The translations under genes were made by a program, and so were the position numbers. A DNA stretch of 64,000 nucleotides, taken from an uncultured Bacteroidota bacterium (GTDB taxonomy: Bacteria; Bacteroidota; Ignavibacteria; UBA10030; UBA6906). Position 1 is the first letter of the stretch. Every line of letters starts with the position of its first letter. The stretch lies in contig CAVZWW010000003.1 in assembly GCA_963779225.1 (NCBI GenBank), forward strand, positions 1,010,034 to 1,074,033. Reading direction: 5' to 3'. Shown piece by piece: positions 1 to 64,000 of this stretch. Below the pieces are notes generated by a model. It saw nothing but the letters and a program-made list of their open reading frames with translations, had not been told where the DNA came from and did not search any database.

Positions 1-1002
1 GTGGATCCTTCCACGCTGCTGGCGCCTGCGGAGAGCAAGCATCAATGGAGCCCCCGTATCGGCGTATCGTTCCCCATCACCGACAAGGGGATCATCCATT
101 TCTCATACGGTCACTTTTTCCAGATGCCGCCCTTCTCCTATCTCTACGCCAACCCGAACTTCAAATACAGCTTCTCCTCGGGGACGCCGACATTCGGGAA
201 TGCGGATCTGCACCCGCAGAGGACCGTCACGTATGAACTGGGTCTGCAGCAGCAGTTGATGGACAATCTTTCCTTCAACCTTACCGGATTCTACAAGGAT
301 GTGCGTGATCTTCTGGCGATGCAGCAGATCCGGATCAGCGGGGATGAAACGTACTACAAATATGTCAACAAAGACTACAGCAACGTCAAGGGGGTGACGT
401 TCTCGCTCACCAAACGGCGGACCGCAAGCGACATCGTTGGCGCCACACTGGACTACACGTACCAATCTGCCGAAGGGAACGAGACAAATGTCAACGCGTT
501 TTTTGTGGATCTCTCTTCCGGGCGACAGAGCGAGAAGGTGCCCGTCTATCTGGACTGGGATCAGTCGCACACCATCAACGGCACCGTGACGGTGGGGCAG
601 CCGAGCGACTGGAATGTCACGCTGGTAGGCCGGATTGGAACGGGGCTTCCCTACACGCCGCAGATCACGGAACAAACCGTCTACCTGCAAACCAACAGCG
701 GGCGCAAACCGCCGCAGACGCGTGTGGATCTGCTGGCCGACAAAACGTTTAACGTCGCAGGGGTGCGTTTGACCGCATACGTCAAGGTGTACAACCTCTT
801 CGACACCTTGAACGAGCGGTACGTCTACGATGATACCGGTCGTGCCACATATACGCTCGTGCAGAATCAGAATACCGCCCAGGAAACAGACAAGCTGGCC
901 ACGGAGATTCCGGGACTTCATCCGGCCAGCGAATGGTTCGTGCGGCCCGATTACTACCAACCCCCGCGGGAAGTGCGGCTTGGCGCCACCGTGGAATTCT
1001 GA
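1..1002 (+). CDS. TonB-dependent receptor (module 1), C-terminal barrel part; 5' end lies outside the window
   Basis: SPRIGVSFPITDKGIIHFSYGHFFQ, GNADLHPQRTVTYELGLQQ, VYNLFD and terminal PREVRLGATVEF beta-signal; closely parallels the intact receptor at 13643-16483. Confidence 0.9.
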   Translation: MDPSTLLAPAESKHQWSPRIGVSFPITDKGIIHFSYGHFFQMPPFSYLYANPNFKYSFSSGTPTFGNADLHPQRTVTYELGLQQQLMDNLSFNLTGFYKDVRDLLAMQQIRISGDETYYKYVNKDYSNVKGVTFSLTKRRTASDIVGATLDYTYQSAEGNETNVNAFFVDLSSGRQSEKVPVYLDWDQSHTINGTVTVGQPSDWNVTLVGRIGTGLPYTPQITEQTVYLQTNSGRKPPQTRVDLLADKTFNVAGVRLTAYVKVYNLFDTLNERYVYDDTGRATYTLVQNQNTAQETDKLATEIPGLHPASEWFVRPDYYQPPREVRLGATVEF

Positions 1003-1034
1003 CGGCAATGAAGAACGAAAAAGAAGAGAGAAGA

Positions 1035-4000
1035 ATGAAGAACAGGCGTAGTGTTCAACGGGTACGGGTTGTCGACGCTCATCGAGTACAGGCCGTCGAT
1101 GCTTCTGGAGTAGGCGTCGCCGACGCTTGCCGGACGCGGGGCATCGGTTCTTGGCGGATAGGGGTTATCCTTCTTCTGGTACTGCTTGCGGCGGGGAGGG
1201 TGGTGGCGGATGGCACCGATGAGAAGACTGCACGGGAACATCAGGCCGTCAAATCGTATATGGCGCGAACGCTGGGGACACCCGCCTATCAGCAGACGGC
1301 ACCTGCACCAACGGACGGGCTATCCAAATCGCGTGCCGGCGCGCTGGCCAAAGATGCCGCGGTAACGGCACAAGCGGACCGGAAGTCGTTCTTCATGAAC
1401 GGGAACCGGATTGCCACCCAGCTGTACAACTACGGCGGCATCGCTCCCGGATACGATGCTCTCCGCGGCGTGAACAATCTTGTCTGGCGCAATCTGGACT
1501 ACGCGTTCCAGTTCTGCCCGATCGTCGGCGCCTCGGTGCCCGATGCGCGTGATCCTTCCCGTCGTATACATATCATTTCGGACGCTCTGTGGGATTATCC
1601 GGCGCTCCGCGAGGTGAACCCCACAGGGGACACACTCTGGCAGTGGCAACCGCTGCCCGGATACGCCGATCCTGACCAGCCCCTCATGGCCTCCAACCCC
1701 GCCGATGACAAGGACGGAGATGGAAAGCCTGACAGCTGGCCGCGGACCTGGTACAACCCCGTCCTGGGCAAATATGTCTGGCCGGGATACCTCTCCCAGG
1801 ATGCGCCGAGTGCGGACCTGGAAGTGTTCTGGTCGATGGATGACCGTTTCAACATGGAGTTTCCGTACTACCCCTTCCCGGGAGATTCCACGCGCAGAGG
1901 AATCGGCCTGCAGGTGGATGGACGTGCGTTCCAGTGGAGCAATGCGCTGGCCGAGAACACCATCTTTTTCGTCTACACCATAACGAATACCAGTGAAAAG
2001 GATCTGGACAGCGTGTTCTTCGGGATCTACGGAGACCCCGATCTGGGCGGTGGAGCGCCCGAAAATACCGACGACAACGGTTTCTTCATCCCTCCGTATG
2101 ATTCCACAGGCCGCCTGGATGAGATTCCCGTGTACTCCCGGAGTCTTGTCTACTTCTGGGATCCTGACATGAAGGGGGCCCGCGGGCTTCCGCTCGGCTA
2201 TCTCGGGTGCAAATTTCTTGAGAGTCCCGGAAATCCGAACGACGGCATCGACAACGATGGAGACGGGATCATCGATGAGCGGCAGGATGACGGTATTGAC
2301 AATGACGGCGACTGGAGTGCGATATCAGATGACGTCGGCATCGACGGCGTCCCGAACACGCAGGATCAGGGGGAGTCGAACGGTGTTCCAGACGCCGGGA
2401 AACGGCTCGCTGACGGTTCACTGGATCCGCTCTATCCCGGCGAACCCAACTTCGAGCTCACCGACCTTGACGAGGCGGATCAGATCGGGCTCACCAGTTT
2501 CAACAGCTGGCCATGGAATTCGGACAAAATTTCCAACGACGAATCCATGTGGAACCGTTCCATTCCGCGGAATTTCGGTGCGATCCAGCAGAGTTCGGAC
2601 ATTGTCTTCATTTTTGGTTCGGGGTACATTTCCCTCAAGAAGGGAGAGACCAAGCGTATCTCCATGGCCCTGTTGCTCGCCGAGGATCTGGACGGGTTGT
2701 TGACGACGGCGAAAACCGTGCAGACGATTTATAACAAGAACTACCAGTTCTTCCGTCCGCCCATTACGCCGCACCTGACGGTGGTGCCGGATGACAAAAA
2801 GGTGACACTCTACTGGGACACCATAGCCGAACAGAGCGTAGACCCCATCACCGGAAAAGACTTCGAAGGGTATGTGATTTACCGCAGCATCGACAATGGT
2901 TTCAATGATGTGCAGACCGTGACCGACGGCAAGGGGGCGCGGTTCCTAACGGAACCCCTCAAGGATCTCGCGGGCCGGGAGGCAAAATTCGATGTCGCCG
3001 TGCGCGAGGAAACGTACACCGACGTGAACGGAAACGGGAAGTACGACTCTGGTGAACCGTTTGTCGATATCAACAAGGACGGACGCTGGTCGGAGGAGGT
3101 CGAGGATCCCTGGAAGGGATATCATCCCATACCATACCAGGACCGCGGCATCCAGTACTACCTGGGCAACAACCGTGGTCTTGTACATTCGTTCGTCGAC
3201 TCCAACAATGTGATCAACGGTCAGACGTACTATTATGCGGTCGTGGCATACGATCACGGCGACTCCGTCGGAATTCCCCCCACGGAGACCACGAAAAAGA
3301 TCACGGTGGATCCCATCACGTCGTTGTTCAACTTCGACGTCAATACCGCCATGGCGATACCGGGGCCGCGTGCAAGCGGTTATGTGCCGCCAATGGATGC
3401 CGATCTGGTCCGCAATCTGACACACGATACGGGCATCGGCACAGGGATTGTCAGCCCCCGGATTCTCAACGACCTGACCGTGCCCCGGGGAGGGGAATAC
3501 CGCATCTCTTTTGCGGATTCCTTCCAGCTCAACGGGAAGAAGGAGAAGGGGAAGAACTACTCCGTGCTGAATACGAATGCCATCACCGAAACCATCGTCG
3601 CGTTCGACACGAATTACTCGGCGCTCGGCCATGAGAATATCGCCGACGGCGAATCTTTCAGTGTGAAAGGACAGGACGGCACGACGTATGTGAACGAGAA
3701 AGACTACGTTGTCAACTATCAACGGGGTTCAGTACGCCGCACGGGCAACAGCGCGATGCCGAACAACGGTACGTTCACGGCCACGTACCGTTACTACCCG
3801 GTGTTCCAGAGCCGCGCACTCAAGAGCCAGGACTCCAATCCTGTTTTCGAAGGAGTCCTCCTGGCCATACAGGATCATCCGGAGTTGGCGTACGATTCAC
3901 TCCGCTCGAAGTGGATCAGCGGAAACTCCAATTTCGTTTATACCGCCCGGCTGACCCAGATCGGGCAACGGCGGAAGCTCTGGCCCGCGGACTATGAAAT

Positions 4001-4706
4001 CCGTTTTTCCGCGCAGAACATCGACACCGCGATGGTGGTGTCGGGGGGGCTGATCAAGATTCCGGTGCGGTATTCGGTAACCGACGTAACGCAGGGTACA
4101 CCATCTCGCATTCTCACGCTGTTGAACGAAAACTCTGCAAGCAGGGACAGGCAGTGGAGTCCCGGCGAGGAGATTGTTCTGTTCCGTCCCGGCTCCACCG
4201 GAGCCACGACGGACACGACCACCTGGGGTGTCATCGTCTCCAAACCCCCGGATACCAGCATAACCCCGCGTGTTCCCACGGATGGAGATGTTCTGCTGAT
4301 CCGGACCCGCCGGCCGTTTGGCACTGACGACGCCTTCACGCTGAAGACCGAAGCCGGAACGATGGATGCCGCCGTTGCGTCTTCGCGCATGGACCAGATA
4401 TACGTTGTTCCCAACCCGTACGTCGGGTACAGCACCATCGAACCGACCAACCGGCTGCCCGGGGCGACACGCGGTGAGCGGAGGATCTATTTTGAGAACC
4501 TCCCGCAGCGCTGCACGATCCGGATCTTCACGATCAACGGCGATCTGGTGCAGACGATCGAACACGACTCCGGTGTGGACAACGCGCGCGAATACTGGAA
4601 CCTCCTCAACCGGGACGGATTCGGCGTCGCGTACGGTGTCTATGTGGCACACCTTGACGCACCGGAGGTGGGGGAAAAGATCTTGAAGTTTGCGCTGATC
4701 AAGTAA
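1035..4706 (+). CDS. Large exported TBDR-partner protein (module 1): Ca-binding DxDxDG loops, FN3-like domain, beta-rich stalk, variant T9SS C-terminal domain
   Basis: ORF 933-4706; start uncertain (ATG 1008 or 1035); hydrophobic signal IGVILLLVLLAAGRVVA; NDGIDNDGDGIID repeats; FN3-like PPITPHLTVVPDDKKVTLYWD..FEGYVIYRS; C-terminus IYVVPNPY..IYFENLPQRCTIRIFTINGDLV..KFALIK. Confidence 0.85.
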   Translation: MKNRRSVQRVRVVDAHRVQAVDASGVGVADACRTRGIGSWRIGVILLLVLLAAGRVVADGTDEKTAREHQAVKSYMARTLGTPAYQQTAPAPTDGLSKSRAGALAKDAAVTAQADRKSFFMNGNRIATQLYNYGGIAPGYDALRGVNNLVWRNLDYAFQFCPIVGASVPDARDPSRRIHIISDALWDYPALREVNPTGDTLWQWQPLPGYADPDQPLMASNPADDKDGDGKPDSWPRTWYNPVLGKYVWPGYLSQDAPSADLEVFWSMDDRFNMEFPYYPFPGDSTRRGIGLQVDGRAFQWSNALAENTIFFVYTITNTSEKDLDSVFFGIYGDPDLGGGAPENTDDNGFFIPPYDSTGRLDEIPVYSRSLVYFWDPDMKGARGLPLGYLGCKFLESPGNPNDGIDNDGDGIIDERQDDGIDNDGDWSAISDDVGIDGVPNTQDQGESNGVPDAGKRLADGSLDPLYPGEPNFELTDLDEADQIGLTSFNSWPWNSDKISNDESMWNRSIPRNFGAIQQSSDIVFIFGSGYISLKKGETKRISMALLLAEDLDGLLTTAKTVQTIYNKNYQFFRPPITPHLTVVPDDKKVTLYWDTIAEQSVDPITGKDFEGYVIYRSIDNGFNDVQTVTDGKGARFLTEPLKDLAGREAKFDVAVREETYTDVNGNGKYDSGEPFVDINKDGRWSEEVEDPWKGYHPIPYQDRGIQYYLGNNRGLVHSFVDSNNVINGQTYYYAVVAYDHGDSVGIPPTETTKKITVDPITSLFNFDVNTAMAIPGPRASGYVPPMDADLVRNLTHDTGIGTGIVSPRILNDLTVPRGGEYRISFADSFQLNGKKEKGKNYSVLNTNAITETIVAFDTNYSALGHENIADGESFSVKGQDGTTYVNEKDYVVNYQRGSVRRTGNSAMPNNGTFTATYRYYPVFQSRALKSQDSNPVFEGVLLAIQDHPELAYDSLRSKWISGNSNFVYTARLTQIGQRRKLWPADYEIRFSAQNIDTAMVVSGGLIKIPVRYSVTDVTQGTPSRILTLLNENSASRDRQWSPGEEIVLFRPGSTGATTDTTTWGVIVSKPPDTSITPRVPTDGDVLLIRTRRPFGTDDAFTLKTEAGTMDAAVASSRMDQIYVVPNPYVGYSTIEPTNRLPGATRGERRIYFENLPQRCTIRIFTINGDLVQTIEHDSGVDNAREYWNLLNRDGFGVAYGVYVAHLDAPEVGEKILKFALIK

Positions 4707-4819
4707 GTGAGCACAGGGGAAGGGGATTGACGATTGACGCCCGGAGAGCTGAAATTGGTGATCGAAAGAGAGAGAACCACACGACGCATGAAACGAGATT
4801 TTCTGTTCATGGAGGATGT

Positions 4820-5881
4820 ATGAGAATCCCAAACCAGAGAAGGCATATTGCGATGATGCCCGCCGGACCGGGGACGAAGATGGTGATGCTGGTTATGCTG
4901 CTGTTTCTGGCGGCCCCGATGGTGCTGCCGCAGAATCTCACGAAAACCGGAACGTCTGCGGCCCCATTTCTCAAGATCGGCGTCGGCTCCCGCGCCCTGG
5001 GTATGGGCGGTGCATTTACCGCAACGGCCGATGACATCACCGCCATGTACTGGAATCCCGGCGGTCTTGCCCGCCTGTACTCCCGCGAGGCCGTGTTCAA
5101 CCATGTCCGGTGGTTCGCTGACGTGAATTACGACTTTGCCGCGTTCGCCACATACCTCCCCGGATTCGGAACGCTGGGGGCATTTGTGGATGTTCTCTCG
5201 ATGGATGACATGTTCGTGCGCACGGTTGAACAGCCGGAAGGGACCGGAGAGTTCTTCAACGCGGGTGCCATGGCCATCGGCCTCAGTTACGGGCGGGATC
5301 TGACGGACCAGTTCTCGATAGGGTTCAACGTGAAGTACCTCCGCGAGTATATCTGGAACATGGCCGCAACAGGTGTGGCGATGGACATCGGTACGATTTA
5401 CCGCATTCCCATTCTGAACGAGTTCCGGCTCGGCGCAAGCATCTCGAATTTCGGGACAAAGATGCGTCTGGAGGGGCGCGACAACCTGATGATTACCCAG
5501 ATCGGCGGTACGGAAGGGAATCTGATCAATACCGATGTCCAGCTGGATGAGTTTGACCTTCCTCTCCTGTTTCGCGTGGGCGTTGCCGCGGACGTGCTGA
5601 AAGCCGAAGAAACACGCCTGACCGTTGCGCTGGACGCGATCCATCCCAATGACAATACCGAGTATCTGAATACGGGCCTGGAGTTCGCCTGGAACGAGAT
5701 CGTGTTTCTCCGGGGAGGTTGGAAATCCCTCTTCGAACGGGATACCGAGCAGGGATTCACCGCGGGCGTTGGCCTGAACTACCGCATCCTGGGCGAGTTT
5801 ATGGTGAAGCTGGACTATGCCTACCAGGATTGGGGACGGTTGAAGAACGTGCACTATCTGACGTTCGGATTGAAATTCTGA
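4820..5881 (+). CDS. PorV/PorQ (UPF0164) family outer-membrane beta-barrel (module 1)
   Basis: GGAGGA SD at 4811-4816; KTGTSAAPFLKIGVGSRALGMGGA, YWNPGGLA and terminal YLTFGLKF are typical of the FadL-like PorV family. Confidence 0.85.
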   Translation: MRIPNQRRHIAMMPAGPGTKMVMLVMLLFLAAPMVLPQNLTKTGTSAAPFLKIGVGSRALGMGGAFTATADDITAMYWNPGGLARLYSREAVFNHVRWFADVNYDFAAFATYLPGFGTLGAFVDVLSMDDMFVRTVEQPEGTGEFFNAGAMAIGLSYGRDLTDQFSIGFNVKYLREYIWNMAATGVAMDIGTIYRIPILNEFRLGASISNFGTKMRLEGRDNLMITQIGGTEGNLINTDVQLDEFDLPLLFRVGVAADVLKAEETRLTVALDAIHPNDNTEYLNTGLEFAWNEIVFLRGGWKSLFERDTEQGFTAGVGLNYRILGEFMVKLDYAYQDWGRLKNVHYLTFGLKF

Positions 5882-5910
5882 CGGGCGGGACAGTATACCG
5901 GAGGTGCCTC

Positions 5911-6531
5911 ATGACTCAACGTTCTCTGCCACTCTTCTTTCTTCTCCTCATGCTGCCTGTCTTCTCGCGGTCGCAGACCGCAAGCGACGAGCTGGTGAAC
6001 GTGAAGGAGCTCATCCCCGATATTGCCATCGACCTCAAGTACAACACCGTCGACAACTTCCTGCATCAAAAAATGTACACGACGGACGAATGCCTGCTGG
6101 CGATGGGAACGGTGAAGCAATTGAAGAAGGTCCAGGATTCCCTCCGTACACTCGGTCTCGGACTGAAGATCTTTGACGGTTACAGGCCGCGGGCAGTGCA
6201 GTACCTCATGTTCGAGATCTTTCCGAACCCGGTCTACGTGGCCGACCCCGCCACGGGCTCGAACCACAACCGGGGTGGTGCAGTGGACCTGACGCTGGTG
6301 AACCTCGCGACCGGTCAGGAATTGCAGATGCCCACCGCGTTCGACTATTTCGGGAATGAAGCATCACATGGATGGACCATCGGCTTGAACCAGGAACAGA
6401 TCAACAACCGCGTCTTCCTGCTCACCATGATGGAAACAGTGGGCGGGTTTACACGATACGATGCCGAGTGGTGGCACTACGCATACTCACCGTCGCTGGC
6501 GAACCCGCTGCTGGATTTTCAAATGAAGTGA
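5911..6531 (+). CDS. D-Ala-D-Ala dipeptidase (peptidase M15D, VanX/DdpX family) with signal peptide
   Basis: FDGYRP, SNHNRGGAVDLTL (SxHxxGxAxD Zn motif), MPTAFD and EWWH; GGAGG SD; N-terminal MTQRSLPLFFLLLMLPVFSRSQ. Confidence 0.9.
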   Translation: MTQRSLPLFFLLLMLPVFSRSQTASDELVNVKELIPDIAIDLKYNTVDNFLHQKMYTTDECLLAMGTVKQLKKVQDSLRTLGLGLKIFDGYRPRAVQYLMFEIFPNPVYVADPATGSNHNRGGAVDLTLVNLATGQELQMPTAFDYFGNEASHGWTIGLNQEQINNRVFLLTMMETVGGFTRYDAEWWHYAYSPSLANPLLDFQMK

Positions 6532-6646
6532 CACGCGCAGCGGAGCGCTAAATGGGGAGGCCTGAATGATACATCCCCTGGGTCCGGACCGATGTCCGGC
6601 AACTTCGTGACTCCGCCGGCGGTCCATGAAATACGAAAGTTCCCCT

Positions 6647-8929
6647 ATGAACCCATCACCGAAGCTTTTATGCCTGGCGCTGTTTGCGCCTGCCTTCTTT
6701 GCGTCCTCCCTTCCTGCCCAGACCGAGAATCTGGTGAACGCCTTGCAGGACTCCACGCAGCGCGATCCGCAGATCGAGCGTGACGGTGCGGGGAATATGG
6801 TTGTGGTATGGACTGCGGAAGATTATGCCGGCGTGAAATCCCACGGAGATATTGTGATGCGGAGACTTCAACCGGACGGTACACCGGTTGGCTCGGAACT
6901 GCTCGTGAATACGATCACCGCAGGCGACCAGGAACGGCCTGCGACCGCCATGAATGCCGCCGGGGATCTGGTTGTGGTCTGGGCTTCCTTTGTCGACAAC
7001 GATTCCTCCTATGACATCAAAGCCCGGCGCTTCAAAAACGGAGTGCCGCTCGGCGATGAGTTTCTCGTGAATACGGCCCGTCTGAAGACGCAGACCAATC
7101 CGGACGTCGCGGTGGATTCGGCCGGGAATGCCGTCGTGGTGTGGGATTCATGGACCGATCTGTCGGACCGGGAAGTGATGGGCCGGCTGTTCGGGCCGGA
7201 CGGGTTGCCGCTCACAGGCGAGTTTATGGTCAACACGACTATTGCCTACAGCCAGGCCAGGCCCGCTGTCACCATGCGGCGCGACAGAAGTTTCGTGGTC
7301 GTGTGGGAATCGTGGAAGCAGGACAGTCCCACGCCTGCAGGATACGGCATGTATGCACGGCTGTTCGGGCCGAATGCCACCCCGCTGACGGGCGAACTCC
7401 CCGTGAATACTTATACCGCGGATTATCAATGGTACGGTGATGTGGAATCGTTCGACGACAACAGTTTTGTCGTTGTCTGGTGCAGCTGGGAACAGGACGG
7501 GGCTGACGGAAGCATCGTGCTGCAACGGTTCTCACCGGACGGGACAAAGATCGGGGGGGAGGTGGCGGTCAACGCGACGACCGCGAACTACCAATGGCTC
7601 CCGCGCATCCGGAAATTTGAAGACGGGAGTTTTGCCGTGATCTGGTCCAGCTGGAAGCAGGACGGTAGCCGGGAGGGGGTGTATGCCCAGCTGTTCGACG
7701 CCGCCGGCCGTAAGACGTCATTCGAAACGCAGCTGAATGTCACGACGGAAAGTTTTCAGTGGGAACCCGATGCGGTAACATCCGGACCGAACACGCTGAC
7801 GGCGGTCTGGTCCAGCTGGGGCCAGACCGGCAAGGATTATGACATCGTGGTGCGCCGCGTCATGCCCGCTCTCCCGCAGGGATTTGTCAACCCTCAGACG
7901 GTGGGGCACCCCTTCGGGCGAACCACCACCCGCATTACCGTGCAGGTGCTGGATTCCCTCGCGTTGACAGGAAACACGTACGAGGTGTTTTTCGACTCTC
8001 TTTCAGGCAAGCGCGCTCTTCTGAACGCACGAAACGTCACAACCGGCGATACACTTGTGCGCGCATACGCGGTCGACCGGGGAGAGAATGTCTTCTACCT
8101 CACCCCGCAATTCCAGGGCGTGGCCGTTGAGGTCGTGCCGGAATTCGATCTGGATATCGACTTTGCGGGGTCCTCCATGGTCAACCGGTCGGGCACCAAT
8201 ATCAGCTTTCTGGTGAACAACCCGACGGCGGGCCTCAAACTTCTTGCGCCGATTGACATTGCTCTGTGCTGGGGGAATACCGACACGCTTGCGGACGGCA
8301 GCTATGCAACGCCGCTGGACACGGCACTGAGCAGCAGTGGAAAGCGGGAGGTGGTGGTGCCCTTCCGCGCATGGAACCTGACGGACAATCAGAAGATGGA
8401 CCTGCTGGTTGTCGAATCGGTGGTGAACAAACGGTGGAACCCCTCCGAAAAGATCATTTTCCTGACACCTCCGGCCTACAGGTCTGCGACAAATAATACC
8501 TGTGCCGAGCTCCGTCCGACGGTTCCGGGAGGTCCCCTGGTGATGCCCGCTGCCGGGGATACAAACTACATCCTTACGACGAAGCCGATCCGGCAGGGGG
8601 AGACATTCACGTTTACCACCGGCCGGGCGACCGTGCTTGATGTGCCCGCTCCGGCGGGTCAGCCCGGGGCGTATGCTCTTGCGCAGAACTATCCGAATCC
8701 ATTCAATCCTTCCACCACGATCAACTATAGCGTCCCGCGGGCCGGACGTGTTGCCCTGCGTGTATACAATGTGCTCGGGCAGCTTGTTGCGACGCCGGCG
8801 GACGGCGTGCACAACGCCGGGAGCTACAGGGTCAGATTTGACGGGGGGTCTCTGGCGAGCGGGGTATATTTCTACCGGTTGGAATGGGAAGGGCGGTCGC
8901 TGACGCAGAAGATGATGCTTGTAAAGTAG
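6647..8929 (+). CDS. T9SS type-A cargo: seven-repeat beta-propeller + stalk domain + CTD
   Basis: Seven ~55-aa repeats ExxVN..Q..P...G..VVVW; signal peptide; AQNYPNPFNPSTTINY..SGVYFYRL..KMMLVK; start at 6626 or 6647. Confidence 0.85.
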   Translation: MNPSPKLLCLALFAPAFFASSLPAQTENLVNALQDSTQRDPQIERDGAGNMVVVWTAEDYAGVKSHGDIVMRRLQPDGTPVGSELLVNTITAGDQERPATAMNAAGDLVVVWASFVDNDSSYDIKARRFKNGVPLGDEFLVNTARLKTQTNPDVAVDSAGNAVVVWDSWTDLSDREVMGRLFGPDGLPLTGEFMVNTTIAYSQARPAVTMRRDRSFVVVWESWKQDSPTPAGYGMYARLFGPNATPLTGELPVNTYTADYQWYGDVESFDDNSFVVVWCSWEQDGADGSIVLQRFSPDGTKIGGEVAVNATTANYQWLPRIRKFEDGSFAVIWSSWKQDGSREGVYAQLFDAAGRKTSFETQLNVTTESFQWEPDAVTSGPNTLTAVWSSWGQTGKDYDIVVRRVMPALPQGFVNPQTVGHPFGRTTTRITVQVLDSLALTGNTYEVFFDSLSGKRALLNARNVTTGDTLVRAYAVDRGENVFYLTPQFQGVAVEVVPEFDLDIDFAGSSMVNRSGTNISFLVNNPTAGLKLLAPIDIALCWGNTDTLADGSYATPLDTALSSSGKREVVVPFRAWNLTDNQKMDLLVVESVVNKRWNPSEKIIFLTPPAYRSATNNTCAELRPTVPGGPLVMPAAGDTNYILTTKPIRQGETFTFTTGRATVLDVPAPAGQPGAYALAQNYPNPFNPSTTINYSVPRAGRVALRVYNVLGQLVATPADGVHNAGSYRVRFDGGSLASGVYFYRLEWEGRSLTQKMMLVK

Positions 8930-8952
8930 CCCGGGGCATGCGCGATACGACA

Positions 8953-8987
8953 AGGCCCGCCTGCGCACGATGAGCGCAGGCGGGCCT
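8953..8987. terminator. Hairpin between convergent genes (probable bidirectional terminator)
   Basis: Perfect 14-bp stem AGGCCCGCCTGCGC / GCGCAGGCGGGCCT with a 7-nt loop; no clear U-tract. Confidence 0.6.
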
Positions 8988-9007
8988 CTGAGCGAGTAAC
9001 AGCCCTG

Positions 9008-10075
9008 CTACAGTTGCACGCCGAGTGAGAAATACTGCACGTTCTTCAACCTTCCGTAATCCGCAAACCCGTAGTCCAGTTTCAGCGTTGCCACGTTGGT
9101 GATGCCGTAGTGCACACCCAGGCCCCAGGTGAGGCCCTGTTCGGAGTCGCGCAACCATAGCGACTTGTAGCCGATCCGGCCGAACAGGATTTCATTCCAG
9201 GCTACTTCCACTCCGGAATTGACATATTCCGTATTGTCATTCGGGTGCGTGGCGTCGATTGCGATCGTGGCCCGGAAATCTTCAAGGTTCTGAACCACGT
9301 CCCACGCGATGCCTATCCGGAAGGTGAGGGGCATCGGGTACTCTCCGGTCTGAAGCTGGGAAGGGATGTTGTTCGGTCCTGTGCCGATATTATTGTCCGG
9401 GTCGTAGTTGAAGTTGATATCGCGGCCGTCCAGCCGCATCGTTGTCCCGAAGTTGGAGATGGATGCACCGATGTTCAGACCGGGGATTTCGGACATATAC
9501 AGGGTACCGACATCGATGGCGAATCCGCTGGCGCTTTCGCTCCAGACGCTCTCATGCACATACTTTGCGTTGAAGCCGATGGAGAAACGATCCGTCAGGT
9601 TCTTCGCATACGAGAGTCCCACGGCGAGCGAGGTGGCGTTCCATTTACGCCCGTCCCCCTCGGGATAGGCGACTGTCGTGACATTTTCCTCGGGGGTGCG
9701 CAGTGAGATAATGGAGAGGCCGAAGGTGCCGGCATCTCCGATGGGTAACACGCCCGCGGCGAAGTCGTAGTTGATGTCGGCCAGCCAGTTTGCGTGGTTG
9801 AATGTCAGCTCGCTGCTGATGTTCATACGCGAGAGTGCGGCGGGGTTCCAGTAGATGGAGGAGATGTCCCCGGTGACGCCGACCTGGGCGCCACCCATGC
9901 CGAGGGCTCGGGCACCGACGCCTATTTTCAGGAATTGCGCCGCGGTGGTGCCCACCTTCGCGGTGCTGCGAAACAGCTGGGCGTACACGGGGGTGATCGA
10001 GAGCATCACCAGCAGGAGCACAATGCCCTGTGCCCGCCTCGCGGTTGCCCGAACCGGATGTTGCGTGATTGTCAT
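9008..10075 (-). CDS. PorV/PorQ (UPF0164) family outer-membrane beta-barrel (module 2)
   Basis: GGAGG SD before ATG 10075; KVGTTAAQFLKIGVGARALGMGGA, YWNPAAL and HPNDNTEY; paralogous to 4820-5881. Confidence 0.85.
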   Translation of the reverse strand: MTITQHPVRATARRAQGIVLLLVMLSITPVYAQLFRSTAKVGTTAAQFLKIGVGARALGMGGAQVGVTGDISSIYWNPAALSRMNISSELTFNHANWLADINYDFAAGVLPIGDAGTFGLSIISLRTPEENVTTVAYPEGDGRKWNATSLAVGLSYAKNLTDRFSIGFNAKYVHESVWSESASGFAIDVGTLYMSEIPGLNIGASISNFGTTMRLDGRDINFNYDPDNNIGTGPNNIPSQLQTGEYPMPLTFRIGIAWDVVQNLEDFRATIAIDATHPNDNTEYVNSGVEVAWNEILFGRIGYKSLWLRDSEQGLTWGLGVHYGITNVATLKLDYGFADYGRLKNVQYFSLGVQL

Positions 10076-10119
10076 ACGACCTCCAGAGGGATCCGTCACG
10101 ATCTTCGTTAGTGTTTCTC

Positions 10120-13100
10120 TCATTTGATCAGCGCCAGCCTTCCGATCTTCTCTCCCACGCCGGGGACATCAACATGATAGATGTAGACGCCGTAGGCCAG
10201 GCGTTGTCCTTCATACGAGAGCAGCCGCCAATCGGCAAAGCTGTTGGTGTCGTCCTTGATGATGGTGTCCACCAGTTCTCCCACCATGGTGTAGATACGG
10301 ATCGTACACTGCGGCGGGAGGTTCCGGAACTGGAGCTTGTTTTCGCCGCGCCGCTGTGATGTCGGCCCGGGCGTTTCGACGCCGCTATAGACCACATAGG
10401 GATTCGGGACCACGGAAATCGCATCGAGCACCGATGTCGCCAGGGCAGGATCGAACTTTGACGCCGTGGTGCCGAACGTGTACCGGTCTCCTGCGGCGAA
10501 GGGTTTGCTGGACTTCACTTCGAATACATTCCCCTGTGTGGGAAGGATGAGCGGCACGCCGACCGGTGCGGTGTAGGTCACGGACACCATGACGGGAATG
10601 GGGTTTTGCGGTGCATATTTCGGCGGTGTCACAAAGACGAGTTCTCTGCCGGGACGCCACATGCTGTCCGAGGCCAGAGAAACCAGCACGCGGAATGCCG
10701 AGGTGTCGGTGACATTCACGATCTTAAACGGACAGACAACCACTTTGCGGGCGCTGTTGTTCAGGAGCGTGTCGCCCGGGAAGGCCCATTTGCCGTTGGC
10801 CAGCGTATCCGTCTTGTTCCACTGAATCTGGAAATCCAGCGGAGCGGGGCGGAAAGGAGCGGTTGGGAGTGCGATGGGCTTGTGCACGCGCGACAGCAGG
10901 TTGGTGTTGTTCACGTTGGACCAGCCGCTATTGAGCGAATCGATGCCGAGCGGCACATCCTGTACATAGAGCCGCACGCCGTCGAAGACCGGATTATCAT
11001 CTTCCCCGTTCAGGCGGTTGCTTGCGAAGACCGTGTAGTACTGATAGGTGATCGTGTAGACGGCATCCTTCACCAGGTTGCCCGGTGCGGCGCCGCGAAT
11101 GCGTCCACCCGGCACGTCGAGGCGGTATGACGCCGGCGGTACGGTGGCGCCCGCCGCGTCTTTCACGACGACACTCGACTCGATCTGGTTCTTGTGCGAC
11201 AGGGGCACGTAGATGGTGTCCCGTGAGGTGAATGTTTCGGTTGTGAGCTCCAACGACTGGACGTCGTAGACCACCTTGCTGTTCAATGTGCGGAAATCGA
11301 TGTTGTACTTTGCTCCGTCGATGACCTGGTAGTCGTTGAACACCTTGACACCCATGGAACCGGTGGAGATTCCGGTGACCCGCTGCGGTTTGAAGTTGTT
11401 GTCGACGATCGCCGTCCTCTGTCCCGAAGCGAGCGGTCCCGGGATGACCGAAACGGTGTTCTGGTCGAACTTGAGTTCACCGGTTACCGGGTCCTTCGTG
11501 ATGGCGATCTGGGATTCGGATGGTGGCAGAGCAACACCAAGGGTGTCGAAACCGTGGTCGTACGATGCAACGGCATAATAGTACGTCTTGCCGTTGATGG
11601 CTGAGGAATCGACGTATTCGTGCACCAAGCCGCTGTTTACGCCGAGGTTGTATTTCACGCCCCGCCCGAGGTATTCAACGGGGTGGAGTCCCGACCATGT
11701 GTTGACCAGGTCAAATTGCGCCCGTTGTCCGTTTTGCAGGAACGGGCTGGCCAGGAAGGCGGACCCGTTGGCGTCCGTGATCGTGTAGACATCGCTGAAG
11801 GTGTAGTCCTCGCTGCGATAGATCTTGTACCCTTCAAAATCCTCCGTCGCGGTCAACGGGTCGGTCGTGCTCTCGGCGAGATTGTCCCAGTAGAGCGTCA
11901 CCTTTCCGTCACCCGGGATGGCGACGACGTTCGGTTTGGGCGGCGGTTGGGCGAAGAGATAGTTCGCTTCAAGGACACGCTGTGCCGTTTCGGCGTTGAG
12001 GAGCAGGTCGGGGAGATTTTCCCCCATCAACAGGGCGATGGAGAACCGCTGTGTTGCGCTCGGCTCCAGGGCGAACGCACCCGAGCCGTAGAGGAAGGCA
12101 TTGTCCCCCGGTGTCCGGAAAAGGGTCTGATCGGTGGATATGCTATCCGAGGAGATCAGCTGCGTGAACAGCGGATCATTGATGGGAAAATTCGGCTGGG
12201 CTGCCGGGAGGGCCCAGAAACTTGTCAGTCCGATTTGATCCGATTCGTCGACGTCACGGATTCCGAAATGGGGTTCGGAAACGAGATTGTTGCCGAGATC
12301 ATAACCGATGTCGGGCTTCCCGTTCCCTTCACCAAGGTCACCGGTGCCGGGGAGTCCGTCGATGCCCACATCGTCCTTTGCCTGATTCCAATCGCCGTCT
12401 TCATCGCCGGACCAGCGCGGTTTCGGCTTGCCGAACAGCGCCGTGTATTTTGCCGTGTCGGTGATGCCTGTGGTCAGCGGGTAAGAGACGCCGTCGATGA
12501 AATAGCCCGCATCATTGAACGGACTCTCATCGGTGATGCCGTCGTCATCGTCGTCTTTGGTGTTGACGGAGTTGCTTGGCGATTCAAGGAACTTGAAACC
12601 GAAGTACCCGGGCTTCAGTCCGCCGTCACCGATCCCACCGTCATCCCACGCGTAAACCATACTGCGGGCGCGCTGGTCGAACGGATCGGCGAGGGGGCCC
12701 TTCGGCGGGATGAAGAAGGCGAGGTCATCGCCATAATCATTCGGCCCGCCGATGTGCGGGTCCCCGAACATGCCGAAGTAGACTTTGTCGAGGGTCTTCG
12801 GGCTGCGATTGGTGACCCGGTAGACAAGGAAAATGAGATCTTCCGCCAGCGGGTTATTGAACTGGAAGAACCGGACCTCGAGGTCGAGTCCCAGGCCCCC
12901 TTTCGAGGTGTCGTCCGGGAACGGCGAGTAGAGGTTTTTCCATTTATAGTTCGTGTAGTCGTCGCACACGAAGTAGACTTCCTCGTCAGGTGACGTGGCA
13001 TCGTTGCCCAGGAATGCCGGCCAGACGTATCGGCCCAGTGCCTGATTGTACCAGGATTCGGGCCAGCTGTGCGGTTTGCGGGTGAGATCGCCGCCCACAT

Positions 13101-13614
13101 CGGACCGGTGGCTCCAGGCCGCGATATCCGGCTGACCCGGGGCGGTGTAACCCGACTTCGGGAGCCAGCCATATTTCAGGGATCCGTCGGTAGCGTAGGC
13201 ACCCTGGCTGGGTGTATACATACCGTCATCAAGTATCCAGACGGAATCTCCCCGGGTGCTCAGCACGCGGGCGGCCACCAGGGGCGAGAATTCGTAGCCG
13301 TATCCCAGGCGGTTCCACACAAGGTCAGCCACATTGCCGAGTGTGTTGGGGCGGGTGATGTTGCCGTAATTATAGACGACGGTGGTGATCTTGTTGCCGC
13401 GGATGATGAGGCTCTTGATCTCCTTCATCTCGCCCGTGGTCTTGTTCAGGGAATTTGTCGACTGCCGGTCGAGGTAATCGACCAGGCGTTGCCATTCCTC
13501 CGGTGTCGCCTTCTTCGGGTCGAGCCGCAGCAGGTCGGTCTCCTGCGCGCGCGGTGCCGCGACGGGCAACAGAAAGGCTGCAAGCGCAAGGAGAGTGAGA
13601 AACATGGTTTTCAT
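10120..13614 (-). CDS. Large exported TBDR-partner protein (module 2), paralog of 1035-4706
   Basis: Signal MKTMFLTLLALAAFLLPVAAPRAQ; shared blocks GNKITTVVYNYG, WPESWYN..GRYVWP, GDPHIGG, GFKFLESP, DESDQIGLTSF, YYYAVASYDHG; C-terminus ISVVPNPY..FRNLPPQCTIRIYT..LALIK. Confidence 0.87.
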   Translation of the reverse strand: MKTMFLTLLALAAFLLPVAAPRAQETDLLRLDPKKATPEEWQRLVDYLDRQSTNSLNKTTGEMKEIKSLIIRGNKITTVVYNYGNITRPNTLGNVADLVWNRLGYGYEFSPLVAARVLSTRGDSVWILDDGMYTPSQGAYATDGSLKYGWLPKSGYTAPGQPDIAAWSHRSDVGGDLTRKPHSWPESWYNQALGRYVWPAFLGNDATSPDEEVYFVCDDYTNYKWKNLYSPFPDDTSKGGLGLDLEVRFFQFNNPLAEDLIFLVYRVTNRSPKTLDKVYFGMFGDPHIGGPNDYGDDLAFFIPPKGPLADPFDQRARSMVYAWDDGGIGDGGLKPGYFGFKFLESPSNSVNTKDDDDDGITDESPFNDAGYFIDGVSYPLTTGITDTAKYTALFGKPKPRWSGDEDGDWNQAKDDVGIDGLPGTGDLGEGNGKPDIGYDLGNNLVSEPHFGIRDVDESDQIGLTSFWALPAAQPNFPINDPLFTQLISSDSISTDQTLFRTPGDNAFLYGSGAFALEPSATQRFSIALLMGENLPDLLLNAETAQRVLEANYLFAQPPPKPNVVAIPGDGKVTLYWDNLAESTTDPLTATEDFEGYKIYRSEDYTFSDVYTITDANGSAFLASPFLQNGQRAQFDLVNTWSGLHPVEYLGRGVKYNLGVNSGLVHEYVDSSAINGKTYYYAVASYDHGFDTLGVALPPSESQIAITKDPVTGELKFDQNTVSVIPGPLASGQRTAIVDNNFKPQRVTGISTGSMGVKVFNDYQVIDGAKYNIDFRTLNSKVVYDVQSLELTTETFTSRDTIYVPLSHKNQIESSVVVKDAAGATVPPASYRLDVPGGRIRGAAPGNLVKDAVYTITYQYYTVFASNRLNGEDDNPVFDGVRLYVQDVPLGIDSLNSGWSNVNNTNLLSRVHKPIALPTAPFRPAPLDFQIQWNKTDTLANGKWAFPGDTLLNNSARKVVVCPFKIVNVTDTSAFRVLVSLASDSMWRPGRELVFVTPPKYAPQNPIPVMVSVTYTAPVGVPLILPTQGNVFEVKSSKPFAAGDRYTFGTTASKFDPALATSVLDAISVVPNPYVVYSGVETPGPTSQRRGENKLQFRNLPPQCTIRIYTMVGELVDTIIKDDTNSFADWRLLSYEGQRLAYGVYIYHVDVPGVGEKIGRLALIK

Positions 13615-13642
13615 ACACAATCCCATCGGTTGAGTGAAATGT

Positions 13643-16483
13643 TTAGAGTACGATCGAAGCCCCGATGCGGATGAGCCGCGGGGTGCTGATGTTGCCGGGG
13701 TTCGCGTAATAATTGTCCACGCCGCTGATCGGAATCATGCCGGGGTCGCCGCGCACAATCCGGTTACGCACATCGGCAAGGAGCTCCGGCCGCAGTGTCT
13801 GATCGATGTTGTACAGCGCGCGTCCCGAGTTTGCATAGACGTACAGCTCGTTTTCGGTGTCAAACAGGTTGTCCACCTGAATGAAGAGCGAGAAGTCAAA
13901 CGATCCGAACTTGAAATATTTCTCGATCTTCACATCCACATTCCACTGCACCGGCTGCTGATCGCTGTTCTGCGTGAAGCTGATCGGGACGACGTTCGAC
14001 GGGAATTCGGGGGTATACGGCGTTCCGGTGCGGAGGAACGCTATCACACTGACCGCCCAGTCGTTGGGCTGTGTGAGGGCGATGGAAGAGGTGAGCGTGT
14101 GGCTCCGGTCGAAATCGAGCGGCACCAGGTAGGTCTCGCTCAGCTGACCCTGCTGTTCGTTGTAGTAGATTTCATCCAGGGGGAGCGTACGGTTCCCTTC
14201 GGCAACCTGGAACGTGTAGTCCAGGGTGGCTGAGAGGAGATCATCCACCGAACGCCGCTTCAGGAGCGCTATGCTGATTCCCCGGGTATTGGCATAGGCG
14301 AGGTTCGTCAGGACATTGTACTGCTTGTCGCCGCGGGCGGTGATCACCCGTTGCGAATAGATGTAGTCGCTCACATCTTTGTAATAACCCGTAATTTCAA
14401 TCTTGAGGTCTTCCGTCAATCCCTGCTGGAGACCCAGCTCGTACTGGATGCTCTTCTGCGGGTTCACGTCCGGGTTGCCGAACGTGGGAGTTGTTCCCGA
14501 GGGTGCGCGGAAGTTCGGGTTCCTGTAGAGGCTGGCGAGCGATCCGATCTGGTAAAAGTGCCCGTAGGAGAACCGGATCGTTCCCTGGTCGGTGATCGGG
14601 TAGGAAACACTGATACGGGGGCTCACCATATGTTTCACCGACGCATCGGTGAGGCTGTCTGTCAGCAGAATTGAATCCTGTTGCGAGAGCTGCGTGCTGA
14701 GCGCGGGGTTATACTGGGCGGCGGGATCGAAGTATTCGTAGCGGAGCCCGAGGTTCAGGATGATCGACTTGAAGAGTTCGATCTTATCCTGAACATACGC
14801 CGCCAGCTGCAGCGGTTTGCGTTCATAGGCCACATAGCCGCCTTCCACCGTCGGGATGTACGGTTCGAAATGGTAGTCGCCCGAAAGCGCATTGCTGAAG
14901 CTGGGATCGGCACCCGGATTGTTGGGATCCTTGAATAACAGGGAATAGGACTCCACCGTCACGGTGTGTGCGCGGGCTTCGAGGCCGAACTTCACTTCAT
15001 GCGTGTTGAACATCTGGGCAACCAGATCGAACTTCCCCGACCATGTCACGGTCTTCCGGCTGAACCGGTCGGGATCCGTGCCTCCCGTCAGGTATCCCAC
15101 GTTGGGGATGCCCTGGAGGTAGAATGTTGGAAGATACCGCGGGTCCGAGGGGTTATCGTACGCCCAGCTGTGTCCCTTGTCGGTGACAAAGGATCCCTTG
15201 ACCGTATAGAACATCCGCTCGTTGAGCGAGTGGGTGAATTCCAGGGCATGCATATACCCTTCGCCGCGCGAGTACGCGATGCCGTCCGGCTTGTAACGGG
15301 AGACATAGGGGTCGACGTCCGGCGATTCATCGAAGTTGAGGAGGAATTCGTATTTCAGTTTCATCTCGGGGACAATCCGCCAGCTCAGGTTGCCCTGCAC
15401 GTTGTAGGACTTGCTCCAGTTGAGCGGGACGATGGCGCCGTCGCCTCCGGGCAGGCCGACCAGGTCGCTCGTATCGTGCACCAGCGGTCCGAAGTAGTAG
15501 GGATCCGACGCGGACCCGCGCCGCGGGTCGCCGGCAGGAAACCCCTCCCGCGAGAGATAGGAATCGGTCGGGAGATACAGGCGCTGACCGTACAGGTGGC
15601 CGCCGTTCCAGTTGTACACACCCGATGCGAAGAAGGTCAGGTTCTCGCCGAGCAACGGCCCGCTCACGGTGGCTTCCGTGCGGTTTACGTTGGATATCTT
15701 GAATTCGTCAATGTTCGGGAAGAGGTCCTTATGGCTGCTCACATGGTCGCCGGTGTAGTACTTCAGGCTTCCGGTCCATCTGGCGCCGCCGTCCTTCGTC
15801 ACGTAGTTGACAACCCCGCTCAGCGCACCGCCATATTCGGCGCTGAATGTGCCGCTGGAGACGGACACTTCACGCACGGCGTTTGTCGCCACGCCCACCG
15901 AACGTGTGTTCGCGTACGGATTGTTGACGTTCATGCCGTTCAACGTATACGCGATCTCGTTTCCCATGCCGCCCCGGATGTGGATGCTGCCATCGTCATC
16001 CACGGTGATGCCCGCCTGGAGGCCGATCACTTCGCTGATGTCCGTGACCGGAAGAGCTTCGATAACCTCGGAGGATATAGAGGCCACCGGGTTGGTCAGG
16101 TCCTGTCGGATCAGGGGAGAACGTTCCGCCTGAACTACCACCGCATCCAGCTCGATGCTTCCTTCGACCAGATCGATATCAAGCGGGGTGGTGAAATCGA
16201 CGGAAATGCTCAGGTCATTCGCTTCGAACCTGCGGTAGCCGATGAAGGAAGCGGCCACCTTGACCCGCCCGGGGGGGACGTTCAGAATGACATAACGTCC
16301 TTCAACATTCGATGACGCGCCAAGCGGAGTGCCCTGCACCACCACGTTGACGCCGGGGATAGGCTCCTTGGTGCGGGAGTCCCTGACCACGCCGGAGATC
16401 TTTCCGGTGCTGCCGGCCAGCAGCGCGGATGCGCAGACGCACAGGCAGAGGGCGACCGCCACAGCATGTGTAACGATGCGCAT
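13643..16483 (-). CDS. TonB-dependent receptor with N-terminal carboxypeptidase-regulatory-like domain (module 2; non-SusC type)
   Basis: Signal peptide; GSTGKISGVVRD..EPIPGVNVVV; plug IHIRGG..GTFSAEYGGALSGVVN; AAYVQDKIE; terminal PRLIRIGASIVL. Confidence 0.92.
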   Translation of the reverse strand: MRIVTHAVAVALCLCVCASALLAGSTGKISGVVRDSRTKEPIPGVNVVVQGTPLGASSNVEGRYVILNVPPGRVKVAASFIGYRRFEANDLSISVDFTTPLDIDLVEGSIELDAVVVQAERSPLIRQDLTNPVASISSEVIEALPVTDISEVIGLQAGITVDDDGSIHIRGGMGNEIAYTLNGMNVNNPYANTRSVGVATNAVREVSVSSGTFSAEYGGALSGVVNYVTKDGGARWTGSLKYYTGDHVSSHKDLFPNIDEFKISNVNRTEATVSGPLLGENLTFFASGVYNWNGGHLYGQRLYLPTDSYLSREGFPAGDPRRGSASDPYYFGPLVHDTSDLVGLPGGDGAIVPLNWSKSYNVQGNLSWRIVPEMKLKYEFLLNFDESPDVDPYVSRYKPDGIAYSRGEGYMHALEFTHSLNERMFYTVKGSFVTDKGHSWAYDNPSDPRYLPTFYLQGIPNVGYLTGGTDPDRFSRKTVTWSGKFDLVAQMFNTHEVKFGLEARAHTVTVESYSLLFKDPNNPGADPSFSNALSGDYHFEPYIPTVEGGYVAYERKPLQLAAYVQDKIELFKSIILNLGLRYEYFDPAAQYNPALSTQLSQQDSILLTDSLTDASVKHMVSPRISVSYPITDQGTIRFSYGHFYQIGSLASLYRNPNFRAPSGTTPTFGNPDVNPQKSIQYELGLQQGLTEDLKIEITGYYKDVSDYIYSQRVITARGDKQYNVLTNLAYANTRGISIALLKRRSVDDLLSATLDYTFQVAEGNRTLPLDEIYYNEQQGQLSETYLVPLDFDRSHTLTSSIALTQPNDWAVSVIAFLRTGTPYTPEFPSNVVPISFTQNSDQQPVQWNVDVKIEKYFKFGSFDFSLFIQVDNLFDTENELYVYANSGRALYNIDQTLRPELLADVRNRIVRGDPGMIPISGVDNYYANPGNISTPRLIRIGASIVL

Positions 16484-16604
16484 ATTGTACCTTTAGGATA
16501 ATGTGCAATGATTACGACCAGGGGAAACTCAGAAAGGGAACTTCTGGCATCTTCCCAACGAGTCCGTGGATACGGCGGGGGAACCTTGCTGCCGTCTTCA
16601 TAAA

Positions 16605-16633
16605 AATATAGAAAAACCGGCTGCCGTAGTCAA
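16605..16633 (-). promoter_or_regulatory. Candidate sigma70 promoter for module 2 (TTGACT-N17-TATATT)
   Basis: Minus strand: -35 TTGACT (16633-16628), 17-nt spacer, -10 TATATT (16610-16605), in the AT-rich divergent gap. Confidence 0.6.
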
Positions 16634-16791
16634 GCTGTGGCTTGATTATTTCCGTTAAGTTGTTAATTTCGTATACTGGTATTAGGGCAATTCTCACACC
16701 TGACAGGTCCGTCGGTTTGGACATGTTTCCGGGCCTGCTTTGCCCGGCACGCGATAATGATTCTATCACTCACAGACGTTCGGGAGGAGCA

Positions 16792-18276
16792 ATGAAACCA
16801 CTTGTACGGTTTTTTGTGCTGTGTCTGCTTGTCCTGGCTCTTGTTCCCGTTGCCCCCGCCCAGTGGAAGTGCCTCTATGCCACCTGGGATGACAGCGACA
16901 TTGGCAATGCCATCGGGACGAATGCCGCTGCGGTGGGGGTGATCAAGAACGACATGTTTATCGCCCTTGCCTCCTCCTGGTCGGGCGCCACCACCACGGA
17001 GTGTTTCATTCTTCCGTACGTTGATGCCGACTCCGCAAAGGGAAGGATGTACGGCTACGGCTACGGAAGTAATGCAACGGGGGTCTTCCAGACCTGGACC
17101 GACGGAGGGTTTGACCAGGTGAGCATGTTCGAAGTCTGGAAAATCAAGGCGACTCCCGACAGCCTCATCTACGTGGCCAACAACGATATGGACCACAATG
17201 TGCTTGTCTTTAAATACACTCAGGATACAATCACCGTGGTTCCGGATGCCGGCACGGGCGTGTATCCCCGGCAGCAGACCGGGGCGAACCGGATTCACGG
17301 CATCGACGTTGACGGGCTCGGATACGTGTATGTCTGCAACGATTCGAGCTTCGGGGTGACCGACGACATCAAGATCTACAAGCCCGTTAACCAATGGACG
17401 GCCTCGCACACCGATGCCCCGGTATCCACCGTCAATCTTCCAGACGGTGTGTACAGGGGGATTTCCGTCAGCCCGGACGGCACACTGCTGTTTGTCTCGG
17501 ACTACGGCAATCGCCGGGTTCTGAAATACCGGGGGTCGCCGACAACCGGCTACACGCCCGATGCGGGATTTTCGTTCACCATGTCACCCGCAGATACCAT
17601 TTCAAGCACCGTGCTGGCTGCGCCGCTGGGTCTCGCCTATCTCTCGCCGAACAATATCCTCGCCGTTGCATGCCACGCGCAGCTTGGCGGAACGGGGATA
17701 GCGTACCGGTATGGACGCATCTATATGCTCAATCCAAACAACGGCGCGTTCATCTCTCCCGATACACTAAAATATCAGATCGACGCGGCGAAGTGGAATT
17801 TTGATCTGACCGGTGGCTACCAGAACAGAACCGGCGGAACAATCCCGGGGAATGCATCCGGCTACACTTCACCCTATGACGTGAAGTGGGACGAAACAGG
17901 GAATCTCTACACCGTGTCGCACTACGGATGGACAGTCGACAAGTGGGCCTTCGATGGAACGTTGCCGACGATTACACTCACCGGCGTCGAAGAAATCGGT
18001 GGGACTCTCCCGAACGGCTATACGCTGGAGCAGAACTATCCAAACCCGTTTAACCCGACGACGAGCATCGAATTCGGCATGCCGCATGCCGGCGAGGTTT
18101 CCCTGAAAGTGTACTCGGTGCTGGGCCAGGAAGTTGCCACACTTGTTGATGGAGTACAGTCGGCCGGTGTGTACCGTGTCACGTTCGACGCGCGCGGGCT
18201 TGCGAGCGGAACCTACTTCTCCATTCTGCGGGCAGAGGGAACGACGATTGTTCAACGGATGATCCTGTTGCGCTAA
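16792..18276 (+). CDS. T9SS type-A cargo, NHL-like beta-propeller, function unknown (tandem paralog 1)
   Basis: GGAGG SD; signal peptide; HGIDVDGLGYVYV and RGISVSPDGTLLFVSDYGNRRVLKY blades; EQNYPNPFNPTT CTD. Confidence 0.85.
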   Translation: MKPLVRFFVLCLLVLALVPVAPAQWKCLYATWDDSDIGNAIGTNAAAVGVIKNDMFIALASSWSGATTTECFILPYVDADSAKGRMYGYGYGSNATGVFQTWTDGGFDQVSMFEVWKIKATPDSLIYVANNDMDHNVLVFKYTQDTITVVPDAGTGVYPRQQTGANRIHGIDVDGLGYVYVCNDSSFGVTDDIKIYKPVNQWTASHTDAPVSTVNLPDGVYRGISVSPDGTLLFVSDYGNRRVLKYRGSPTTGYTPDAGFSFTMSPADTISSTVLAAPLGLAYLSPNNILAVACHAQLGGTGIAYRYGRIYMLNPNNGAFISPDTLKYQIDAAKWNFDLTGGYQNRTGGTIPGNASGYTSPYDVKWDETGNLYTVSHYGWTVDKWAFDGTLPTITLTGVEEIGGTLPNGYTLEQNYPNPFNPTTSIEFGMPHAGEVSLKVYSVLGQEVATLVDGVQSAGVYRVTFDARGLASGTYFSILRAEGTTIVQRMILLR

Positions 18277-18554
18277 GCGAGAACCATCTGCATCTTTCAA
18301 CGAACGCCGGGGTCAGGTATACCGGGACAGTCCCGGTTGAGGCTGGATGCCGGTTGTTCTGTGGATCATTCGGTCGGAGGCAGACGAAGGTTCTCCCGGC
18401 AACCCTGTTCCACGACAGGAAGTCATCGATTCGCTCTCGGGTCGTGTCCCGCGAGAGAGGGAATACCCCCGTGTTCAGGGCAGAAGAGCGTTGTGGGGGA
18501 TCGTGTGTGTCAAACAGATGCTGTTGAATCACTCACCGATTTACAGGAGGAAAG

Positions 18555-20009
18555 ATGAAGCCATTCGTACGGATATGTCTCGTGATTCTGCTTGCGCTTT
18601 CGCTGGCCCAGGTCGCCGGCGCACAGTGGGAATGCCTCTACGTTACGCTGGATAACTCTGCCAACGGAACAGGGAACAGGACCACAGGGGTCGGGGTTAT
18701 CAAAGAAGATATGTTTGTTGCCATGTGTACGAGGCCGGACACATACGCCTACATGATCCCCTACGTCAACGCCGATTCTCTGCTCGGAAGAAAATACTTT
18801 TACGGTTACGGCTCCGAGGCGTACCCCACGGGCACCCTGTATGAAGTATGGACAGACGGCGGGTTCGATCAGGTGACGTTTCTCAATGCCTGGACGATTA
18901 AAGCGCGACCCGACAGCCTGATCTATATCGCCAACAACGATGCCGATCACAATGTGCTGGTGTACAAATATGCCAATGACACTCTCTCCGTCGTGGATCC
19001 GTTCCCCCGTCAGCAGACGGGCAGCAATGGCATCTACGGCCTTGACGTCGACAACAACGGCTATGTCTACGTGTGTATCGACACGACCACCGGCGTGACA
19101 GAAGACCTGAAAGTCTATCGTCCGATCAGCACCTGGACGCCGGGGGGACACACCGATGCACCCATCACCACCATCAACCTCCCGGATGGCGTGTACAAAG
19201 GGGTTGCCGTAAACGCCAATGGCAGCGCGATTTTCATTTCCGACTACGCGAACCGGAAAGTCATCAAGTACACCGGATCGCCGGCAACGGGATATACACT
19301 TGCGCCGGGCTTCTCCTTCAGCCTTGGCCCCCAGGACACTATCAGCGGAACGCCCCCGAAAAATGCAGGCCCCATCGGTCTGGCACATCTCCCCTCGAAG
19401 AACATACTCGCCGTCGTCTCTGACTCTCTCCTGAAGGCCACCGGCGTGCCCTACGGTTATGGACGTATCTATCTGCTCAACGGCAACACCGGGGGGCTGA
19501 TATCGACGGATACAAGCATGAATATGATCGACCAGGCGGCATGGAATCTGGCGATTTCAGGATCATATCAGGCGCAAGGGGCCGGGAATGCTTCCGGGTA
19601 CGCATCGACGATGGATGTGAAATGGGATGAGAATGAGAATCTCTACAGTCAATCGATGTACGGATGGACGATAGAAAAATGGAAGTACAACGGTACGCTT
19701 CCCAGCTTCACCACGAGCGTTGAGCCGGTCGAAGGGTTGCAGCCGACGGGGTACACGCTCTCGCAGAACTATCCGAACCCGTTCAACCCGACAACCACAA
19801 TCGAGTTTTCGCTCCCGCAGTCGGCCTTCGTTACGCTGAAGGTGTTCGATGTGCTGGGACAGGAAGTTGCGCTGCTGGCGAACGAAACAAAAGCTGCAGG
19901 CACGTATCGCGCGACGTTTGACGCACACAACATCCCCAGCGGCACATACTTCTATTCGCTGCAGGCCGGATCGTACAGCGAAGTGAAGAGGATGGTGATT
20001 CTGAAGTAG
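18555..20009 (+). CDS. T9SS type-A cargo, NHL-like beta-propeller, function unknown (tandem paralog 2)
   Basis: AGGAGG SD; colinear with 16792-18276 (WTDGGFDQV, PDSLIY.ANND.DHNVLV.KY, GNASGY); SQNYPNPFNPTT CTD. Confidence 0.87.
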   Translation: MKPFVRICLVILLALSLAQVAGAQWECLYVTLDNSANGTGNRTTGVGVIKEDMFVAMCTRPDTYAYMIPYVNADSLLGRKYFYGYGSEAYPTGTLYEVWTDGGFDQVTFLNAWTIKARPDSLIYIANNDADHNVLVYKYANDTLSVVDPFPRQQTGSNGIYGLDVDNNGYVYVCIDTTTGVTEDLKVYRPISTWTPGGHTDAPITTINLPDGVYKGVAVNANGSAIFISDYANRKVIKYTGSPATGYTLAPGFSFSLGPQDTISGTPPKNAGPIGLAHLPSKNILAVVSDSLLKATGVPYGYGRIYLLNGNTGGLISTDTSMNMIDQAAWNLAISGSYQAQGAGNASGYASTMDVKWDENENLYSQSMYGWTIEKWKYNGTLPSFTTSVEPVEGLQPTGYTLSQNYPNPFNPTTTIEFSLPQSAFVTLKVFDVLGQEVALLANETKAAGTYRATFDAHNIPSGTYFYSLQAGSYSEVKRMVILK

Positions 20010-20095
20010 TATGGCGCGGCAGATCTCGGGGCCTCCGGAGTCAAAGTGCCGGAAGGACCGGGACGATGCATCGTCAGAGATGTTGCAGAATACTC

Positions 20096-20127
20096 CAGCG
20101 AGGTCCCGCCCCGGCGGGACCTCGCTG
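20096..20127 (+). terminator. Strong GC hairpin downstream of the paralog pair (terminator or 3' stabiliser)
   Basis: Perfect stem CAGCGAGGTCCCGC / GCGGGACCTCGCTG with a 4-nt loop; no U-tract. Confidence 0.45.
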
Positions 20128-20402
20128 CGTGTACGCAGGTGCACCCCCGTTCCTATGAGCGCCGGCGATACGAACCGCCATGACCGTTGTCCATTTGCTA
20201 CGACAGTCCGCAAGAGGTCATGGCATCATTCATCCCTCCGAGCAGCGGAAGGACTTCGTGACCGTCATCCATCTGGATCCGGCCGCGTGTACACTGTCGT
20301 GTCTGTCACCCATGTGTCCGTCCGCTCTTTGGTTCCTCATTGAACTTCACGGCATTTTGCCGTAGGTTATTCCGGGAAGCAGAACAGAAAGTGGATTGCA
20401 GG

Positions 20403-22763
20403 ATGAGATCGTTCTTCTCTCTATCGGATGGTTGCTCCTCCGGGTTGCCCGCCATTGCGTGGATCGTGCCTGTCTGGTTGTTCATGGCAGGACCGGCAAT
20501 TGCGCAGGTCGACACCACCACGCATGGCTGGCCCGTTGCGCCGTTCTTCTCGACGCATCCGATCACCGGAGTATTCTGCGAGTTCCGCAATACGCTCACC
20601 AGCGATCATTTCCACAACGGCGTGGATATCCCCAGGGCGGACGGTACTCCGGTCTATCCCGTGTACGACGGAGTGGTGACAGCCATTGGAACAACAGCAA
20701 ATTCGGGGGACAACGCATACGTGCGGGTCAGATATTCCGTCAGCGGTCTCACGAAGAGCGACGCCTACGTCCACATCAACCCCAACCCGCTCCTGTATGT
20801 CGGAGGTCCGGTGGTCGCCTACCAGACGGTACTGGGGACCATTCTGCCGGGGCTCGGGCATACCCACTTCACCCACGGTCTCTCCGGTGCGGAGATGAAT
20901 GCCATCCGCCCGGTGGGAGGATTCACGCCCTACATCGACCTGTACCCGCCCCGCATCATGTCTGTCCGGTTTTTTCTGGACGAATCTTCGACGGAGTTTC
21001 TGGGCGGCCGTCTGAGCGGGCCCGTCGACATCCGCGTGCACATCCAGGAGACCAGCGCCGGCACGCCGTCCGACGTGAGCTCATCCACGTCGAACAACGG
21101 CACGTACATCGTGGGCTACAAAATTCTTTCCGCGGATCGCACAACCGTCGTCTATGAACCTCCCTCCGCCGGCGTCCGGTTCAGGTTTGACCGGCAGCCC
21201 TCAAACAACGACGTTCACCGGGTCTTTGCGTCGGGTTCCGATCTCTCGACCCACATCTATACGATCACCAACGGGAACGGCGCCGATATGGTGAACAGCA
21301 CAAAATCGGTGCCGAACAATTTTTGGAACACCGAGACGTTGCCGGTCGGATCCTATACAGTGATGGTCTTTGCCGAGGACACACGCCGGCTCACCGACAC
21401 GGCGTATCTCCCTGTCACCGTGGAACGCGGTGATCTCGTGGCGCCCGCGCCCCCCGTGTTGAAGGCCGTGCTCAACGACAGTACGAACCGGGTGACGATC
21501 TCCTGGTATCCGAATACGGAACCGGATCTTCTGGGGTACCGCCTCTTCTATTCTCTTGACGGGACGGTGTGGACACAGCGTGACAATGAGACGCGCCTCA
21601 CCCGATTCACCACATCTGTTTCATATGACAACATCAGCGGAGGGAGGACTTTCTTCCGGCTCGCGGCGGTGGACTCCGCGTCCCCCACCAATGTCAGCCA
21701 GTACAGCGATGTGTACGGGCTCCGGCTCAACAGTTCCACAACGAAGACACTGATCGTAGACGGTTTTGACAGGACAGAAGGGTCCGGCAGTTATCATCTG
21801 CCGTCGCACCCGTTTGTGATGACGAATGGATTCTCGGTGGCCGGCGATTTCAGTTCGTGTGCAAACGAGGCGCTTCTGGACGGGTCGGTCGGACTCGGAT
21901 CATATGCCGTGGTACTCTGGGTTCTCGGCGACGAATCCACGTCCGATGAAACCTTCTCCTCTGCAGAACAGGGATTGGTGCAGGTGTTTCTGCAGCACGG
22001 GGGAAAGCTCTGTGTGAGCGGGTCGGAAATCGGATACGATCTGGACAGAACTTCCGGACCCTCACAGGCGGACCGGGATTTCCTGCATGATTTTCTCAAG
22101 ACGGCATATGTGGCCGATGATGCCAACGACCCTACGGCCACAGGAGTATCGGGTTCATTGTTCGAGGGACTCTCGCTGCGATATGGAATCGTGGCCGAAG
22201 GTGCTCCGTATGAAGAGGATTGGCCGGATGTGCTGGCACCGATGAACGGGGCGGGTGCTTCGATGTCGTACGGTGCGAGCGGTACGGCAGGTACCGCCGG
22301 CATCACATTCTCGGGTCTTTTCCCCGGCGGCGTGCGTCCGGGTGCCGTGATGGTTCTGGGCTTTCCGTTCGAGACGATCACGGAGAGAGGAAAACGTGAT
22401 TCACTGATGTCCCGGATATTCACCTTTTTTGGGGGTGTCACGGGGGTGAATCACTCCATTCTGCCTCCCCCTGTTGCGGGCACCTTTGCGCTTGAACAAA
22501 ACTACCCCAACCCGTTCAATCCAACGACGGCGATAAGGTATCAAATCGGTGGGGATGGAGATCGGGGGTCGGGGGCCGGCCATGTGAGGCTGGCGGTCTA
22601 CGATGTTCTGGGCCGCGAAGTGGCACTGCTGGTAGACGAGGTGCAGGAATCGGGGCTTCACGATGTGACATGGGATGCCCGGAATGTCGCGAGCGGTGTC
22701 TACTACTACCGCCTCACAGCCGGATCGTCAGTTGCCGTACGGACGATGACGGTGCTGAAATGA
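20403..22763 (+). CDS. T9SS-secreted M23-family metallo-endopeptidase with FN3-like and alpha/beta accessory domains
   Basis: DHFHNGVDIP (HxxxD), GTPVYPVYDGVV, YVHI and HTHF (HxH); FN3-like VTISWYPNTEPDLLGYRLFY; EQNYPNPFNP CTD; start uncertain. Confidence 0.8.
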   Translation: MRSFFSLSDGCSSGLPAIAWIVPVWLFMAGPAIAQVDTTTHGWPVAPFFSTHPITGVFCEFRNTLTSDHFHNGVDIPRADGTPVYPVYDGVVTAIGTTANSGDNAYVRVRYSVSGLTKSDAYVHINPNPLLYVGGPVVAYQTVLGTILPGLGHTHFTHGLSGAEMNAIRPVGGFTPYIDLYPPRIMSVRFFLDESSTEFLGGRLSGPVDIRVHIQETSAGTPSDVSSSTSNNGTYIVGYKILSADRTTVVYEPPSAGVRFRFDRQPSNNDVHRVFASGSDLSTHIYTITNGNGADMVNSTKSVPNNFWNTETLPVGSYTVMVFAEDTRRLTDTAYLPVTVERGDLVAPAPPVLKAVLNDSTNRVTISWYPNTEPDLLGYRLFYSLDGTVWTQRDNETRLTRFTTSVSYDNISGGRTFFRLAAVDSASPTNVSQYSDVYGLRLNSSTTKTLIVDGFDRTEGSGSYHLPSHPFVMTNGFSVAGDFSSCANEALLDGSVGLGSYAVVLWVLGDESTSDETFSSAEQGLVQVFLQHGGKLCVSGSEIGYDLDRTSGPSQADRDFLHDFLKTAYVADDANDPTATGVSGSLFEGLSLRYGIVAEGAPYEEDWPDVLAPMNGAGASMSYGASGTAGTAGITFSGLFPGGVRPGAVMVLGFPFETITERGKRDSLMSRIFTFFGGVTGVNHSILPPPVAGTFALEQNYPNPFNPTTAIRYQIGGDGDRGSGAGHVRLAVYDVLGREVALLVDEVQESGLHDVTWDARNVASGVYYYRLTAGSSVAVRTMTVLK

Positions 22764-23761
22764 GGACCCTGAAATGCATACCCGGCCTTCTCCTGATGTA
22801 TTTTTCTCTGTTCTCGCCGGCGACAGCGCAGCGGAACGGAGAGGCGTCTGCGAGAGTAACTATCCATGCGGGGGCCAGGAAATGGCCGGAATCCAACCGG
22901 TGGATGGCAACCGTGACGCGGAGCGGGGAAGAGGGGACATACACGTTGGAGAAAGAAGTTCCATACGGTGCGCCCTACCCGGCCATTTTGACCATTGCTC
23001 CTGACGGCCGGAGCCTGGTGGTGGATTCCTTTGACGGGGTGGTGGAATTGTATGACGGTGCGGGCGTCCTTGTTTCCGCATGGAAACCCCTTGGAGAACG
23101 GGGACCGGATCACGAGCGGATTTTGAAATGCCTTCCCGCCAAAGATGGAGTATTGTTCCTCTGTTCTGAACCCGGGTCGGGCAGCGCCCGTTTGATCAGG
23201 ACCGACAAAAGTCTGGAGAGACTCTGGTCTCGAGATCTCTCCGGTCAATCAGCTGGAGAACTGGCGGTGTCGGGGGACGGCAGTATCGTTGCCGTTTGTT
23301 CGTATTCATCCGAACCCGAATTTCTCTTTGAGACGCTGATAATGAATGACGGTGGATCGGTTCTTCGCGCTTTGCCGTCCCTGTTCCGCACGGCAGATTT
23401 TGACGTCACTGATGATCGATACCTTCTGACAGATGGCCGTAGTGTGGTCACCGGCATGCTCCGGGGTGAATCGACCGTTGCCGTGTGGCGTCTTCCGGAG
23501 GGGGAGAATGTTGTAAGTAGTGCCCGCCTGATTCCCGGTGGCGGTTTTGTACTGGTTCTCCAGCGTGTGCAGACAAATGCCGACGGTCTGCTTTATGTAG
23601 AACCGGAACTCCTCGCTTTCGACAGTGCATCTCGGATTATCGGAAGACGAAAACTGGATGGAAAGTCAGAGCGCCAGGCAGCACTTCTTCTGGATTCCGA
23701 TACGATCTCGGTCGTGGTTGGCGAGGCGTCCTTCCAATATCGTCTAAGTGATTTGAAATAA
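22760..23761 (+). CDS. Exported hypothetical protein, possibly a beta-propeller; translationally coupled to the M23 gene
   Basis: ATGA overlap with the upstream stop; signal-like MRTLKCIPGLLLMYFSLFSPATAQ; LAVSGDGSIVAV-type blades. Confidence 0.65.
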   Translation: MRTLKCIPGLLLMYFSLFSPATAQRNGEASARVTIHAGARKWPESNRWMATVTRSGEEGTYTLEKEVPYGAPYPAILTIAPDGRSLVVDSFDGVVELYDGAGVLVSAWKPLGERGPDHERILKCLPAKDGVLFLCSEPGSGSARLIRTDKSLERLWSRDLSGQSAGELAVSGDGSIVAVCSYSSEPEFLFETLIMNDGGSVLRALPSLFRTADFDVTDDRYLLTDGRSVVTGMLRGESTVAVWRLPEGENVVSSARLIPGGGFVLVLQRVQTNADGLLYVEPELLAFDSASRIIGRRKLDGKSERQAALLLDSDTISVVVGEASFQYRLSDLK

Positions 23762-23796
23762 ACAGTTTATGAAGTAAACGGTCCACATTCTTCTTC

Positions 23797-23825
23797 TTGA
23801 CACTTCAGAAGAGGTTTACTATATT
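23797..23825 (+). promoter_or_regulatory. Candidate sigma70 promoter for module 3 (TTGACA-N17-TATATT)
   Basis: TTGACA at 23797-23802, 17-nt spacer, TATATT at 23820-23825, in an AT-rich gap about 120 nt before the TBDR start. Confidence 0.7.
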
Positions 23826-23944
23826 GACTTTACTGATCGCCTTGGGCAGTCCTGGTTTTCTCATGACTTCCTCATCCACAGGCAATCCACAAGTTTCTTC
23901 TTTCCCCGGTTGTTGATCAGCATTCTACTATTTCAGGAGCATTT

Positions 23945-26900
23945 ATGAAGGTGTTTGCTACTCTGTGCACCGCTGCCCTGATCCTCCTCACCACAGTCGC
24001 ATTTTCCGGAACGACCGGCAAGCTTGCCGGGACGGTGAAGGACTCCAAGACGGGCGAACCGCTGCCCAGCGCGAACGTCGTCATCGAAGGAACAACGCTC
24101 GGCGCAGCAACGAATCCTGACGGCTATTTCGCCATTCTCAACATCCCCCCCGGAAGTTACCGTGTTGTGGCGAACCTTGTGGGATACAAACAGGCCTCGG
24201 CGGTCAATGTCCGTGTGGACATCGACCAGACGACCGATCTGAACCTCCGGATGAACGAAGAAGCCATCACCGGCGAAGAAGTGACGGTGGTAGCTTCCCG
24301 GCCGGTGGTGCAGAAGGACGTAGCCGCCAGCCGTGCGAACATTGAAGCGGGCGAAATCCAGAAACTCCCCGTGACAAGCGTGCAGAGCGTGATAACGCTG
24401 CAGGCGGGCATCCAGGGTGATCTGGTGATTCGCGGGGGCGGGAGAGACCAGACCGCATTCGTCATGGATGGCATGATGTTGCGCGACGAGCGTACCAACC
24501 AGCCATTCACAGGAATCAGTCTGAGTTCAATTCAGGACGTGCAGGTTCAAACCGGTGGTTTCAGTGCCGAATACGGAAACATCCGTTCGGGCGTAGTAAA
24601 TGTTGTAACGCGCGAAGGAGGGAGATCGAACTACAGCTTCAATGTCATCGGGCGCTACCGGCCGGCGGCACCGAAGCATTTCGGTGCGTCCATCTATGAT
24701 TTCAACTCGTACTGGGTCCGGCCGTACGTTGACGATGCCGTGGCCTGGACCGGCACCTCGACTTTGGGTTCTGATGGACAGCCGGTGTGGGATCAGTGGA
24801 CACAGGCACAGTATCCGGATTTCGAGGGGTGGAACAGCGTCTCGCAGAAGTTGCTTGCAAGCGGTGTCACTCTCTCTCCGGCGGCGGCACAGGAGGTCTG
24901 GTTGTGGGAGCATAGACGGCAGGCGGAAGTCAACGCCCCCGACTGGGATGTGGATATGGGATTTGGAGGTCCTGTCCCGTTCATTTCCGAGCAATTGGGT
25001 AATCTCCGTTTCTTTGCCTCGTATCGCCAGCAATCCACGCAATACCTTGTTCCTCTTTCCCGGAATGGCTACCAGGAATACAACGGTCAGTTGAAGATCA
25101 CCTCCGACGTCGGACCGGGTATGAAGCTGATGGTCTCCGGCCTGATCGCAAAACTGGATGGCACGAACGACAACAACGTCGGGAATGCGGGGATGTTCCG
25201 CACCGCGTCCGATATCGCCGCGTCACTCACCAGTGCGAACAGTGTTTCCGGCTACGTTGACGCACGGTTCTTCGGGACGGACTACTGGGCCCCGACCACG
25301 ACAAATATCAAGATGTTTGGTGCAAAGTTCTCGCATGCAATCAGCTCATCGACCTTCTACGAAGCAACGGTTCAAACATATTTCCAGGGCACCGATACGA
25401 GCCCGGGAACCCTGAGGGATACGGAGAAGAAGTTCCTCTTCGGGAACAACTACTATGTGGATGTGGCCCCGCTGGGTTATATGCCCTATCCCAGTACGGG
25501 AATTACCGGGTTGCGCATGGGTGTGGGTATGAGCAACTCGCGCGACAGGAGCCGCGTACAGTCGACGAATCTGAGATTTGACATGACCAGTCAGCTGGAC
25601 AAGTACAACCAGGTGAAGGCGGGCCTGGAGTTCAGCTACACGGATAACAATGTCGAATCCTACAATGAAGACATTGTTCTCCCGACCGGCCGTTACGACG
25701 GGAGCTGGCACAACTATCCGCTCCGCGGCGCGCTCTACTTGCAGGACAAGCTGGAATTTGAAGGCATGATTGCCAATCTCGGTGTGCGTGTCGAATACCT
25801 GAATCCGAACGGGGACTGGATCGATTACCAGGAGGATCCATTCAACAGTGTCTTTGCGGGGGGGGATCTCTACCAGGTCTTCCCGGTAATCTCCGCGCCG
25901 GCGACACTGACTGTAAGCCCCCGTCTGGCCATCGCATTCCCCATTTCCGACGAAGCGAAGTTGTTTTTCAACTACGGGCATTTCCGTCAGGTGCCGGATC
26001 CGACCAACGTGTTCATGCTGTCGCGGTACACGGACAACGAACAGGTCCGGAGTATCGCCGATCCCGGAGCGCCATTCCCGATGACCGTCGCCTACGAGCT
26101 TGGTTTTGAGCACAGTCTGCTTGACGAGTATCTGCTCCGCGCAGCCGCGTACTACAAGGATGTTTCCAACCAGGGGAAGACCGTCACGTATGTCGGCCGC
26201 AACTCGCTGGTGAATTATACGCAGCGCACCAGCAATTCGTATCAGGACATCCGCGGTTTCGAGCTTACGGTCAGCAAGAACCGCGGAAAGTGGGTCCAGG
26301 GGTTCATCAACTACACCTACAGTGTTGTTACGGCGGGGTACTTCGGTCTCGGGTACCAATACGAGAGTGCGGCGGACCAGCGGAACTATGAACGGACGAA
26401 CGTGTACCAGGAGAAACCGATTCCGCAGCCGTACGCACGGGCGAACATCGATTTCTTCACGCCGCCGGAATTCGGACCCGAGGTTATCGGCCTGAGCCTC
26501 CTCGGCGACTGGCGTTTGAATTTCATCGGATCCTGGTCTGCCGGCCGCTACGACACATGGGCGGGCGGGGGAACCATCCAGGGGCTGCAGTACAACGTGC
26601 AGTGGAAAGACTACTGGAACGTGGATATGCGTCTCAGCAAGAATTTCCAGTTCGGCAACGCGAACCTGCAGTTCTTCATCGACGTTTCCAATCTCCTGAA
26701 CTTCCGGTACTTCCCCGGGACCTACGGGTTCTTCGGCAATCGTGACTACGACAACTACATGAAGTCACTCCACCTGCCGGAATTTCCCGCGCAATTCGCG
26801 ACGGCGATCGGCTATCAGAATATTGCGGGTGAGGACCGGCCCGGAGAAGTGCGAAAAGAAGGTGTGCCCTACCAGCCGATTGTTGCCCTTCTGCAAATGG

Positions 26901-27127
26901 CCGATCTCGCCAAGCCGGCGAATCAGCAGTCGCGCCCCTTCTATTACGTGGCAGAAGTCAACCGGTACTACCGCTTCGTCAATGGTCAGATGCAGGAAGT
27001 GGACCAGGGGACGCTGGATCAGGTCCTGAAGGACAAAGCGTACATCGACATGCCGAATCAGGAAGCCTTCACCTTCCTGAATCCGCGCAATATCTTCTAC
27101 GGCATTCGTTTGTCGTTCGACTTATGA
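23945..27127 (+). CDS. TonB-dependent receptor with N-terminal carboxypeptidase-regulatory-like domain (module 3; non-SusC type)
   Basis: AGGAG SD; GTTGKLAGTVKD..GEPLPSANV; plug IRGGG..GGFSAEYGNIRSGVVN; ALYLQDKLEF; terminal PRNIFYGIRLSFDL. Confidence 0.92.
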   Translation: MKVFATLCTAALILLTTVAFSGTTGKLAGTVKDSKTGEPLPSANVVIEGTTLGAATNPDGYFAILNIPPGSYRVVANLVGYKQASAVNVRVDIDQTTDLNLRMNEEAITGEEVTVVASRPVVQKDVAASRANIEAGEIQKLPVTSVQSVITLQAGIQGDLVIRGGGRDQTAFVMDGMMLRDERTNQPFTGISLSSIQDVQVQTGGFSAEYGNIRSGVVNVVTREGGRSNYSFNVIGRYRPAAPKHFGASIYDFNSYWVRPYVDDAVAWTGTSTLGSDGQPVWDQWTQAQYPDFEGWNSVSQKLLASGVTLSPAAAQEVWLWEHRRQAEVNAPDWDVDMGFGGPVPFISEQLGNLRFFASYRQQSTQYLVPLSRNGYQEYNGQLKITSDVGPGMKLMVSGLIAKLDGTNDNNVGNAGMFRTASDIAASLTSANSVSGYVDARFFGTDYWAPTTTNIKMFGAKFSHAISSSTFYEATVQTYFQGTDTSPGTLRDTEKKFLFGNNYYVDVAPLGYMPYPSTGITGLRMGVGMSNSRDRSRVQSTNLRFDMTSQLDKYNQVKAGLEFSYTDNNVESYNEDIVLPTGRYDGSWHNYPLRGALYLQDKLEFEGMIANLGVRVEYLNPNGDWIDYQEDPFNSVFAGGDLYQVFPVISAPATLTVSPRLAIAFPISDEAKLFFNYGHFRQVPDPTNVFMLSRYTDNEQVRSIADPGAPFPMTVAYELGFEHSLLDEYLLRAAAYYKDVSNQGKTVTYVGRNSLVNYTQRTSNSYQDIRGFELTVSKNRGKWVQGFINYTYSVVTAGYFGLGYQYESAADQRNYERTNVYQEKPIPQPYARANIDFFTPPEFGPEVIGLSLLGDWRLNFIGSWSAGRYDTWAGGGTIQGLQYNVQWKDYWNVDMRLSKNFQFGNANLQFFIDVSNLLNFRYFPGTYGFFGNRDYDNYMKSLHLPEFPAQFATAIGYQNIAGEDRPGEVRKEGVPYQPIVALLQMADLAKPANQQSRPFYYVAEVNRYYRFVNGQMQEVDQGTLDQVLKDKAYIDMPNQEAFTFLNPRNIFYGIRLSFDL

Positions 27128-27187
27128 GATCGGTTCCGGCTGCAACGGGGACCGTGACAATACTGAGAATTCCTACGTGAGGCAACA

Positions 27188-29297
27188 ATGAAGAATCTCG
27201 TCACTTTCGCAAGCATCGTTCTTCTTCTCGTGCTTGCCCCTTCGGCGTCCCGTGCGCAGGGTTATGAAACCCAGTGGATGTCCGTGGGTTCGTTGCATAA
27301 CTGGTATGCGAACATGGGATGCGAGAAAGAAGAAGGGCATGCGCTGAAACAGCAAGACGGTCTGCAGTGGGAGGCGATCTACCTCAACCAGGACATGCAG
27401 GCCGCGAAAGGACTCTGGATCGGGACGACAAATTTCCAGGACGCGGACGGCACGGTGTATCCCAAGAAAGTCATCACCAACGGGCCGCGGTATAGCGGGA
27501 ACAACGTCTTCTTCCCCCAGAAATTCGAATTGGTATCGAAGTTCGATCCGCCTGTCGTTAGCGTCGATGGGGTCCTTTCATACGGAAAGCTGGTGGATGT
27601 GAAGCGGGTGGATCCCGCGATCACCGGTGACCGGATGATCATTAATGAAGTGACCACCTCGATCGGCCTGAAAATGATCAGGAAGATCTTTCAGTTCAGC
27701 CAGGAGTACCACGATGACTATATCGTGAGCGACTACCGCTTCATCAATGAATCCGGGAAGCGTCTGGATTCGGTGACGGTGTATTTCCAGTACCGGTTGT
27801 CGGTGTGCGCCACCACGCGATATGTGATCGGCAATGCCACCGGCTGGGGGATCAATGCCATGCTCGACACGCGCGGGGATGGAGTGAAGAATGACGCTGA
27901 CGACGCGGTGACTGTGCCGGGTGTCTACAGTGCCCCGCACATGCGCATCCAGTATGTGTATCATGGCAAGTATCCGGGCTTCACCTCCTATGACAATCTT
28001 GGGGGACCTATCTGGGTTCCCGCATCCGTCGCCAATTACGGAGACCCCGCCGACACGGTGGGGCGCCTGGGTGCCGCGCAGTTCGTGGGGGTTGCCACAC
28101 TGCACGCCGACAGGTCGGCTACGGACACCACCGATGACCTGGCGCAGCCGTCGACCACATCATTTGAGGGTTCGGACGAATCGCTGCAGCAGCCGGATGC
28201 CGACATGTTCAACGCGCCCCGTATGGCGGCCAAATGGGATTGGATGACGAAAGGTCACGTCAACCCGCGGCATGCCGACAAAGTGGAGCCGGCAGGGAAA
28301 ATTCAGCGAACCGACAGGGGATCCGGCGCTTGGCACGCCGGGAGGATTTTCCAATGCCAACGGATACGGGCCCTACACGCTTGAACCCGGGCAGGCTTTT
28401 CATATCGTGATGGCCGAGGGGGCTTCGGCGTTGAGCCGGGAGAAGCAAATTTCCGTGGGACGTGCGTACAAAGCTGCACCCAGCCCCGCCACCGCCAAGA
28501 TCAAGAATGAAGCCTTTTTGACAGGAAAGGACTCTCTCTTCCAGGTATTCCGCCGGGCGATAGCCAACTTCAAGACGGGTTGGCAGCTTGCCGAGGCGCC
28601 GCGTCCCCCGAAAGTGTTCACCGTAACATCGCAGGGAGACAAGATCGCCCTCTCCTGGGATCTGTACGACCCGGGAGACCCGAACGTCAAGGGATTCCGT
28701 CTGTACCGTACCGTGGGAAAGTATGACGCCCCCGACACTCTTATCGCCGATCTCCCCGGTTCAGCCCGCGGGTACAACGATGTGAGCGCCGTCCGCGGCC
28801 AGCAGTATTTCTATTACCTTCTCGTTGTCGGTGATCCGGCCTCCAACACCGGAGGAGCCCTGACGCCTCCGGGGATTGCCCTTACGAGCAGCCGGTATTA
28901 TGCCCAGACCTTCGACCCCGCATATCTGCGGCGCCAGGCGGGTGACCAGGACACCACAAATACGTGGGGCCCTGACAAGAACGGCCCCTGGACGATGAAT
29001 GACATCCGCATTGTTCCGAATCCCTACAGCATCAGTTCCAATCCCTCGACGCTCAGGTTTTCCGAGGCGCCTGACCGGATCTTTTTCTTCAACATCCCCG
29101 GCTACTGCAAGATCAGAATCTTCACGGAGCTGGGTGAACTGGTCAAGGAAATCGACCACACGAACGGGAGCGGGGACGAATACTGGAACTCCATTACGTC
29201 TTCCAACCAGGTGGTGGTCAGCGGCATCTACATCGTGGTGTTTGAGAACACCAACACCGGGGAGCGGGTGATCAAGAAATTGTCCGTGATTCGCTAA
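27188..29297 (+). CDS. TBDR-partner protein (module 3) with variant T9SS CTD; split by one extra base near 28295-28301 (702 aa when repaired)
   Basis: ORFs 27188-28384 and 28272-29297 join as ..KVEPAGK|FSEPTGDP.. if one base is removed from GGGAAAA; FQFSQEYHDDYIV, GYGPYTLEPG, FN3-like domain and IRIVPNPY..FFNIPGYCKIRIFTELGELV CTD match partners 1 and 2. Confidence 0.8.
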
Positions 29298-29314
29298 CGA
29301 GAATCGGGGTTGCC

Positions 29315-30325
29315 ATGAGAACGACCGTTGTAGTTTTGGTGATTGTGCTTTGTTGTGCCGTGGCTCTTCCCTCGTCCGCGGTGGCGCAGAAGAAGCTCGC
29401 GCAGACCGGAATGAAATTCCTGAACATCCTGCCGGACGCGCGCGCCATTGCTCTCGGTGAAGCATATACAGCTGTGGAAGGATCGGCATCCACGCTGTTC
29501 TTCAATACATCCAGCATGGCACGTCTGAAGGGATTTACAAGCGTCTTTCTCGCACGGACCAACTGGATCGCGGATATGAGCCACATGTATGCCGCGGCCG
29601 CATTCAGCCCGTATGACGGAGAATACGGCGTGATCGGGTTCTTCTTCCAGTCGGTGGATTATGGAACATTTGAGGAAACCATCCGGTCAACGAACGATCG
29701 CGGGTATCTTGATCTTGGCACATTCAAGCCGACGGGCATCATGTTCGGGGTTGGTTATGCGCGCGCGCTCAACGACAAATTCTCGGTCGGCGGTAATGTG
29801 AAGTATGTCCGCCAGTCGCTTGGCGATGCCACGAATGAACTGGCGGCCGATGGCACTCCCATAAAAGTGTCGAATACCACCAGTGTGTTTGCCTTTGATT
29901 TCGGCATCCTGTACAGAACCGGTTTCAAGAGTCTGAACTTCGGCATGACGGTCCGGAATTTTGCGAAAGAAGTGGTATACCAGAAGGAAGGGTTCCAGCT
30001 GCCGCTCACGTTCAGGATCGGCGTGTCGATGAACGTGCTCGACCTGACCGACATCGAACCACAGATGCACCAGTTCCTGGTCGCCGCAGACGCAGAACAT
30101 CCCCGCGACTTCCCGGAGATGCTGCGAGTGGGAGGCGAATACAGATTCCTGGATATCCTCTCCCTGCGGGTCGGCTATGTGTCATCGGCCGATGAGTATG
30201 GTGTGTCGTACGGTGCCGGCGTGCGCAAGGATTTCGACTCATTCGGTTTCGGCTTTGATTATGCCTATGTGCCGTTCGGCGTATTTGACGCCGTACACCG
30301 TTTCTCTTTCCAGTTCTCGTTGTAG
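29315..30325 (+). CDS. PorV/PorQ (UPF0164) family outer-membrane beta-barrel (module 3)
   Basis: Signal peptide; KLAQTGMKFLNILPDARAIALGEAY, FSVGGNVKY, LPLTFRIGV and FDYAY..VHRFSFQFSL. Confidence 0.85.
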   Translation: MRTTVVVLVIVLCCAVALPSSAVAQKKLAQTGMKFLNILPDARAIALGEAYTAVEGSASTLFFNTSSMARLKGFTSVFLARTNWIADMSHMYAAAAFSPYDGEYGVIGFFFQSVDYGTFEETIRSTNDRGYLDLGTFKPTGIMFGVGYARALNDKFSVGGNVKYVRQSLGDATNELAADGTPIKVSNTTSVFAFDFGILYRTGFKSLNFGMTVRNFAKEVVYQKEGFQLPLTFRIGVSMNVLDLTDIEPQMHQFLVAADAEHPRDFPEMLRVGGEYRFLDILSLRVGYVSSADEYGVSYGAGVRKDFDSFGFGFDYAYVPFGVFDAVHRFSFQFSL

Positions 30326-30365
30326 AAACGTGATTCCGCAAACGATTGACAACAGGACACGACGT

Positions 30366-31568
30366 ATGAAACCCTATGTACGTATCCTTCTTCTTTCCGG
30401 CCTGGCCGGACTTGTTCTGGGAGTGTTCGGGGGCTGCAAGGAAGATCCTCCCACCAGCCTCTATGACCTGCCACGCGAGACACGCCCGCAACCGGTCATT
30501 ACGAGCATTGACCCTCCGGCGAGTGCGCTGGCGGGGGTGACCGCCATTACCATCACGGGAAGCAACTTCTCAGCGGTGAAGGAGGAGAATCTTGTCTATT
30601 TTGATGCAACGCTGGCATCGATCCTGAGCGCCTCGGCGACGCAACTTGTGGTGCGTGCGCCTAATCTCGTAAAGGACTCCGTCACACTTCGTGTGATGGT
30701 CTACAAGGGTGAATTGTTCAGCACACCGCGACAGTATCAGCTCGTTGCGACGGTCGAACCGTTCGGGGGTCTCGCCCAAATCGAGGAACCATACGGCGTG
30801 ACAGCTGATGCGGCAGGCAACATCTATGTGTCCATCGTCTCGGGCGGGACGGGCGTTGGGGTGAAGAAGATCACTCCTGCCGGCGTGAAGTCGGACTATT
30901 CGCCGGCCACCCCGGGCGTGACCCGGTGGTCCGGGATGAAGATTGGACCGGGCGGCGTTCTGTACACCGCACGCATCCTCCGCGTCATCTATCAGATCCC
31001 CGCGGGAGGAGGGGCGGCGGCGATCTGGGTCACCGGCTCCGCCATCGGATCGATCTATGATATGGATTTCGATGCGGATGGAAATTGCTGGGCCGTTGGG
31101 AACAACACGTCGATCTACAGGGTGAAGCAGGACAAGACCATCAAGCCGTTCGCTTTCACCGGGAATGTCCGTGCCGTCCGGATTTACAACGGGTACGTTT
31201 ACCTCGGCGGGAAGGTTGATGCAACAGAAGGTGTGTGGCGTGCACAGATCATCAATGCGGACAGTCTGGGGGCATTCGAACAGTATTTCGATTTTACGGC
31301 GAAATACCCCACCGGGCTTGTCAATGCGCTGACCTTTGCCGCCGACGGCGATATGTACATCGGTACCGATGCGGACGAGGCTATTGTCATCGTGCACCCG
31401 GGCAAGGTGTCGGAGCCGCTGTATCCGGGTTTGTTCGCGCCGACGACCTTTGCATTTACGTGGGGGCTCGCTGACGATATGTACGTCGTCAGAACGGTGA
31501 ACACGCCGGCCCTTCTGAAAGTGCGCATGCTGAAAAACGGTGCACCGTATTACGGGAGGCAGCTCTAG
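30366..31568 (+). CDS. Lipoprotein with IPT/TIG domain and NHL/SMP-30-like beta-propeller
   Basis: Lipobox VFGG-C followed by KED; PVITSIDP..ITITGSNFS (IPT/TIG); PYGVTADAAGNIYV and DMDFDADGN blades. Confidence 0.85.
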   Translation: MKPYVRILLLSGLAGLVLGVFGGCKEDPPTSLYDLPRETRPQPVITSIDPPASALAGVTAITITGSNFSAVKEENLVYFDATLASILSASATQLVVRAPNLVKDSVTLRVMVYKGELFSTPRQYQLVATVEPFGGLAQIEEPYGVTADAAGNIYVSIVSGGTGVGVKKITPAGVKSDYSPATPGVTRWSGMKIGPGGVLYTARILRVIYQIPAGGGAAAIWVTGSAIGSIYDMDFDADGNCWAVGNNTSIYRVKQDKTIKPFAFTGNVRAVRIYNGYVYLGGKVDATEGVWRAQIINADSLGAFEQYFDFTAKYPTGLVNALTFAADGDMYIGTDADEAIVIVHPGKVSEPLYPGLFAPTTFAFTWGLADDMYVVRTVNTPALLKVRMLKNGAPYYGRQL

Positions 31569-31802
31569 AGGGGGGAGGGTGCGGGAAGGGGAGCGGAAAA
31601 CAGCAGCCTCCGCAAGGCGGGCAACAAAGAGCAAGTATCAGGCAATAGGTCGCACGCAACCAGAAAAAGGCGTCACCTCACAAACAACAGATAACACGCA
31701 GCAAGCAACAACCTGCAAGCAACCTGTAAGAAGTTACAGGTGGTGGGTAGTCTGCAGGTGAAGGAGGTCCGTATCCATATCATCAACCGAAAGGAGTCAC
31801 TT

Positions 31803-33245
31803 ATGAAGGCAGTATACACGGTAATTCTCATGACGCTGGTGCTGGCGGCTGCGGCGTTTTCGCAGTCGTACACCTGGCAGCATATGGGCAAGTTTCCGCC
31901 CTCCGCTGACACACTGCATGGCCCCGGTGCCCACGGCATCGCCGTAGATCCCGACGGAAAGGTCTGGATTCAGCACTATTATGCGCTTTCCAAAGACAGC
32001 CTTCTTGTCCCCAACTATATGCTGGATGTGGACACCAGTTCGGTGGACAGCGTTGTAGCCCGGAATGTGGTCGTCCGGACATTGCACGTCTACAATGCCG
32101 ATGGCAGTGAAGCGGCCATTTCCCCCATTTTCTCCATCCCCTTCGGCAGCACGAGAGACACCATTGGCGGTGGATCGATCACCGTGAACGGGAAACTTGT
32201 GTGGAGCAGCACGGGTAATGGGGGGGGCGGAGCCGGCGCCGGTTTGCGCGCGGATCCCGAGGGGAATATCTGGGCGGTGTTCGGTTCCAAGGTCTACCGG
32301 ATCGATTACAAGACCGGTGCGGGTCTGGCAAAGTTCTTCGACCCCACGCCGGCAAGGGGAACGCTGGTTGCTCCCGGCATCGATCAGGATGGCAATGTGT
32401 ACATCAACCGTGTCGTGACAGATGGATATCCCATGTTTGTGTTTGACAAGAATGGAGCGTTCCTGCAAAACGCCCGCGATACGCTGAGAGGGTTTTCACG
32501 CGCAAGCGAGGTGAGCAAAGATGGAAACGACATTTACTACGCCGGGTTCACCCTTAATGCCATTATCCGGTACCACAACACCGCCATGTCGGGAGTTCTC
32601 GGCCCGTGGGATCGGGTGGACACCTTGCTCAAGGGATTTACTTGCGAGTCGATTGCATGGAACCCCAAGACCGGCCACCTGTGGGCAAGCTCGGGATCAT
32701 ACAACAATCTGCCCAACGCCTATCCCGGGGAAACCACAACGTGGGTGCCCAATGTATGGTACGCCTACGATACGGCGACGGATCAGCTTACCGGTGAGAC
32801 GATCAGCTGGGAATTTGGCGTGCCGCAGAACGTTAACGAACGGCCCCGTGGCATCGCGTTCAGCCCGGGAGGCGATACGGCCTACGTCATCGTGTTCGGC
32901 GGCAACGCACCTCCCCCTCCCGGCGTTCGCTGGTACAAGAGAGTGCTGACGAGCGTCGAACCGGTGGAAAGCGGCATCCCCAATGGCTATACGATGTCGC
33001 AGAACTACCCGAACCCCTTCAACCCGTCGACGGAAATCGTCTTTGCATTGCCGAAAGCGGGATTTACCACGGTGAAGGTGTATGATGTGCTCGGCAAGGA
33101 AGTCGCAACACTGGTCAACGAGAATCTTGGCGTCGGTACATTCAAGACTACGCTTGACGGATCGCGCCTCTCTTCCGGCACGTATATCTACACACTGACA
33201 TCCGGTAGCACGCGCATCACCAAGAAGATGATGTTGGTGAAATAG
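31803..33245 (+). CDS. T9SS type-A cargo, beta-propeller, function unknown
   Basis: AAGGAG SD; signal peptide; HGIAVDPDGKVW and RPRGIAFSPGGDTAYV; SQNYPNPFNPST CTD. Confidence 0.85.
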   Translation: MKAVYTVILMTLVLAAAAFSQSYTWQHMGKFPPSADTLHGPGAHGIAVDPDGKVWIQHYYALSKDSLLVPNYMLDVDTSSVDSVVARNVVVRTLHVYNADGSEAAISPIFSIPFGSTRDTIGGGSITVNGKLVWSSTGNGGGGAGAGLRADPEGNIWAVFGSKVYRIDYKTGAGLAKFFDPTPARGTLVAPGIDQDGNVYINRVVTDGYPMFVFDKNGAFLQNARDTLRGFSRASEVSKDGNDIYYAGFTLNAIIRYHNTAMSGVLGPWDRVDTLLKGFTCESIAWNPKTGHLWASSGSYNNLPNAYPGETTTWVPNVWYAYDTATDQLTGETISWEFGVPQNVNERPRGIAFSPGGDTAYVIVFGGNAPPPPGVRWYKRVLTSVEPVESGIPNGYTMSQNYPNPFNPSTEIVFALPKAGFTTVKVYDVLGKEVATLVNENLGVGTFKTTLDGSRLSSGTYIYTLTSGSTRITKKMMLVK

Positions 33246-33276
33246 CATGCTTTTCGGTTTTGTGTAAGGTACCAGG

Positions 33277-33317
33277 CAGAGGCATCCCGCTCGGGCGGGA
33301 TGCCTCTGTCGTATTTT
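33277..33317 (+). terminator. Intrinsic terminator candidate
   Basis: 14-bp stem CAGAGGCATCCCGC / GCGGGATGCCTCTG, 4-nt loop, followed by TCGTATTTT. Confidence 0.65.
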
Positions 33318-33392
33318 ACAGGAGATAGACGTATATTACCAGATATTCTTCAACGACGAAACCGTAAGTCAGGGGAAAGAAGGAAAGCCGCA

Positions 33393-35762
33393 ATGAAGAT
33401 TGTGTACCACTTGCTTGTCGTCTTTTTGCTGTTGTCGGTTGTTGTCCCTGCCTCGTCACAAACTCCCCCCAAGCGGGAATTCCGCGCGGCATGGGTGGCT
33501 TCGGTCACGAATCTGGACTGGCCCTCCGCGCCGGGCGGAACACCGGCAACACAAAAGACACAGCTGGTGAACCTCCTGGATGCATTACAGGCGGCCGGTA
33601 TCAATGTGGTCATCTTCCAGGTCCGGCCGGAGTGTGACGCCCTGTATGCATCCCCCTACGAGCCCTGGTCGTACTACCTGACGGGCGCGCAAGGTGCCGG
33701 TCCGAACCCCGCTTATGATCCGCTGCAATTCGCGGTGGAAGAAGCGCACAAACGGGGGATGGAATTGCATGCATGGTTCAACCCCTACAGGGCCGTGCGA
33801 AGCATCGGCCAATATCCCATTGCCGCATCGCATGTTTCTGCAGCGCATCCGGACTGGATCCTGACGTTTCCCAGCACTAAGCTCAAGATCTTGAATCCCG
33901 GCCTCCAGGACGTACGGGACCATGTGGCCAGGATTGTCGCGGATATTGTCAGGCGGTACGATGTGGACGGCGTCCACGCTGACGACTATTTCTACCCCTA
34001 CGATCCCATTATCACCAATGAAGACGCCGCCACGTTTGCGGCATACCCGAGAGGTTTTGTCAACATCGGCGACTGGCGCCGCGACAACGTGAACCTGCTC
34101 ATGAAAATGGTGACTGACAGCATCGCCGCCATCAAACCCTTCGTCAAGTTCGGTATGAGCCCGTTCGGGATCTGGAAAAACGGCGTCCCTCCGGGAATCA
34201 TCGGTCTGGATGCGTACAACACCATCTACGGAGACGCGATTGCCTGGCTGCAGCAACGGAGTGTCGACTACCTGACACCGCAACTCTACTGGCCGATCGG
34301 GGGTAACCAGGACTATGTGCGGTTGATGAACTGGTGGGCCGATTCCTGTGCCTCCAATGGACGCCATCTTTATCCGGGACACGGGGCATATCGCATTCCT
34401 TCATGGTCCGCCGGCGAGCTGCCGGCGCAGATACGCCTGAACCGGGGGAATCCCAAGGCCGGCGGGAGCGTGTTCTTCAGAGCCTATCAGGGCGTTCTGG
34501 ACAACCCGAAGGGTTTTCTGGATTCGCTGCGGAATGATTTCTACAAGTATCCTTCGCTCCTGCCATCCATGGCGTGGAAGGATATTGTGCCCCCCTACAT
34601 GCCGCGGAACATACGGTACGACAAACCGTCACCGGCGGAGACTGCGGCACTTCTCTGGGATCTTCCGCTCACGGCGCCTGACGGCGATACCGCCTCGCGC
34701 TATGCAGTCTACCGGTTTGACCATACCCCCGCACTACCGGCTGATCTCGCCGATGCGCAACACCTGCTGGCTGTTGTGGGCGCACGGCTGTACACCCCGC
34801 CGACTCCTCCCCCGGGTGGACCGTACTCATATGTTGTCACAGCGCTCGACCGCAACTTCAATGAAAGCGAACCGAGTACTGTGCTCGTTCTCGGGGCACC
34901 GCCTGTGCCCGTCCTGGCGACGCCCGCAAACGGAACATCCGCGGTTGCCGAGAGCGTGCTGGTCACCTGGCGGAGTGTGACACTTGCTTCCTTCTATCAT
35001 CTCCAGGTGGCGACCGATTCATCCTTTGCCGCGGCGCTTGTCGTGAATGATTCCACAATCACCGATACCGTGAAGACGGTGCGCGGATATGCAGGTCTCT
35101 CCAGTATCTACTGGCGTGTCCGGTCAAAGAATGGTGCCGGTGTGTCAGACTTTTCGGATCCGTTTGTTTTTGCTTCAGGGTTCCCTGCGGTAACTGTCCC
35201 CGTGTACCCGGCCAATTCGGCACTTGATGTGCCGGTCCAGATTACCCTGTGCTGGGGCAACACCGCCGGGGCTACCTCGTACCGGGTGCAAATGGCGATC
35301 TCATCCAACTTTACACCAACAGTTGTGGACACGGCCAATCTGAGTGATACGACGTTCACTCCCGGGCTCCTCGACTACTACAAGATCTACTTCTGGAGGG
35401 TCAAGGCCTCCAACACCCTCGGGGCCGCCGAATGGTCTCCATACTATCGTTTCCGGACGGTCCAGGTGACCACGGTGGATCGCCAGGATCTGGTGCCGGA
35501 GGCGTATGCGCTGAGCCAGAACTATCCTAACCCGTTCAATCCCACGACCACGATTCAGATCGCCGTCCCTTCCGCGGGGCGTGTCGTCTTGAAAGTGTTC
35601 GACGTTCTGGGGAGGGAAGAGACCACGCTCGTGGACGCCGATATGCCCGCAGGCAGCTACACCGTCACGTTCGATGCAAGTCGTCTGGCAAGCGGGACCT
35701 ATTTCTACCGTATGCAGGCGGGGGAATTTGTGGCGACGAAGCGGATGCTTCTCCTTCGATAG
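33393..35762 (+). CDS. T9SS-secreted DigH/YddW-like glycoside hydrolase (GHL10/DUF187) with FN3-like domains
   Basis: EFRAAWVASVTNLDWPS, FQVRP, MELHAWFNPYR, YDVDGVHADDYFYP and DYLTPQLYW; FN3-like repeats; SQNYPNPFNP CTD. Confidence 0.88.
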   Translation: MKIVYHLLVVFLLLSVVVPASSQTPPKREFRAAWVASVTNLDWPSAPGGTPATQKTQLVNLLDALQAAGINVVIFQVRPECDALYASPYEPWSYYLTGAQGAGPNPAYDPLQFAVEEAHKRGMELHAWFNPYRAVRSIGQYPIAASHVSAAHPDWILTFPSTKLKILNPGLQDVRDHVARIVADIVRRYDVDGVHADDYFYPYDPIITNEDAATFAAYPRGFVNIGDWRRDNVNLLMKMVTDSIAAIKPFVKFGMSPFGIWKNGVPPGIIGLDAYNTIYGDAIAWLQQRSVDYLTPQLYWPIGGNQDYVRLMNWWADSCASNGRHLYPGHGAYRIPSWSAGELPAQIRLNRGNPKAGGSVFFRAYQGVLDNPKGFLDSLRNDFYKYPSLLPSMAWKDIVPPYMPRNIRYDKPSPAETAALLWDLPLTAPDGDTASRYAVYRFDHTPALPADLADAQHLLAVVGARLYTPPTPPPGGPYSYVVTALDRNFNESEPSTVLVLGAPPVPVLATPANGTSAVAESVLVTWRSVTLASFYHLQVATDSSFAAALVVNDSTITDTVKTVRGYAGLSSIYWRVRSKNGAGVSDFSDPFVFASGFPAVTVPVYPANSALDVPVQITLCWGNTAGATSYRVQMAISSNFTPTVVDTANLSDTTFTPGLLDYYKIYFWRVKASNTLGAAEWSPYYRFRTVQVTTVDRQDLVPEAYALSQNYPNPFNPTTTIQIAVPSAGRVVLKVFDVLGREETTLVDADMPAGSYTVTFDASRLASGTYFYRMQAGEFVATKRMLLLR

Positions 35763-35908
35763 GGACCAGGTGCCTGAGGCCATGCACCTCCGGCCGGATG
35801 GGGAGAGTTGCCGACACGGGAGTCACGACGGGAAATCCTGCGGGCCGCGGAATCTTCCTCCGGCATGCACTGCTGGAAAGTGAACAGGAATCATGAGAAG
35901 GTGTTTCT

Positions 35909-37153
35909 ATGAAACTGATCAAAAGCGGACGGGAATGGATCGGCGTTTGGCTGATCATGGCCTGTCTCTGTATAGCTACCGGCCTGGCGACGAGCACCGG
36001 AATCGCACAGACGACGGAGAATGGTATGATTGGTGATCTGATCAAAGAAGCACGGCTACAACTTGCGCCGGACCGGCGAACGACGGTTTTCAACGTACAT
36101 GCCGAAACACGGGGCCCGGTGACCATCCTGACGGGCGAAATCCACAGCCCGGCCCTCAAGGAACGGCTGCTCGGGCTCCTGAAAGAGAAAGGCATGACAT
36201 CCATCGTCGACAGCATCACCACCCTGCCACAACCATCACTGGGCGAGAAAACCTACGCGGTGGTCAGCCTCAGTGTGGCCAACATCAGAACCAAACCGGA
36301 CCATCCGGCGGAACTGGGAACCCAGGCGATTCTGGGAACACCTCTCCGGGTTTTGAAAAAGGAAGAGGGGGGATGGTACTATGTTCAGACGCCCGATGAG
36401 TATCTGGGATGGACGGACGACCGGATCGTGCTCATGACCGAGGCCGAATTTTCCGGCTGGGGGCGGCTGCCAAAGGTGATCATCACTACAGAATGGACCA
36501 TCGCGCGGGAAAAGCCGGAGGCAGGGAGCCAGGCGGTCAGCGACCTCGTTGCCGGATGTCTCCTTGCGCTCAAGGCGGATGCAGGTGCCTTCTATGAAGT
36601 CGGGTATCCAGACGGACGAAGTGCCTTTGTACAGAAAGAGGAAGCAGCACCCTATGCCCGGTGGCTCGAGCATGTGCAGGCAACGCCCGAAGCGATTGTG
36701 AGCACGGCAAAACGGTTCTTCGGAGTGCCATATTTCTGGGGAGGGACGTCTGCGAAATGCATGGATTGTTCCGGATTTACCAAGACGGTCTACTTCCTGA
36801 ACGGGCTCCTTCTCCCCCGGGATGCGAGCCAGCAGGTATTCGTCGGTGAACTTGTAGAGACGGCCGGCGATGTGAACCTCCGGCCGGGCGATCTGCTCTT
36901 CTTCGGGTTCAAGGCCACGCCGGAACGGCGCGAGCGTGTGACACACGTTGCCATCTCCCTCGGAGGGAAACGGTTTATCCACGCTTCAGGTGGGACGGGA
37001 GTTTGCGTCAACAGCCTTGATCCCGGGGAAGCAGACTACAGTGAATTCCGCGAGGAGACATTCCTCCGGGCAAAGAGAATCATCGGCAGTGCAAAAGAGT
37101 CCGGTGTGAAATCCCTGAGGGAACTCCCCTATTATGGCAGACAGGCACAGTAA
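35909..37153 (+). CDS. NlpC/P60 (C40) gamma-D-glutamyl endopeptidase, YkfC-like, with SH3b domains
   Basis: SVANIRTKP..ELGTQAILGTP..GWYYVQTPDEYLGW (SH3b); PYFWGGTSAKCMDCSG, LPRDASQQ, PGDLLFF, HVAI and FIHAS; N-terminal export signal. Confidence 0.92.
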   Translation: MKLIKSGREWIGVWLIMACLCIATGLATSTGIAQTTENGMIGDLIKEARLQLAPDRRTTVFNVHAETRGPVTILTGEIHSPALKERLLGLLKEKGMTSIVDSITTLPQPSLGEKTYAVVSLSVANIRTKPDHPAELGTQAILGTPLRVLKKEEGGWYYVQTPDEYLGWTDDRIVLMTEAEFSGWGRLPKVIITTEWTIAREKPEAGSQAVSDLVAGCLLALKADAGAFYEVGYPDGRSAFVQKEEAAPYARWLEHVQATPEAIVSTAKRFFGVPYFWGGTSAKCMDCSGFTKTVYFLNGLLLPRDASQQVFVGELVETAGDVNLRPGDLLFFGFKATPERRERVTHVAISLGGKRFIHASGGTGVCVNSLDPGEADYSEFREETFLRAKRIIGSAKESGVKSLRELPYYGRQAQ

Positions 37154-38336
37154 GCATCCTGCGCACCCGTCCCCCCCATCCTTCCTTCGAAACGAAGAGG
37201 GGGAGCCCGGGCAGCGTACCACGCGGCGTGATTTTCTCCGTTACGTAACTCTCGCAGGAGCGGCGGTCGCACTCGGCCCGCGCGCCGGCAATGTCCCTTC
37301 TTTCACCATTCCGGTCACCGACATGAAACTCCGATTCTACCCCTATACGCTCGAACTGAAACACGTCTTCACCATTGCCACCAGTTCCCGCACCACCACA
37401 CCCGTGATGATGGTGGAGGTGGAACAGGATGGCATCACCGGATACGGCGAGGCTTCCATGCCTCCATATCTGGGCGAAAGCCAGGAGAGTGCGCGCGCCT
37501 TTCTCTCGAAAGTTGACCTTTCGCGCTTTTCCTCCCCCTATACTCTTGAAGACGTGCTGGCGGATATTGATGCCATCGCCCCCGGGAATCCGGCCGCAAA
37601 AGCCGCGGTGGATATTGCGCTCCACGACTGGATCGGAAAGAAATTCGGGCAGCCCTGGTACCGCATCTGGGGACTGGATCCCGCCAAGACCCCGGTGACC
37701 TCTTTCACCATTGGGATCGACACACAGGAGGTCGTGCGGCAAAAGACCCGCGAGGCGGAGATCTACAAAGTGTTGAAGGTGAAACTGGGCCGCGAGACGG
37801 ACAGGATGATGATCGAAACGATCCGCGAGGTATCGGACAGTCCGATCTCGGTGGACGTCAACCAGGGATGGAAGGACCGGAATGAGGCTCTGAAGATGAT
37901 CGAGTGGCTGGCCACAAAGAATATTCTCTTCGTGGAACAGCCGATGCCGAAGGAACAGGTGGACGACATCGCCTGGCTCCGCGAGAAAAGCCCCCTGCCG
38001 TTGATCGGCGACGAGAGCGTGCAGCGCCTCCCGGATGTGCGGAAGGCCTGGGGAGTGTACGACGGCGTGAACATCAAGCTGATGAAGTGCACCGGTATGC
38101 GCGAAGCCTATAAGATGATCACGCTGGCAAGGGCGCTCGAGATGAAAGTGATGATCGGCTGCATGACCGAGACCTCCTGCGCCATTTCCGCAGCCGCGCA
38201 GATGTCGCCGCTGGTGGATTGGGCGGACCTGGACGGCGCGGTGCTCATCAAGAACGACCTGTTCGACGGCGCAACGATCGTGAACGGCAAGGTCACGCTT
38301 CCCGACCGTCCGGGGATCGGCGTTGTGAAGCACTAG
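37134..38336 (+). CDS. L-Ala-D/L-Glu dipeptide epimerase (enolase superfamily) with twin-arginine signal
   Basis: KVKLG, VDVNQGW, VEQP, GDES, NIKLMK, GCMTE and DLDG; N-terminal TTRRDFLR plus a hydrophobic stretch; adjacent to the YkfC-like gene, as in ykfBC. Confidence 0.9.
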   Translation: MADRHSKHPAHPSPPSFLRNEEGEPGQRTTRRDFLRYVTLAGAAVALGPRAGNVPSFTIPVTDMKLRFYPYTLELKHVFTIATSSRTTTPVMMVEVEQDGITGYGEASMPPYLGESQESARAFLSKVDLSRFSSPYTLEDVLADIDAIAPGNPAAKAAVDIALHDWIGKKFGQPWYRIWGLDPAKTPVTSFTIGIDTQEVVRQKTREAEIYKVLKVKLGRETDRMMIETIREVSDSPISVDVNQGWKDRNEALKMIEWLATKNILFVEQPMPKEQVDDIAWLREKSPLPLIGDESVQRLPDVRKAWGVYDGVNIKLMKCTGMREAYKMITLARALEMKVMIGCMTETSCAISAAAQMSPLVDWADLDGAVLIKNDLFDGATIVNGKVTLPDRPGIGVVKH

Positions 38337-38445
38337 CATCGGGCTTTTCCGCGCCCGGGCGCAACAAGCGCGGATGGATGTTCCCTATGTGGGCCCCGTA
38401 TCTTTGCGCAAAGAGGACAACGCGCCACCCCAACAAGGTATTCCC

Positions 38446-39597
38446 GTGAACTCTCCGACACAGCAATCACGTCTCCTCTCGCTCGATGCATTCCGTGGAG
38501 CGACCATTGCCGGCATGATCCTCGTCAATAACCCGGGCACCTGGGGAGATATCTATCCCCAGCTCCGGCATGCCGCCTGGCACGGGTGGACGTTTACCGA
38601 TTTCATTTTTCCGTTCTTTCTCTGGATCGTCGGCGTTTCCATGACGCTCTCGTTTGCCAAACGAGTCCAGCAGGGGGCTGACAAGAAACACCTCCTCCTG
38701 CACGTTCTGCGCCGGGCGGCCATCATCTTCGGTCTGGGGCTCTTCCTGACTGGATTTCCATTCGGGCTTTTCTTCGGACATACTTTTTCGTGGGAGCACA
38801 TCCGGATCCCCGGTGTTCTCCAGCGCATCGCCGTCTGCTACCTCATTGCCAGTACCATCTTCATGTATTCGGGCATCCGGGGTCAGATCGCCTGGATTGT
38901 GGGGCTGCTGGCATCGTACTGGCTGATGATCACGCTGATTCCCGTTCCCGGGTACGGTGCGGGCATCCTTGAACCCCTTGGGAGTCTGGCATGGCATGTG
39001 GATTCGAATCTCCTTGCCGGCCACACCTGGAGGGGTGCTCCTGTGCCGGGATTCGATCCGGAGGGAATTCTGAGCACCATCCCGGCCATTGCGACAACAC
39101 TTCTCGGTGTCCTCACCGGCCACTGGCTGCGGACTGACCATTCACGGGAGGAAAAAACCGCCTGGATGTTTGTCGCCGGGAATTTCCTTCTCCTCCTCGG
39201 TGCGATTCTTGACATCTGGATGCCGATCAACAAAGGTCTGTGGACCAGCAGCTACGTTGTGTTCATGGGTGGCTGGGCGCTGGTGTGCCTTGCCATGTTC
39301 TACTGGCTGATCGACGTCAAAGGATATACGAAGTGGGCGACGCCGTTCGTCATCTATGGAATGAACGCGATTACCGTCTTCGTCCTCTCCGGACTTATCG
39401 CAAAGTCCATGGGGCTGATCCGCTGGACGCAGGCTGACGGGACGGTGATCTCTTTGCAGCGGTACCTGTACACGACCCTGTTTGCCCCTCTTGCCAGTCC
39501 CCTGAACGCATCGTTGCTCTGGGCCATTTGCTTTATTACGGTCATGTTCGGCGTGGTCTGGTTCATGTGGAAGAAGAAATGGTTTTTGAAGGTCTAA
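38446..39597 (+). CDS. nagX: NagX / HGSNAT-like (DUF5009) membrane acetyltransferase-family protein
   Basis: RLLSLDAFRG..MILVNNPG, HAAWHG.TFTDFIFPFFL, PGVLQRIA, DPEGILST and PINKGLWTSSY; multiple TM helices; start GTG 38446 or ATG 38374. Confidence 0.85.
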   Translation: MNSPTQQSRLLSLDAFRGATIAGMILVNNPGTWGDIYPQLRHAAWHGWTFTDFIFPFFLWIVGVSMTLSFAKRVQQGADKKHLLLHVLRRAAIIFGLGLFLTGFPFGLFFGHTFSWEHIRIPGVLQRIAVCYLIASTIFMYSGIRGQIAWIVGLLASYWLMITLIPVPGYGAGILEPLGSLAWHVDSNLLAGHTWRGAPVPGFDPEGILSTIPAIATTLLGVLTGHWLRTDHSREEKTAWMFVAGNFLLLLGAILDIWMPINKGLWTSSYVVFMGGWALVCLAMFYWLIDVKGYTKWATPFVIYGMNAITVFVLSGLIAKSMGLIRWTQADGTVISLQRYLYTTLFAPLASPLNASLLWAICFITVMFGVVWFMWKKKWFLKV

Positions 39598-39616
39598 ATG
39601 GAGTGAGACGTTAAGA

Positions 39617-41341
39617 ATGCGAATGCACACACTCATCCAAACCATTATCCTTATGGCAACAGTCCCGGTATTTGCCGCCGCACAGTCCTCACAGGATGCA
39701 CTTCTCAAAGAGATTCAGAAGTTCGAACGGGAATACGGTGGCCATCTTGGTGTGATGGCGAAGAATCTCAAGACCGGTGAGGAGTTCCGTTACAACGCGG
39801 CGGAACGGTTTCCCACCGCGAGCGTGATCAAATTCCCCGTGATGGTGGCATATTACCAGGCGGTGAGCGAAGGACGGATCGATCCGCAACAGCGCATCAC
39901 CCTGACCGCGTCGGATAAAAAGCCGAGCCTGTTGCAGCAGCTCGGAGACGGTTTGACCATGACCATCCAGGATGCCGTCCGGCTGATGATTGTGCTGAGC
40001 GACAATACCGCAACAAACCTCGTTCTTGACAGGCTGGCGGATACACATGCCGCCCGGCTGCAGACGGTGAATGATCTGATGATCCGTCTCGGACTCAAGA
40101 ATACCCGGTTGTTGAACCGTCTCTATACGTGGGACACAAAGCAGCCGACTCCGGAGGGGATCCGGTATGGCATCGGGGTCTCGACACCCGAAGATATGGT
40201 TGTGCTCCTGGAGGGCCTCTACCGGAAGACCCTCATCAATGAAAAGGCCTCGGAAGCGATGACCGAGGTGCTGCAGGCGCAATTCTATGACGACATGATT
40301 CCGCGCCTGCTTCCTGCGCAGGAGTGTGAGCGGCTCTCGGTTGCCCACAAAACCGGATTCGTCCAGGAATCGAAAGTGGATGTCGGGCTCATTCTCTCTG
40401 ACCGGGCCGACATTGCGATGGCGATTTTCATCGACAAGCACCCCGATCATGCCGAAGGCCTGAACAACACCGCCCTCCTTCTGGCGGGGTTTGTTTCCCG
40501 GGCCATCTGGAATCACTTCACCGGCATGACGGGGTACACGCCGGGACGGGTGAATACCGCACACGTGGATTGGAACATGATTCCGGGCGGCAAGTGGGGG
40601 ATCTGGCGCTCACCGGTCGCACCCTTTCCGCATCCTGAGCGGGCCAACGGCTTGACACGCTCAGACGGCACGCACTACCCCTGGTTTCCCCACTACGCGG
40701 ACAGCAGTCTCGTGGTGTTCGTCCCGGCGAACCTGAAGGCGACGGACAACGGTGTGAACCTGATGGTGCACTTCCACGGACACATGAACGATAACATGGG
40801 GGTACTGGAACGATACGGAATTCCCCAGGCTCTGGTTGCAGAACACACCAATGCCATCCTGGTGCTTCCGCAGGGGCCCTACCGTGCGCGCGATTCCTTC
40901 GGAGGGAAGATGGAAGATCCCGGCGGACTCGAGCGCATGGTGAACGACGTCCTGATGACCCTGAAGAAGGAAGAGGTCATCAAGGAGGCAAAACTGGACA
41001 GGCTCATTCTTTCCGCCCACAGCGGCGGGTACCGTCCGGTGGCGTTCTGTCTGGACCGCGGTGGGCTCAATGCGCACATCACGGACCTGTTTCTTTTTGA
41101 CGCCTTCTACGGTAACTTCGACCTGTATCGTGCGTGGTTGCTCGGGGGGAAAGGGATCATCAATGCCGCGTACACCGATCACCTGGCGGAAGAGCACACC
41201 TCGTTTGCGGCCGGTCTTGATCCGCAAATAGCGGGGCGTTTCCACAGCACACATACACCGGTGGAACACGATCAGGTTCTGCAGGAATTTCTGCGTCCGT
41301 GGTTGAGGCAACTCCCCGAGACCTGGAAAATCACACCTTAA
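39617..41341 (+). CDS. Exported fusion: class-A beta-lactamase-like serine peptidase + C-terminal alpha/beta-hydrolase
   Basis: FPTASVIK (SxxK), SDN and HKTG; second domain VHFHGH, LSAHSGGY (nucleophile elbow) and LFDAFY; signal peptide. Confidence 0.8.
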   Translation: MRMHTLIQTIILMATVPVFAAAQSSQDALLKEIQKFEREYGGHLGVMAKNLKTGEEFRYNAAERFPTASVIKFPVMVAYYQAVSEGRIDPQQRITLTASDKKPSLLQQLGDGLTMTIQDAVRLMIVLSDNTATNLVLDRLADTHAARLQTVNDLMIRLGLKNTRLLNRLYTWDTKQPTPEGIRYGIGVSTPEDMVVLLEGLYRKTLINEKASEAMTEVLQAQFYDDMIPRLLPAQECERLSVAHKTGFVQESKVDVGLILSDRADIAMAIFIDKHPDHAEGLNNTALLLAGFVSRAIWNHFTGMTGYTPGRVNTAHVDWNMIPGGKWGIWRSPVAPFPHPERANGLTRSDGTHYPWFPHYADSSLVVFVPANLKATDNGVNLMVHFHGHMNDNMGVLERYGIPQALVAEHTNAILVLPQGPYRARDSFGGKMEDPGGLERMVNDVLMTLKKEEVIKEAKLDRLILSAHSGGYRPVAFCLDRGGLNAHITDLFLFDAFYGNFDLYRAWLLGGKGIINAAYTDHLAEEHTSFAAGLDPQIAGRFHSTHTPVEHDQVLQEFLRPWLRQLPETWKITP

Positions 41342-41359
41342 CATCAGCACTGGATCATT

Positions 41360-43717
41360 ATGCCACTGAAGAACTACGACACTTCCTCCTCGGTTGAGGC
41401 GTACGAGCTCGCCAAAACCGGCCGGCGGTTTATCTACCCGCCCACGGAAAAGATTAAGATTATTGAAGTCGAAAACTTTCCCCTTCTGGGGAAGCTCACA
41501 GCCTTCCGCTTCATCGAGTGGGTGTTAAAGAACCCCGGCGGCGTAATTTCCCTGCCCACGGGGAAGACCCCCGAGCACTTCATCAGGTGGGTGACGCGAA
41601 TCCTGGAGCGCTGGGAAACACCGGACATCAAGAAATACTTCGATCAATACGGGATTGATGCCTCCCGCAAGCCCGACATGGGGAGTCTGACGTTTGTGCA
41701 GATCGATGAGTTCTATCCTATGGACGCGCAGCAACAGAACAGCTTTTTCTGGTACGTCAATGAATTCTATATCAACGGATTCGGCTTGAAGCCGGAGAAA
41801 GCGATTCTGATCGATGCGACGAGCCTGGGTCTTCCTTCCGGGACGACGATGCAGCAGATGTTCCCTGGCAATATCGTTGACCTCAGCCTGCGCGTCCGCC
41901 AGACACGGACGGACCAGGAACAGCGTCAGAAGGAAGTGATCAACAGGGTGGACGAGTTCTGCATGGAGTACGAGCGGAAGATCCGCGAAATGGGCGGCAT
42001 CGGTTTCTTTCTAGGCGGGATCGGTCCGGACGGCCATATCGCGTTCAATGTGCGGGGATCCAGCGTCTATTCCGTAACGCGGCTCACCGGAACAAACTAC
42101 GAAACCCAGGCTGCGGCTGCAACGGATCTGGGGGGAATCGAGATTTCCCGCAGCCGGCTGGTGATCACCATCGGCCTTGCGACCATCACGCACAATCCCC
42201 GTGCCACCGCGATCATTATTGCCGCAGGCGATGCCAAGGCTCCCATCGTAGCAGCGGCTATTCAGAACGGGAAAAGCCCGCAGTACCCCGCATCCGTCTT
42301 GCAGGATCTGGAGGGCGGGCGGATGTACCTGTCAAAAGGCGCTTCGAGCCGCCTCGTGGAACGCCGGTTCGAGGACTTCTGTAAGAAAACAACGCTTGCG
42401 CATGGAGATGTCGATGATGTTGTCGTCCCTCTTGCGTTAACGAAGGGCAAGGAAATCAGCCTTCTCACCGAACAGGATTTTGCCTCTGACCGCTTTGGCG
42501 TCGAGCTGTTGCGGCGGGCGGAAACGAGTGCACGCGACGTGGCCGAGACAACACGCCAGCGGCTGATTGCAAAACTGGATCGCGGCCTTGGCCAGGTCAG
42601 CAAGACCGTGTTCCTGCATACGGAACCGCACCATGACGATATCATGCTCGGCTATCTGGCGCACATTTATCACCTGGTGCGCGATCCGAGCAACAAACAC
42701 TACTTTGCCAACCTTACCTCCGGTTTCACGGCGGTCTCCAATACGCTCTGCCTGAGTATCATCATTAATCTGGAGCAGTATATCGAGACAGCCGATTTCC
42801 AGCGGCTCCTGAAAGAGGGGTACTTCAGTCCGAAGCACGGCGGGCGGCGCATGGAAGACGTGTTCCTCTATCTCGACGGTGTTGCCGCGAGCAGCGCGGA
42901 GAAAACGAGCGAGGGGGAAGCACGCCGCATCCTGCGCAACCTGATCGAGGTGTATGAAACCAGCGACATGCGTGTGCTCCGCCTGCGCGTGAAGGAGCTG
43001 CACGAATATTTTGTGACCCAGTACCCGGGGGCGAAGGATCCGCCGGACATCCAGGTGTTCAAGGGGACGATCCGTGAGTGGGAGGTGGAACTGCTCTGGG
43101 CGTACTTCGGGATCGATGCCACGGCGATCTCGGCGCTGCGCCTGGGGTTCTACAAAGGAGACATATTTTCGGAAGAACCGGAAATGGACCGTGACGTCAT
43201 CCCGATCTTCCAGTTGATCAAGAAAGTGAAACCGAACGTCCTTTCGGTTGCGTTTGATCCGGAAGGTAGCGGTCCCGACACGCATTACAAGGCCCTGCAG
43301 GCGGTTGCCGAAGCTCTGCGGATGTACGAGAAGGAAAGCGGCGACACCACAATGCGCGTGTGGGGATACCGGAATGTCTGGTATCGCTTCCGCCCGTCCG
43401 AGGCGGACCTGATGGTGCCGGTCTCGCTCAATTCCCTGTCCCTCCTGCATACCGCCTTCATGAACTGCTTCGGTTCCCAGAGTGCTGCGTCGTTCCCGAG
43501 TTATGAATACGACGGACCGTTTTCTGAACTCGCCCAGAAGATTCAGGTTGAGCAGTACGACATGATGAAGACCTGTCTGGGGAAGGAGTTTTTCCAGCAT
43601 CACGAACACCCGCGCATGCGCGCGGCGCGGGGGATGATCTTCCTCAAGGAGATGAATCTCCAGGAATTCTACGAGAAGGTCCGCGAACTGAAGAAGATCA
43701 CCGAGGCGAGGGACTAG
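41360..43717 (+). CDS. nagB: Glucosamine-6-phosphate deaminase fused to a PIG-L/LmbE-like domain
   Basis: ISLPTGKTP, QIDEFYP, LGGIGPDGHIAFN and ITIGLATI (NagB); C-terminal EPHHDDIMLG and DPEGSGPDTH (PIG-L-like). Confidence 0.85.
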   Translation: MPLKNYDTSSSVEAYELAKTGRRFIYPPTEKIKIIEVENFPLLGKLTAFRFIEWVLKNPGGVISLPTGKTPEHFIRWVTRILERWETPDIKKYFDQYGIDASRKPDMGSLTFVQIDEFYPMDAQQQNSFFWYVNEFYINGFGLKPEKAILIDATSLGLPSGTTMQQMFPGNIVDLSLRVRQTRTDQEQRQKEVINRVDEFCMEYERKIREMGGIGFFLGGIGPDGHIAFNVRGSSVYSVTRLTGTNYETQAAAATDLGGIEISRSRLVITIGLATITHNPRATAIIIAAGDAKAPIVAAAIQNGKSPQYPASVLQDLEGGRMYLSKGASSRLVERRFEDFCKKTTLAHGDVDDVVVPLALTKGKEISLLTEQDFASDRFGVELLRRAETSARDVAETTRQRLIAKLDRGLGQVSKTVFLHTEPHHDDIMLGYLAHIYHLVRDPSNKHYFANLTSGFTAVSNTLCLSIIINLEQYIETADFQRLLKEGYFSPKHGGRRMEDVFLYLDGVAASSAEKTSEGEARRILRNLIEVYETSDMRVLRLRVKELHEYFVTQYPGAKDPPDIQVFKGTIREWEVELLWAYFGIDATAISALRLGFYKGDIFSEEPEMDRDVIPIFQLIKKVKPNVLSVAFDPEGSGPDTHYKALQAVAEALRMYEKESGDTTMRVWGYRNVWYRFRPSEADLMVPVSLNSLSLLHTAFMNCFGSQSAASFPSYEYDGPFSELAQKIQVEQYDMMKTCLGKEFFQHHEHPRMRAARGMIFLKEMNLQEFYEKVRELKKITEARD

Positions 43718-43721
43718 GACC

Positions 43722-44639
43722 ATGCGAAAAGTGATCTGTATTCTCCTGCTCTGCGGGAGCGTTTCGGCCGCTTCCGGACAGATCCGGATCACCGCAACCC
43801 GCCCGCTGGACCTGCCGGCCGCTCAACAGTGGCTTGCACCCCGGTTCGCCCCGGACGGGCTCTCCATTTTTCTGACCACAAACGGTTATGCAGGTATTTA
43901 CCGGTATGTGACCGCCACGGGCGAACTCCAGACAGTGACCGATGAACCCGGAGCCGGATTCGGTTTCGCCGTGTCGAAGGACGGCAACCGCCTGGCGTAC
44001 CGCCGGACGGCATACGGGCGGACCGCCTTCGAGCGGACGCAGGAAATCGTAGATGTCGATCTCCGGAATCGGACGCGTGTGAACCGGGGAGCCGGCGACA
44101 ATCTCTCCACACCGGTGTTTCTCGGGGAAACGATCCTCTTCAGCACACGAACGGAAGCAGCCGTCATCCCGCAGGCGGACGGCGTCGAACAAGGTGCCGT
44201 TCTCCTCGGCATCGAAGAGACAAAAATCGCGCTTGTCGTGAATGGCCGGAAAGTACTGCTCGACCCGTTCAAAGACGGAAGTTACGTCTGGCCTTCTCTT
44301 TCTCCGGACGGTTCAAAACTCGTCGCCTACGAAATGGCCCGAGGCACGTTTGTGTGCGACCTTGCCGGCACCGTGCAGGCAAACCTCGGACGGCGGGATG
44401 CCCCCGCCTGGACCCGGGACGGACGGTGGATCGTCGGCGTGGAGGAGAAGGACGACGGTCACCGGATCCTGGGCGCCGACCTTTTTGCGATGGCCGCTGA
44501 CGGGTCACAGACCGTCCGCCTTACGGATTCGCCCGCTATCGAGCTCAATCCTTCCTGTTCCCCTTCAGGCAATGTCATCGTCTGCAATACGGCCGACGGG
44601 AAGATCCTCCTCCTGAATTATGAGGAGGTGCTGCGATGA
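43722..44639 (+). CDS. Exported TolB-like (PD40) beta-propeller protein
   Basis: Signal peptide; PRFAPDG, PSLSPDGSKLVAY, PAWTRDGRWI and PSCSPSG repeats; ATGA overlap with the next gene. Confidence 0.8.
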   Translation: MRKVICILLLCGSVSAASGQIRITATRPLDLPAAQQWLAPRFAPDGLSIFLTTNGYAGIYRYVTATGELQTVTDEPGAGFGFAVSKDGNRLAYRRTAYGRTAFERTQEIVDVDLRNRTRVNRGAGDNLSTPVFLGETILFSTRTEAAVIPQADGVEQGAVLLGIEETKIALVVNGRKVLLDPFKDGSYVWPSLSPDGSKLVAYEMARGTFVCDLAGTVQANLGRRDAPAWTRDGRWIVGVEEKDDGHRILGADLFAMAADGSQTVRLTDSPAIELNPSCSPSGNVIVCNTADGKILLLNYEEVLR

Positions 44640-47143
44640 AACGGCTCCTCCTTCTTTTCTTCTCTCTCGTGTTCGTCGTCCTCACCGCATCGGGTCAGCG
44701 GACGGACCTGAGCGGACTCAAGTTTTGCATCGATCCCGGCCACGGGGGGAACAACCCTGCGAACGACCGGCACGTTATTCCGGACCCCGGCACCGACTTC
44801 TGGGAGTCCGAAAGCAATTTCCAGAAGGCCCTGCATCTGGACACGCTCCTGAAAGCTCAGGGTGCATGGGTGATCCTGACACGGTATACAAATTCCTATC
44901 CTGCGGACGACGAGCCGTCGCTCAGTGCTCGGTGGCAACTCGCGAACGCCAACAACGTGAACTGGTTTCACTCGCATACACACGAACGCCTTCAACGGTA
45001 CCGTGAACTATACGCTTCTGCTCGTGAAGGAAGACATCGCCACACGTCAGCCCGCATGGCCGCAGGCGGTGACGATGTCCAACATCATCGGTCCGGCTAT
45101 TCAGGCGAAGCTGCGCAACACCCCGCGTTCGACGTATACATATCTGGACTACACGTTTTATGGTGGTCCCCCCAACGGCTACAATCTCGGTGTCCTGAAC
45201 GGTCTGGCAATGCCCGGAGAACTCTCGGAAGGATCGTTTCACGACTATTATCCCGAAACCCGCCGTCTGATGAACAATTCTTACCGGAAAATGGAGGCGT
45301 ACGCTCTCCGCGACTCCTTCATGCAATATTTCGGTGTTCCCGCGGACACGCTCGGGATCATCGCGGGACTGCAGGTGGATCTGGCCACCGGGAAACTGCT
45401 GAACCTCTCTCGTGTGCGCCTGGTCCCGGGCAATCGTATCTACACGGGCGATACGTTCAATAACGGGTTCTATATGTTTGACAGTGTTCCGGCCGGCCTG
45501 TACACGCTCTACTTCGAAACTCCAGGCTACACGCCTGATTCCGTTCTTGTCAGCGTGGGCACTGGAGGGACGGTGTTTGTGGACCGCTCTTTCGTGTCAT
45601 TTGCCGCGCCGACCATCGTCACGTCCAGTCCTGTAAAGAATGATCCGGCATTTCCGGCACCGAACCCGATCGTGATCAATTTCTCGAAACCGATGGATAC
45701 GGCATCGGTCCGGAGTGCATTTTCCATTTCGCCACCCGTCGAATGGCGCCTTCCTCTGGTCCAACGGAAACGCAAAACTGACGTTTGACCCCGATTCGAT
45801 TCTTCCGGTGGCTGTTGACCTTTACCGTCCGGCTTGATACCTCCGCGCACTCCGCCACCGGCCAGGTGCTGGACGGCAACGGGGATGGGACACCGGGCGA
45901 CCCGTTTGTCCTCTCCTTTACGTCAAAGTATGTGGATATCTTTCCGCCGGTATTTCTCTCGCGTTTTCCGGGTTCGGCCGACACGTTGCGCACGCCGGCC
46001 TCCTACGTGAATATGACTTTCGACGAACCTCTGGCCGTGTCCAGCGTCAACATATCCAATTTTGTGGTCCAGCAAATAGGCGCTTCCATTCAGGTCCGCA
46101 CGCTGGAGTACAGGGAAGAAAACGGGCGCGGAGGAGTGGTGATGTACCTGCCGAACGGCGTCATCCCGGGGGTCTCCTACCGGACACGCGTCAGCAGGGT
46201 TGCCGATGCTCTGGGGAATGCCATGCCGACGACACTATCGTCTCTGTGGGATTTTGCCGTGGATCCCGGATTGTTCAGCTATCAGACAATTGATTCACTG
46301 AACCCCGGATCGATTGCCTTCCTCCAACCTTCCGCTGGAACGGGAACGGTGGGGGTTGATGGTGCCATGTTCTCTGCTTCCACAGCCCGTGCGGTCGGCA
46401 GCGTGCCAGCTAATTCCGGATCGGCAAGTTTGCAGTTTGTGTGGGATACGACTGCGGCATCATGGCTTATCCACCTGCCCATCGATTCCTTGAGCGCAGG
46501 TGGAGGTCTCCGGTGGCAGAAGAGCGGACACCTTATCCGGGCTGCACTTTACGGAGATGCAGGGCAGCAGCAGTTCCGGTTTGCGCTGGGAGACGGTTCG
46601 ACACGGGAGGTGAGCCGGTGGCGGACAGTGGACTGGGTAGGCTGGCGCAATGTTGAGTGGGATCTTGAGCGCGATTCGCTCGGGTCGGGTACAGGCGATG
46701 GGGTGCTGGATGGCGAGCTCCGGTTTGATGCCGTTGAATTCCGTTATCTTCCCGGCTTCAGCAAGCAATCGGGTCAGCTGTACCTGGACCAGATTGAACT
46801 GGTGGAGAAGGGGACAACCGGTGTGGAGTCACGGATGTCATCTGTGCCTGCGGCGTTTGTGCTCCATCCCAACTACCCGAACCCGTTCAATCCCTCCACG
46901 CGTCTCTCCTATGATCTTGCCGCGGCGGGATTTGTGACATTGACCGTGTATGATCTCCTGGGGCGCGAAGTACGGCGTCTGGTGGACGGACAACAATCCG
47001 CAGGGCGGCATACGGTGGAGTGGGATGGCAGCGGTGTTGCCGCAAAGACTTCCAGTGGCGTATATATTGCGCGGCTCCGGGTGACAGGGGAAACCGGTGC
47101 GACGGTGTACAGCGCATCGCTCAAACTCCTGATGATGAAATAA
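44636..47143 (+). CDS. T9SS-secreted N-acetylmuramoyl-L-alanine amidase (Amidase_3) with Ig-like (Big_5) domains; split by three extra bases (834 aa when repaired)
   Basis: IDPGHGG, ESESN; removing C44975 restores SIHTNA; ELSEGSFHD; removing bases near 45741 and 45814-45817 restores a Big_5-like ..PPVNGAFLWSNGNAKLTFDPDSILPVAVTFTVRL..; HPNYPNPFNPST CTD. Confidence 0.8.
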
Positions 47144-47210
47144 TGTGGAACGGCGAAGTCCAATCCACAAGACGTTTCATCTCTTGCAGAAACACCAAGG
47201 CACAAGGAAA

Positions 47211-49037
47211 ATGTTGATACTCAACTCCACACTGTCCTTCCGGGGGCTTGCGAAGAAGGAAACCTGGTGGTCCTCCGGGATATTGATGCTTCTGATCGCC
47301 ATCCTCTCGGTTTCGGTCGCCCGGGTTCCGGCCTCTGCACAGGAGCCCGTCCGTCCGCCTCTCCTTCTTGTTGTGCCGGATACCGACACGACGATTACGG
47401 CCTCGGCCACATACCGCCTTTCGGGATCAACGATTCCTGGTGCGGCCGTCCGTCTGAACGGCAAGCCCATGCGTGTCTATCCCACCGGCGCGTTCGTCGG
47501 ACTTCTCCGTCTGGAACAGGGTGAGAATCTCTTTACGCTCACCGCCGTCGATTCTCCGGATGTGGTGGTGACGAAGGAATTCCTGATTGTCCGCAAGCCT
47601 CCCCTGACATCCACCCCCCGCGATACCCTTGCTATCGACACCGTCATGATCGAACCCTCTCAGGACCTCTGGCTCAATGAAGGAGACCTGCTCCGTGTGC
47701 AGATCAAGGGGACACCCGGGTGTACAGCCACATTCCTGGATGGAATGCCGATGAACGAGGTTGCTTCATCCGGTCCAAACGGTGTTGAAGGAATCTACCG
47801 TGGAGTGTACAGGGTCCGGGCAGATGATGTGTGGGAGAAGGCTGCCGTGCAGTTTACGCTTGCCGACAGCGCAGGCAGGAGTGTTGTCCGCGCGTCAGCC
47901 GGAAGACTCACCGCACGTCCGGGCCTCTTCCCGATTGTGGGCATTGCCCGCGGCGAGCGTCCCTATCTGAACTATGGCCTGGGTGAGGACCGGCTGGGTG
48001 GTGCGAAGCTCTCCTTCATCAGCGCCGGCGTGAGGCTGATGCTGACGGGGAAAGCCGGTGATCAGTATCGCGTGGAGCTGGCGGAGAATCAGGAAGCGTG
48101 GATTCCCGAACAGCAGGTGGAAGTGCAGCCGAAGGGAACGCCGCCGCCGTTTTCCCTGACCGGTTCATGGAACGTCTACGGGGAGAAGAACTACGACTAT
48201 GTCACCATAGCTCTTTCCGACAGGCTTCCGTATGCCTCGTTCGTGGAAGGAACCCCCACACGCATTTTTGTCGACCTGTACGGCGCCGTCTCGAACTCCA
48301 ACTGGATCACGCAACACCTGACCGCACGGGAGATTCTGAACGTGTCATACCGTCAGGTGGAAAAAAACCTTCTCCGGATCACGGTGCAGCTGAAACATCC
48401 TCAGGTCTGGGGGTATGCACTTGGCTACCGGGGGAACACTCTCGTGTTGAAAGTGCGCAGGCAGCCTGAAAAACTGGACCTGGACCGCCTGACGATCATG
48501 CTCGATGCCGGACATGGAGGGACGAACGACGGCGCAATCGGTTCCACCTGTGCAAAGGAGAAAGATATCAATCTTGCCATGGTGTTCCAGCTGAAACAGC
48601 TGCTGGAGGGACAAGGCGCAAAGGTACTGCTGACCAGACGGAACGATTCTTCCAGCACGAACGGTGAACGGCTGAAAGCGATTATCGGTTCAGAAGCCGA
48701 TCTCCTGATCAGCATACACTCGAACTCCATAGGCAATACCACGGATCCCGAAGCGACCAGAGGGGTCAGCACCTACTATCGTCATCAATGTTACCGCCCT
48801 CTTTCACAGGCGATTTATGCACGGGTCCTCAAAACCGGTCTGGCGCCCTTCGGAAACGTCGGCGGCTTCAATTTCACACTCAATTCCCCGACCGAACTGC
48901 CCAACGTGCTTGTGGAGCTCGCTTTCATGTCGCATCCGGAGGATGAAATGAAGCTTCTGGACGAAAAGTTCAGGGGAGAAATCGCTGAGCGGATTGTGGA
49001 GGGGGTGGAGGATTTTCTGGAAAGTAATGAAGACTGA
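47211..49037 (+). CDS. N-acetylmuramoyl-L-alanine amidase (C-terminal Amidase_3) with N-terminal accessory domains; exported, no T9SS CTD
   Basis: IMLDAGHGG, EKDINL, LLISIHSNS and VLVELAFMSHPED; hydrophobic signal; start uncertain. Confidence 0.88.
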   Translation: MLILNSTLSFRGLAKKETWWSSGILMLLIAILSVSVARVPASAQEPVRPPLLLVVPDTDTTITASATYRLSGSTIPGAAVRLNGKPMRVYPTGAFVGLLRLEQGENLFTLTAVDSPDVVVTKEFLIVRKPPLTSTPRDTLAIDTVMIEPSQDLWLNEGDLLRVQIKGTPGCTATFLDGMPMNEVASSGPNGVEGIYRGVYRVRADDVWEKAAVQFTLADSAGRSVVRASAGRLTARPGLFPIVGIARGERPYLNYGLGEDRLGGAKLSFISAGVRLMLTGKAGDQYRVELAENQEAWIPEQQVEVQPKGTPPPFSLTGSWNVYGEKNYDYVTIALSDRLPYASFVEGTPTRIFVDLYGAVSNSNWITQHLTAREILNVSYRQVEKNLLRITVQLKHPQVWGYALGYRGNTLVLKVRRQPEKLDLDRLTIMLDAGHGGTNDGAIGSTCAKEKDINLAMVFQLKQLLEGQGAKVLLTRRNDSSSTNGERLKAIIGSEADLLISIHSNSIGNTTDPEATRGVSTYYRHQCYRPLSQAIYARVLKTGLAPFGNVGGFNFTLNSPTELPNVLVELAFMSHPEDEMKLLDEKFRGEIAERIVEGVEDFLESNED

Positions 49038-49590
49038 CAGCTTGGAAGCGAACAGAAGAAGTCGCCCTGGAGGATCCGTGGTGATCCGCCCCTGGGAACG
49101 GGGGGATCTCGAAAGCGTCCGCAGAATCACCTGGGAGACATGGCTGGCCACATATGCGGCGTTTATTCCGGAAGGTGACCTGCGCCGGTATTTTGATGAG
49201 CATTATACCGTTCAGGCGCTCGGTGAGCTGATGGCTTCTGCTTCCTTCCGCGGCCTCTTTGCTGTTGCGGAGGGGAGCGCTCTGGGCTATGCGAAGGTGC
49301 AATATCATCCGGACGATCAACGCTGTTATCTTTCCTCGCTGTATGTCATTCCCTCCGCGCAAGGCAAAGGTGTTGGCAAGCGGTTGCTCGAACAGGCGGA
49401 GTCCATCGCCCGGGAATTCGGTGTTGACGAGATCTGGCTGGGCGTGATGGTACAGAACACGCAGGCGCTTGACTGGTATACCGGACTGGGATTCACGTTT
49501 GTGCGTGAAGAGCCCTTCACCATGGGCAACACTACCGTCCGGCATCGCATCGGACACAGACCCATCCACCCAGAAGAGGTTCTTTCCTGA
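49027..49590 (+). CDS. GNAT family N-acetyltransferase
   Basis: LSSLYVIPSAQGKGVGKRLL (AcCoA motif A) and N..AL.WY..LGF (motif B). Confidence 0.85.
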   Translation: MKTDSLEANRRSRPGGSVVIRPWERGDLESVRRITWETWLATYAAFIPEGDLRRYFDEHYTVQALGELMASASFRGLFAVAEGSALGYAKVQYHPDDQRCYLSSLYVIPSAQGKGVGKRLLEQAESIAREFGVDEIWLGVMVQNTQALDWYTGLGFTFVREEPFTMGNTTVRHRIGHRPIHPEEVLS

Positions 49591-49600
49591 GGATAATGGC

Positions 49601-50890
49601 ATGGCGTTAAGCAAACCGGCAACCCGCAACCCCTGGGCATGGGTCTCCACGCTCTATTTCGCTCAGGGCATACCGTACGTGGTGGTGATGACCGTGTCAG
49701 TGATCATGTACAAGCGATTGGGCATTTCGAACACGGACATTGCTCTGTACACAAGCTGGCTGTACCTGCCCTGGGTGATCAAACCTCTCTGGAGTCCGTT
49801 TATTGAACTGTTCCGGACAAAACGGTTCTGGATTGTCTCGCTGCAGTTGATCATCGGCGCATCTCTCGCCGCGGTCGCGCTGACCGTTCCAATGCCATCC
49901 TTTTTCCAGTATACGCTGGCGATCTTCTGGCTGATGGCGTTCAGTTCAGCCACACACGATATCGCCGCAGATGGCTTCTACATGCTCGGACTGGAACAGC
50001 ACCAGCAGGCGGCGTTTGTGGGGGTGCGCAGCACGTTCTACCGGATCGCCATGATCACCGGTCAGGGTCTGCTCGTCGTCGTGGCCGGCACACTGGAAAC
50101 CAACCTGGACGGGAAAATCGCGCTGGCCTGGTCCATTACCTTCGGTATTCTTGCCGCGCTCTTCCTGGTCTTTTTCGTCTATCACCGTTTCATTTTACCC
50201 TATCCGGTGGCTGATAAAACCGCCGGGCGTGGTGGTGTGGAGAGCCCCTTTGCGGCCTTCCTCAATATTTTCGTCCTCTTCTTCAAGAAGAAGAACATTC
50301 TTGCCATAATCGCCTTTCTGCTGCTGTATCGTTTTGCCGAGGCACAACTGGTGAAGCTGGTATCGCCGTTTCTTCTGGATGCGCGCGGCGCTGGAGGGCT
50401 CGGACTCTCGACAAGTGAGGTGGGGATTGTCTACGGAACAGTAGGGATTATCGCGCTGACGCTGGGCGGTTTGCTCGGAGGGTATGTGGTCTCCCGTCAG
50501 GGGCTCCGGTTCTGGCTCTGGTTCATGGTGATCATCATCCATTTCCCCGATCTGACATTTGTGTATCTGTCGCAGGTACAGCCCGACAATTTCTACCTGA
50601 TCAACGCGGCTGTGGCGCTGGAACAGTTCGGGTACGGGTTCGGCTTCACCGCATACATGCTTTTCATGATTCTTGTATCCGAAGGCGAACATAAGACGGC
50701 CCACTATGCAATCTGCACCGGCTTCATGGCTCTCGGTATGATGATACCGGGAATGTTCAGTGGAGCCCTGCAGGAGTGGATCGGCTACAAGAGCTTCTTT
50801 ATCTGGGTGATTCTCTCCACAATCCCCGGGTTCCTGGTTGCGGCGCTGGTGAAAATCCCGCCGGATTTCGGGAAAAAGGCACAGGCCTGA
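49601..50890 (+). CDS. ampG: AmpG family muropeptide MFS permease
   Basis: LYFAQGIPY, LPWVIKPLWSPF, SATHDIAADGFY and GYGFGFTAY; about 12 TM segments; GAGGA SD. Confidence 0.88.
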   Translation: MALSKPATRNPWAWVSTLYFAQGIPYVVVMTVSVIMYKRLGISNTDIALYTSWLYLPWVIKPLWSPFIELFRTKRFWIVSLQLIIGASLAAVALTVPMPSFFQYTLAIFWLMAFSSATHDIAADGFYMLGLEQHQQAAFVGVRSTFYRIAMITGQGLLVVVAGTLETNLDGKIALAWSITFGILAALFLVFFVYHRFILPYPVADKTAGRGGVESPFAAFLNIFVLFFKKKNILAIIAFLLLYRFAEAQLVKLVSPFLLDARGAGGLGLSTSEVGIVYGTVGIIALTLGGLLGGYVVSRQGLRFWLWFMVIIIHFPDLTFVYLSQVQPDNFYLINAAVALEQFGYGFGFTAYMLFMILVSEGEHKTAHYAICTGFMALGMMIPGMFSGALQEWIGYKSFFIWVILSTIPGFLVAALVKIPPDFGKKAQA

Positions 50891-50921
50891 GCGACAATAA
50901 AGGGAAGGAAGAACGCCACCG

Positions 50922-52391
50922 ATGAAACCGATCACCGCATTCCTGCCTTACACGGGCGAGCCGTTCACACGCGAGACGGTTGAATTCCTCCGCAAATCCG
51001 GACTGGTGGAACGTGTTGTTCTGCTTGCCGTTGGCGAGGATCTTCCGAATATCGAAGGATGTCTCTCCGTGCCGGTTGCCTCCCTGCACGGGAGCAAGAC
51101 TATGGCCGTGCTGGCCAAACAGACGAAGACCCCGTATGCTCTCCTGTTGTTGCACGATACGCAAATCGACTTCGGCCAGTTCGGCATCGAACGGTTTCTC
51201 CGTGTTGCAGAGGAAACAGGGGCCGGGATGGTTTTTGCCGACTATTTCGACATGAAAGAAGGCAAGCGGACTCCGCACCCCGTCATCGAATATCAGTCTG
51301 GTAGCCTGCGTGACGATTTCAATTTTGGTTCGGTGGTGCTGCTCCGGAGCGCGGGGGTAAAACGGGCGGCAGCTGATCTGAAGGGAGGAAAACTGGTATT
51401 TGCAGGATGGTACGCTCTCCGCCTTGCGCTCTCCCGCCGGGCGCCGCTGGTACGTGTCGGCGAATTCCTCTATAGTAAGGTCGAAAGCGACGTGCGCAAG
51501 TCGGGCGAAAGACTCTTCGATTACGTTGATCCGAAAAACCGCCAGGTGCAGATCGAAATGGAGCGGGCGGTGACCGGGCATTTGAAAAAGATCGGTGCGT
51601 ACCTCAAACCCGGGTTCGCAAAGATCAAGCTGGACGAAGGGGAGTTTCCGGTCGAGGCGTCGGTGATCATTCCCGTGAAGAACCGCACGAAGACCGTCGG
51701 CGAGGCTGTGGAGTCGGTTCTGAAACAACAGACAACATTTCCGTTTAACGTCATTGTCGTGGACAACCATTCGACGGATGGGACCACGGACGTTCTGCGC
51801 GCTCTTGCCGCGCGCGATTCCCGTGTTCTGCACGTCATTCCCGAACGCCTGGACCTGGGCATCGGGGGGTGCTGGAACGAAGGGGCGCATCACGGGCGGT
51901 GCGGCCGTTTTGCGGTTCAGCTCGATTCTGACGATCTGTACAAAGACGGCACCACGCTCCAGCGTGTCGTGGACACATTCAAAAGGGAACGGTGTGCGAT
52001 GGTGATCGGGAGCTACCAGATGACCAACTTCGCGCTTGAACCGATCCCCCCCGGTGTGATCGAGCATCGCGAGTGGACCCCTGCGAACGGCCGGAACAAT
52101 GCCCTGCGCATCAATGGCCTGGGTGCCCCCCGGGCGTTCTACACACCGGTCCTGCGGAAAATCAAGATTCCGAATGTCAGCTACGGTGAAGATTACGCGC
52201 TGGGCCTGGCAATTTCACGGGAGTTTCAGATCGGCAGGATCTATGAACCGATCTACCTCTGCCGCCGCTGGGAAGGAAATTCGGATGCAGATCTGGATGT
52301 GAACAGGTTAAACGGGTTCAACTTCTACAAGGACAAGATCCGGACATTCGAGGTGATGGCGCGGATCAAGAAGAACCGGACGGCACGCTAG
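50922..52391 (+). CDS. Glycosyltransferase family 2 protein (two GT-A-like halves)
   Basis: [27 protein letters not shown] (DxD) and SYGEDY; N-terminal half looks like a degenerate GT-A domain. Confidence 0.85.
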
Positions 52392-52433
52392 CGGCTGTTG
52401 AAAAGGTGTCTTTACAGACATTGACGGGATCTT

Positions 52434-53438
52434 ATGCTTGAACAATTGATGCTCTCTCCTGATGTGCTTGCGTCCCGGACAGGCGGCCCCGGCATTGCGC
52501 AGCTGAGCCGGGCGTTGCTGGATCAACAAAAGGAGACCTGGGAGTTGCTGCGCAACGGATACCGGAGTCTGGAAACCGTGCGTACGCGGGAGTTTGGCTT
52601 TGACGACGCACGCATCCTGATTCAGTACAACCCCGGCCGGATAGCATCGTCTTCTGCAAAAGTGGACGACAAGTCCATCAAAGAACGGAAGTGCTTTCTC
52701 TGTGTGCAGCATCTTCCCCCCGATCAGCGTGGCCTTGCCTATGGTGACGGGTACGTAATTCTGTGTAACCCCTTTCCCATCACCCCCGAACATTTCACCA
52801 TTCCGCGGATAGCGCACGTTCCACAGCGCATCGAGGGGACACTTGATGTATTGCTGGATCTTGCCCGGGATATGAGCCCGCTCTATTCTATCTTCTACAA
52901 CGGTCCCAGGTGCGGCGCATCGGCTCCTGATCATATGCACTTTCAAGCCGGAACGCATGGATTTATGCCGATTGATGCCGAATTTCCCCGCCTGAGCGAA
53001 CTCTTCGGAACCGTTATCATCTCTCAGGAAGGATATCGTGCTGTTGCGGTGAGCGGTCCTCTCAGGCGTTTTCTGGCGCTGGAAGGGAGTCGCCGGGATC
53101 TGATTGCAGACGGGTTTGCGCGCTATCTCGGGGTCTTGAGGGAGAAAACCGGAGAGCCGGATGAACCGATGGTCAACGTGCTGGGATCATATCAGGATGG
53201 AGAGTGGCGGATCCTGGTCTTTCCCCGCACACGGCACCGTCCGTCATTCTTCTTTGCGGAAGGAGAAAAACGTCTCTTGATCAGTCCCGCGGCGGTGGAT
53301 GTCGGCGGCGTCAGTGTCACACCCCTCGAGGAGGACTTCAAAAAGATCACCCGGGAGCACATCCTCCAGATGTTCGAGGAGGTGACGCTCGGACGGGATG
53401 CGTTCCGGCAGGGTGTGGAGGACTGGGCGGAGGGGTAG
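52434..53438 (+). CDS. DUF4922 family protein (HIT-like nucleotidyltransferase/phosphorylase fold)
   Basis: QYNPGRI.SS.AK, CFLC, LCNPFPI..EHFTI, YNGPRCGASAPDHMHFQ (HxHxQ) and ISPAAVD. Confidence 0.82.
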   Translation: MLEQLMLSPDVLASRTGGPGIAQLSRALLDQQKETWELLRNGYRSLETVRTREFGFDDARILIQYNPGRIASSSAKVDDKSIKERKCFLCVQHLPPDQRGLAYGDGYVILCNPFPITPEHFTIPRIAHVPQRIEGTLDVLLDLARDMSPLYSIFYNGPRCGASAPDHMHFQAGTHGFMPIDAEFPRLSELFGTVIISQEGYRAVAVSGPLRRFLALEGSRRDLIADGFARYLGVLREKTGEPDEPMVNVLGSYQDGEWRILVFPRTRHRPSFFFAEGEKRLLISPAAVDVGGVSVTPLEEDFKKITREHILQMFEEVTLGRDAFRQGVEDWAEG

Positions 53439-53453
53439 CTTCTTCCCGGGCCG

Positions 53454-54692
53454 TTAGTACAGCAGATATTTCTTTGATCTCGCCTTGAACTCCCCGGTTC
53501 CCCCTTCCAGCAAGTCCTTCACATCATCATAGCGCATCCGTGCGGTAAATGCCGTGCGCACTTTGTCCGTTCCGGCCACTTTGTCAAACATCTTTATCCT
53601 GGAACCGTCCGCGAGTGTAAAGGGGTTCTTTTCCGGATACAACTGATTGTGCACCTCAAGGAATCGGAACTGGACGCTGATCAGGTTGACGATGCCCGGG
53701 TCGATAATGTGGACCTGAACGCCCTGCAGTGTCTTTCCGGTGGATCTGCCGTAGAAGGGTTTTAGTGTGATCGGACGGAAAATCAGTCCGGGCATCTTCA
53801 ATGCATTCATCTGTGCTGCAAGGGCCGCGCCGTTGATCCATTCCGCTGCAAGGAGTTGGAAGGGGAGTGTGTATCCGACCCCCTCCGAAATCACCCCCAA
53901 CTCGCCGAGAATCCCCGTGCTCACATAGTACAGGGGGGAGTAGGCGTGGGGGATATGGGGCGACGAGGGCACCCATGGCAATCCGGTTTCGACGAACGTC
54001 ATCGATCGTTTCCACCCCTTCATGGGAACCACCGTCAGGCTACACCGGACGCCGCCGGAGAGCATTCCCTCATCGTTCAGCATGCGCGCGAGTTCGCCGC
54101 ATGTCAGACCGTACACATACGGGATCGGAAACTGACTCACGAAAGAGAAGAATCCCTTTTCGACACTGTTCCCTTCAACCCGGTTTCCGCCGAGCGGGTT
54201 CGGCCGGTCGAGCACCACAAACGGAATTCCCTGTGTTGCCGCTGCCTCCATTGCCAGACCCATGGTGCTGATATAGGTATAGGAACGGCACCCGATATCC
54301 TGGATATCGTAGACGAGAACGTCAACCCCTTTGAGCATGTCGGGTGTGGGCTTCCGGGTCTTGCCATAAAGGGAGTAGACCGGGAGTTTGGTCTGGGGAT
54401 CGGTATAGAAGTCGACGATGTCGCCGGCGGCATAATCGCCGCGAACACCGTGTTCGGGGCCATAGAGAGCGACCAGCGAGAAATCCTTTGCGGCAAACAG
54501 AATATCGATCGTGGCCCGTAATTGCCTGTCGACCCCGGTGGGGTTGGTGATCAGGCCCACCCGCTTGCCCCGGAGGAGATCAAACGATCGGTCCCGGAGG
54601 ACTTCGATGCCGGTCTGTACCTCAGGAGAACCGGCCAATGCAGTTGCGAAAACCACGATGGAAAGAACGCCGATGGTCAATGTGCGGTTCAT
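53454..54692 (-). CDS. namZ: Exo-beta-N-acetylmuramidase NamZ family (DUF1343)
   Basis: RVGLITNPTG, GPEHGVRG, VYSLYG, DIQDIGCRSYTY, LDRPNP, GLTCGELA and WVPSSPHIP; signal peptide. Confidence 0.9.
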   Translation of the reverse strand: MNRTLTIGVLSIVVFATALAGSPEVQTGIEVLRDRSFDLLRGKRVGLITNPTGVDRQLRATIDILFAAKDFSLVALYGPEHGVRGDYAAGDIVDFYTDPQTKLPVYSLYGKTRKPTPDMLKGVDVLVYDIQDIGCRSYTYISTMGLAMEAAATQGIPFVVLDRPNPLGGNRVEGNSVEKGFFSFVSQFPIPYVYGLTCGELARMLNDEGMLSGGVRCSLTVVPMKGWKRSMTFVETGLPWVPSSPHIPHAYSPLYYVSTGILGELGVISEGVGYTLPFQLLAAEWINGAALAAQMNALKMPGLIFRPITLKPFYGRSTGKTLQGVQVHIIDPGIVNLISVQFRFLEVHNQLYPEKNPFTLADGSRIKMFDKVAGTDKVRTAFTARMRYDDVKDLLEGGTGEFKARSKKYLLY

Positions 54693-54825
54693 GGTCTTTC
54701 GGAGAGTTGTGAAGGGAAGAGATACAACAAGCTACGATCTGCCTGGAATAAAGTCAACTTGATGGGCGCTCGTTTGACCGGTCAATCGGGCGGGACATCC
54801 GGCCTGACTGTGAAGCAGGGCTGCC

Positions 54826-54854
54826 TTGATAGTCTACTCCTCATTCGGTACATT
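54826..54854 (+). promoter_or_regulatory. Candidate sigma70 promoter for the kinase-GH3 operon (TTGATA-N17-TACATT)
   Basis: TTGATA at 54826-54831, 17-nt spacer, TACATT at 54849-54854, in the divergent gap. Confidence 0.5.
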
Positions 54855-54903
54855 GAAAAAACTCGTTGCATCACTCATTCATTGCATGCAGACCGTCGGA
54901 AGC

Positions 54904-55845
54904 ATGAGCACAGCACGAAGACTTGTCCTGGGAGCCGATGGCGGAGGCACGAAAACACTTGGGATCCTCGCCGCTGAAGATGGTACCGAACTCAGCCGTT
55001 TACAGGTAGGGCCGGGAAACCCCAATGTTGCAGGAGTCGAGGGTGCGGCCGGAAATCTCCTGGATCTTATTGCGGGTTGTTGTGAACGCGCGGGATCTAC
55101 TCCCACGGAAGTGCATTCGATAGTGTTCGGCCTGGCGGGAGTGGGAAGCCAGACGGTTCGCTCCAGACTCGCCGATGCGCTGCGTGCTGAGTCGGCGATC
55201 CGTGGTATGCGGGAGCTTCCCATCACACTGGAAACGGATTCGCGCATCGCGCTCGAAGGGGCATTTGCCGGAGGCCCCGGAGTGGTGATGATCGCCGGCA
55301 CCGGCTCAAACCTTATCGGCAAGCTTCCTGACGGCACGGTACGATCTGTCGGTGGGTGGGGGAGGGTGTTGGGCGATGAAGGGAGCGGATACTTCATCGG
55401 TCTGGAGGCGACGAAAGCCGTTTCCCGCGACATGGACGGTCGTGAAGATGCAACCGTTCTACGGAAGGTTCTTGCCGAAGCAACCGGGTGGAACTCCCGT
55501 GACAGGGTGATTGCCGCGGTCTATCAGGACAAATTCGATCTTGCCTCCCTTGCCCCCCTTGTCCTGAAGGTTGCCGGGGAGAACGATCCGGCCGCACTGG
55601 CCATCCTGCGCCGGGCGGCATCACACATGGTCGATCAACTGAAGGCGATGGCCCTTGCCATGGGTTCCCAGTCAAATATAGGTGTGGTCTTCGTTGGTGG
55701 GCTGATCGATCACGATACCGTGTATGCGCGTCTGTTGCGGGAAACGATAGCAGAGATCATCCCTTCGGTACGGGTGCATACGGCACTTCATCCGCCTGTC
55801 CGCGGTGCCGTCCTCATGGCACTTTCCCAACTGCAAAGGAATTAA
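54904..55845 (+). CDS. BadF/BadG/BcrA/BcrD-family sugar kinase, MurK-like (GlcNAc/MurNAc kinase)
   Basis: LGADGGGTKT, FGLAG, IAGTGS and GGWGRVLGDEGSGY; PG-recycling context. Confidence 0.85.
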   Translation: MSTARRLVLGADGGGTKTLGILAAEDGTELSRLQVGPGNPNVAGVEGAAGNLLDLIAGCCERAGSTPTEVHSIVFGLAGVGSQTVRSRLADALRAESAIRGMRELPITLETDSRIALEGAFAGGPGVVMIAGTGSNLIGKLPDGTVRSVGGWGRVLGDEGSGYFIGLEATKAVSRDMDGREDATVLRKVLAEATGWNSRDRVIAAVYQDKFDLASLAPLVLKVAGENDPAALAILRRAASHMVDQLKAMALAMGSQSNIGVVFVGGLIDHDTVYARLLRETIAEIIPSVRVHTALHPPVRGAVLMALSQLQRN

Positions 55846-58794
55846 ATGTCTTCAAGAATACGTCATCTGTCTCTGTTGTGCATATCTTCCCTCGCGTTAC
55901 TGGGACTGGCCTGTGGACCCTGGACGCTGACTCCAGTGCAAGAGCCCTCCCGGGCGCCGGTTCCCGTCATGGCTGCCGGTCATGACGGATGGGTCGACAG
56001 TGTGCTGACAACGATGTCGGATGAAGAGAAGGTCGGCCAGCTGGTCATGGTAGGCCTCTATGGTCAGTACTACAGTACGCAGACAGACGAACACGCCCGT
56101 CTCGTGCACCTGATTCGCGACCATCACATCGGCGGCTTCATACTCTGGCAGGGCGATGTCTTTGAATCCGCCGTACGCCTGAATTCCCTGCAGGGGCTTT
56201 CACGTCTGCCGTTGCTTGTGAGCGGAGACTACGAGAGAGGTCTGCCGATGCGAACCCGGCGCGGGACTCCCTTCCCGGACGCAATGGCGCTGGGTGCCAC
56301 GCGGAACCCGCGGTATGCGTATGAAGTGGGGCGGGCGATCGCACGCGAAGCCCGCGCCATCGGGGTCCATCAGAACTATGCCCCTGTGGCCGATGTGAAC
56401 ACCAACCCGATGAACCCCGTCATCAATACCCGGTCTTTCGGTGAGGATGTCCGGCTCGTTCAGGAAATGGTGGGCGCATTCGTGAAGGGAACCCTGGACG
56501 GGGGTGCTCTTCCAACAGCAAAACATTTCCCGGGCCACGGGGATACGGGGGTCGATTCCCATCTTGACCTTCCGGTGTTGCAGTACACGCGCGATCGCCT
56601 GGATTCTGTTGAACTTGCGCCCTTCCGCTCCGCGATTGATGCGGGAACTCCTTCGATAATGATTGCACACATTGCTGTGCCCGTCTTCGACCCCGACCGA
56701 TCGGTTCCCTCGTCGCTTTCGACAGCGGCCATCGGCACGGTGCTGCATGACCAGCTGGGGTTTGATGGGCTGGTGGTGACCGACGCCATGGACATGCGGG
56801 GGGTCACGCGGGATTTTTCGCCCGGGCAATCCACGGTGATGGCGGTGAAGGCGGGTGTCGATATCGTTCTCATGCCCCCCGATGAGGATGCGGCGTTTGA
56901 TGCCCTGGTGGCCGCTGTTCGCTCCGGGGAGATCAGTCATGCACGGCTGGATGTTTCCGTACGCAAGGTTCTTACGGTAAAACAGAGGCTCGGACTCGAC
57001 ACACTCCGCACGGTGGATATTGACCGTATCCCTGAAGTTGTCGGGAGCAGGGACCATCGTTTGCTGGCCCGTGAGGTGGCGCGGACCGCCATAACGGTTC
57101 TCAAGAACATGAACGGGGTGTTCCCACTTGCCGACGGCAATGGTCACAGGGTGGTCTCCATTGTCCTGAGTGATTCGCAGGATAGCCGTGTTGATATCAA
57201 CCGGGCGGGCAGCCCATGGCCGTGCGAGCCTCCGGGAGCGTACTTCCACCAACAGCTCCAACGGCGTGTCGGCCGTTTTGAGACATACCGCCTCTCTCCC
57301 TCCAGCAATACCATGGATATTGAAGCGGCAGTTGAACGGATGAAAAAGGCGGATCTTGTATTCTTTCCTGTCTATCTGAAAGTGCGCACGTCGTCCGGGC
57401 GCATCGGCATGCCCCCTGCATTTCTCTCCATTCTGAAAGCGGCGGAATCGGTCCGGGGGACGGTGGTGGCCGTCCTGTTCGGGAATCCGTATCTGGCTGC
57501 ACATTTCCCGGGGGCAAAGGGAGTGTTGTGCGCGTATGGGGACAGCGAGCCCCAGGTGGAAGCAGCGGTGGAAGCTCTCTTTGGAGAGATCGGAGTGTGC
57601 GGAAAGCTGCCCGTCACCATTGCCGGGACCTTTCCCTTCGGCAGCGGCCTCGTCTGTCCCGCGGACCGTTTACGCCGGGAGGATCCCGCCGCGGCGGGTT
57701 TCGTGCCTGAGAAGCTTGCCGAACTGGACGGAATCATCACCGCGGCGATCCGGGATTCCGCGTTTCCCGCCGCACAACTCCTGGTACTCAAAGATGGAAT
57801 GATTGCGTACAACGCTGCGTTCGGTACGTACACGTACGACCCGATTTCGGGCCCCATCGACAATGCCTCCCTGTTTGATCTGGCGTCGGTGAGCAAAGTC
57901 ATCGGCACCACGACGGCCGTGATGGAGCTTATTGATGCGGGTAAACTCTCACTGGACGATTATGCGTCGAAATACCTTCCCCACCTGGCGGCGGGAAGTA
58001 AGGCGAAAATCACCATCAGACATCTGCTGACGCACAGGGCGGGGTTCCCGCCTTTCAAGCGGTTCTTCCTGATGTGCGGCAGCGCGGCTGAAGCGCTGGA
58101 TTCCGTGTATGCGACCGAATTGGTTGCGGAGCCGGGAGACACAACCATTTACAGCGACATCGGAATGATCACGCTGGGAAAGATCGTGGAGAAGATTGCG
58201 GGGATGTCGCAGGCCACTCTGCTGGCGAATGATTTTTTTGGTCCTCTGGGGATGAAGAACACCATGTACAATCCACCCCGGGTGTTGTGGGAGCGTGTCG
58301 TGCCGACGGAGATCGATACCGTCTGGCGCAAGGCTCTTGTCCGCGGCATTGTGCACGATGAAAATGCGGCGCTGCTGGGTGGTGTTGCGGGACATGCGGG
58401 CCTGTTTTCGACGGCCTCCGATCTGGCCATTTATGTGCAGATGCTCCTTAACCACGGAACCTATGGTGGTGTCCGGTATCTCGCCGAAAGCACGGTCGTG
58501 GAATTCACCGGTGCGCATAGGGAGGGCCAGGACAGGTATCTGGGTTGGGACATGAAGTCGCCCGTAGGTTCCTCTGCAGGGACCCTCTTTTCTCCATCGT
58601 CATTCGGTCACACAGGATTCACCGGTACATCTATCTGGGTGGATCCGGAGAGGAAACTGGGCGTGATTCTGCTGACAAACAGGGTACACCCTACGCGGGC
58701 CAACCAGAAAATCTCGCGTGTTCGTCCGGCAGTCCACGATGCGGTGGTCCGGGCGCTGGCAGAAGACTCGATGCAGAGCTCAAGAGGGGGGTAA
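55846..58794 (+). CDS. Lipoprotein: GH3 beta-N-acetylglucosaminidase (NagZ-type) fused to a beta-lactamase-fold serine hydrolase (AmiE-like)
   Basis: Lipobox LGLA-C; DYERG, APVADVN, RSFG, KHFPGHGDT..DSH (NagZ motif) and VTDAMDM; C-terminal domain FDLASVSK, LLTH, YSD and GHTGFTGT. Confidence 0.9.
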   Translation: MSSRIRHLSLLCISSLALLGLACGPWTLTPVQEPSRAPVPVMAAGHDGWVDSVLTTMSDEEKVGQLVMVGLYGQYYSTQTDEHARLVHLIRDHHIGGFILWQGDVFESAVRLNSLQGLSRLPLLVSGDYERGLPMRTRRGTPFPDAMALGATRNPRYAYEVGRAIAREARAIGVHQNYAPVADVNTNPMNPVINTRSFGEDVRLVQEMVGAFVKGTLDGGALPTAKHFPGHGDTGVDSHLDLPVLQYTRDRLDSVELAPFRSAIDAGTPSIMIAHIAVPVFDPDRSVPSSLSTAAIGTVLHDQLGFDGLVVTDAMDMRGVTRDFSPGQSTVMAVKAGVDIVLMPPDEDAAFDALVAAVRSGEISHARLDVSVRKVLTVKQRLGLDTLRTVDIDRIPEVVGSRDHRLLAREVARTAITVLKNMNGVFPLADGNGHRVVSIVLSDSQDSRVDINRAGSPWPCEPPGAYFHQQLQRRVGRFETYRLSPSSNTMDIEAAVERMKKADLVFFPVYLKVRTSSGRIGMPPAFLSILKAAESVRGTVVAVLFGNPYLAAHFPGAKGVLCAYGDSEPQVEAAVEALFGEIGVCGKLPVTIAGTFPFGSGLVCPADRLRREDPAAAGFVPEKLAELDGIITAAIRDSAFPAAQLLVLKDGMIAYNAAFGTYTYDPISGPIDNASLFDLASVSKVIGTTTAVMELIDAGKLSLDDYASKYLPHLAAGSKAKITIRHLLTHRAGFPPFKRFFLMCGSAAEALDSVYATELVAEPGDTTIYSDIGMITLGKIVEKIAGMSQATLLANDFFGPLGMKNTMYNPPRVLWERVVPTEIDTVWRKALVRGIVHDENAALLGGVAGHAGLFSTASDLAIYVQMLLNHGTYGGVRYLAESTVVEFTGAHREGQDRYLGWDMKSPVGSSAGTLFSPSSFGHTGFTGTSIWVDPERKLGVILLTNRVHPTRANQKISRVRPAVHDAVVRALAEDSMQSSRGG

Positions 58795-58859
58795 TCACGG
58801 GTGGGGTGGGATCGGAAGCAATTCCGGGGAATCCAGGAAGAAGGCGGGAGGTATTGGCG

Positions 58860-59456
58860 ATGAGGACATGGACCGAGGTAATAAGGCGCGCAGAGGAGTA
58901 TGTTACTGCGCTGTTCGATGCGCGATTGCCTGCATGGGCCGCATATCACGACCTCACGCACACCCTTGAGGTGGTGGAAGCGGTTGGAGAGGTTGGAACC
59001 GGATGCGGCCTTGATGCCGGACCGATGGGGGTCGTGACCCTGGCTGCCTGGTTTCACGATACCGGGTATATGGAAGGGGCGGAAGACCATGAAGAGCGAA
59101 GTGCGATTCTTGCTGAAGAGTTTCTCCGGGTACATGGGTACCCGGAAGACCGGATATCGGAAGTCATCGGCTGTATCAGGGCTACAAGAGTCCCACAGAA
59201 GCCCGTGACACTTCTTCAGCAGGTTGTGTGCGACAGCGATATCCTGCATATCGGTCAGGAGGATGCGCTGTTGAAGAGCGCACTGTTACGTCAGGAGATG
59301 GAGGCGCGGACGGGGGAGAAGTTCACGGATGAAGCCTGGCTGAAAAAGAACATCGATTTCATGGCGTGCTGTACATTTCACACCCCCTACGCCCAGCAGA
59401 AGTATGGCGCGCGGCGTGTGCAGAATGTCGAAGTGTTGAAGTCCCGCCTGCCGTAG
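58860..59456 (+). CDS. HD-domain phosphohydrolase
   Basis: YHDLTHT, AAWFHDTG, HEERSA and VCDSD; GGGAGG SD. Confidence 0.8.
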   Translation: MRTWTEVIRRAEEYVTALFDARLPAWAAYHDLTHTLEVVEAVGEVGTGCGLDAGPMGVVTLAAWFHDTGYMEGAEDHEERSAILAEEFLRVHGYPEDRISEVIGCIRATRVPQKPVTLLQQVVCDSDILHIGQEDALLKSALLRQEMEARTGEKFTDEAWLKKNIDFMACCTFHTPYAQQKYGARRVQNVEVLKSRLP

Positions 59457-59648
59457 AGTTCGCCGTCTTCATCCTGCACCGCGCTTGGTCCACTTGCGCT
59501 CGTGCGCTGACGGGTGGAGCGTTCTTGATTATCTGGCTCCGCCGAAGTATCTCGCTAATTAGCGTACCAGGATCATCACCTACCCACACCCATTGGCGTT
59601 TCCGCCTCCTGGTAAGGACGGTGCCCGGACATTTGTTGCAGTCTCACC

Positions 59649-61589
59649 TCATTCCCGTGCCGGCCGGATCTCCATAGCCATTCCCCCCGAGGGCTTCAAC
59701 TCGGCTTTGATGACGGAGGTCGCTCGTACAGGGCGCCGTTCAATTCTGACATGTGTCCGGGTAGGTACGGATTCACCCCCATCCGTATACAACGAGGCAA
59801 TATAGTTCTTCTTCCTGTCGAGAAAGTCCAACGGGATATCCAGTGTCCTGCCATCGTTGTTGGTGATGCATCCCAGAAACCACCGGTCATCCTTCTTCCT
59901 TGCAATTGCAGCAAATCTACCGATGTCGGCAAGGATCACCTTTGTCGTATCCCATACCGTGGGCAGGCTTTCGAAGAACTCCATCTCCGGTTCTCCCTGG
60001 AAATCGGAGGGTTTGTCGTACCAGAAGACGAACTGTAACGGACTATAATACAGGACGGACAGTGCCATCTGATGCGCCGAAGTGGTTTTGATCCCTTTTA
60101 TGTTTTCCTTAAGACCCGCCTGGTGATAGTAGCAGATCGTATAATCCGCGGCGCCGGCGAGGAAACGCGTGAACGGGAGAATGGTATTGTGGTTGGCATC
60201 CGGCATGCATTCATTCCCATGAATACCTTCCTGAGTCAGCAGATTGGGGTATGTTCTGCTGAATCCGGTCGGGCGATATTCATCATGAATATCCACCATC
60301 AGGTTGTATTCGGCCGCCTTCCTGACCGCTTCGTGGACCCATGATGTCCACTTATCGGATCCGACATGCACAAAACCGAACTTCAGACCGGCAACACCCC
60401 ATTTCTGGTAGATGGGCAGAATATCGTCAATCTGCTTCTCGAGGGCTCTGTGGTTCACATACAGGAAAACACCGACGTTGTTCTTCCGGGCATACTCCAG
60501 GACGTTTTGCAGATCCAGATCCTTATTCGGGTTCCTCCGCGGATCCACATCGACCCGGGATGCATCGGACGCCTTTGAGTATTCGTACCCGTACCAGCCT
60601 GCATCAAATTCAATATACTGGATATTGTGCCTGGCGCAGAAATCTATGCACTCTCTGGCACCCGCCGTGGAGAGTGTGACCTCCCGCATCACTTTCCCCG
60701 GCTTGATCCATCCGGTATTCCCGATCGCACACGGGGGATTGAGATTCAGGAAGATGTCATTGTGTTCAAGCAGTTCTCCTGGTTTCTCTGCGACCATGAT
60801 CACTCTCCAGGGGGTTTCAAAGGGAGACGATTCGGTCACCGGGCCGAAGAGTTTTGCTGCAACAGTATTCTTCTTTTCTTTTGAGAGGACGAACTTCATT
60901 CTCGCATAATCCACCAGCCGGGCTTCGCCGATGGAGACATAAAGGCCGTTGGGGAGGAATAGCGTGAGGGGACGTTCGGATTCATATTCCGGGGTGCGGG
61001 CGGCATAGAGGGGAACGGGGAGGGTGGTGCCGTATGACCAGTCGTGCAGTGGATGTGCATGGTACAATTCCTGGGCGAACGGGGTAACATACGCGATGGC
61101 CCCTTCGTCAAAGACGAATTCCGTCTTTTCGTCCTGTATGTGTATCACGGAAGTTGAGAGGTTTTCGGGAAACCTGTAGCAGAACGCCGCCCCTTCGTTG
61201 TAGAGCCTGACGATCAGCTGCAATGTGGGATTCTTGTCGTTGTTTTTCTGCAGATCGATGGTACATTCGTTGTACCGGTTCCTTACCGTGCTTCGTTCGC
61301 CGTACACCGGGGTCCAGGTCTCATCGATTGACCGGCGTGTATGTCCGGTCACCGTAAACCCGTTGATCCATTGGGGAAGATCGACCGTGTTCAGGCCGAG
61401 TCTCGACTTGCGCACGACGGTCCTGTTCTTGTGCGAGAGTGCATAGAAGAGGCAGCCCGGTTCCCCGGCTGTGCTGTCCACGGAAAATGTCAGTTGCAGG
61501 GTTGAGTCGGGTGATGTCACAGAAATGGTCTGGCTGTAGATGCTGGTTGACCCGATGCACCACAAAAATGCTGCAAAGATTTGTCTCAT
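59649..61589 (-). CDS. Glycoside hydrolase family 97 (alpha-glucosidase/alpha-galactosidase), exported
   Basis: SPD.., WTPVYGE, RLYNEGAAF, TPWRVI, WIKPGK, EFDAGWY, RTYPN..TQEGIHGNE, PFTRFLAGAADYT and PTVWD. Confidence 0.9.
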   Translation of the reverse strand: MRQIFAAFLWCIGSTSIYSQTISVTSPDSTLQLTFSVDSTAGEPGCLFYALSHKNRTVVRKSRLGLNTVDLPQWINGFTVTGHTRRSIDETWTPVYGERSTVRNRYNECTIDLQKNNDKNPTLQLIVRLYNEGAAFCYRFPENLSTSVIHIQDEKTEFVFDEGAIAYVTPFAQELYHAHPLHDWSYGTTLPVPLYAARTPEYESERPLTLFLPNGLYVSIGEARLVDYARMKFVLSKEKKNTVAAKLFGPVTESSPFETPWRVIMVAEKPGELLEHNDIFLNLNPPCAIGNTGWIKPGKVMREVTLSTAGARECIDFCARHNIQYIEFDAGWYGYEYSKASDASRVDVDPRRNPNKDLDLQNVLEYARKNNVGVFLYVNHRALEKQIDDILPIYQKWGVAGLKFGFVHVGSDKWTSWVHEAVRKAAEYNLMVDIHDEYRPTGFSRTYPNLLTQEGIHGNECMPDANHNTILPFTRFLAGAADYTICYYHQAGLKENIKGIKTTSAHQMALSVLYYSPLQFVFWYDKPSDFQGEPEMEFFESLPTVWDTTKVILADIGRFAAIARKKDDRWFLGCITNNDGRTLDIPLDFLDRKKNYIASLYTDGGESVPTRTHVRIERRPVRATSVIKAELKPSGGMAMEIRPARE

Positions 61590-61742
61590 GGGGAGATCCG
61601 TGGCAATGATGTCTGCGATTGGAGGATAACGCTGACACAATATACAAATTGCACCGGACTAAGGCAGGGCCTGGATTGGGCCTTTCCCTCTTTGCAATGT
61701 CGGCAATGGTCCATCAGAATGTCCTTCTCATCTGCGCCCATA

Positions 61743-61771
61743 TTGTTTTTTTCCGGAGGATTGGGTATATT
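61743..61771 (+). promoter_or_regulatory. Candidate promoter for tRNA-Phe (TTGTTT-N17-TATATT)
   Basis: TTGTTT at 61743-61748 and TATATT at 61766-61771, 40 nt upstream of the tRNA. Confidence 0.5.
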
Positions 61772-61811
61772 TAGAAATTGAATTGGTAGCGATCCCGTCT
61801 CAAGAAGTACC

Positions 61812-61884
61812 GGACAGGTAGCTCAGTTGGTAGAGCAAAGGACTGAAAATCCTTGTGTCGGGGGTTCGATTCCCTCCCTGTCCA
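61812..61884 (+). tRNA. tRNA-Phe (GAA), CCA not encoded
   Basis: Acceptor stem GGACAGG/CCTGTCC; D-arm GCTC AGTTGGTA GAGC; anticodon arm AAGGA CT GAA AA TCCTT; T-arm GGTTCGATTCC; 73 nt. Confidence 0.97.
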
Positions 61885-61910
61885 CGAAATTCGCCACTTT
61901 TCGCCTCGAG

Positions 61911-61946
61911 TGTTGACGGCTGTTAACAGCTGTCAACATTTTTTTT
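61911..61946 (+). terminator. Intrinsic terminator after tRNA-Phe
   Basis: Stem TGTTGACGGCTG / CAGCTGTCAACA (one G-U pair) followed by a run of eight T. Confidence 0.8.
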
Positions 61947-62252
61947 GAGGTGAACTATGGCTGATCACGTTCGCAGATCCAATGGCATCTCCTCCTTCGG
62001 CTTCTGTGTTCACAGCAAACCCATCTGATAACCCACCCACACCACACAAGACGACAGAGCGGAATCAGTCCTCCCCGAATTTCACCCTCTCCCCATTCAA
62101 AGAGCAATTGTTTCACTATGGGATTAGCTACTTTTCCGTCCCTTGGGCTGATGTGGTTTGCCGTCAATGTTGGGTATCCTGATAGTGGCACTGAAACGGG
62201 ACTGTCCCCCCGGTTGAGGGATGAAGCTATTAACTCGCTCAAGGAGGTCAAC

Positions 62253-63416
62253 GTGTCCAGGCACAAAAAATCACAAGCCCGCACGATAGCATTGAACATC
62301 CCAACCGCTTCCCCGGACGAGATCCAGGCGCACGCAATTCTCGGTCAGGATGCTGTATTCCTTGGCTGGCAGGAAACAAACGTGGGGGATATTTTCCCCC
62401 TATACAATATCCAGAAATCCTCCCATCCGTCACATCAATCGACTGTCACGGAAGAGACCCTGCAGACGATGCATTTGCGAACTCCACGGACCCCGTCTCC
62501 ATTTTTCGGCGTGGGACCAGCTCCTTGGTGCACACTGGGCATTGAATTGGCCAATTTGAAAACAGCACGAGAAGCAATCGAAGCTGCAGGATTGAATTAC
62601 ACCGTCGTCAAGAAGCCCTTGAAGGAAGTTGTGGAGCTGTACCATCCCCCCGACGTTTCACGTCGTTGGGCAACGGTGCGAACGGATACAGGCGAGATGC
62701 TGGGTATTGTGGGGGACAGCTACGAACCCATTCAGAATGCGGATGCATTCGCATTCTTCGACAACCTGGTCGGTGCCGACGAGGCGATCTACGATACGGC
62801 GGGTGCACTCGGTCATGGTGAACATATCTGGATCCTCGCGAAACTTCCCGGGTTCATCACCGTTCGGGGCAAAGACATTGTAAACAAATACCTGTTGCTC
62901 TCCAACAGTCACGACGGCAGCTCTCCTGTTCGCGTGAAGCTCACGCCCGTCCGTGTGGTATGCAACAACACACTCAGCGCAGCATTGCAGGGAGCGGGGG
63001 AAGTCCGTATACCCCATACCTCAAATGCACCGAAGGACCTGGAGCAAGCCCGTTCATTGCTCGGCTTGTCAAATGTCCTGTACGGGCAACTCGAGGCCAT
63101 ATTCAACCGCATGGCGCTCAAGAAGATCACGGACAAAGAGCTGGTGGAGTATGTGAGGGCGCTTGTCCCGGATAACGAAGAGGGCGCTGGCCGAGCGAAG
63201 GCCAAGGAAATCCAGAAAGCATGTCTTGACTTGTATGAATCCGGGCAGGGTGCCGAGCTCTCCCGCGGAACACTGTGGGGTGCATTCAATTGCGTCACCG
63301 AGTATACAGACCACAGGATGGAGGAGAATCCTCGTACCCGGTTGGCATCAATCTGGTTCGGTCGGGGAGCGCGATTGAAGCTCAAGGCGTTTCAACTCGC
63401 CGAACGCATGATGTGA
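62253..63416 (+). CDS. DUF932 family phage/plasmid-associated protein with an N-terminal extension
   Basis: AAGGAGG SD before GTG 62253; VRTDT..LGIVG..YEPIQN..AF.FFD, YLLLSNSHDGS, RVVCNNTL and RGTLWGAFN.VTEY.DH. Confidence 0.82.
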   Translation: MSRHKKSQARTIALNIPTASPDEIQAHAILGQDAVFLGWQETNVGDIFPLYNIQKSSHPSHQSTVTEETLQTMHLRTPRTPSPFFGVGPAPWCTLGIELANLKTAREAIEAAGLNYTVVKKPLKEVVELYHPPDVSRRWATVRTDTGEMLGIVGDSYEPIQNADAFAFFDNLVGADEAIYDTAGALGHGEHIWILAKLPGFITVRGKDIVNKYLLLSNSHDGSSPVRVKLTPVRVVCNNTLSAALQGAGEVRIPHTSNAPKDLEQARSLLGLSNVLYGQLEAIFNRMALKKITDKELVEYVRALVPDNEEGAGRAKAKEIQKACLDLYESGQGAELSRGTLWGAFNCVTEYTDHRMEENPRTRLASIWFGRGARLKLKAFQLAERMM

Positions 63417-63466
63417 TTGACGGCCACGAATCGTCCATCGGTCTGCGAAGCCGGTGTGCGCAATAG

Positions 63467-63904
63467 ATGCCAGCTTCAGTACTTGCACGAGGTGAAACGA
63501 TTCATAACATACTGGTGATAGCGGAAGAGGAGAGTGTCGGAGCCTGTCTTGAGGCAGTGCTTAGGGAACACGGCTACCACGTTAGACTCGCGGAGTCCTA
63601 TAACACCGTACCCGATGTCTTCCTTGCTACGGCTCGCTCAACGTGTGACCTGGTGATTGTGACAAATACCAGTCTTCCGCCTGCCCGGATCCGCGCGATC
63701 GTTCCTTCCATCAAGGCACGGAATCCACGGGTCCGCATCGTCGTCCTTTCCGGATACTATCCCGATGACTTTGTGACGGAACTCAAACAGAAAGGGATAG
63801 ATGGATTCCTTACGCTCCCGTTCAAGAAGGATGTGCTGCTAACGGAAGTAGCACGGCAAATGTCGGGGCTACCACCCTTAGTAGAGGGGTTTTCCCTCTC
63901 ATAA
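63467..63904 (+). CDS. Stand-alone receiver (REC) domain protein with degenerate phosphorylation site
   Basis: REC topology ILVIAEEE..GYHV..DLVIVT..IVVLSGY..GIDGFLTLPF; Asp-acceptor position is Thr and KP is LP. Confidence 0.7.
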   Translation: MPASVLARGETIHNILVIAEEESVGACLEAVLREHGYHVRLAESYNTVPDVFLATARSTCDLVIVTNTSLPPARIRAIVPSIKARNPRVRIVVLSGYYPDDFVTELKQKGIDGFLTLPFKKDVLLTEVARQMSGLPPLVEGFSLS

Positions 63905-63914
63905 AGTGGCAGAT

Positions 63915-63958
63915 ACGAGTGTGAGAAACTTCTCACGGTCTTCTCGCACTCGTGTTTT
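63915..63958 (+). terminator. Terminator-like hairpin after the receiver gene
   Basis: ACGAGTGTGAGAA pairs with TTCTCGCACTCGT (one G-U pair), followed by GTTTT. Confidence 0.5.
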
Positions 63959-64000
63959 CTTCCGCTGCAGGAACTATGGGCCCTTTTTTTCATCCCTGGC

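Follow-up and report, generated by a model that had tools for sequence, protein, structure and literature searches.

Why should a TonB-dependent receptor, a large protein of no known family and a PorV-family barrel be encoded side by side three times in one stretch of DNA, and what could such a trio do? In the window, by which we mean the whole stretch of 64,000 nucleotides analysed here, the order receptor, large unknown protein (hereafter partner) and barrel recurs in all three modules, each where the first-pass annotation had placed it. Module 1 lies on the forward strand. Its receptor is cut by the window edge, leaving the C-terminal 333 aa (1-1002, +; PF00593 barrel, E 5.6e-25); the gene, which starts before the window, occupies G000:C3:1008273-1011035 as a whole. 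It is followed by the partner (933-4706, +; 1257 aa; own tail profile, E 2e-37), which ends in a variant C-terminal domain (~4374-4703, +), and by the barrel (4727-5881, +). For this partner and barrel the coordinates are those of the longest ORFs, and the real starts of both are probably later; in the barrel ORF a signal-like segment starts ~150 nt in. Module 2 is on the reverse strand and comprises a receptor of 946 aa (16483-13643, -) with an N-terminal CarboxypepD_reg-like domain, plug and barrel (PF13715, PF07715 and PF00593), a partner of 1168 aa (13626-10120, -) and a barrel (10123-9008, -) whose start overlaps the partner stop by 4 nt. Module 3 is again on the forward strand, with a receptor of 1060 aa (23945-27127, +; PF13715 and PF07715), a partner (27188-29297, +) and a barrel of 336 aa (29315-30325, +).

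The partner of module 3 is spread over two overlapping frames. The former (27188-28384) carries a signal peptide, and the latter (28272-29297) carries an FN3-like part and the variant tail (tail profile, E 3e-32). Because the open frame of 405 aa is far shorter than the 690-739 aa of six orthologues among the 25 matches listed, we read the two frames as a single gene with a frameshift within their overlap. porU/porV on contig C2 of the same assembly is likewise frameshifted, hence the frameshift in module 3 may be an assembly error. Similarities among the modules are, by alignment, far above chance and indicate paralogy: 38% identity over 1175 columns for partners 1 and 2, 50% (E 1e-111) and 29% (E 3e-31) for barrel 1 against barrels 2 and 3, respectively, and 25% over 972 columns (E 5e-68) for receptors 2 and 3.

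The receptors have the plug and 22-strand barrel domain of TonB-dependent receptors. Receptor 2 matches both PF07715 and PF00593, and receptor 1, as far as the window holds it, matches PF00593 only. Receptor 3 matches PF07715 only, with no barrel-domain model at E <= 0.01, and its alignment with receptor 2 covers the barrel. Membership in the SusC/RagA subfamily was rejected, as receptors 2 and 3 scored 83 and 56 bits on TIGR04056 (cut-off 368 bits) and aligned only over its N-terminal part. The plug motif GxFSAEYG..SGVVN, which had been proposed to stand in place of the SusC signature, is indeed visible in the aligned receptors 2 and 3; we take it to be a plug motif common among TonB-dependent receptors and not a signature of a special kind.

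That no SusD follows any of the receptors was confirmed and can be extended, as the whole genome (100% complete) has zero matches to PF07980 and PF14322, and neither family matches the partners. The idea that the module replaces SusD in a T9SS-dependent manner therefore stands as to the absence of SusD here, but two observations speak against a simple replacement. SusD is a helical TPR protein; predicted models of the partners are almost all beta, so the partner is not its structural equivalent. Moreover, the module does not simply occur where SusD is missing; many genomes have both. In the class to which the window belongs, SusD was found in 23 of 98 genomes and the variant tail in 96; in family f29 the figures were 60 and 44 of 61, and in family f21 both were absent from all 87 genomes.

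No Pfam family could be assigned to the partners. For the partner of module 2 we found 1484 homologues, which are always called hypothetical where the source gives a name, and it comprises a signal peptide, a beta-rich N-domain with an Asp-rich insert, an FN3-like domain (residues ~561-700), a beta-rich variable region (701-1060) and the variant tail (1062-1168); its predicted model (pLDDT 65.5) is nearly all beta. Among orthologues, conservation of the tail (0.76) is on a par with that of the N-domain, and conservation of the variable region is lower (0.55). The signal is Sec type-I-like and the partner is not a lipoprotein. The tails, ~105 residues in length, fall below the curated cut-offs for type-A sorting domains (PF18962 and TIGR04183): PF18962 matched 3 of 15 partners (best E 8.6e-4), unlike flanking cargo genes, which exceed its cut-off, and the tail of module 3 scored 16 bits on TIGR04183 (cut-off 23). 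Profile–profile comparison with hhalign nevertheless aligned the variant tails with the ordinary type-A tails of this genome (probability 97.3%, E 1.6e-11, 61 columns). Hence, the variant C-terminal domain described in the first-pass annotation is, to judge by these profiles, a remote relative of the type-A T9SS domain with an insertion. Neither a type-B tail nor a PorP_SprF barrel was detected for partners and barrels of the window at E <= 0.01.

The barrels all belong to the PorV/PorQ family, with 216.6, 208 and 193 bits on NF033709 (cut-off 90 bits) for modules 1, 2 and 3, and four other receptor-linked barrels, from three further modules and from locus L013, gave 146-222 bits. They are not assigned to any of the named members of this family. 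On the equivalog models for PorV, PorQ and PorV2, module barrels scored 61-104 bits with the exception of module 3 on PorV2; window barrels gave 74-79 bits on NF033710 (PorV, cut-off 250), 81-89 on NF033711 (PorQ, cut-off 220) and 35-104 on NF052325 (PorV2, cut-off 325), and thus lie under every cut-off. The barrel of module 1, for instance, reached 74 bits for PorV and 81 for PorQ, and the pattern is less even for the barrel of module 3, with 34.7 bits on PorV2. The best solved match was that of the module 2 barrel to the F. johnsoniae PorV chain 6h3i_F (E 2.9e-12). Canonical PorV (242.5 bits, just below the cut-off of 250) and PorQ (235 bits, above its cut-off) are encoded elsewhere in the genome, and SprA, PorU and PorZ are also present away from the modules; the T9SS core of this genome is complete.

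The module had been called triplicated, which is correct for the window and too low for the genome, where the total is 15, all in the order receptor, partner and PorV/PorQ-family barrel. There are 20 ORFs that end in a strong variant tail. We counted 15 of them as modules, having on their own strand a PorV-family barrel no more than 400 nt away and a receptor no more than 1500 nt away; the adjacent barrel or receptor is missing for the other five. Intergenic gaps inside 14 modules are -4 to 96 nt where starts are clear. As had been claimed, a barrel stands beside each partner: it is the next gene downstream in all 15 modules of this genome, and a barrel accompanies the partner in each related locus that could be tested. 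Among 78 Ignavibacteria-type loci, a receptor was found upstream in 75 and a barrel in 74, the three and four misses being loci without flanking DNA, and the order was kept in every testable one; in L082 the barrel is part of a tandem second module. For other families of the phylum we examined 14 loci, each from a different genome, and 13 of these have all three genes. Here L105 has the order receptor, barrel, partner, and L101 has partner and barrel with no receptor. Of 401 genomes sampled from the phylum, 209 carry the variant tail, and the partner family comprises 6516 cluster representatives at E <= 1e-3 (2874 at E <= 1e-10). Going by named homologues, the module extends to Calditrichia, candidate division KSB1 and Marinimicrobia.

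Congruence of the three components, a check that the first-pass annotation had named for gene trees across genomes, was seen in their distances, which correlated between receptor and barrel (Mantel r 0.79), receptor and tail (0.71) and barrel and tail (0.56), each with p 2e-4. Such congruence could arise from duplication of whole modules alone, without physical co-adaptation. A quick tree groups the receptor-linked barrels as one clade (SH-aLRT 92); in a careful maximum-likelihood tree they do not form one resolved clade (support <80). In an RNA library, contigs 90-95% identical to pieces of all three module-2 genes were found; these represent the copy of a relative and DNA carry-over is possible, hence they give a weak hint of expression.

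Module loci carry glycosidases or peptidases, including a GH94 and a GH144-like enzyme with a tail, two GH63-like enzymes, M20 and M14 peptidases and a PIG-L deacetylase; in the window, murein-degrading enzymes are found. The modules are followed by transporters and by catabolic enzymes of the cytoplasm or periplasm. By analogy, this context supports a likeness of the module loci to polysaccharide utilisation loci. In modules L003 and L004 a further ORF follows the barrel (486 and 494 aa, respectively); that of L003 encodes a barrel that is weakly FadL/BamG-like (72.5 bits, BamG cut-off 250), and that of L004 has no Pfam match.

What, then, could the trio do? The reading that we favour, and to which we give about an even chance, is a nutrient-uptake unit: the T9SS would export the partner, and the module's own barrel would hold it at the cell surface next to the receptor. 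According to this model, the receptor of each module would import the substrate. A Sec signal peptide would take the partner across the inner membrane, and the T9SS, by recognising the variant C-terminal domain, would take it across the outer one. Unlike ordinary cargo, the partner would keep this tail uncleaved and would not be coupled to lipopolysaccharide. The retained tail may dock on the extracellular face of its own PorV/PorQ-family barrel, as PorU and PorZ tails do on PorV and PorQ, and the barrel would thereby tether the beta-rich partner beside or over its receptor, for which it may serve as a lid. There, variable domains of the partner would bind a substrate particular to the module, be it a glycan, a peptide or a murein fragment, and pass it to the receptor. 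The gene triad and its conservation, the homology of tail and barrel, the T9SS genes, the lack of SusD and the catabolic neighbours are observed, and they support in part the exported, barrel-held partner first proposed; export itself, tail retention, docking of the tail on the barrel, a position close to the receptor and the capture of a substrate are inferred.

The partner may instead be a T9SS-exported surface binding protein or enzyme, comparable to the glycan-binding proteins or enzymes that polysaccharide utilisation loci place at the cell surface, which is tethered by its own barrel and acts upstream of uptake without a stable receptor complex and without forming a cap. Partner models are multi-domain and nearly all beta with an FN3-like domain, the nearest named atlas cluster is fn3, and lengths range from 589 to 1277 aa with a middle region varying greatly between modules, all of which would suit such a protein. 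The two genes of L101 without a receptor, and locus L013, where the barrel follows the receptor directly with no partner in between, point in the same direction. However, the order of the three genes is nearly invariant with gaps of few nucleotides, receptors diverge together with barrels and tails, and this SusD-free genome offers no other candidate for a cap. We therefore regard a tethered surface protein without a receptor complex as possible but rather unlikely.

Other roles can be imagined for the barrel and for the receptor. PorV-family barrels are included in the FadL family, weak Toluene_X (FadL) matches were obtained, and L003 and L004 have their extra ORF of similar length after the module, so that the barrel might be a channel of the FadL type through which a small or hydrophobic product passes, co-regulated with receptor and partner and not binding the tail. 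This is improbable in our view, because the barrel always comes directly after the variant-tail gene, often with overlapping stop and start, because this tail class occurs almost only beside such barrels, and because PorV, the best solved match, binds such tails. Alternatively, the receptor could work in export, as Oar of Myxococcus does for the protease PopC, which would make the module a device for secreting the partner and not an uptake unit. A TonB-dependent transporter required for protein secretion is on record in the part of PMC6434023 available to us, and the receptors, with their N-terminal CarboxypepD_reg-like domain, are not SusC-type; but a partner with a T9SS-type tail in a genome with a complete T9SS needs no second export route, and catabolic enzymes and transporters follow the modules, which makes this explanation very improbable.

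If the uptake unit with its T9SS-exported, barrel-held partner is real, it would help to understand how a large branch of Bacteroidota and neighbouring phyla, abundant in sediments, groundwater and bioreactors and with few or no SusD proteins, feed on polymers. It would add the assembly of uptake complexes to the functions of the T9SS, beyond release of enzymes and adhesins, and would be a third case of a cognate barrel keeping a tail, after PorZ–PorQ/PorU–PorV and SprB–SprF. Large as it is, the partner family has no annotation at all; naming it would improve the annotation of thousands of genomes and would make substrate prediction from loci possible beyond SusCD. We suggest tentatively, at somewhat under even confidence, that the modules may form a third architecture of TonB-dependent uptake: a stable outer-membrane trio whose beta-rich cap, delivered by the T9SS and not a lipoprotein, retains its C-terminal domain and is fixed next to the transporter by a dedicated FadL/PorV-family barrel. 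Such trios might be the main 'utilisome' of Ignavibacteria and an alternative to, or forerunner of, SusCD, with a general role of the T9SS in nutrient-uptake machines.

Our literature search found no description of this module, and it resembles several known systems in part. Like SusC/SusD of Bacteroidota polysaccharide utilisation loci, it has a CarboxypepD_reg-like receptor followed by a surface-protein gene, in many diverged copies per genome within substrate-specific catabolic loci. It differs in the receptor, which fails the SusC/RagA model, in the partner, which is neither SusD nor lipoprotein and is predicted to be almost all beta, and in the obligatory third gene for the barrel. A non-SusD, beta-rich surface protein capping a TonB-dependent transporter has a parallel in BtuB–BtuG and other Bacteroides complexes of receptor and surface lipoprotein, as the available part of PMC10404256 describes; BtuG, however, is a lipoprotein using the lipoprotein route and has no T9SS tail and no anchor barrel.

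In the proposed mode of anchoring, the module is closest to PorU and PorZ, whose tails stay on the proteins and are bound by PorV and PorQ according to the portion of PMC10202324 available, and the PorZ model gives weak matches, at its C-terminal end, to the partner tails. Those proteins are single-copy parts of the machine, whereas the modules occur in many copies, each tied to a receptor, with barrels below the equivalog cut-offs in a genome that has its own PorZ, PorQ, PorU and PorV elsewhere. Anchoring by a dedicated barrel encoded alongside is also known for type-B cargo with neighbouring PorP-like barrels, SprB–SprF and PG1035–PorP (PMC9143113, in part). The barrel of the module is of the PorV/PorQ family and its tail a type-A variant, not type B, and the portion of that paper at hand describes no link to a TonB-dependent receptor. 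In the BamA–BamG–BamH complex, as given in the accessible part of PMC12578637, BamG is a 14-stranded FadL-family barrel that lies packed against BamA, its loops holding a surface protein. Although that complex is a biogenesis machine and not an uptake system, BamH is a lipoprotein and module barrels match BamG weakly (16-31 bits, cut-off 250), the two would share a FadL-family barrel set against a larger barrel as a platform for a surface protein.

The window holds three units of the same gene order, a claim of the first-pass annotation that ORF listing and family scans confirmed: a TonB-dependent receptor, a large partner protein without Pfam domains and a barrel of the PorV/PorQ family. In module 1 (+ strand), the end of the receptor (1-1002) precedes the partner (933-4706) and the barrel (4727-5881). 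Module 2 (- strand) comprises receptor 16483-13643, partner 13626-10120 and barrel 10123-9008, and module 3 (+ strand) comprises receptor 23945-27127, partner 27188-29297 and barrel 29315-30325. Partners 1 and 2 are 38% identical over 1175 columns, barrels 1 and 2 are 50% and barrels 1 and 3 are 29% identical, and the receptors of modules 2 and 3 share 25% identity; at the sequence level, the three units are paralogous. The coding sequence of the module 3 partner spans two overlapping frames (overlap 28272-28384), with a signal peptide on the first piece and none on the second. Since six cited orthologues from related genomes have intact single frames of 690-739 aa, versus an open frame of 405 aa here, this partner is a single gene split by a frameshift, possibly reflecting a pseudogene or an assembly error. 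The latter is possible because frameshifted porU and porV are also present on another contig of the same assembly.

The module had been described as triplicated, which is right for the window but not for the genome (5.3 Mb, 3 contigs, 100% complete), where the total is 15. A six-frame scan of the whole genome placed a T9SS-type tail on 162 ORFs at E < 1e-3, and 20 of these carry a strong variant tail (E < 1e-17). On their own strand, 15 of the 20 variant-tail ORFs have two neighbours, a PorV-family barrel no more than 400 nt away and a receptor no more than 1500 nt away; the five without the full set are located at C3:809251, 1006234, 1516588, 2097316 and 2933413. The PorV/PorQ family model gives 32 matches in the genome, about 21 of them above cut-off, and 23 of the places with matches were inspected with our own ORF caller and profiles. 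Gaps within modules range from -4 to 96 nt where starts are clear, and are thus operon-like.

At one further locus (L013), the receptor is followed directly by the barrel. At another (L014, G000:C3:2931435-2936235), a 519-aa variant-tail protein precedes two diverged tandem PorV-family barrels and a receptor is absent; this locus lies ~10 kb from the gene for the T9SS translocon protein SprA at C3:2946100. Two sister modules carry, right behind the barrel, an additional ORF of ~490 aa (L003:6438-7898, - strand, and L004:10486-11970, + strand), which in L003 is a FadL/BamG-like barrel (72.5 bits with the BamG model, cut-off 250) and in L004 has no Pfam match. Upstream of module 1 and outside the window (L016:3236-8181), the module 1 receptor is directly preceded by two FG-GAP repeat proteins that carry T9SS tails, and the tail of one of them is a borderline case of the variant form (E 1e-18 to 3e-20).

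Module receptors consist of a CarboxypepD_reg-like N-domain, a plug and a barrel, and represent 13 of the 28 plug-domain hits of the genome, about half of its receptors. The receptors of modules 2 and 3 score 83 and 56 bits with the SusC/RagA model, below its cut-off of 368 bits, and module receptors are not SusC/RagA proteins as judged by their sequences. A FastTree phylogeny was built from 31 of the genome's receptors. In it, the receptors of all 15 modules fall into one group together with that of L013, and a single non-module receptor is nested among them. This receptor (G000:C2:269022-271568), the sole one of its kind within the clade, may be a former module from which partner and barrel were lost.

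Seven barrels were scored, namely the three of the window, those of three further modules and that of L013. All pass the broad PorV/PorQ model (146-222 bits), and none passes the PorV, PorQ or PorV2 equivalog models; the nearest solved structure for the module barrel is F. johnsoniae PorV (E 2.9e-12). A canonical PorV (242.5 bits, slightly under cut-off) and PorQ (235 bits) are encoded elsewhere in the genome, as are PorU, PorZ and SprA. Receptor-linked barrels form a single clade in a quick tree (SH-aLRT 92), a grouping left without resolution in a careful tree, where the only firm sister pairs are modules 1 and 2, L011 and L012, and L003 and L004, the last pair being joined by module 3. The porU-porV arrangement occurs at two places. 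At L017 (G000:C2:12903-17380), PorU (820 bits) is frameshifted at its end and PorV is spread over three frames, and at L015 (G000:C3:3745843-3748285), near the end of C3, PorU-like fragments accompany a PorV-like barrel that is intact (242.5 bits). These two places point to indel errors or to a contig end present in duplicate.

The partner has a Sec-type signal peptide without lipobox, followed by a beta-rich N-domain, an FN3-like domain, a variable region and a tail of ~105 residues. An Asp-rich insert interrupts the N-domain in long forms, and the FN3-like domain is conserved, with P565, W580 and Y600 invariant over 15 paralogues. AlphaFold models of moderate quality, for the short 589-aa form (pLDDT 76.6, pTM 0.62) and for the module 2 partner (pLDDT 65.5, pTM 0.47, with residues 720-1060 at 77-93), are almost entirely beta. 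A sequence search of the PDB with the partner profile gave nothing at E <= 0.1, and in the protein atlas the clusters nearest to two stored partner homologues (P0062 and P0164) are named 'hypothetical'. The consensus of the variant tail reads VVPNPY..[insert]..RxIxFxNLPxxCTIRIFTxxGxLVxTIxH...W.L...AxGVYxYxV...GKFAIIK, versus QNYPNPFNPxTxIxFxLP...KMMLLK for the ordinary type-A tails of this genome. Profile-profile comparison (97.3%, E 1.6e-11) shows that the two are homologous in sequence over their last two thirds. Behind the PNP motif, the variant tail has 7-20 additional residues, which are modelled at low confidence (residues 1066-1095 of the module 2 partner). It falls below the cut-offs of the curated type-A models and gives a weak match at the end of the PorZ model.

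For the module 2 partner, 1484 homologues were found; the best 120 listed carry no recorded Pfam domain, and every source-given name among those listed is 'hypothetical'. Scanning species-representative genomes with an orthologue alignment (A1) yielded 529 relatives and a set of 78 loci, which come almost entirely from Ignavibacteria, Ignavibacteriales or Melioribacteraceae records, with one from a 'Caldithrix sp.'. The receptor lies directly upstream of the partner in 75 of the 78 loci and a barrel is present in 74, and all seven misses are in loci that stop short of the flanking-gene position; in L082, the barrel detected is part of a tandem second module. Over the 78 loci, all three genes lose identity in parallel, the receptor from 95 to 32%, the partner from 94 to 38% and the barrel from 95 to 44%. 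Across the phylum, a variant-tail profile (A4, E <= 1e-12) matched 209 of 401 sampled genomes, including 96 of 98 in the class of the window, and was absent from families f21 (0/87), f22 (0/28) and f25 (0/7). The complete triad was found in 13 of 14 loci from 14 genomes of other families. Among loci of other families, L105 (genome G005) has the order receptor-barrel-partner and L108 (genome G018) an additional ORF of ~595 aa between receptor and partner. The orthogroup of the short partner has named homologues of 55-60% identity in Calditrichia, candidate division KSB1 and Marinimicrobia, and among 1.84 billion proteins its profile matched 6516 cluster representatives at E <= 1e-3, a number that drops to 2874 at E <= 1e-10. 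None of the 24 sequencing runs listed (23 DNA, 1 RNA) contains half of the sampled words. Contigs of a sediment metatranscriptome match parts of each of the three module 2 genes at 90-95% identity, which is only a hint of module expression.

Genes behind the barrels are catabolic and differ for each module. Glycosidases are represented by GH94 with a GH144-like enzyme bearing an ordinary tail, a locus for which beta-1,2-glucan is the suggested substrate, and by two GH63-like hydrolases. Further products are peptidases of families M20 and M14, formylglutamate-amidohydrolase-like proteins accompanied by a racemase and a DctM-type transporter, a PIG-L deacetylase, and a BNR/sortilin-type tail protein. 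Around the three modules of the window, murein-directed enzymes are encoded at 5719-6531, 20340-22763, 33300-49037 and 55846-58794: an M15 D-Ala-D-Ala dipeptidase, an M23-like protein and a GHL10 protein, both with tails, an NlpC/P60 protein with SH3, an L-Ala-D/L-Glu-epimerase-like enolase (MR_MLE), a class-A beta-lactamase/S11-like protein (Beta-lactamase2), an Amidase_3 and a GH3 fused to a beta-lactamase-fold domain. Because of these two kinds of neighbours, the module loci look like utilisation loci. The set in the window looks like a peptidoglycan utilisation island and, from the family names, may serve uptake of cell-wall fragments, with muropeptides or cell walls as its suggested substrates.

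We suggest that the module is an uptake unit, a reading with about an even chance of being correct. The partner would be exported by the T9SS and would keep its variant tail after export, the module's own barrel would hold it beside or over the receptor, and the partner would capture substrate there. We infer the steps from export onward by analogy with three documented precedents. PorU and PorZ retain their tails and remain bound to PorV and PorQ (PMC10202324), type-B cargo is anchored by a PorP-like barrel encoded alongside (PMC9143113), and the FadL-family barrel BamG packs on BamA while its loops hold a surface protein (PMC12578637). Congruence of the three components, which the first-pass annotation had put forward as a check, is seen over the 15 modules, where distances among receptors, barrels and tails correlate (Mantel r 0.79, 0.71 and 0.56, each p 2e-4); duplication of whole modules would yield the same correlations. 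The five variant-tail proteins that lack the full set of neighbours count against the uptake-unit reading, in which contact among the three proteins is a prediction.

The first-pass annotation had further regarded the module as a functional replacement for SusD. A whole-genome search of this 100% complete genome found no SusD, which agrees with that view, but the predicted models of the partner are not SusD-like and SusD coexists with the module elsewhere. Within the class, 23 of 98 genomes contain SusD. Several other families have both; in f29, for example, SusD is present in 60 of 61 genomes and the variant tail in 44 of 61. Mutual exclusion of SusD and module was accordingly rejected. Given this coexistence in the class and in other families, the module is an alternative to SusD rather than a strict replacement.

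Searches of the full text of articles proper gave no description of triads of receptor, tail protein and PorV-like barrel, and nothing on PorV in Ignavibacteria, Calditrichota, KSB1 or Marinimicrobia. In the available text of the Caldithrix genome paper, TonB-dependent receptors are mentioned only for B12 and thiamine. A receptor/surface-protein complex combined with a barrel-anchored T9SS protein, together with the partner family, appears to be undescribed. The module occurs very widely and in multiple copies, and the mechanism proposed for it is directly testable. With SusCD and BtuBG, it would share a complex of the receptor-plus-surface-protein kind, and with barrel-anchored T9SS proteins it would share the barrel kind of anchor.

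Follow-up and report, generated by a model that had tools for sequence, protein, structure and literature searches.

The 64,000-nucleotide window analysed here, from an uncultured Bacteroidota bacterium of the Ignavibacteria type, probably carries at positions 1–58794 a composite locus for scavenging exogenous peptidoglycan (PG) from other bacteria; judged from sequence, its most likely function is the digestion of cell walls outside the cell, the import of the fragments by TonB-dependent receptors (TBDRs), and their use as food. Gene content was assigned from Pfam and NCBIfam profile matches, supplemented by sequence matches and fold comparisons against known structures. Profile annotation outlined a dense block of PG genes spanning 25.5 kb (33300–58794; coordinates refer to the plus strand unless stated otherwise), preceded upstream by three TBDRs, behind each of which come a protein with a CTD-like end and a barrel of the PorV/PorQ family. 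Nearly every enzyme that the first-pass annotation had listed as targeting PG was confirmed in place by these profiles. Ten of 15 tested locus proteins (12 of the 15 from the PG block) are single-copy in the 5.3-Mb genome, a second copy being counted at E ≤ 1e-10 and coverage of at least 40%; among them are AmpG, NagX, the NagB-like protein, the BadF kinase, GT2, DUF4922 and NlpC/P60. As so many of these genes are unique genome-wide and the block is so short, their clustering goes beyond chance.

The block opens with an 820-aa GHL10 PG glycan-cleaving enzyme ending in a CTD (33300..35762; PF02638, 228 bits, and PF18962). It had been called DigH-like, and its catalytic domain matches Cwp19 from C. 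difficile (PDB 5oq2, E 2.7e-89), which by the title of its report is a PG lytic transglycosylase (PMC6016235); DigH is named in another title as a further PG-acting family member (PMC12288456). NamZ and the NagZ-type GH3 were likewise recovered, the former as a member of the exo-β-N-acetylmuramidase family with a signal peptide (53454..54692, minus strand; PF07075, 284 bits, and PF20732, 128 bits), the latter fused to a β-lactamase-fold domain, the candidate for the AmiE-like domain listed earlier (55846..58794; PF00933, 286 bits, and PF00144, 213 bits). With its N-terminal ...LLGLACG the fusion protein is a probable lipoprotein, and it is of the same fusion type as the characterised RmNag3, as far as the available part of that report goes (PMC6987092).

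Two Amidase_3 proteins had been claimed. One, of 630 aa, is intact (47145..49037; PF01520, 126.9 bits) and is absent from the corresponding place in the related genome G017; the other, which combines Amidase_3 with Ig domains and a CTD (44636..47143), lies in the window as three ORFs, interrupted by frame changes near 44967–44974 and near 45740–45800, and was recognised from its ortholog in genome G018, a single open frame up to 916 aa long with a full Amidase_3 domain (67 bits), Big_5 and a CTD. The proposed peptide-directed enzymes were also found: an SH3 + NlpC/P60 peptidase of the DPP VI/YkfC type with a signal peptide (35909..37153; Pfam; Bacteroides dipeptidyl-peptidase VI, PDB 3npf, E 3e-78); the VanX-type peptidase, an M15 D-Ala-D-Ala dipeptidase with a signal peptide (5719..6531; PF01427, 117 bits; 158.8 bits against PRK10178, cut-off 176), whose likely start lies near 5908 with the N-terminus MTQRSLPLFFLLLMLPVFSRSQ; the SxxK hydrolase, a periplasmic class-A β-lactamase-fold protein of 574 aa (39617..41341; PF13354, Beta-lactamase2, 180 bits; PDB 4ewf, 1.3e-26); and, as the Ala-Glu-type epimerase, an enolase-superfamily (MR_MLE) dipeptide or N-acyl amino-acid epimerase (37134..38336; MR_MLE_C, 122.7 bits; DgcA, 1.3e-62; L-Ala-D/L-Glu epimerase, 1.1e-42) with a TAT signal (TIGR01409, 25.5 bits, cut-off 16.7). 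The M23 peptidase stood in part: the divergent 807-aa M23-like protein with a CTD (20340..22763) retains the motifs HxxxD (HNGVD at residue 92) and HxH (HTH at 174) and matches the M23 structure PDB 9gy1 at E 3e-4, but its PF01551 score of 21.7 bits is below the cut-off of 28.7.

For the inner-membrane and catabolic steps, AmpG, a MurK-like kinase, NagX and NagB had been named; all four are the best matches, yet all remain under the curated NCBIfam equivalog cut-offs. They comprise an AmpG-family MFS permease (49469..50890; TIGR00901, 173.5 bits, cut-off 350), a NagX-like membrane glucosamine N-acetyltransferase (38374..39597; NF046061, 207.7 bits, cut-off 480), a NagB-like cytoplasmic protein (41360..43717; PRK02122, 193 bits, cut-off 384; PDB NagB, 8.6e-17), whose 385-aa C-terminal half has no Pfam match, and a BadF/BadG-family sugar kinase of the NagK/MurK-like kind (54826..55845; PF01869, 143 bits; NagK_SO3507, 110 bits, cut-off 370). 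MurQ is encoded about 510 kb away from the locus, and the genome search gave no NagA above cut-off. The block further holds a PD40/TolB-like propeller with a signal peptide (43722..44639; PF07676; TolB, 8.9e-14), a GT2 glycosyltransferase-like protein without a Pfam match in its N-terminal half (50922..52391; PF00535, 81.5 bits) and a DUF4922 protein (52434..53438; PF16269, 196.8 bits). The Pfam scan gave no regulator among the annotated genes within 1–58794, and no RNA run contained the stretch.

The three TBDRs proposed earlier were all confirmed by Pfam. Module 3, immediately upstream of the PG block, comprises a TBDR of 1060 aa (23945..27127; CarbopepD_reg and Plug), the protein u705 (27188..29297), a PorV/PorQ-family barrel (29315..30325; NF033709, 193 bits), a lipoprotein that combines an IPT/TIG domain with an NHL-type propeller (30366..31568; PF01833; lipobox ...VFGGC), whose matching Atlas clusters combine TIG with NHL/SGL, and a β-propeller T9SS cargo of 480 aa (31803..33245; PF18962, 44.6 bits), the model of which (pLDDT 84) gave generic propeller matches. 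From ortholog ORFs and a fold match, u705 is assigned a sugar-binding-type β-supersandwich followed by FN3 and a CTD; its model (pLDDT 74.4, pTM 0.75) resembles carbohydrate-binding supersandwich domains at Z 17–18, with a match to the N-domains of GH94/GH15-type enzymes at Z 18.2 and an rmsd of 3.1 over 249 residues. In the window it is split into ORFs of 398 and 341 aa by a frame change near 28291–28447, while it is a single ORF in 24 of 31 loci of relatives, and also in G018; one run-X2 contig has one base fewer at 28291. The three frame breaks in u705 and the Amidase_3-Ig gene may be assembly errors; they hit two key genes, and if they are real, the copy in this strain is partly decayed.

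A complex model of the module-3 barrel with the C-terminal half of u705 scored 0.91, compared with 0.08 for the best of three controls. Of 80 solved complexes 58 attained that mark, as did 2 of 110 mismatched pairs; the score may, however, reflect likeness to solved PorV-CTD-type complexes and not pair-specific binding. The three runs share at least 98% of contacts, the partner pLDDT is at least 83, and the interface lies within the CTD (residues 207–302). The barrel is predicted from this model to be the tether of the u705 CTD.

Modules 1 and 2 follow the same design. The module-1 TBDR enters the window with its C-terminal part (1..1002; PF00593, 89.5 bits); the full receptor of 920 aa (CarbopepD_reg, Plug and barrel) starts at G000:C3:1008273, so that the locus extends left past the window, where it is preceded by two FG-GAP CTD proteins, an SSF symporter and a GH20 hexosaminidase. 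It is followed by a secreted protein of 1257 aa with a CTD-like end (933..4706; ...KILKFALIK), which has no Pfam family and weakly matches the C-terminus of PorZ (E 8.9e-4), and by a barrel (4727..5881; NF033709, 216.6 bits, cut-off 90). In module 2, on the minus strand, the TBDR of 946 aa (13643..16483; CarbopepD_reg_2, Plug and barrel) is accompanied by a 1168-aa secreted protein (10120..13626; signal peptide; ...KIGRLALIK), a paralog of the 1257-aa protein from a family that is represented in 39 of 41 related genomes and has 23 matches in its own genome, and by a barrel (9008..10123; NF033709, 208 bits). Nearby T9SS cargo includes a 767-aa protein without a sequence match in the PDB (6626..8929; PF18962, 35.5 bits), whose GH43 match (26 bits) stays below cut-off; an NHL-type propeller of 544 aa divergent from module 2 (16642..18276; PF18962), which matches the ‘Pizza’ NHL propellers and is retained beside module 2 in G022, G017, G038 and G011; and its 484-aa paralog (18555..20009; PF18962, 45.8 bits), which matches identical targets. 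Of the ten CTD proteins counted earlier, seven pass PF18962 or TIGR04183, while three (the 1257-aa protein, the 1168-aa protein and u341) show divergent CTD-like ends only; the genome has the T9SS core gene sprA. The absence of SusC/SusD was borne out: three Pfam models detected no SusD in the genome, and the TBDRs lie far under the SusC/RagA cut-off (module 2, 83 bits against TIGR04056, cut-off 368).

Unlinking of the TBDR modules from the PG enzymes in relatives had been named as the observation that would speak against a common function; instead, the unit TBDR-u705-barrel-TIG lipoprotein-propeller-GHL10 recurs near PG genes, whichever end is used for the search, in Ignavibacteria, Rhodothermales, Calditrichia/Calditrichales and Stygiobacter, with a gene order that varies by lineage (divergent in Rhodothermales, GHL10 upstream in Stygiobacter). 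Among 79 GHL10-ortholog loci, 38 had at least 8 kb on both sides; 24 of these carry at least four of the six module-3 genes, 14 at least one PG-block gene, and nine neither. In the reverse direction, members of the u705 family turned up in 72 of the 301 genomes sampled from the phylum, and 40 retrieved loci contain the TBDR (39), the barrel (40), the TIG lipoprotein (37), the propeller (32), GHL10 (23) and any PG gene (27); loci of family f31 additionally carry NagX, NamZ and a kinase. With nine GHL10 loci and 13 u705 loci negative, the linkage is frequent and not universal. The entire locus is collinear in G018, and in G017 the PG block follows directly after module 2, whereas the 36.9-kb contig that bears module 2 in G038 shows no PG gene beside it. 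The idea of a PUL-equivalent for foreign walls thus stands insofar as the synteny data support a conserved functional neighbourhood of the PG enzymes with one TBDR module or more, while modules 1 and 2 appear to be tied to PG only loosely.

A four-step route may be proposed. Sorting signals suggest that the T9SS exports GHL10, the Amidase_3-Ig protein and the M23-like peptidase; since these carry T9SS CTDs, they should act outside the cell, where they would free foreign sacculi or debris of stem peptides and cleave the glycan. Fragments would then be captured at the surface by u705, the TIG-propeller lipoprotein and the propeller-CTD protein, with the u705 CTD remaining on its dedicated barrel, and the adjoining module-3 TBDR would draw them into the periplasm, as conserved gene order, one fold and one complex model suggest. 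By family assignment, periplasmic NamZ, the GH3-β-lactamase-fold fusion and the second Amidase_3 would act there on glycan and amide bonds, and the DPP VI-type NlpC/P60 protein, the M15 dipeptidase, the class-A-fold SxxK protein and the TAT-exported epimerase on peptides, yielding GlcNAc-MurNAc, amino sugars and small peptides. These products would cross the inner membrane via AmpG and NagX and reach central metabolism through the kinase, the NagB-like enzyme and MurQ. Modules 1 and 2 would be two more receptor triads, whose cargo may be stem peptides or muropeptides.

It is unlikely, if still worth weighing, that the PG block is a housekeeping pathway by which the cell recycles its own wall, with the TBDR modules merely adjacent. 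The only AmpG, NagX and NagB-like genes of the genome lie here, so that the inner half of the pathway may also, or equally, serve recycling; the sole kinase and NlpC/P60 genes, a weak AMIN-type match of the 630-aa Amidase_3 (E 2.2e-4), which is a septal-amidase trait, and the reading of the R. marinus GH3-β-lactamase fusion as PG turnover in the available part of its report (PMC6987092) point the same way. However, the textbook E. coli pathway requires neither an outer-membrane importer nor exported hydrolases, and here GHL10, the amidase-Ig protein and the M23-like protein bear T9SS CTDs; GHL10 is kept beside a TBDR module across phyla despite rearrangement; a separate Amidase_3 elsewhere in the genome (173 bits) scores above the locus copies and would be available for housekeeping; and by family the DPP VI-type peptidase with the epimerase would catabolise stem peptides, not re-use them. 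The earlier attribution to foreign walls is upheld in part by three PG hydrolases with T9SS sorting domains and tempered by the sole AmpG, NagX and NagB-like genes. That modules 1, 2 and perhaps 3 are generic nutrient receptors, neighbours by descent only, is barely probable: 13 triads of module design in the genome, the many paralogs of the partner family in 39 of 41 relatives and the G038 contig would fit, but the module-3/GHL10 adjacency is retained in distant lineages (42–55% protein identity) despite inversion and reordering, triads of the module-1/2 type also stand beside GHL10 in five loci (L054, L062, L071, L081, L088), and GT2 (GT2_489) of the AmpG operon immediately precedes the module-3 TBDR in six Ignavibacteriaceae-type loci.

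Utilisation of chitin or GlcNAc glycans in general, with the PG-type enzymes secondary, is improbable. NagX and NagK_SO3507 are Shewanella-type GlcNAc-pathway families, the GH20 hexosaminidase lies just left of the window, and TBDRs of Caulobacter and Xanthomonas import GlcNAc or chitooligosaccharides (PMC13046382; PMC4173781); on the other hand, no GH18 or GH19 chitinase was present among 40 scanned ORFs, MurQ is in the genome, and NamZ, two Amidase_3 proteins, the Cwp19-like GHL10, the DPP VI-type NlpC/P60, the D-Ala-D-Ala dipeptidase and the Ala-Glu-type epimerase belong to PG-specific families. Slightly more improbable is a weapon of antagonism or predation, in which the secreted enzymes mainly lyse live competitors and uptake is a by-product. 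The exported M23-like, amidase and glycan-cleaving enzymes, all bearing CTDs, would resemble known bacteriolytic sets; yet the conserved unit to which GHL10 belongs contains a receptor and binding proteins and no toxin or immunity genes, a full catabolic route lies within the locus, and the characterised relatives, judged by the titles of their reports, work on glycan free of peptides or during autolysis, which fits debris over intact walls. This explanation overlaps the scavenging of exogenous PG rather than contradicting it.

As had been surmised, no description of such a locus in this lineage was found in the literature searched. Its components have precedents, PG-scavenging operons in Tannerella and SusD-less TBDR loci in Xanthomonas being already known. 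In its AmpG-gtf-gtf-NamZ-kinase core the locus matches the Tannerella operon (PMC5388701). In the available part of the published Tannerella model, NamZ1 acts on peptide-free exogenous glycan strands in the periplasm and AmpG imports them; ‘outer membrane’ and ‘TonB’ occur 0 times in that text, which thus names no outer-membrane importer (10.1101/2021.12.02.470905). The non-Sus uptake architecture put forward earlier is anticipated by the SusD-less Xanthomonas CUT systems, whose non-Sus TBDT NixC was already proposed for uptake of PG products (PMC4173781). From gene order and the complex model, the helper proteins of the TBDRs in the present locus are most likely tethered in an unusual way.

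The stretch, with a G+C content of about 58%, belongs to a genome (G000) of 5.3 Mb (3 contigs, rated 100% complete), where it occupies C3:1010034-1074033, and 40 ORFs of the stretch were annotated with Pfam, most of them also with NCBIfam. Its left part (1-33245) encodes three TonB-dependent receptors (TBDRs). Behind each of them come a secreted protein, whose end resembles the T9SS C-terminal sorting domain (CTD), and then a barrel of the PorV/PorQ family (modules 1, 2 and 3, at 1-5881, 9008-16483 and 23945-30325). Genes around these modules code for an M15 D-Ala-D-Ala dipeptidase, several propeller-CTD proteins and a divergent M23-like protein with a CTD. A dense run of peptidoglycan (PG) genes, the PG block, occupies 33300-58794. 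It opens with a Cwp19/DigH-type glycanase of the GHL10 family carrying a T9SS CTD (33300-35762), an SH3-NlpC/P60 protein, an enolase-superfamily epimerase (37134-38336) and a NagX-like protein, continues with a 574-aa class-A beta-lactamase-fold protein, a 785-aa NagB-like protein (41360-43717), a PD40 propeller, an Amidase_3-Ig-CTD gene (44636-47143) and a second Amidase_3, and ends with an AmpG-like permease, a GT2 protein, a DUF4922 protein, NamZ (minus strand), a BadF-type kinase and a GH3 enzyme fused to a beta-lactamase-fold domain. This agrees with the gene inventory of the first-pass annotation, including its three TBDRs, with some qualifications. The names AmpG, NagX, NagB and kinase are best matches that stay under the curated NCBIfam cut-offs; of the ten CTDs claimed, seven are canonical (PF18962 or TIGR04183) and the other three are only divergent CTD-like ends; and the protein annotated as M23 contains both zinc motifs, HxxxD and HxH, with a Pfam match of 21.7 bits that falls below the cut-off of 28.7 and spans the first half of the model only. 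The PG gene cluster as such is real and far from chance.

Several members of the block can be assigned to PG by family. The GHL10 protein reaches 228 bits with PF02638 (cut-off 27.9), and its catalytic domain (residues 17-366) matches Cwp19 from C. difficile (PDB 5oq2, E 2.7e-89), named a lytic transglycosylase in the title of PMC6016235; E. coli DigH is, again by title, a second PG-directed member of the family (PMC12288456). The NlpC/P60 protein has the SH3_16 plus NLPC_P60 architecture of DPP VI / YkfC and matches the structures of Bacteroides dipeptidyl-peptidase VI (3npf, E 3e-78; 3pvq, E 3.8e-76), NamZ passes both of its Pfam domains (PF07075, 284 bits; PF20732, 128 bits), and the GH3 fusion has the same architecture as RmNag3 from Rhodothermus marinus, a beta-N-acetylglucosaminidase described as linked to PG turnover (PMC6987092). 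For the AmpG-like permease, TIGR00901 is the best match (173.5 bits, E 5e-51; cut-off 350), while the epimerase obtains 146 bits with the L-Ala-D/L-Glu epimerase model (cut-off 343) and its best match with DgcA (212 bits; cut-off 400). MurQ is encoded about 510 kb from the locus (375 bits), and nothing in the genome exceeds the model cut-off for NagA, so that no gene is assigned to the deacetylation step. The NagB-like protein has an extra C-terminal half of 385 aa, for which Pfam returned no family, nor did it for the N-terminal half (243 aa) of the GT2 protein. The GT2 and DUF4922 genes (50922-53438) accompany AmpG here and in relatives. Across the whole genome, two further GHL10 paralogs (G000:C1:210941-213349 and C3:705341-706777; 44% and 38% identity) have no receptor or PG neighbours, and the NamZ paralogs likewise stand without locus-like neighbours; the two lone GHL10 proteins may represent DigH-type enzymes of the cell itself.

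The location of the gene products was predicted from their sorting signals. CTDs are carried by GHL10, the M23-like protein and, in its intact ortholog, the amidase-Ig protein, and the genome encodes SprA (SprA_N, 205.6 bits) and a true PorV (123 bits) of the T9SS; therefore, the cell surface or the medium is the expected site of action of these three. Judging from signal peptides or lipoboxes, NamZ, the GH3 fusion, the NlpC/P60 protein, the M15 peptidase, the class-A-fold protein, the PD40 propeller and the second Amidase_3 of the block (630 aa) are predicted to be periplasmic. The same compartment is predicted for the Ala-Glu-type epimerase because of its twin-arginine (TAT) signal; the characterised Ala-Glu epimerases of E. 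coli and B. subtilis are cytoplasmic. No signal was detected on the NagB-like protein, GT2, DUF4922 and the kinase. A separate Amidase_3 elsewhere in the genome scores higher (173 bits) and could serve cell division.

The uptake architecture had been described in the first-pass annotation as built without SusC/SusD, and this description holds. None of the SusD-family models PF07980, PF14322 and PF12771 had a match in the genome (100% complete), with B. thetaiotaomicron as positive control matched by every model. The receptors carry a carboxypeptidase-regulatory-like N-domain and a plug; membership among the SusC-like receptors was rejected, with TIGR04056 scores of 83 and 56 bits, confined to the N-terminal part, against a cut-off of 368. 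Melioribacter roseus, another member of the Ignavibacteria group, has been reported with a susCDE operon (PMC3534657). All three barrels pass NF033709 for the PorV/PorQ family (193-217 bits; cut-off 90), and were rejected as PorV or PorQ proper, since NF033710 / NF033711 gave only 74-89 bits where 250 / 220 are required. The C-termini of the partner proteins match the C-terminus of PorZ weakly. By tblastn, 20 PorV-like regions were located in the genome, 13 of them within triads in which a TBDR, a CTD-like protein and a barrel are encoded on the same strand, so that the triad looks like the general receptor design of the lineage, not a PG-specific one.

The partner protein of module 3, u705 (27188-29297), was modelled from an intact ortholog (73-78% identical) with an alignment of 19 rows (pLDDT 74.4, pTM 0.75). 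A Foldseek search with the whole model gave TM values of only 0.10-0.25, and a domain-level structure search was used in its place. In the model, residues 40-528 align with the carbohydrate-binding supersandwich N-domains of GH94, GH15 and GH65-type enzymes and with galactose mutarotase-like proteins, with fold matches such as 8rf9_A (Z 18.2, rmsd 3.1, 249 residues aligned) and 5nz7_A (Z 18.2, rmsd 3.8, 274 residues aligned). An FN3 domain and then the CTD follow the supersandwich, and Foldseek matches in this part include PorZ (5m11). When the module-3 barrel was modelled together with the last 302 residues of u705, the complex scored 0.91, compared with 0.08 for the best of 3 controls, at a mark reached by 58/80 solved complexes and 2/110 mismatched pairs, with the caveat that resemblance to solved complexes can yield a pass and that PorZ-PorQ and PorU-PorV are exactly such pairs. 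The runs agreed in at least 98% of contacts, with a partner pLDDT of at least 83 and the interface formed by CTD residues 207-302. In PorZ-PorQ and PorU-PorV, an uncleaved CTD is described as bound by the cognate PorV-like barrel (review PMC10202324). We infer that in these lineages the receptor's binding partner would be tethered by a T9SS-type CTD-barrel pair in place of a lipid anchor. Two further genes follow the module-3 barrel. The first codes for a lipoprotein that combines TIG with NHL-type propeller features (the TIG lipoprotein), and the second for a propeller-CTD protein, for which structure comparison gave generic propeller matches only; therefore, no function was drawn for it.

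Two genes of the locus are broken in this assembly by a total of three frame changes, and both are intact single ORFs in relatives. The two pieces of u705 (u398 and u341, of 398 and 341 aa) form a single ORF of about 700 aa in 24/31 relatives' loci and in a genome of the same family and a different genus (G018). In the latter, the three ORFs at 44636-47143 are joined in a single frame, open over up to 916 aa, which encodes a complete Amidase_3 domain together with Ig domains and a CTD. The frame changes may be either assembly errors or true decay. Short-read contigs, each a small share, from four DNA runs span 27000-36000 in patches. Within the frame-change zone of u705, a base at 28291 is missing in one such contig (run X2, depth 2.1), a faint sign that the assembly is wrong here or that strains differ.

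G018 keeps the whole locus in collinear order over about 50 kb. In a further relative, G017, the PG block follows directly on module 2; this genome lacks module 3 and has module 1 at a distance of about 54 kb. In a member of another family, G038, module 2 and its propeller gene occur without PG genes on a contig of 36.9 kb. A forward comparison covered 79 loci around GHL10 orthologs (42-94% identity), 38 of which had at least 8 kb on each side, and most of the relatives concerned were labelled Ignavibacteriales or Ignavibacteriaceae. At least four of six module-3 genes, namely the receptor (TBDR1060), u398, u341, barrel, TIG lipoprotein and propeller, were found in 24/38 of the well-flanked loci and at least one gene of the PG block in 14/38; neither module nor PG genes occurred in 9/38. 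By record title, carriers comprised Ignavibacteria, Rhodothermales/Rhodothermaceae, Calditrichales/Calditrichia and Stygiobacter. The gene order varied: in Rhodothermales, GHL10 and the operon are divergent, and in Stygiobacter GHL10 stands upstream of the operon. In six loci the GT2 gene of the AmpG operon adjoined the receptor, and five (L054, L062, L071, L081 and L088) showed triads of the module-1/2 type beside GHL10. In the reverse direction, 40 u705 loci out of 40 genomes contained the barrel in 40 cases, the TBDR in 39, the TIG lipoprotein in 37, the propeller in 32 and GHL10 in 23. At least one PG gene was present in 27/40 and none in 13/40, some of the latter ending at contig edges. 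The five lowest-scoring loci lacked GHL10 and probably represent paralogs, and loci of one family among the relatives (f31) additionally contain NagX, NamZ and a kinase. The u705 profile matched 72/301 sampled genomes of the phylum, with 0/63 and 0/22 in two large families. Separation of the TBDR modules from the PG enzymes in relatives, which the first-pass annotation had named among the findings that would speak against its reading, is not what these forward and reverse counts show: the linkage is strong for module 3, and recurrent but loose for modules 1 and 2.

Taken as a functional reading, largely borne out by comparative genomics, the locus probably scavenges exogenous PG. The main rival is recycling of the cell's own wall, ranked so because AmpG, NagX, the NagB-like gene, the kinase and NlpC/P60 occur nowhere else in the genome; it leaves the exported hydrolases and the conserved linkage to receptors unexplained. 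Scavenging and recycling may well share the inner half of the pathway. A locus for chitin or GlcNAc is suggested by NagX, the type of kinase and a GH20 just upstream of the window, against which stand the many PG-specific genes and the fact that no chitinase family was seen among the 40 ORFs scanned. Use as a lytic weapon would fit the exported enzymes and overlaps with the scavenging of foreign walls. That the genes are neighbours purely by descent is unlikely for module 3, because rearrangements separate the lineages that keep it together.

Scavenging of exogenous PG has its closest counterpart in the operon Tanf_08345-08385 of Tannerella forsythia, described with the genes gtf, gtf, lytB, ampG, ybbC/namZ1, murT, murK and murQ (PMC5388701; 10.1101/2021.12.02.470905). 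There, too, AmpG stands with two glycosyltransferase-annotated genes, NamZ and a sugar kinase for exogenous PG, and the stretch 49469-55845, with AmpG, GT2, DUF4922, NamZ and the BadF-type kinase, keeps near-identical company, likened by gene content. MurT, however, is absent and MurQ lies about 510 kb away, and whereas Tannerella is described as a MurNAc auxotroph using the operon for salvage, the added DPP VI, epimerase and NagB-type genes point to catabolism. The available text of the Tannerella preprint contains 'outer membrane' and 'TonB' 0 times each and therefore names no outer-membrane importer or exported hydrolase; the present locus, in contrast, has three TBDR modules and CTD-bearing hydrolases attached. 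The murQRP-amiE-nagZ-namZ cluster of B. subtilis (10.1101/2021.12.02.470905; PMC8054146) is similar, as far as described there, in placing a trio of NagZ, amidase and NamZ outside the cytoplasmic membrane, ahead of uptake and MurQ. B. subtilis, however, is Gram-positive, takes up by PTS and lacks an outer membrane, while the NagZ of this locus forms a fusion with a beta-lactamase-fold domain, a putative AmiE counterpart.

The locus resembles a SusC/SusD polysaccharide utilisation locus in its TBDRs with an N-terminal carboxypeptidase-regulatory-like domain, its surface binding proteins including a TIG-domain lipoprotein, its exported glycan-cleaving and periplasmic exo-enzymes and its inner-membrane permease. 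It differs in that the receptor is followed by a CTD protein and then a PorV/PorQ-family barrel in place of a SusD lipoprotein, and in that no HTCS, SusR or ECF regulator was seen; no regulator family was found among 36 ORFs scanned in 1-58794, with small ORFs and the sequence to the left of the stretch covered in part. A SusD-less, TBDT-based precedent is the GlcNAc CUT system of Xanthomonas campestris with NixA-D, where the authors propose uptake of PG degradation products by NixC, with AmpG in the pathway (PMC4173781). The CUT-type clustering of TBDT, degradative enzymes and inner-membrane transporter recurs here with three TBDRs, more than ten hydrolases, AmpG and NagX; yet the Xanthomonas system, as described, is proteobacterial, dispersed and regulon-based, without T9SS or barrel-tethered partner, and its evidence for PG is of an indirect kind and relates to muropeptides of the bacterium itself (PMC4173781). 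With PorZ-PorQ and PorU-PorV the triads would share a retained CTD and surface attachment through a cognate PorV-like barrel, as the review describes it; unlike these, the pair is encoded directly after a TBDR, 13 times in the genome, and the tethered protein has, in the model, a sugar-binding-type fold and would not carry out the function of PorZ or PorU. Cwp19 is reported as a Gram-positive cell-wall protein and DigH as acting on the cell's own septal glycan, whereas the GHL10 of this locus is part of a receptor operon and has a T9SS CTD.

The locus is accordingly rated as a variation on three known kinds, i.e. a PG scavenging operon, a TBDR utilisation locus and a T9SS attachment pair, and its novelty is limited by what is already known from the Tannerella operon, the NagZ/AmiE/NamZ route of B. 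subtilis and the CUT/NixC system of Xanthomonas. Among open-access papers and bioRxiv preprints, no description of such a PG locus or of the TBDR-CTD-barrel triad was found, and nothing on such a locus appears in the anammox paper PMC5460018 or the bloom paper PMC10877868. Studies from the Mariana Trench and activated sludge treat PG as a nutrient, which is recognised for the deep sea (PMC11044484), or outer-membrane CAZymes of Ignavibacteria (PMC11495043), with no such cluster in their accessible text.

In sediments, soils and sludge, much organic carbon and nitrogen is stored as peptidoglycan. To our knowledge, its consumers and the passage of polymeric fragments across the outer membrane are poorly defined. 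We would tentatively propose, at somewhat less than even odds, that Ignavibacteria, Rhodothermales and Calditrichia share an undescribed class of importer, in which a TBDR works with a T9SS-exported binding partner held on a dedicated adjacent PorV/PorQ-like barrel by its uncleaved CTD, not with SusD, and that one conserved member, with the Cwp19-like GHL10, is the missing outer-membrane gate for PG glycan strands. The locus offers a concrete candidate for the outer-membrane step that has no name in the Tannerella model as far as the preprint describes it (10.1101/2021.12.02.470905). If the proposal is true, dead bacterial walls would be a defined and trackable substrate niche for these three groups. 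The conserved marker set of TBDR, u705, barrel, TIG lipoprotein, propeller and GHL10 lends itself to metagenome searches and to tests in cultured relatives. The locus further suggests that SusD-less lineages make surface capture complexes by re-using the T9SS attachment principle, which would widen the concept of the polysaccharide utilisation locus.

Some minor features complete the description. The 501-aa and 767-aa CTD proteins had no sequence match in the PDB, and a scan of 47000-59800 for promoters and terminators gave no enrichment over shuffles (2 against 5.3 expected; 5 against 10.7 expected). A 110-aa ORF at 20011-20343, without family and with an arginine-rich low-complexity translation, is probably no gene. 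The locus extends further to the left (G000:C3:992001-1011100), where the genes encode, in this order, an alpha-2-macroglobulin of 1547 aa, a LiaF-like protein, a GH20 hexosaminidase on the minus strand, an SSF symporter and two FG-GAP CTD proteins, the module-1 receptor coming next. An Rfam scan returned one tRNA and nothing else. At the right edge (59649-64000), where the G+C content falls to 0.53, a GH97 (minus strand), a tRNA (61812-61884), a DUF932 protein and a response regulator are found in this order, and this segment may be a mobile element integrated at the tRNA gene.

Follow-up and report, generated by a model that had tools for sequence, protein, structure and literature searches.

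A putative peptidoglycan-harvesting locus with sorting-domain-tagged hydrolases in an uncultured Ignavibacteria-class bacterium

The 64,000-nucleotide stretch of DNA analysed here (the window) is, on balance, probably a PUL-like peptidoglycan (PG)-harvesting locus of an uncultured Ignavibacteria-class bacterium, in which exported hydrolases would feed import and salvage. We infer this from the make-up of the wider locus, which combines hydrolases with export signals, TonB-receptor modules, salvage enzymes and an AmpG-family permease (Table 1). A sequence-only reading had already described a cluster for PG degradation and salvage, and the coherent set of domain-identified genes bears this out; it had also singled out an M23 peptidase, a GHL10 glycan hydrolase and an amidase as three enzymes that end in type-A C-terminal sorting domains (CTDs). 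That reading is confirmed in part: the genes and their CTDs are present, and the three proposed starts are all real, each an ATG followed by a signal peptide, but the amidase is not one open reading frame. As the genome also carries a MurA gene, the organism is no auxotroph, and the locus would therefore serve nutrition or recycling.

Table 1 Features of the window discussed in the text.
Position	Strand	Feature	Details
5719..6531	+	VanX-type D-Ala-D-Ala dipeptidase	
20403..22763	+	M23 (LytM-type) metallopeptidase	786 aa; M23, Ig/FN3-like domains, alpha/beta domain of ~230 aa, type-A CTD
23945..27127	+	TonB-dependent receptor of conserved GHL10 module	Near GHL10 in 26/49 loci
27188..29297	+	~700 aa protein	Weak PorZ/CTD-like tail; split by frameshift near 28301
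29315..30325	+	PorV/PorQ-family outer-membrane barrel	NF033709 193.4 bits (cut-off 90); near GHL10 in 29/49 loci
30177..31568	+	TIG-domain protein of conserved module	Near GHL10 in 28/49 loci
31740..33245	+	Beta-propeller-like protein	501 aa; type-A CTD; near GHL10 in 22/49 loci
33393..35762	+	GHL10 glycan hydrolase (Cwp19/DigH family)	789 aa; TIM barrel, Ig-like repeats, type-A CTD
35909..37153	+	YkfC-like NlpC/P60 + SH3 peptidase	Signal peptide
37134..38336	+	L-Ala-D/L-Glu epimerase-like enolase-superfamily enzyme	TAT signal (TIGR01409 25.5 bits)
43722..44639	+	PD40/TolB-like beta-propeller protein	Signal peptide; stop overlaps amidase start (ATGA)
44636..47143	+	Amidase_3 N-acetylmuramoyl-L-alanine amidase	CarboxypepD_reg, two Big_5, unknown domain, type-A CTD; four frame segments
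47145..49037	+	AmiC-like amidase (AMIN + Amidase_3)	No CTD; Amidase_3 126.9 bits
49469..50890	+	AmpG-family muropeptide permease	TIGR00901 173.5 bits, below cut-off 350
53454..54692	-	NamZ exo-beta-N-acetylmuramidase	Signal peptide; NamZ_N 284, NamZ_C 128 bits
55846..58794	+	GH3 NagZ-like hexosaminidase fused to PBP4B/AmpH-like domain	Lipobox-like N-terminus

Lytic endopeptidases of the M23 family include lysostaphin and LytM. The window protein, whose reading frame opens at a TTG at position 20340 upstream of the ATG that precedes its signal peptide, shares their HxxxD and HxH zinc site and the two catalytic histidines; however, its domain is very divergent, scoring 21.7 bits against Pfam M23 (gathering threshold, GA, 28.7) over profile positions 2–53 of 96. 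A further difference from these enzymes is its setting: the domain forms the N-terminal part of a conserved ~760-aa architecture that also comprises Ig/FN3 domains and an alpha/beta domain similar to domain B of GH42. We assign both motifs because H71, D75, H153 and H155, like H69, G73 and H124, do not vary among 26 aligned homologues; all five catalytic or zinc residues (H71/D75/H124/H153/H155) are thus kept in 26 of 26 sequences. A profile built from this alignment matches the M23 structures 9gy1 (E 3.3e-9) and LytM 2b44 (1.7e-4), the AF2 model of the protein has a pLDDT of 82, and the predicted endopeptidase looks active as far as its sequence can tell. Its distribution is patchy (6/31 relatives), with linkage to the GHL10/amidase locus in genomes G001 and G017. 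Six further loci of the genome match M23, none of which coincides with a CTD match among those listed.

The GHL10 identification is solid, with PF02638 at 228.4 bits (GA 27.9) and a match to Clostridioides difficile Cwp19 (PDB 5OQ2) that aligns the catalytic TIM barrel over ~350 residues (E 2.9e-89 and 6.1e-90). The proposed active-site residues named for Cwp19 in PMC5765458 (W, Q, WxxxxR, DDY, S, QxY and G) all have aligned counterparts; the cis-peptide pair differs at one position, F-R in the window protein against F-S in Cwp19. The surrounding architectures also differ: three cell-wall-binding repeats anchor Cwp19, which has a role in autolysis, to a Gram-positive surface, whereas here, in a diderm, Ig-like repeats and a type IX secretion system (T9SS) CTD come after the GHL10 domain.

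The genome holds three GHL10 genes, two with a CTD and one, encoding 605 aa, without a CTD at E <= 1. The CTD-less type occurs in nearly all of 30 relatives and is likely a periplasmic housekeeping copy. It is also the better counterpart of Escherichia coli DigH (YddW), which we take to be a GHL10 family member by Pfam and which works in the periplasm at the cell's own septum; the window enzyme has no lipobox cysteine and carries an export CTD instead. DigH degrades the denuded glycans that amidases leave (PMC12288456), and the proposal that the amidase acts before the glycan hydrolase, drawn solely by analogy with DigH, may or may not extend to the window enzymes. The sequence-only reading also describes DigH as a lipoprotein, a word that does not occur in PMC12288456. 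Cwp19, the closest characterised homologue, is called a lytic transglycosylase in the title of a 2018 mBio paper (PMC6016235). In a turbidity assay its GHL10 domain slowly lysed cells of Micrococcus luteus, 13–66 times more slowly than lysozyme, and the available text of the paper on that assay (PMC5765458) describes no amidase pretreatment.

Among 49 wider loci, the main partner of GHL10 is a module that comprises a TonB receptor, a PorV-family barrel, a TIG protein and a propeller (22–29 loci), and PG genes are rarer beside it (epimerase 14, NagB-like 11, amidase 7, YkfC 4). This pattern would suit a module directed at another polymer of amino sugars, for instance a chitin-like glycan or an exopolysaccharide, to which the adjacency of PG genes is secondary. 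So would the protein of ~1000 aa, with fn3 and CBM-like Golvesin_C domains, that is encoded downstream of GHL10 in 11 of the 49 loci, and the statement in PMC5765458 that precise GHL10 substrates remain undetermined. We nevertheless regard such a substrate as improbable, given that the two characterised members both act on PG glycan (Cwp19, PMC6016235 and PMC5765458; DigH, PMC12288456) and that the window enzyme has high identity to Cwp19. The first one or two reading frames downstream of GHL10 (85 ORFs in 48 of the 49 loci) include Amidase_3 in four loci and a YkfC-like peptidase in three, and at family level a CTD-bearing GHL10 shares a locus with a CTD-bearing amidase in five related genomes (G001, G004, G015, G017 and G018).

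The amidase was expected to be one gene product, but in this assembly single-base insertions near 44974, 45741 and 45817 break it into four frame segments. The open reading frames run from 44636 to 45463 (275 aa), 45003 to 45788 (261 aa) and 45785 to 47143 (452 aa), and the Amidase_3 match is confined to the first (profile positions 2–71 of 174, 36.5 bits). Five intact relatives (834–838 aa, 80–92% identical over the aligned pieces) map onto segments 44636–44974, 44967–45740, ~45721–45816 and 45815–47140. In intact orthologues the full Amidase_3 domain scores 54.6–65.8 bits. The adjoining PD40/TolB-like gene co-occurs with the amidase in 7/49 related loci.

We favour assembly (sequencing) error over true gene decay as probably the cause of these breaks, because housekeeping genes elsewhere in the genome are also frame-broken, with mid-protein splits in ilvD and nuoK and two 1-nt insertions in porU, and because the dN/dS of the amidase against G001 (0.106, no stops once indel columns are dropped) matches that of 15 in-frame neighbours (0.07–0.19). 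One may postulate instead, and with a real if smaller chance of being right, that a recent inactivation has made the exported amidase a true pseudogene in this strain; the outward set would then comprise only the M23 and GHL10 enzymes, leaving stem-peptide removal to the periplasmic AmiC-like enzyme. Three insertions lie within 850 bp of this one gene, and no reads covered their sites. Such clustering exceeds the prediction from a uniform error rate, since a single further break was found in the remaining ~61 kb, near 28301; at that break, 24 of 28 related loci have the two pieces of the ~700 aa protein contiguous in a single frame. By eye, the first insertion also falls inside the S-I-H-x-N-A zinc-ligand motif, and the family appears dispensable, with strong orthologues in only 10 of 31 relatives. 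On the other hand, none of the three insertions falls in a homopolymer, which would be unusual for real slippage mutations, and codon-usage signal is undiminished in every corrected frame segment.

The type-A sorting domain (TIGR04183, cut-off 23 bits) is matched by all three enzymes in frames that reach the stop codon, at 40.7 bits for M23, 36.1 for GHL10 and 31.0 for the third reading frame of the amidase. Pfam Por_Secre_tail (GA 27) gives 34.8 and 32.3 bits for the first two and a sub-threshold 18.2 for the amidase, whose third frame also matches FlgD_ig at 36.7. The three are not a set apart, however: the window holds seven CTD matches where genome density predicts ~1.8–2.3 per 64 kb (at least 150 above cut-off in 5.30 Mb, from 150 scored of 188 candidates), and they therefore belong to a larger enrichment. 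Three of the other four proteins look like beta-propellers rather than hydrolases, and the fourth (767 aa) has a weak GH43-like match of 26.3 bits, below the GA of 32.2.

The genome encodes an SprA homologue (804 + 200 bits, one intact 2331-aa frame) and a PorU homologue (820 bits). The models detected none of the canonical motor genes PorK/L/M in this genome: GldM (TIGR03517, PF12081) and GldL (TIGR03513) had no match, and GldK had only sub-threshold matches (80 against a cut-off of 350 bits), one of which, on examination, was an FGE-sulfatase-type cargo protein. The machinery for export is therefore either unusual or only partly recognised. The GldM model found nothing in 14 genomes of the same class but matched in 15 of 47 genomes from elsewhere in the phylum. 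This undetected motor is what could be said for a scenario in which none of the three enzymes leaves the periplasm and all serve to remodel the organism's own wall, their CTDs being non-functional relics or serving another purpose. We consider that scenario very improbable, as so many proteins keep an above-cut-off CTD beside the SprA and PorU homologues, homologues in several phyla retain the CTDs of all three enzymes, and separate CTD-less paralogues exist for GHL10, Amidase_3 (two) and M23 (the six other loci, none at a listed CTD match).

Three TonB-receptor modules occur in the locus; after each receptor come a large protein whose tail weakly resembles PorZ/PorU CTDs and a barrel of the PorV/PorQ family. 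The proposed periplasmic placement of the salvage enzymes fits signal peptides judged by eye, including the TAT signal of the epimerase-like enzyme (PRK15129 146 bits, below its cut-off) and the lipobox of the NagZ fusion. In the harvesting model, the Sec-dependent, CTD-bearing M23, GHL10 and Amidase_3 enzymes would cross the outer membrane by an SprA/PorU-type (T9SS-like) pathway and act on cell-wall material of foreign origin, either on the cell surface or outside it. Fragments would be taken up by the TonB-dependent receptor modules and trimmed in the periplasm by NamZ, the NagZ fusion, the YkfC-like peptidase, the TAT-exported epimerase, VanX and the AmiC-like amidase, after which AmpG would carry them over the inner membrane into amino-sugar catabolism.

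The same enzymes might instead be mainly weapons against living competitors or prey, and bacteriolysis of Gram-positive cells, a purely inferential suggestion, would be in keeping with the complete M23 catalytic set, the lysis of M. luteus by Cwp19 (PMC5765458) and the reported degradation of Bacillus cereus walls by Cytophaga-Flavobacterium bacteria (review PMC11205867, citing Peterson 2006). We think this unlikely as their main role: their genes are embedded in a locus for uptake and catabolism, complete with three TonB receptors and an entire salvage pathway, which fits feeding, no immunity or toxin-delivery genes were seen, and the Cwp19 domain is slow relative to lysozyme (PMC5765458). 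One set of enzymes could, however, serve both roles.

Among known systems, the harvesting model comes close to the PG salvage of Tannerella forsythia (NamZ1/NamZ2, AmpG, MurK), likewise a member of the Bacteroidota that uses NamZ-family exo-muramidases and AmpG on foreign peptidoglycan, and PG has been proposed as a general nutrient in Bacteroidetes (10.1101/2021.12.02.470905). Unlike T. forsythia, the window organism has MurA and is no MurNAc auxotroph, and its locus adds a CTD-tagged endopeptidase, amidase and GHL10 enzyme together with the TonB-receptor modules, an outward front end of which we found no description in the abstracts and titles of the literature on Tannerella-type salvage. 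The locus equally recalls SusC/SusD PULs with T9SS-secreted enzymes, where surface or secreted hydrolases likewise lie beside TonB-dependent receptors and periplasmic or cytoplasmic catabolic enzymes. It differs in that the SusC model (cut-off 368) scores the receptor at only 56 bits and no SusD-like gene was detected in the locus, the large PorZ/PorU-CTD-like-tailed protein and PorV/PorQ barrel being found instead, and in that its proposed substrate is peptidoglycan rather than a plant or algal glycan.

The window is a peptidoglycan (PG) locus, and we consider it most likely to serve extracellular or surface digestion of foreign PG, TonB-dependent uptake and salvage. A near-continuous run of genes occupies the plus strand from ~16.6 kb to 59 kb. 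Peptide-stem enzymes are represented by a YkfC-like NlpC/P60 + SH3 peptidase, a TAT-signal L-Ala-D/L-Glu-epimerase-like enzyme and VanX, and the amino-sugar and glycan set comprises a NagX-like membrane protein, a NagB-like fusion, NamZ and a BadF-type sugar kinase. A GH3 NagZ-like hexosaminidase fused to a PBP4B/AmpH-like β-lactamase-fold domain, a class-A β-lactamase-fold protein, an AmiC-like AMIN-Amidase_3 protein lacking a type-A T9SS C-terminal sorting domain (CTD), and AmpG are also encoded. By eye, signal peptides are present on NamZ, YkfC, the β-lactamase-fold protein, a PD40 propeller (the stop codon of which overlaps the amidase start) and AmiC, NagZ has a lipobox-like cysteine, and no signal peptide is seen on the BadF-type kinase or the NagB-like protein. 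The epimerase-like enzyme bears a twin-arginine signal (TIGR01409, 25.5 bits), which implies that its step is periplasmic; in textbook recycling the L-Ala-D/L-Glu epimerase step is cytoplasmic. With MurA encoded in the source genome (550 bits), MurNAc auxotrophy is excluded. NamZ is reported to work at peptide-free MurNAc ends in cooperation with NagZ and an amidase (PMC8054146). At the far end of the window, positions 60001-64000 have a GC content of 0.52-0.54 vs about 0.58 before, include a DUF932 protein and may lie at the border of a segment that is mobile or of foreign origin.

Coordinates of features in the window and elsewhere in the source genome (G000, contigs C1-C3; positions without a contig are window positions; GA, Pfam gathering score)
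Feature	Position	Size	Remarks
TonB-receptor module	1-5881		
TonB-receptor module	9008-16483 (-)		
TonB-receptor module	23945-30325		
M23 enzyme	from 20403	786 aa	TIGR04183 40.7 bits; Por_Secre_tail 34.8 bits
Fourth window break, near 28301	27188-29297	398 + 341 aa	two overlapping ORFs; one ~700-aa protein in relatives
GHL10 enzyme	from 33393	789 aa	TIGR04183 36.1 bits; Por_Secre_tail 32.3 bits
Epimerase-like enzyme	37134-38336		
Amidase, first ORF	44636-45463		
Amidase, second ORF	45003-45788		
Amidase, last ORF	45785-47143		TIGR04183 31.0 bits; Por_Secre_tail 18.2 bits (below GA)
Amidase, frame segments	44636-44974; 44967-45740; about 45721-45816; 45815-47140		
NagZ-like fusion	55846-58794	982 aa	lipobox-like N-terminus
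DUF932 protein	62118-63416		
GHL10 paralogue	G000:C1:210938-213358	806 aa	type-A CTD 31.5 bits
GHL10 paralogue	G000:C3:705041-706858	605 aa	signal peptide, fn3 domain
TonB-receptor modules outside the window (examples)	C3:2269120-2276759; C1:562496-569370		
ilvD	G000:C2:377930-379572		IlvD N/C halves split; 1 nt missing vs both G001 (same genus) and G018 (related genome)
nuoK	G000:C3:3010461-3011056		mid-protein split, positions 2-44 and 44-94
porU	G000:C2:14061-17380		two 1-nt insertions, 112 nt apart

The protein at 33393 is unambiguously a GHL10 enzyme of the Cwp19/DigH family. PF02638 matches it at 228.4 bits (GA 27.9), and its barrel aligns with Clostridioides difficile Cwp19 (PDB 5OQ2) at E = 2.9e-89 / 6.1e-90. 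The active site proposed for Cwp19 consists of W36, Q77, W127, R132, D195-D196-Y197, S250, Q295, Y297, G328 and F367-S368 (PMC5765458); with correspondence judged by eye, these positions are identical in the window enzyme save S368, which is replaced by R. A turbidity assay showed lysis of Micrococcus luteus cells by Cwp19, and the available text of that source describes no amidase pretreatment (PMC5765458). DigH is reported to act on denuded glycans (PMC12288456), and this activity is the sole basis on which, by analogy, the amidase-first order of the sequence-only reading might be extended to the window enzymes. The source genome has three GHL10 paralogues, two of them with a CTD (that of the window and a second at C1:211 kb). 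The third, of 605 aa, has no CTD detectable at E <= 1; its type is kept in nearly all of the 30 relatives searched, and it is likely the housekeeping DigH counterpart. This split into exported and non-exported paralogues provides the best single argument that the window GHL10 faces outwards.

Assignment of the protein at 20403 is less direct by Pfam. PF01551 matches it at 21.7 bits over profile positions 2-53 of 96, and at 25.7 bits in the genome search, both below the GA of 28.7, although the same model is precomputed on many of its homologues. We nevertheless accept the assignment because the protein belongs to a large family, has invariant residues and is linked to M23 structures by profile matches. 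The family, of ~760-aa proteins, yields 354 matches at E <= 1e-5, and H69, H71, G73, D75, H124, H153 and H155 are invariant in all 26 aligned members (44-70% identity to the query); we take these to be the HxxxD and HxH zinc ligands and two catalytic histidines, as in LytM-type enzymes. The family profile recovers the structures 9gy1 (E 3.3e-9), LytM 2b44 (E 1.7e-4) and 5kqb (E 9.9e-4). An AlphaFold model of the protein (pLDDT 82) contains the M23 domain, β-sandwich domains and a ~230-aa α/β domain; Foldseek matched the last of these only to GH42 domain B and the remainder to Ig/FN3 chains, and returned no independent M23 match with the whole model. On this evidence the protein appears to be a divergent M23 peptidase that is predicted to be active.

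The sequence-only reading had placed these two enzymes and the amidase outside the cell by T9SS signals. Both ends of the proteins agree with this and the three starts it gives are correct, with ATG 20403, ATG 33393 and ATG 44636 all opening hydrophobic signal-like N-termini that, by eye, end right before Gln, and with the type-A sorting domain model TIGR04183 exceeding its curated cut-off of 23 bits in each (Por_Secre_tail GA, 27). For the C-terminal ORF of the amidase, the sole Pfam rescue is FlgD_ig at 36.7 bits. Predicted signal-peptide ends at 20403, 33393, 44636 and several neighbours fall at A/Q, S/Q and G/Q. These Gln-preceding ends fit the 'Q-rule' for Bacteroidetes SPI substrates (PMC5837995). 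The count of three holds for the named enzymes but not for the window, in which seven proteins carry a CTD: those of 544, 484 and 501 aa resemble β-propellers (an atlas search with the 501-aa protein returned CTD and β-propeller clusters only), and the 767-aa protein has a weak GH43-like match only.

Genome-wide, at least 150 CTD matches exceed the cut-off (188 candidates, 150 scored). SprA is encoded in a single intact 2331-aa frame (804 + 200 bits), PorU scores 820 bits and is frame-broken near its C-terminus, and PorV/PorQ-family barrels in the window score 193-217 bits. Profile searches of the genome found zero matches to GldM (TIGR03517, PF12081) or GldL (TIGR03513), although divergent homologues are possible, and GldK (TIGR03525) reached at most 80 bits vs a cut-off of 350. 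A GldK-like match at C3:105661 was considered as a ring protein and rejected; it is an FGE-sulfatase-type CTD cargo beside rhamnose genes. GldM was likewise found in 0/14 same-class genomes vs 15/47 other genomes of the phylum. Since CTDs, SprA and PorU are present and GldL/GldM have no match, export by a SprA/PorU-type route with a secretion motor that is not recognised is plausible. A whole class would thus combine 150 or more CTD proteins with no recognisable GldLM motor.

The amidase has the expected start, signal-like N-terminus and CTD, but it is not the single intact gene of the sequence-only reading, being divided as assembled among three overlapping ORFs. The ORF from 44636 contains only positions 2-71 of 174 of Amidase_3 (PF01520; 36.5 bits), with the rest of the domain in another frame. 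Intact orthologues match positions 1/2-171 at 54.6-65.8 bits, and have a complete Amidase_3, CarboxypepD_reg, two Big_5 domains and a CTD. The motifs GHGG, WESE, (S)IHTNA and GELSEGSFHD, presumably supplying the zinc ligands (H, E, H) and the catalytic E, are by eye all present but divided over two frames at the first insertion. We mapped four frame segments using an 857-aa open frame from a related genome (G015) together with five uninterrupted proteins of 834-838 aa from metagenomes, the latter 80-92% identical per piece. Comparison with G001, a genome of the same genus, reveals one surplus base in the window at each of 44974, 45741 and 45817. Each insertion is a +1 shift, which returns the last segment to the frame of the first. 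Programmed frameshifting was rejected, as none of the sites has a slippery motif and close relatives are uninterrupted.

These breaks are probably assembly error, although a recent, real pseudogene is a possible alternative. The latter is favoured by clustering, since three breaks fall inside 850 bp vs one in the rest of the window, more than a uniform error rate predicts. We favour the artefact because frame breaks also hit genes of the source genome that are expected to be intact (ilvD, nuoK and porU), because the amidase resembles its neighbours in selective constraint, and because none of its three insertions lies in a homopolymer. With indel columns removed, comparison with G001 gives 0 stops, 88% amino-acid identity and a dN/dS of 0.106, within the range of 15 in-frame neighbours (0.07 to 0.19); seven further comparisons were omitted as out of frame (stops 2-31), namely the 544-aa and 484-aa CTD proteins, GHL10, epimerase, NagB-like, AmpG and NagZ. 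In public reads, the best run contained 0.14 of the sampled words, and contigs from four runs span none of the three insertion sites.

The source assembly (5.30 Mb, 3 contigs, 100% complete) retains indel errors, as single-base indels interrupt housekeeping genes. At the fourth window break, an A4 run near 28301, vs A3 in G001, shifts the frame of a ~700-aa protein that is contiguous in a single frame in 24 of 28 related loci. A codon-usage segmenter gave 396 filtered candidates genome-wide, including 194 strong same-strand frame switches, but the filtered detector is impure and caught one of the four known window breaks; 10 random strong candidates comprised 2 clearly true (the IlvD and NuoK splits), 1 probable, 4 false (separate overlapping genes) and 3 undetermined cases. 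A first version of the detector was discarded, its 1221 candidates being mostly antisense shadow ORFs. G001 was also rejected as a clean reference. It is syntenic along the entire window (loci L009-L012, G001:C9:108001-182000; 82-93% nucleotide identity), and over the syntenic 64 kb it has ~60 single-base insertions relative to the source genome that break many genes (the receptor gene has 6 of them, the NagB-like gene 8); it looks like a poorly polished long-read assembly. Frame errors in long-read metagenome-assembled genomes can therefore mimic pseudogenes, in precisely the genes of interest.

Uptake genes in the window have a recurrent arrangement, encoding in succession a TonB-dependent receptor, a large protein of 700-1257 aa whose tail resembles the PorZ/PorU CTD, and a PorV/PorQ-family barrel. 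Three such modules lie in the window and about ten more elsewhere in the genome; the tail matches are weak (E 8.7e-6, 8.9e-4 and 0.043). The SusC model TIGR04056 scores 56 bits on the receptor vs a cut-off of 368, SusD-family proteins gave zero matches among the ORFs scanned, and the adjacent SusC-family receptor and SusD-family lipoprotein that mark a SusC/SusD polysaccharide utilisation locus were thus not found. PorZ is held at the surface by PorQ, and the module may be a counterpart of SusC/SusD, with a dedicated PorQ-like barrel retaining the surface partner.

Parts of this arrangement recur around GHL10 in other genomes. We confirmed 601 GHL10 relatives in genome_contigs, the best of them in Ignavibacteria/-ales/-aceae, other Bacteroidota, Rhodothermales, Neomarinimicrobiota and Kapaibacterium metagenome-assembled genomes, and separately 400 amidase-type homologues were retrieved. 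Partners were counted ~10 kb either side of GHL10 in 49 loci of at least 15 kb, out of 80 genome_contigs loci; M23, at 10.6 kb upstream, lies beyond this flank and is absent from the scoring. The ~700-aa protein and the PorV-family barrel each occur in 29/49 loci, the TIG protein in 28, the TonB receptor in 26 and the 501-aa CTD propeller in 22, followed by the epimerase (14), the NagB-like protein (11), the CTD amidase (7), PD40 (7) and YkfC (4). A Pfam scan of 85 ORFs directly downstream of GHL10 (48/49 loci) showed that 4 loci encode an Amidase_3 protein there, 3 a YkfC-like peptidase, 4 an additional receptor and 3 another GHL10 with a CTD; in one further GHL10, no CTD was detected.

A Golvesin_C (CBM-like) protein also lies downstream of GHL10 in 11/49 loci (L035, L037, L040, L041, L044, L047, L052, L066, L069, L076 and L097), with fn3 in 9 of the 11. 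It is ~1000 aa long in 10 loci and 523 aa in L041, and one copy has a borderline Amidase_3 match (27.0 bits). The Golvesin_C/fn3 protein has no NCBIfam match, and its sole PDB match is a xanthan-lyase C-terminal module.

At family and order level, across 31 genomes including the source, some GHL10 is found in 30, strong amidase orthologues in 10 and the M23 type in 6. GHL10 is linked to the amidase within a single contig locus in G001, G004, G015, G017 and G018, and in G001 and G017 this locus also includes M23.

Sediments and soils contain much organic carbon and nitrogen in the form of PG. Physiological work has reported that Bacteroidota grow on the walls of other bacteria, and salvage in the periplasm and cytoplasm is known; to our knowledge, the genes for extracellular attack on PG and for its uptake across the outer membrane have not been defined. 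In the system proposed here, foreign PG would be attacked at the surface or outside the cell by three complementary specificities, directed at the peptide cross-link, the MurNAc-L-Ala amide and the glycan; the pieces would then be taken up through TonB-dependent transport, and would finally enter known periplasmic and cytoplasmic salvage chemistry. The enzyme set may either kill living Gram-positive cells or scavenge debris. In this locus and its conserved relatives, the concrete candidates are three exported hydrolase families, the receptor module and the propeller protein. One may postulate, as a broader and rather unlikely reading, that Ignavibacteria and neighbouring FCB lineages possess a dedicated PG utilisation system of new architecture, with CTD-exported M23, amidase and GHL10 outside the outer membrane, TonB receptors paired with a large barrel-held exported protein instead of a SusD lipoprotein, and a canonical GldL/GldM motor that is unrecognisable.

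Use of peptidoglycan as a nutrient has been proposed for Bacteroidetes (10.1101/2021.12.02.470905), and a T9SS review states that Flavobacterium johnsoniae was fed by Bacillus cereus peptidoglycan (PMC11205867, citing Peterson 2006). We found no description of a T9SS PG-hydrolase toolkit or PG utilisation locus in the literature outside most subscription journals. The component families, the salvage pathway and many types of hydrolase as T9SS cargo are already known; what is new is that, in Ignavibacteria-type genomes, CTD-tagged PG hydrolases are paired in a specific, conserved way with a receptor module of non-SusD type.
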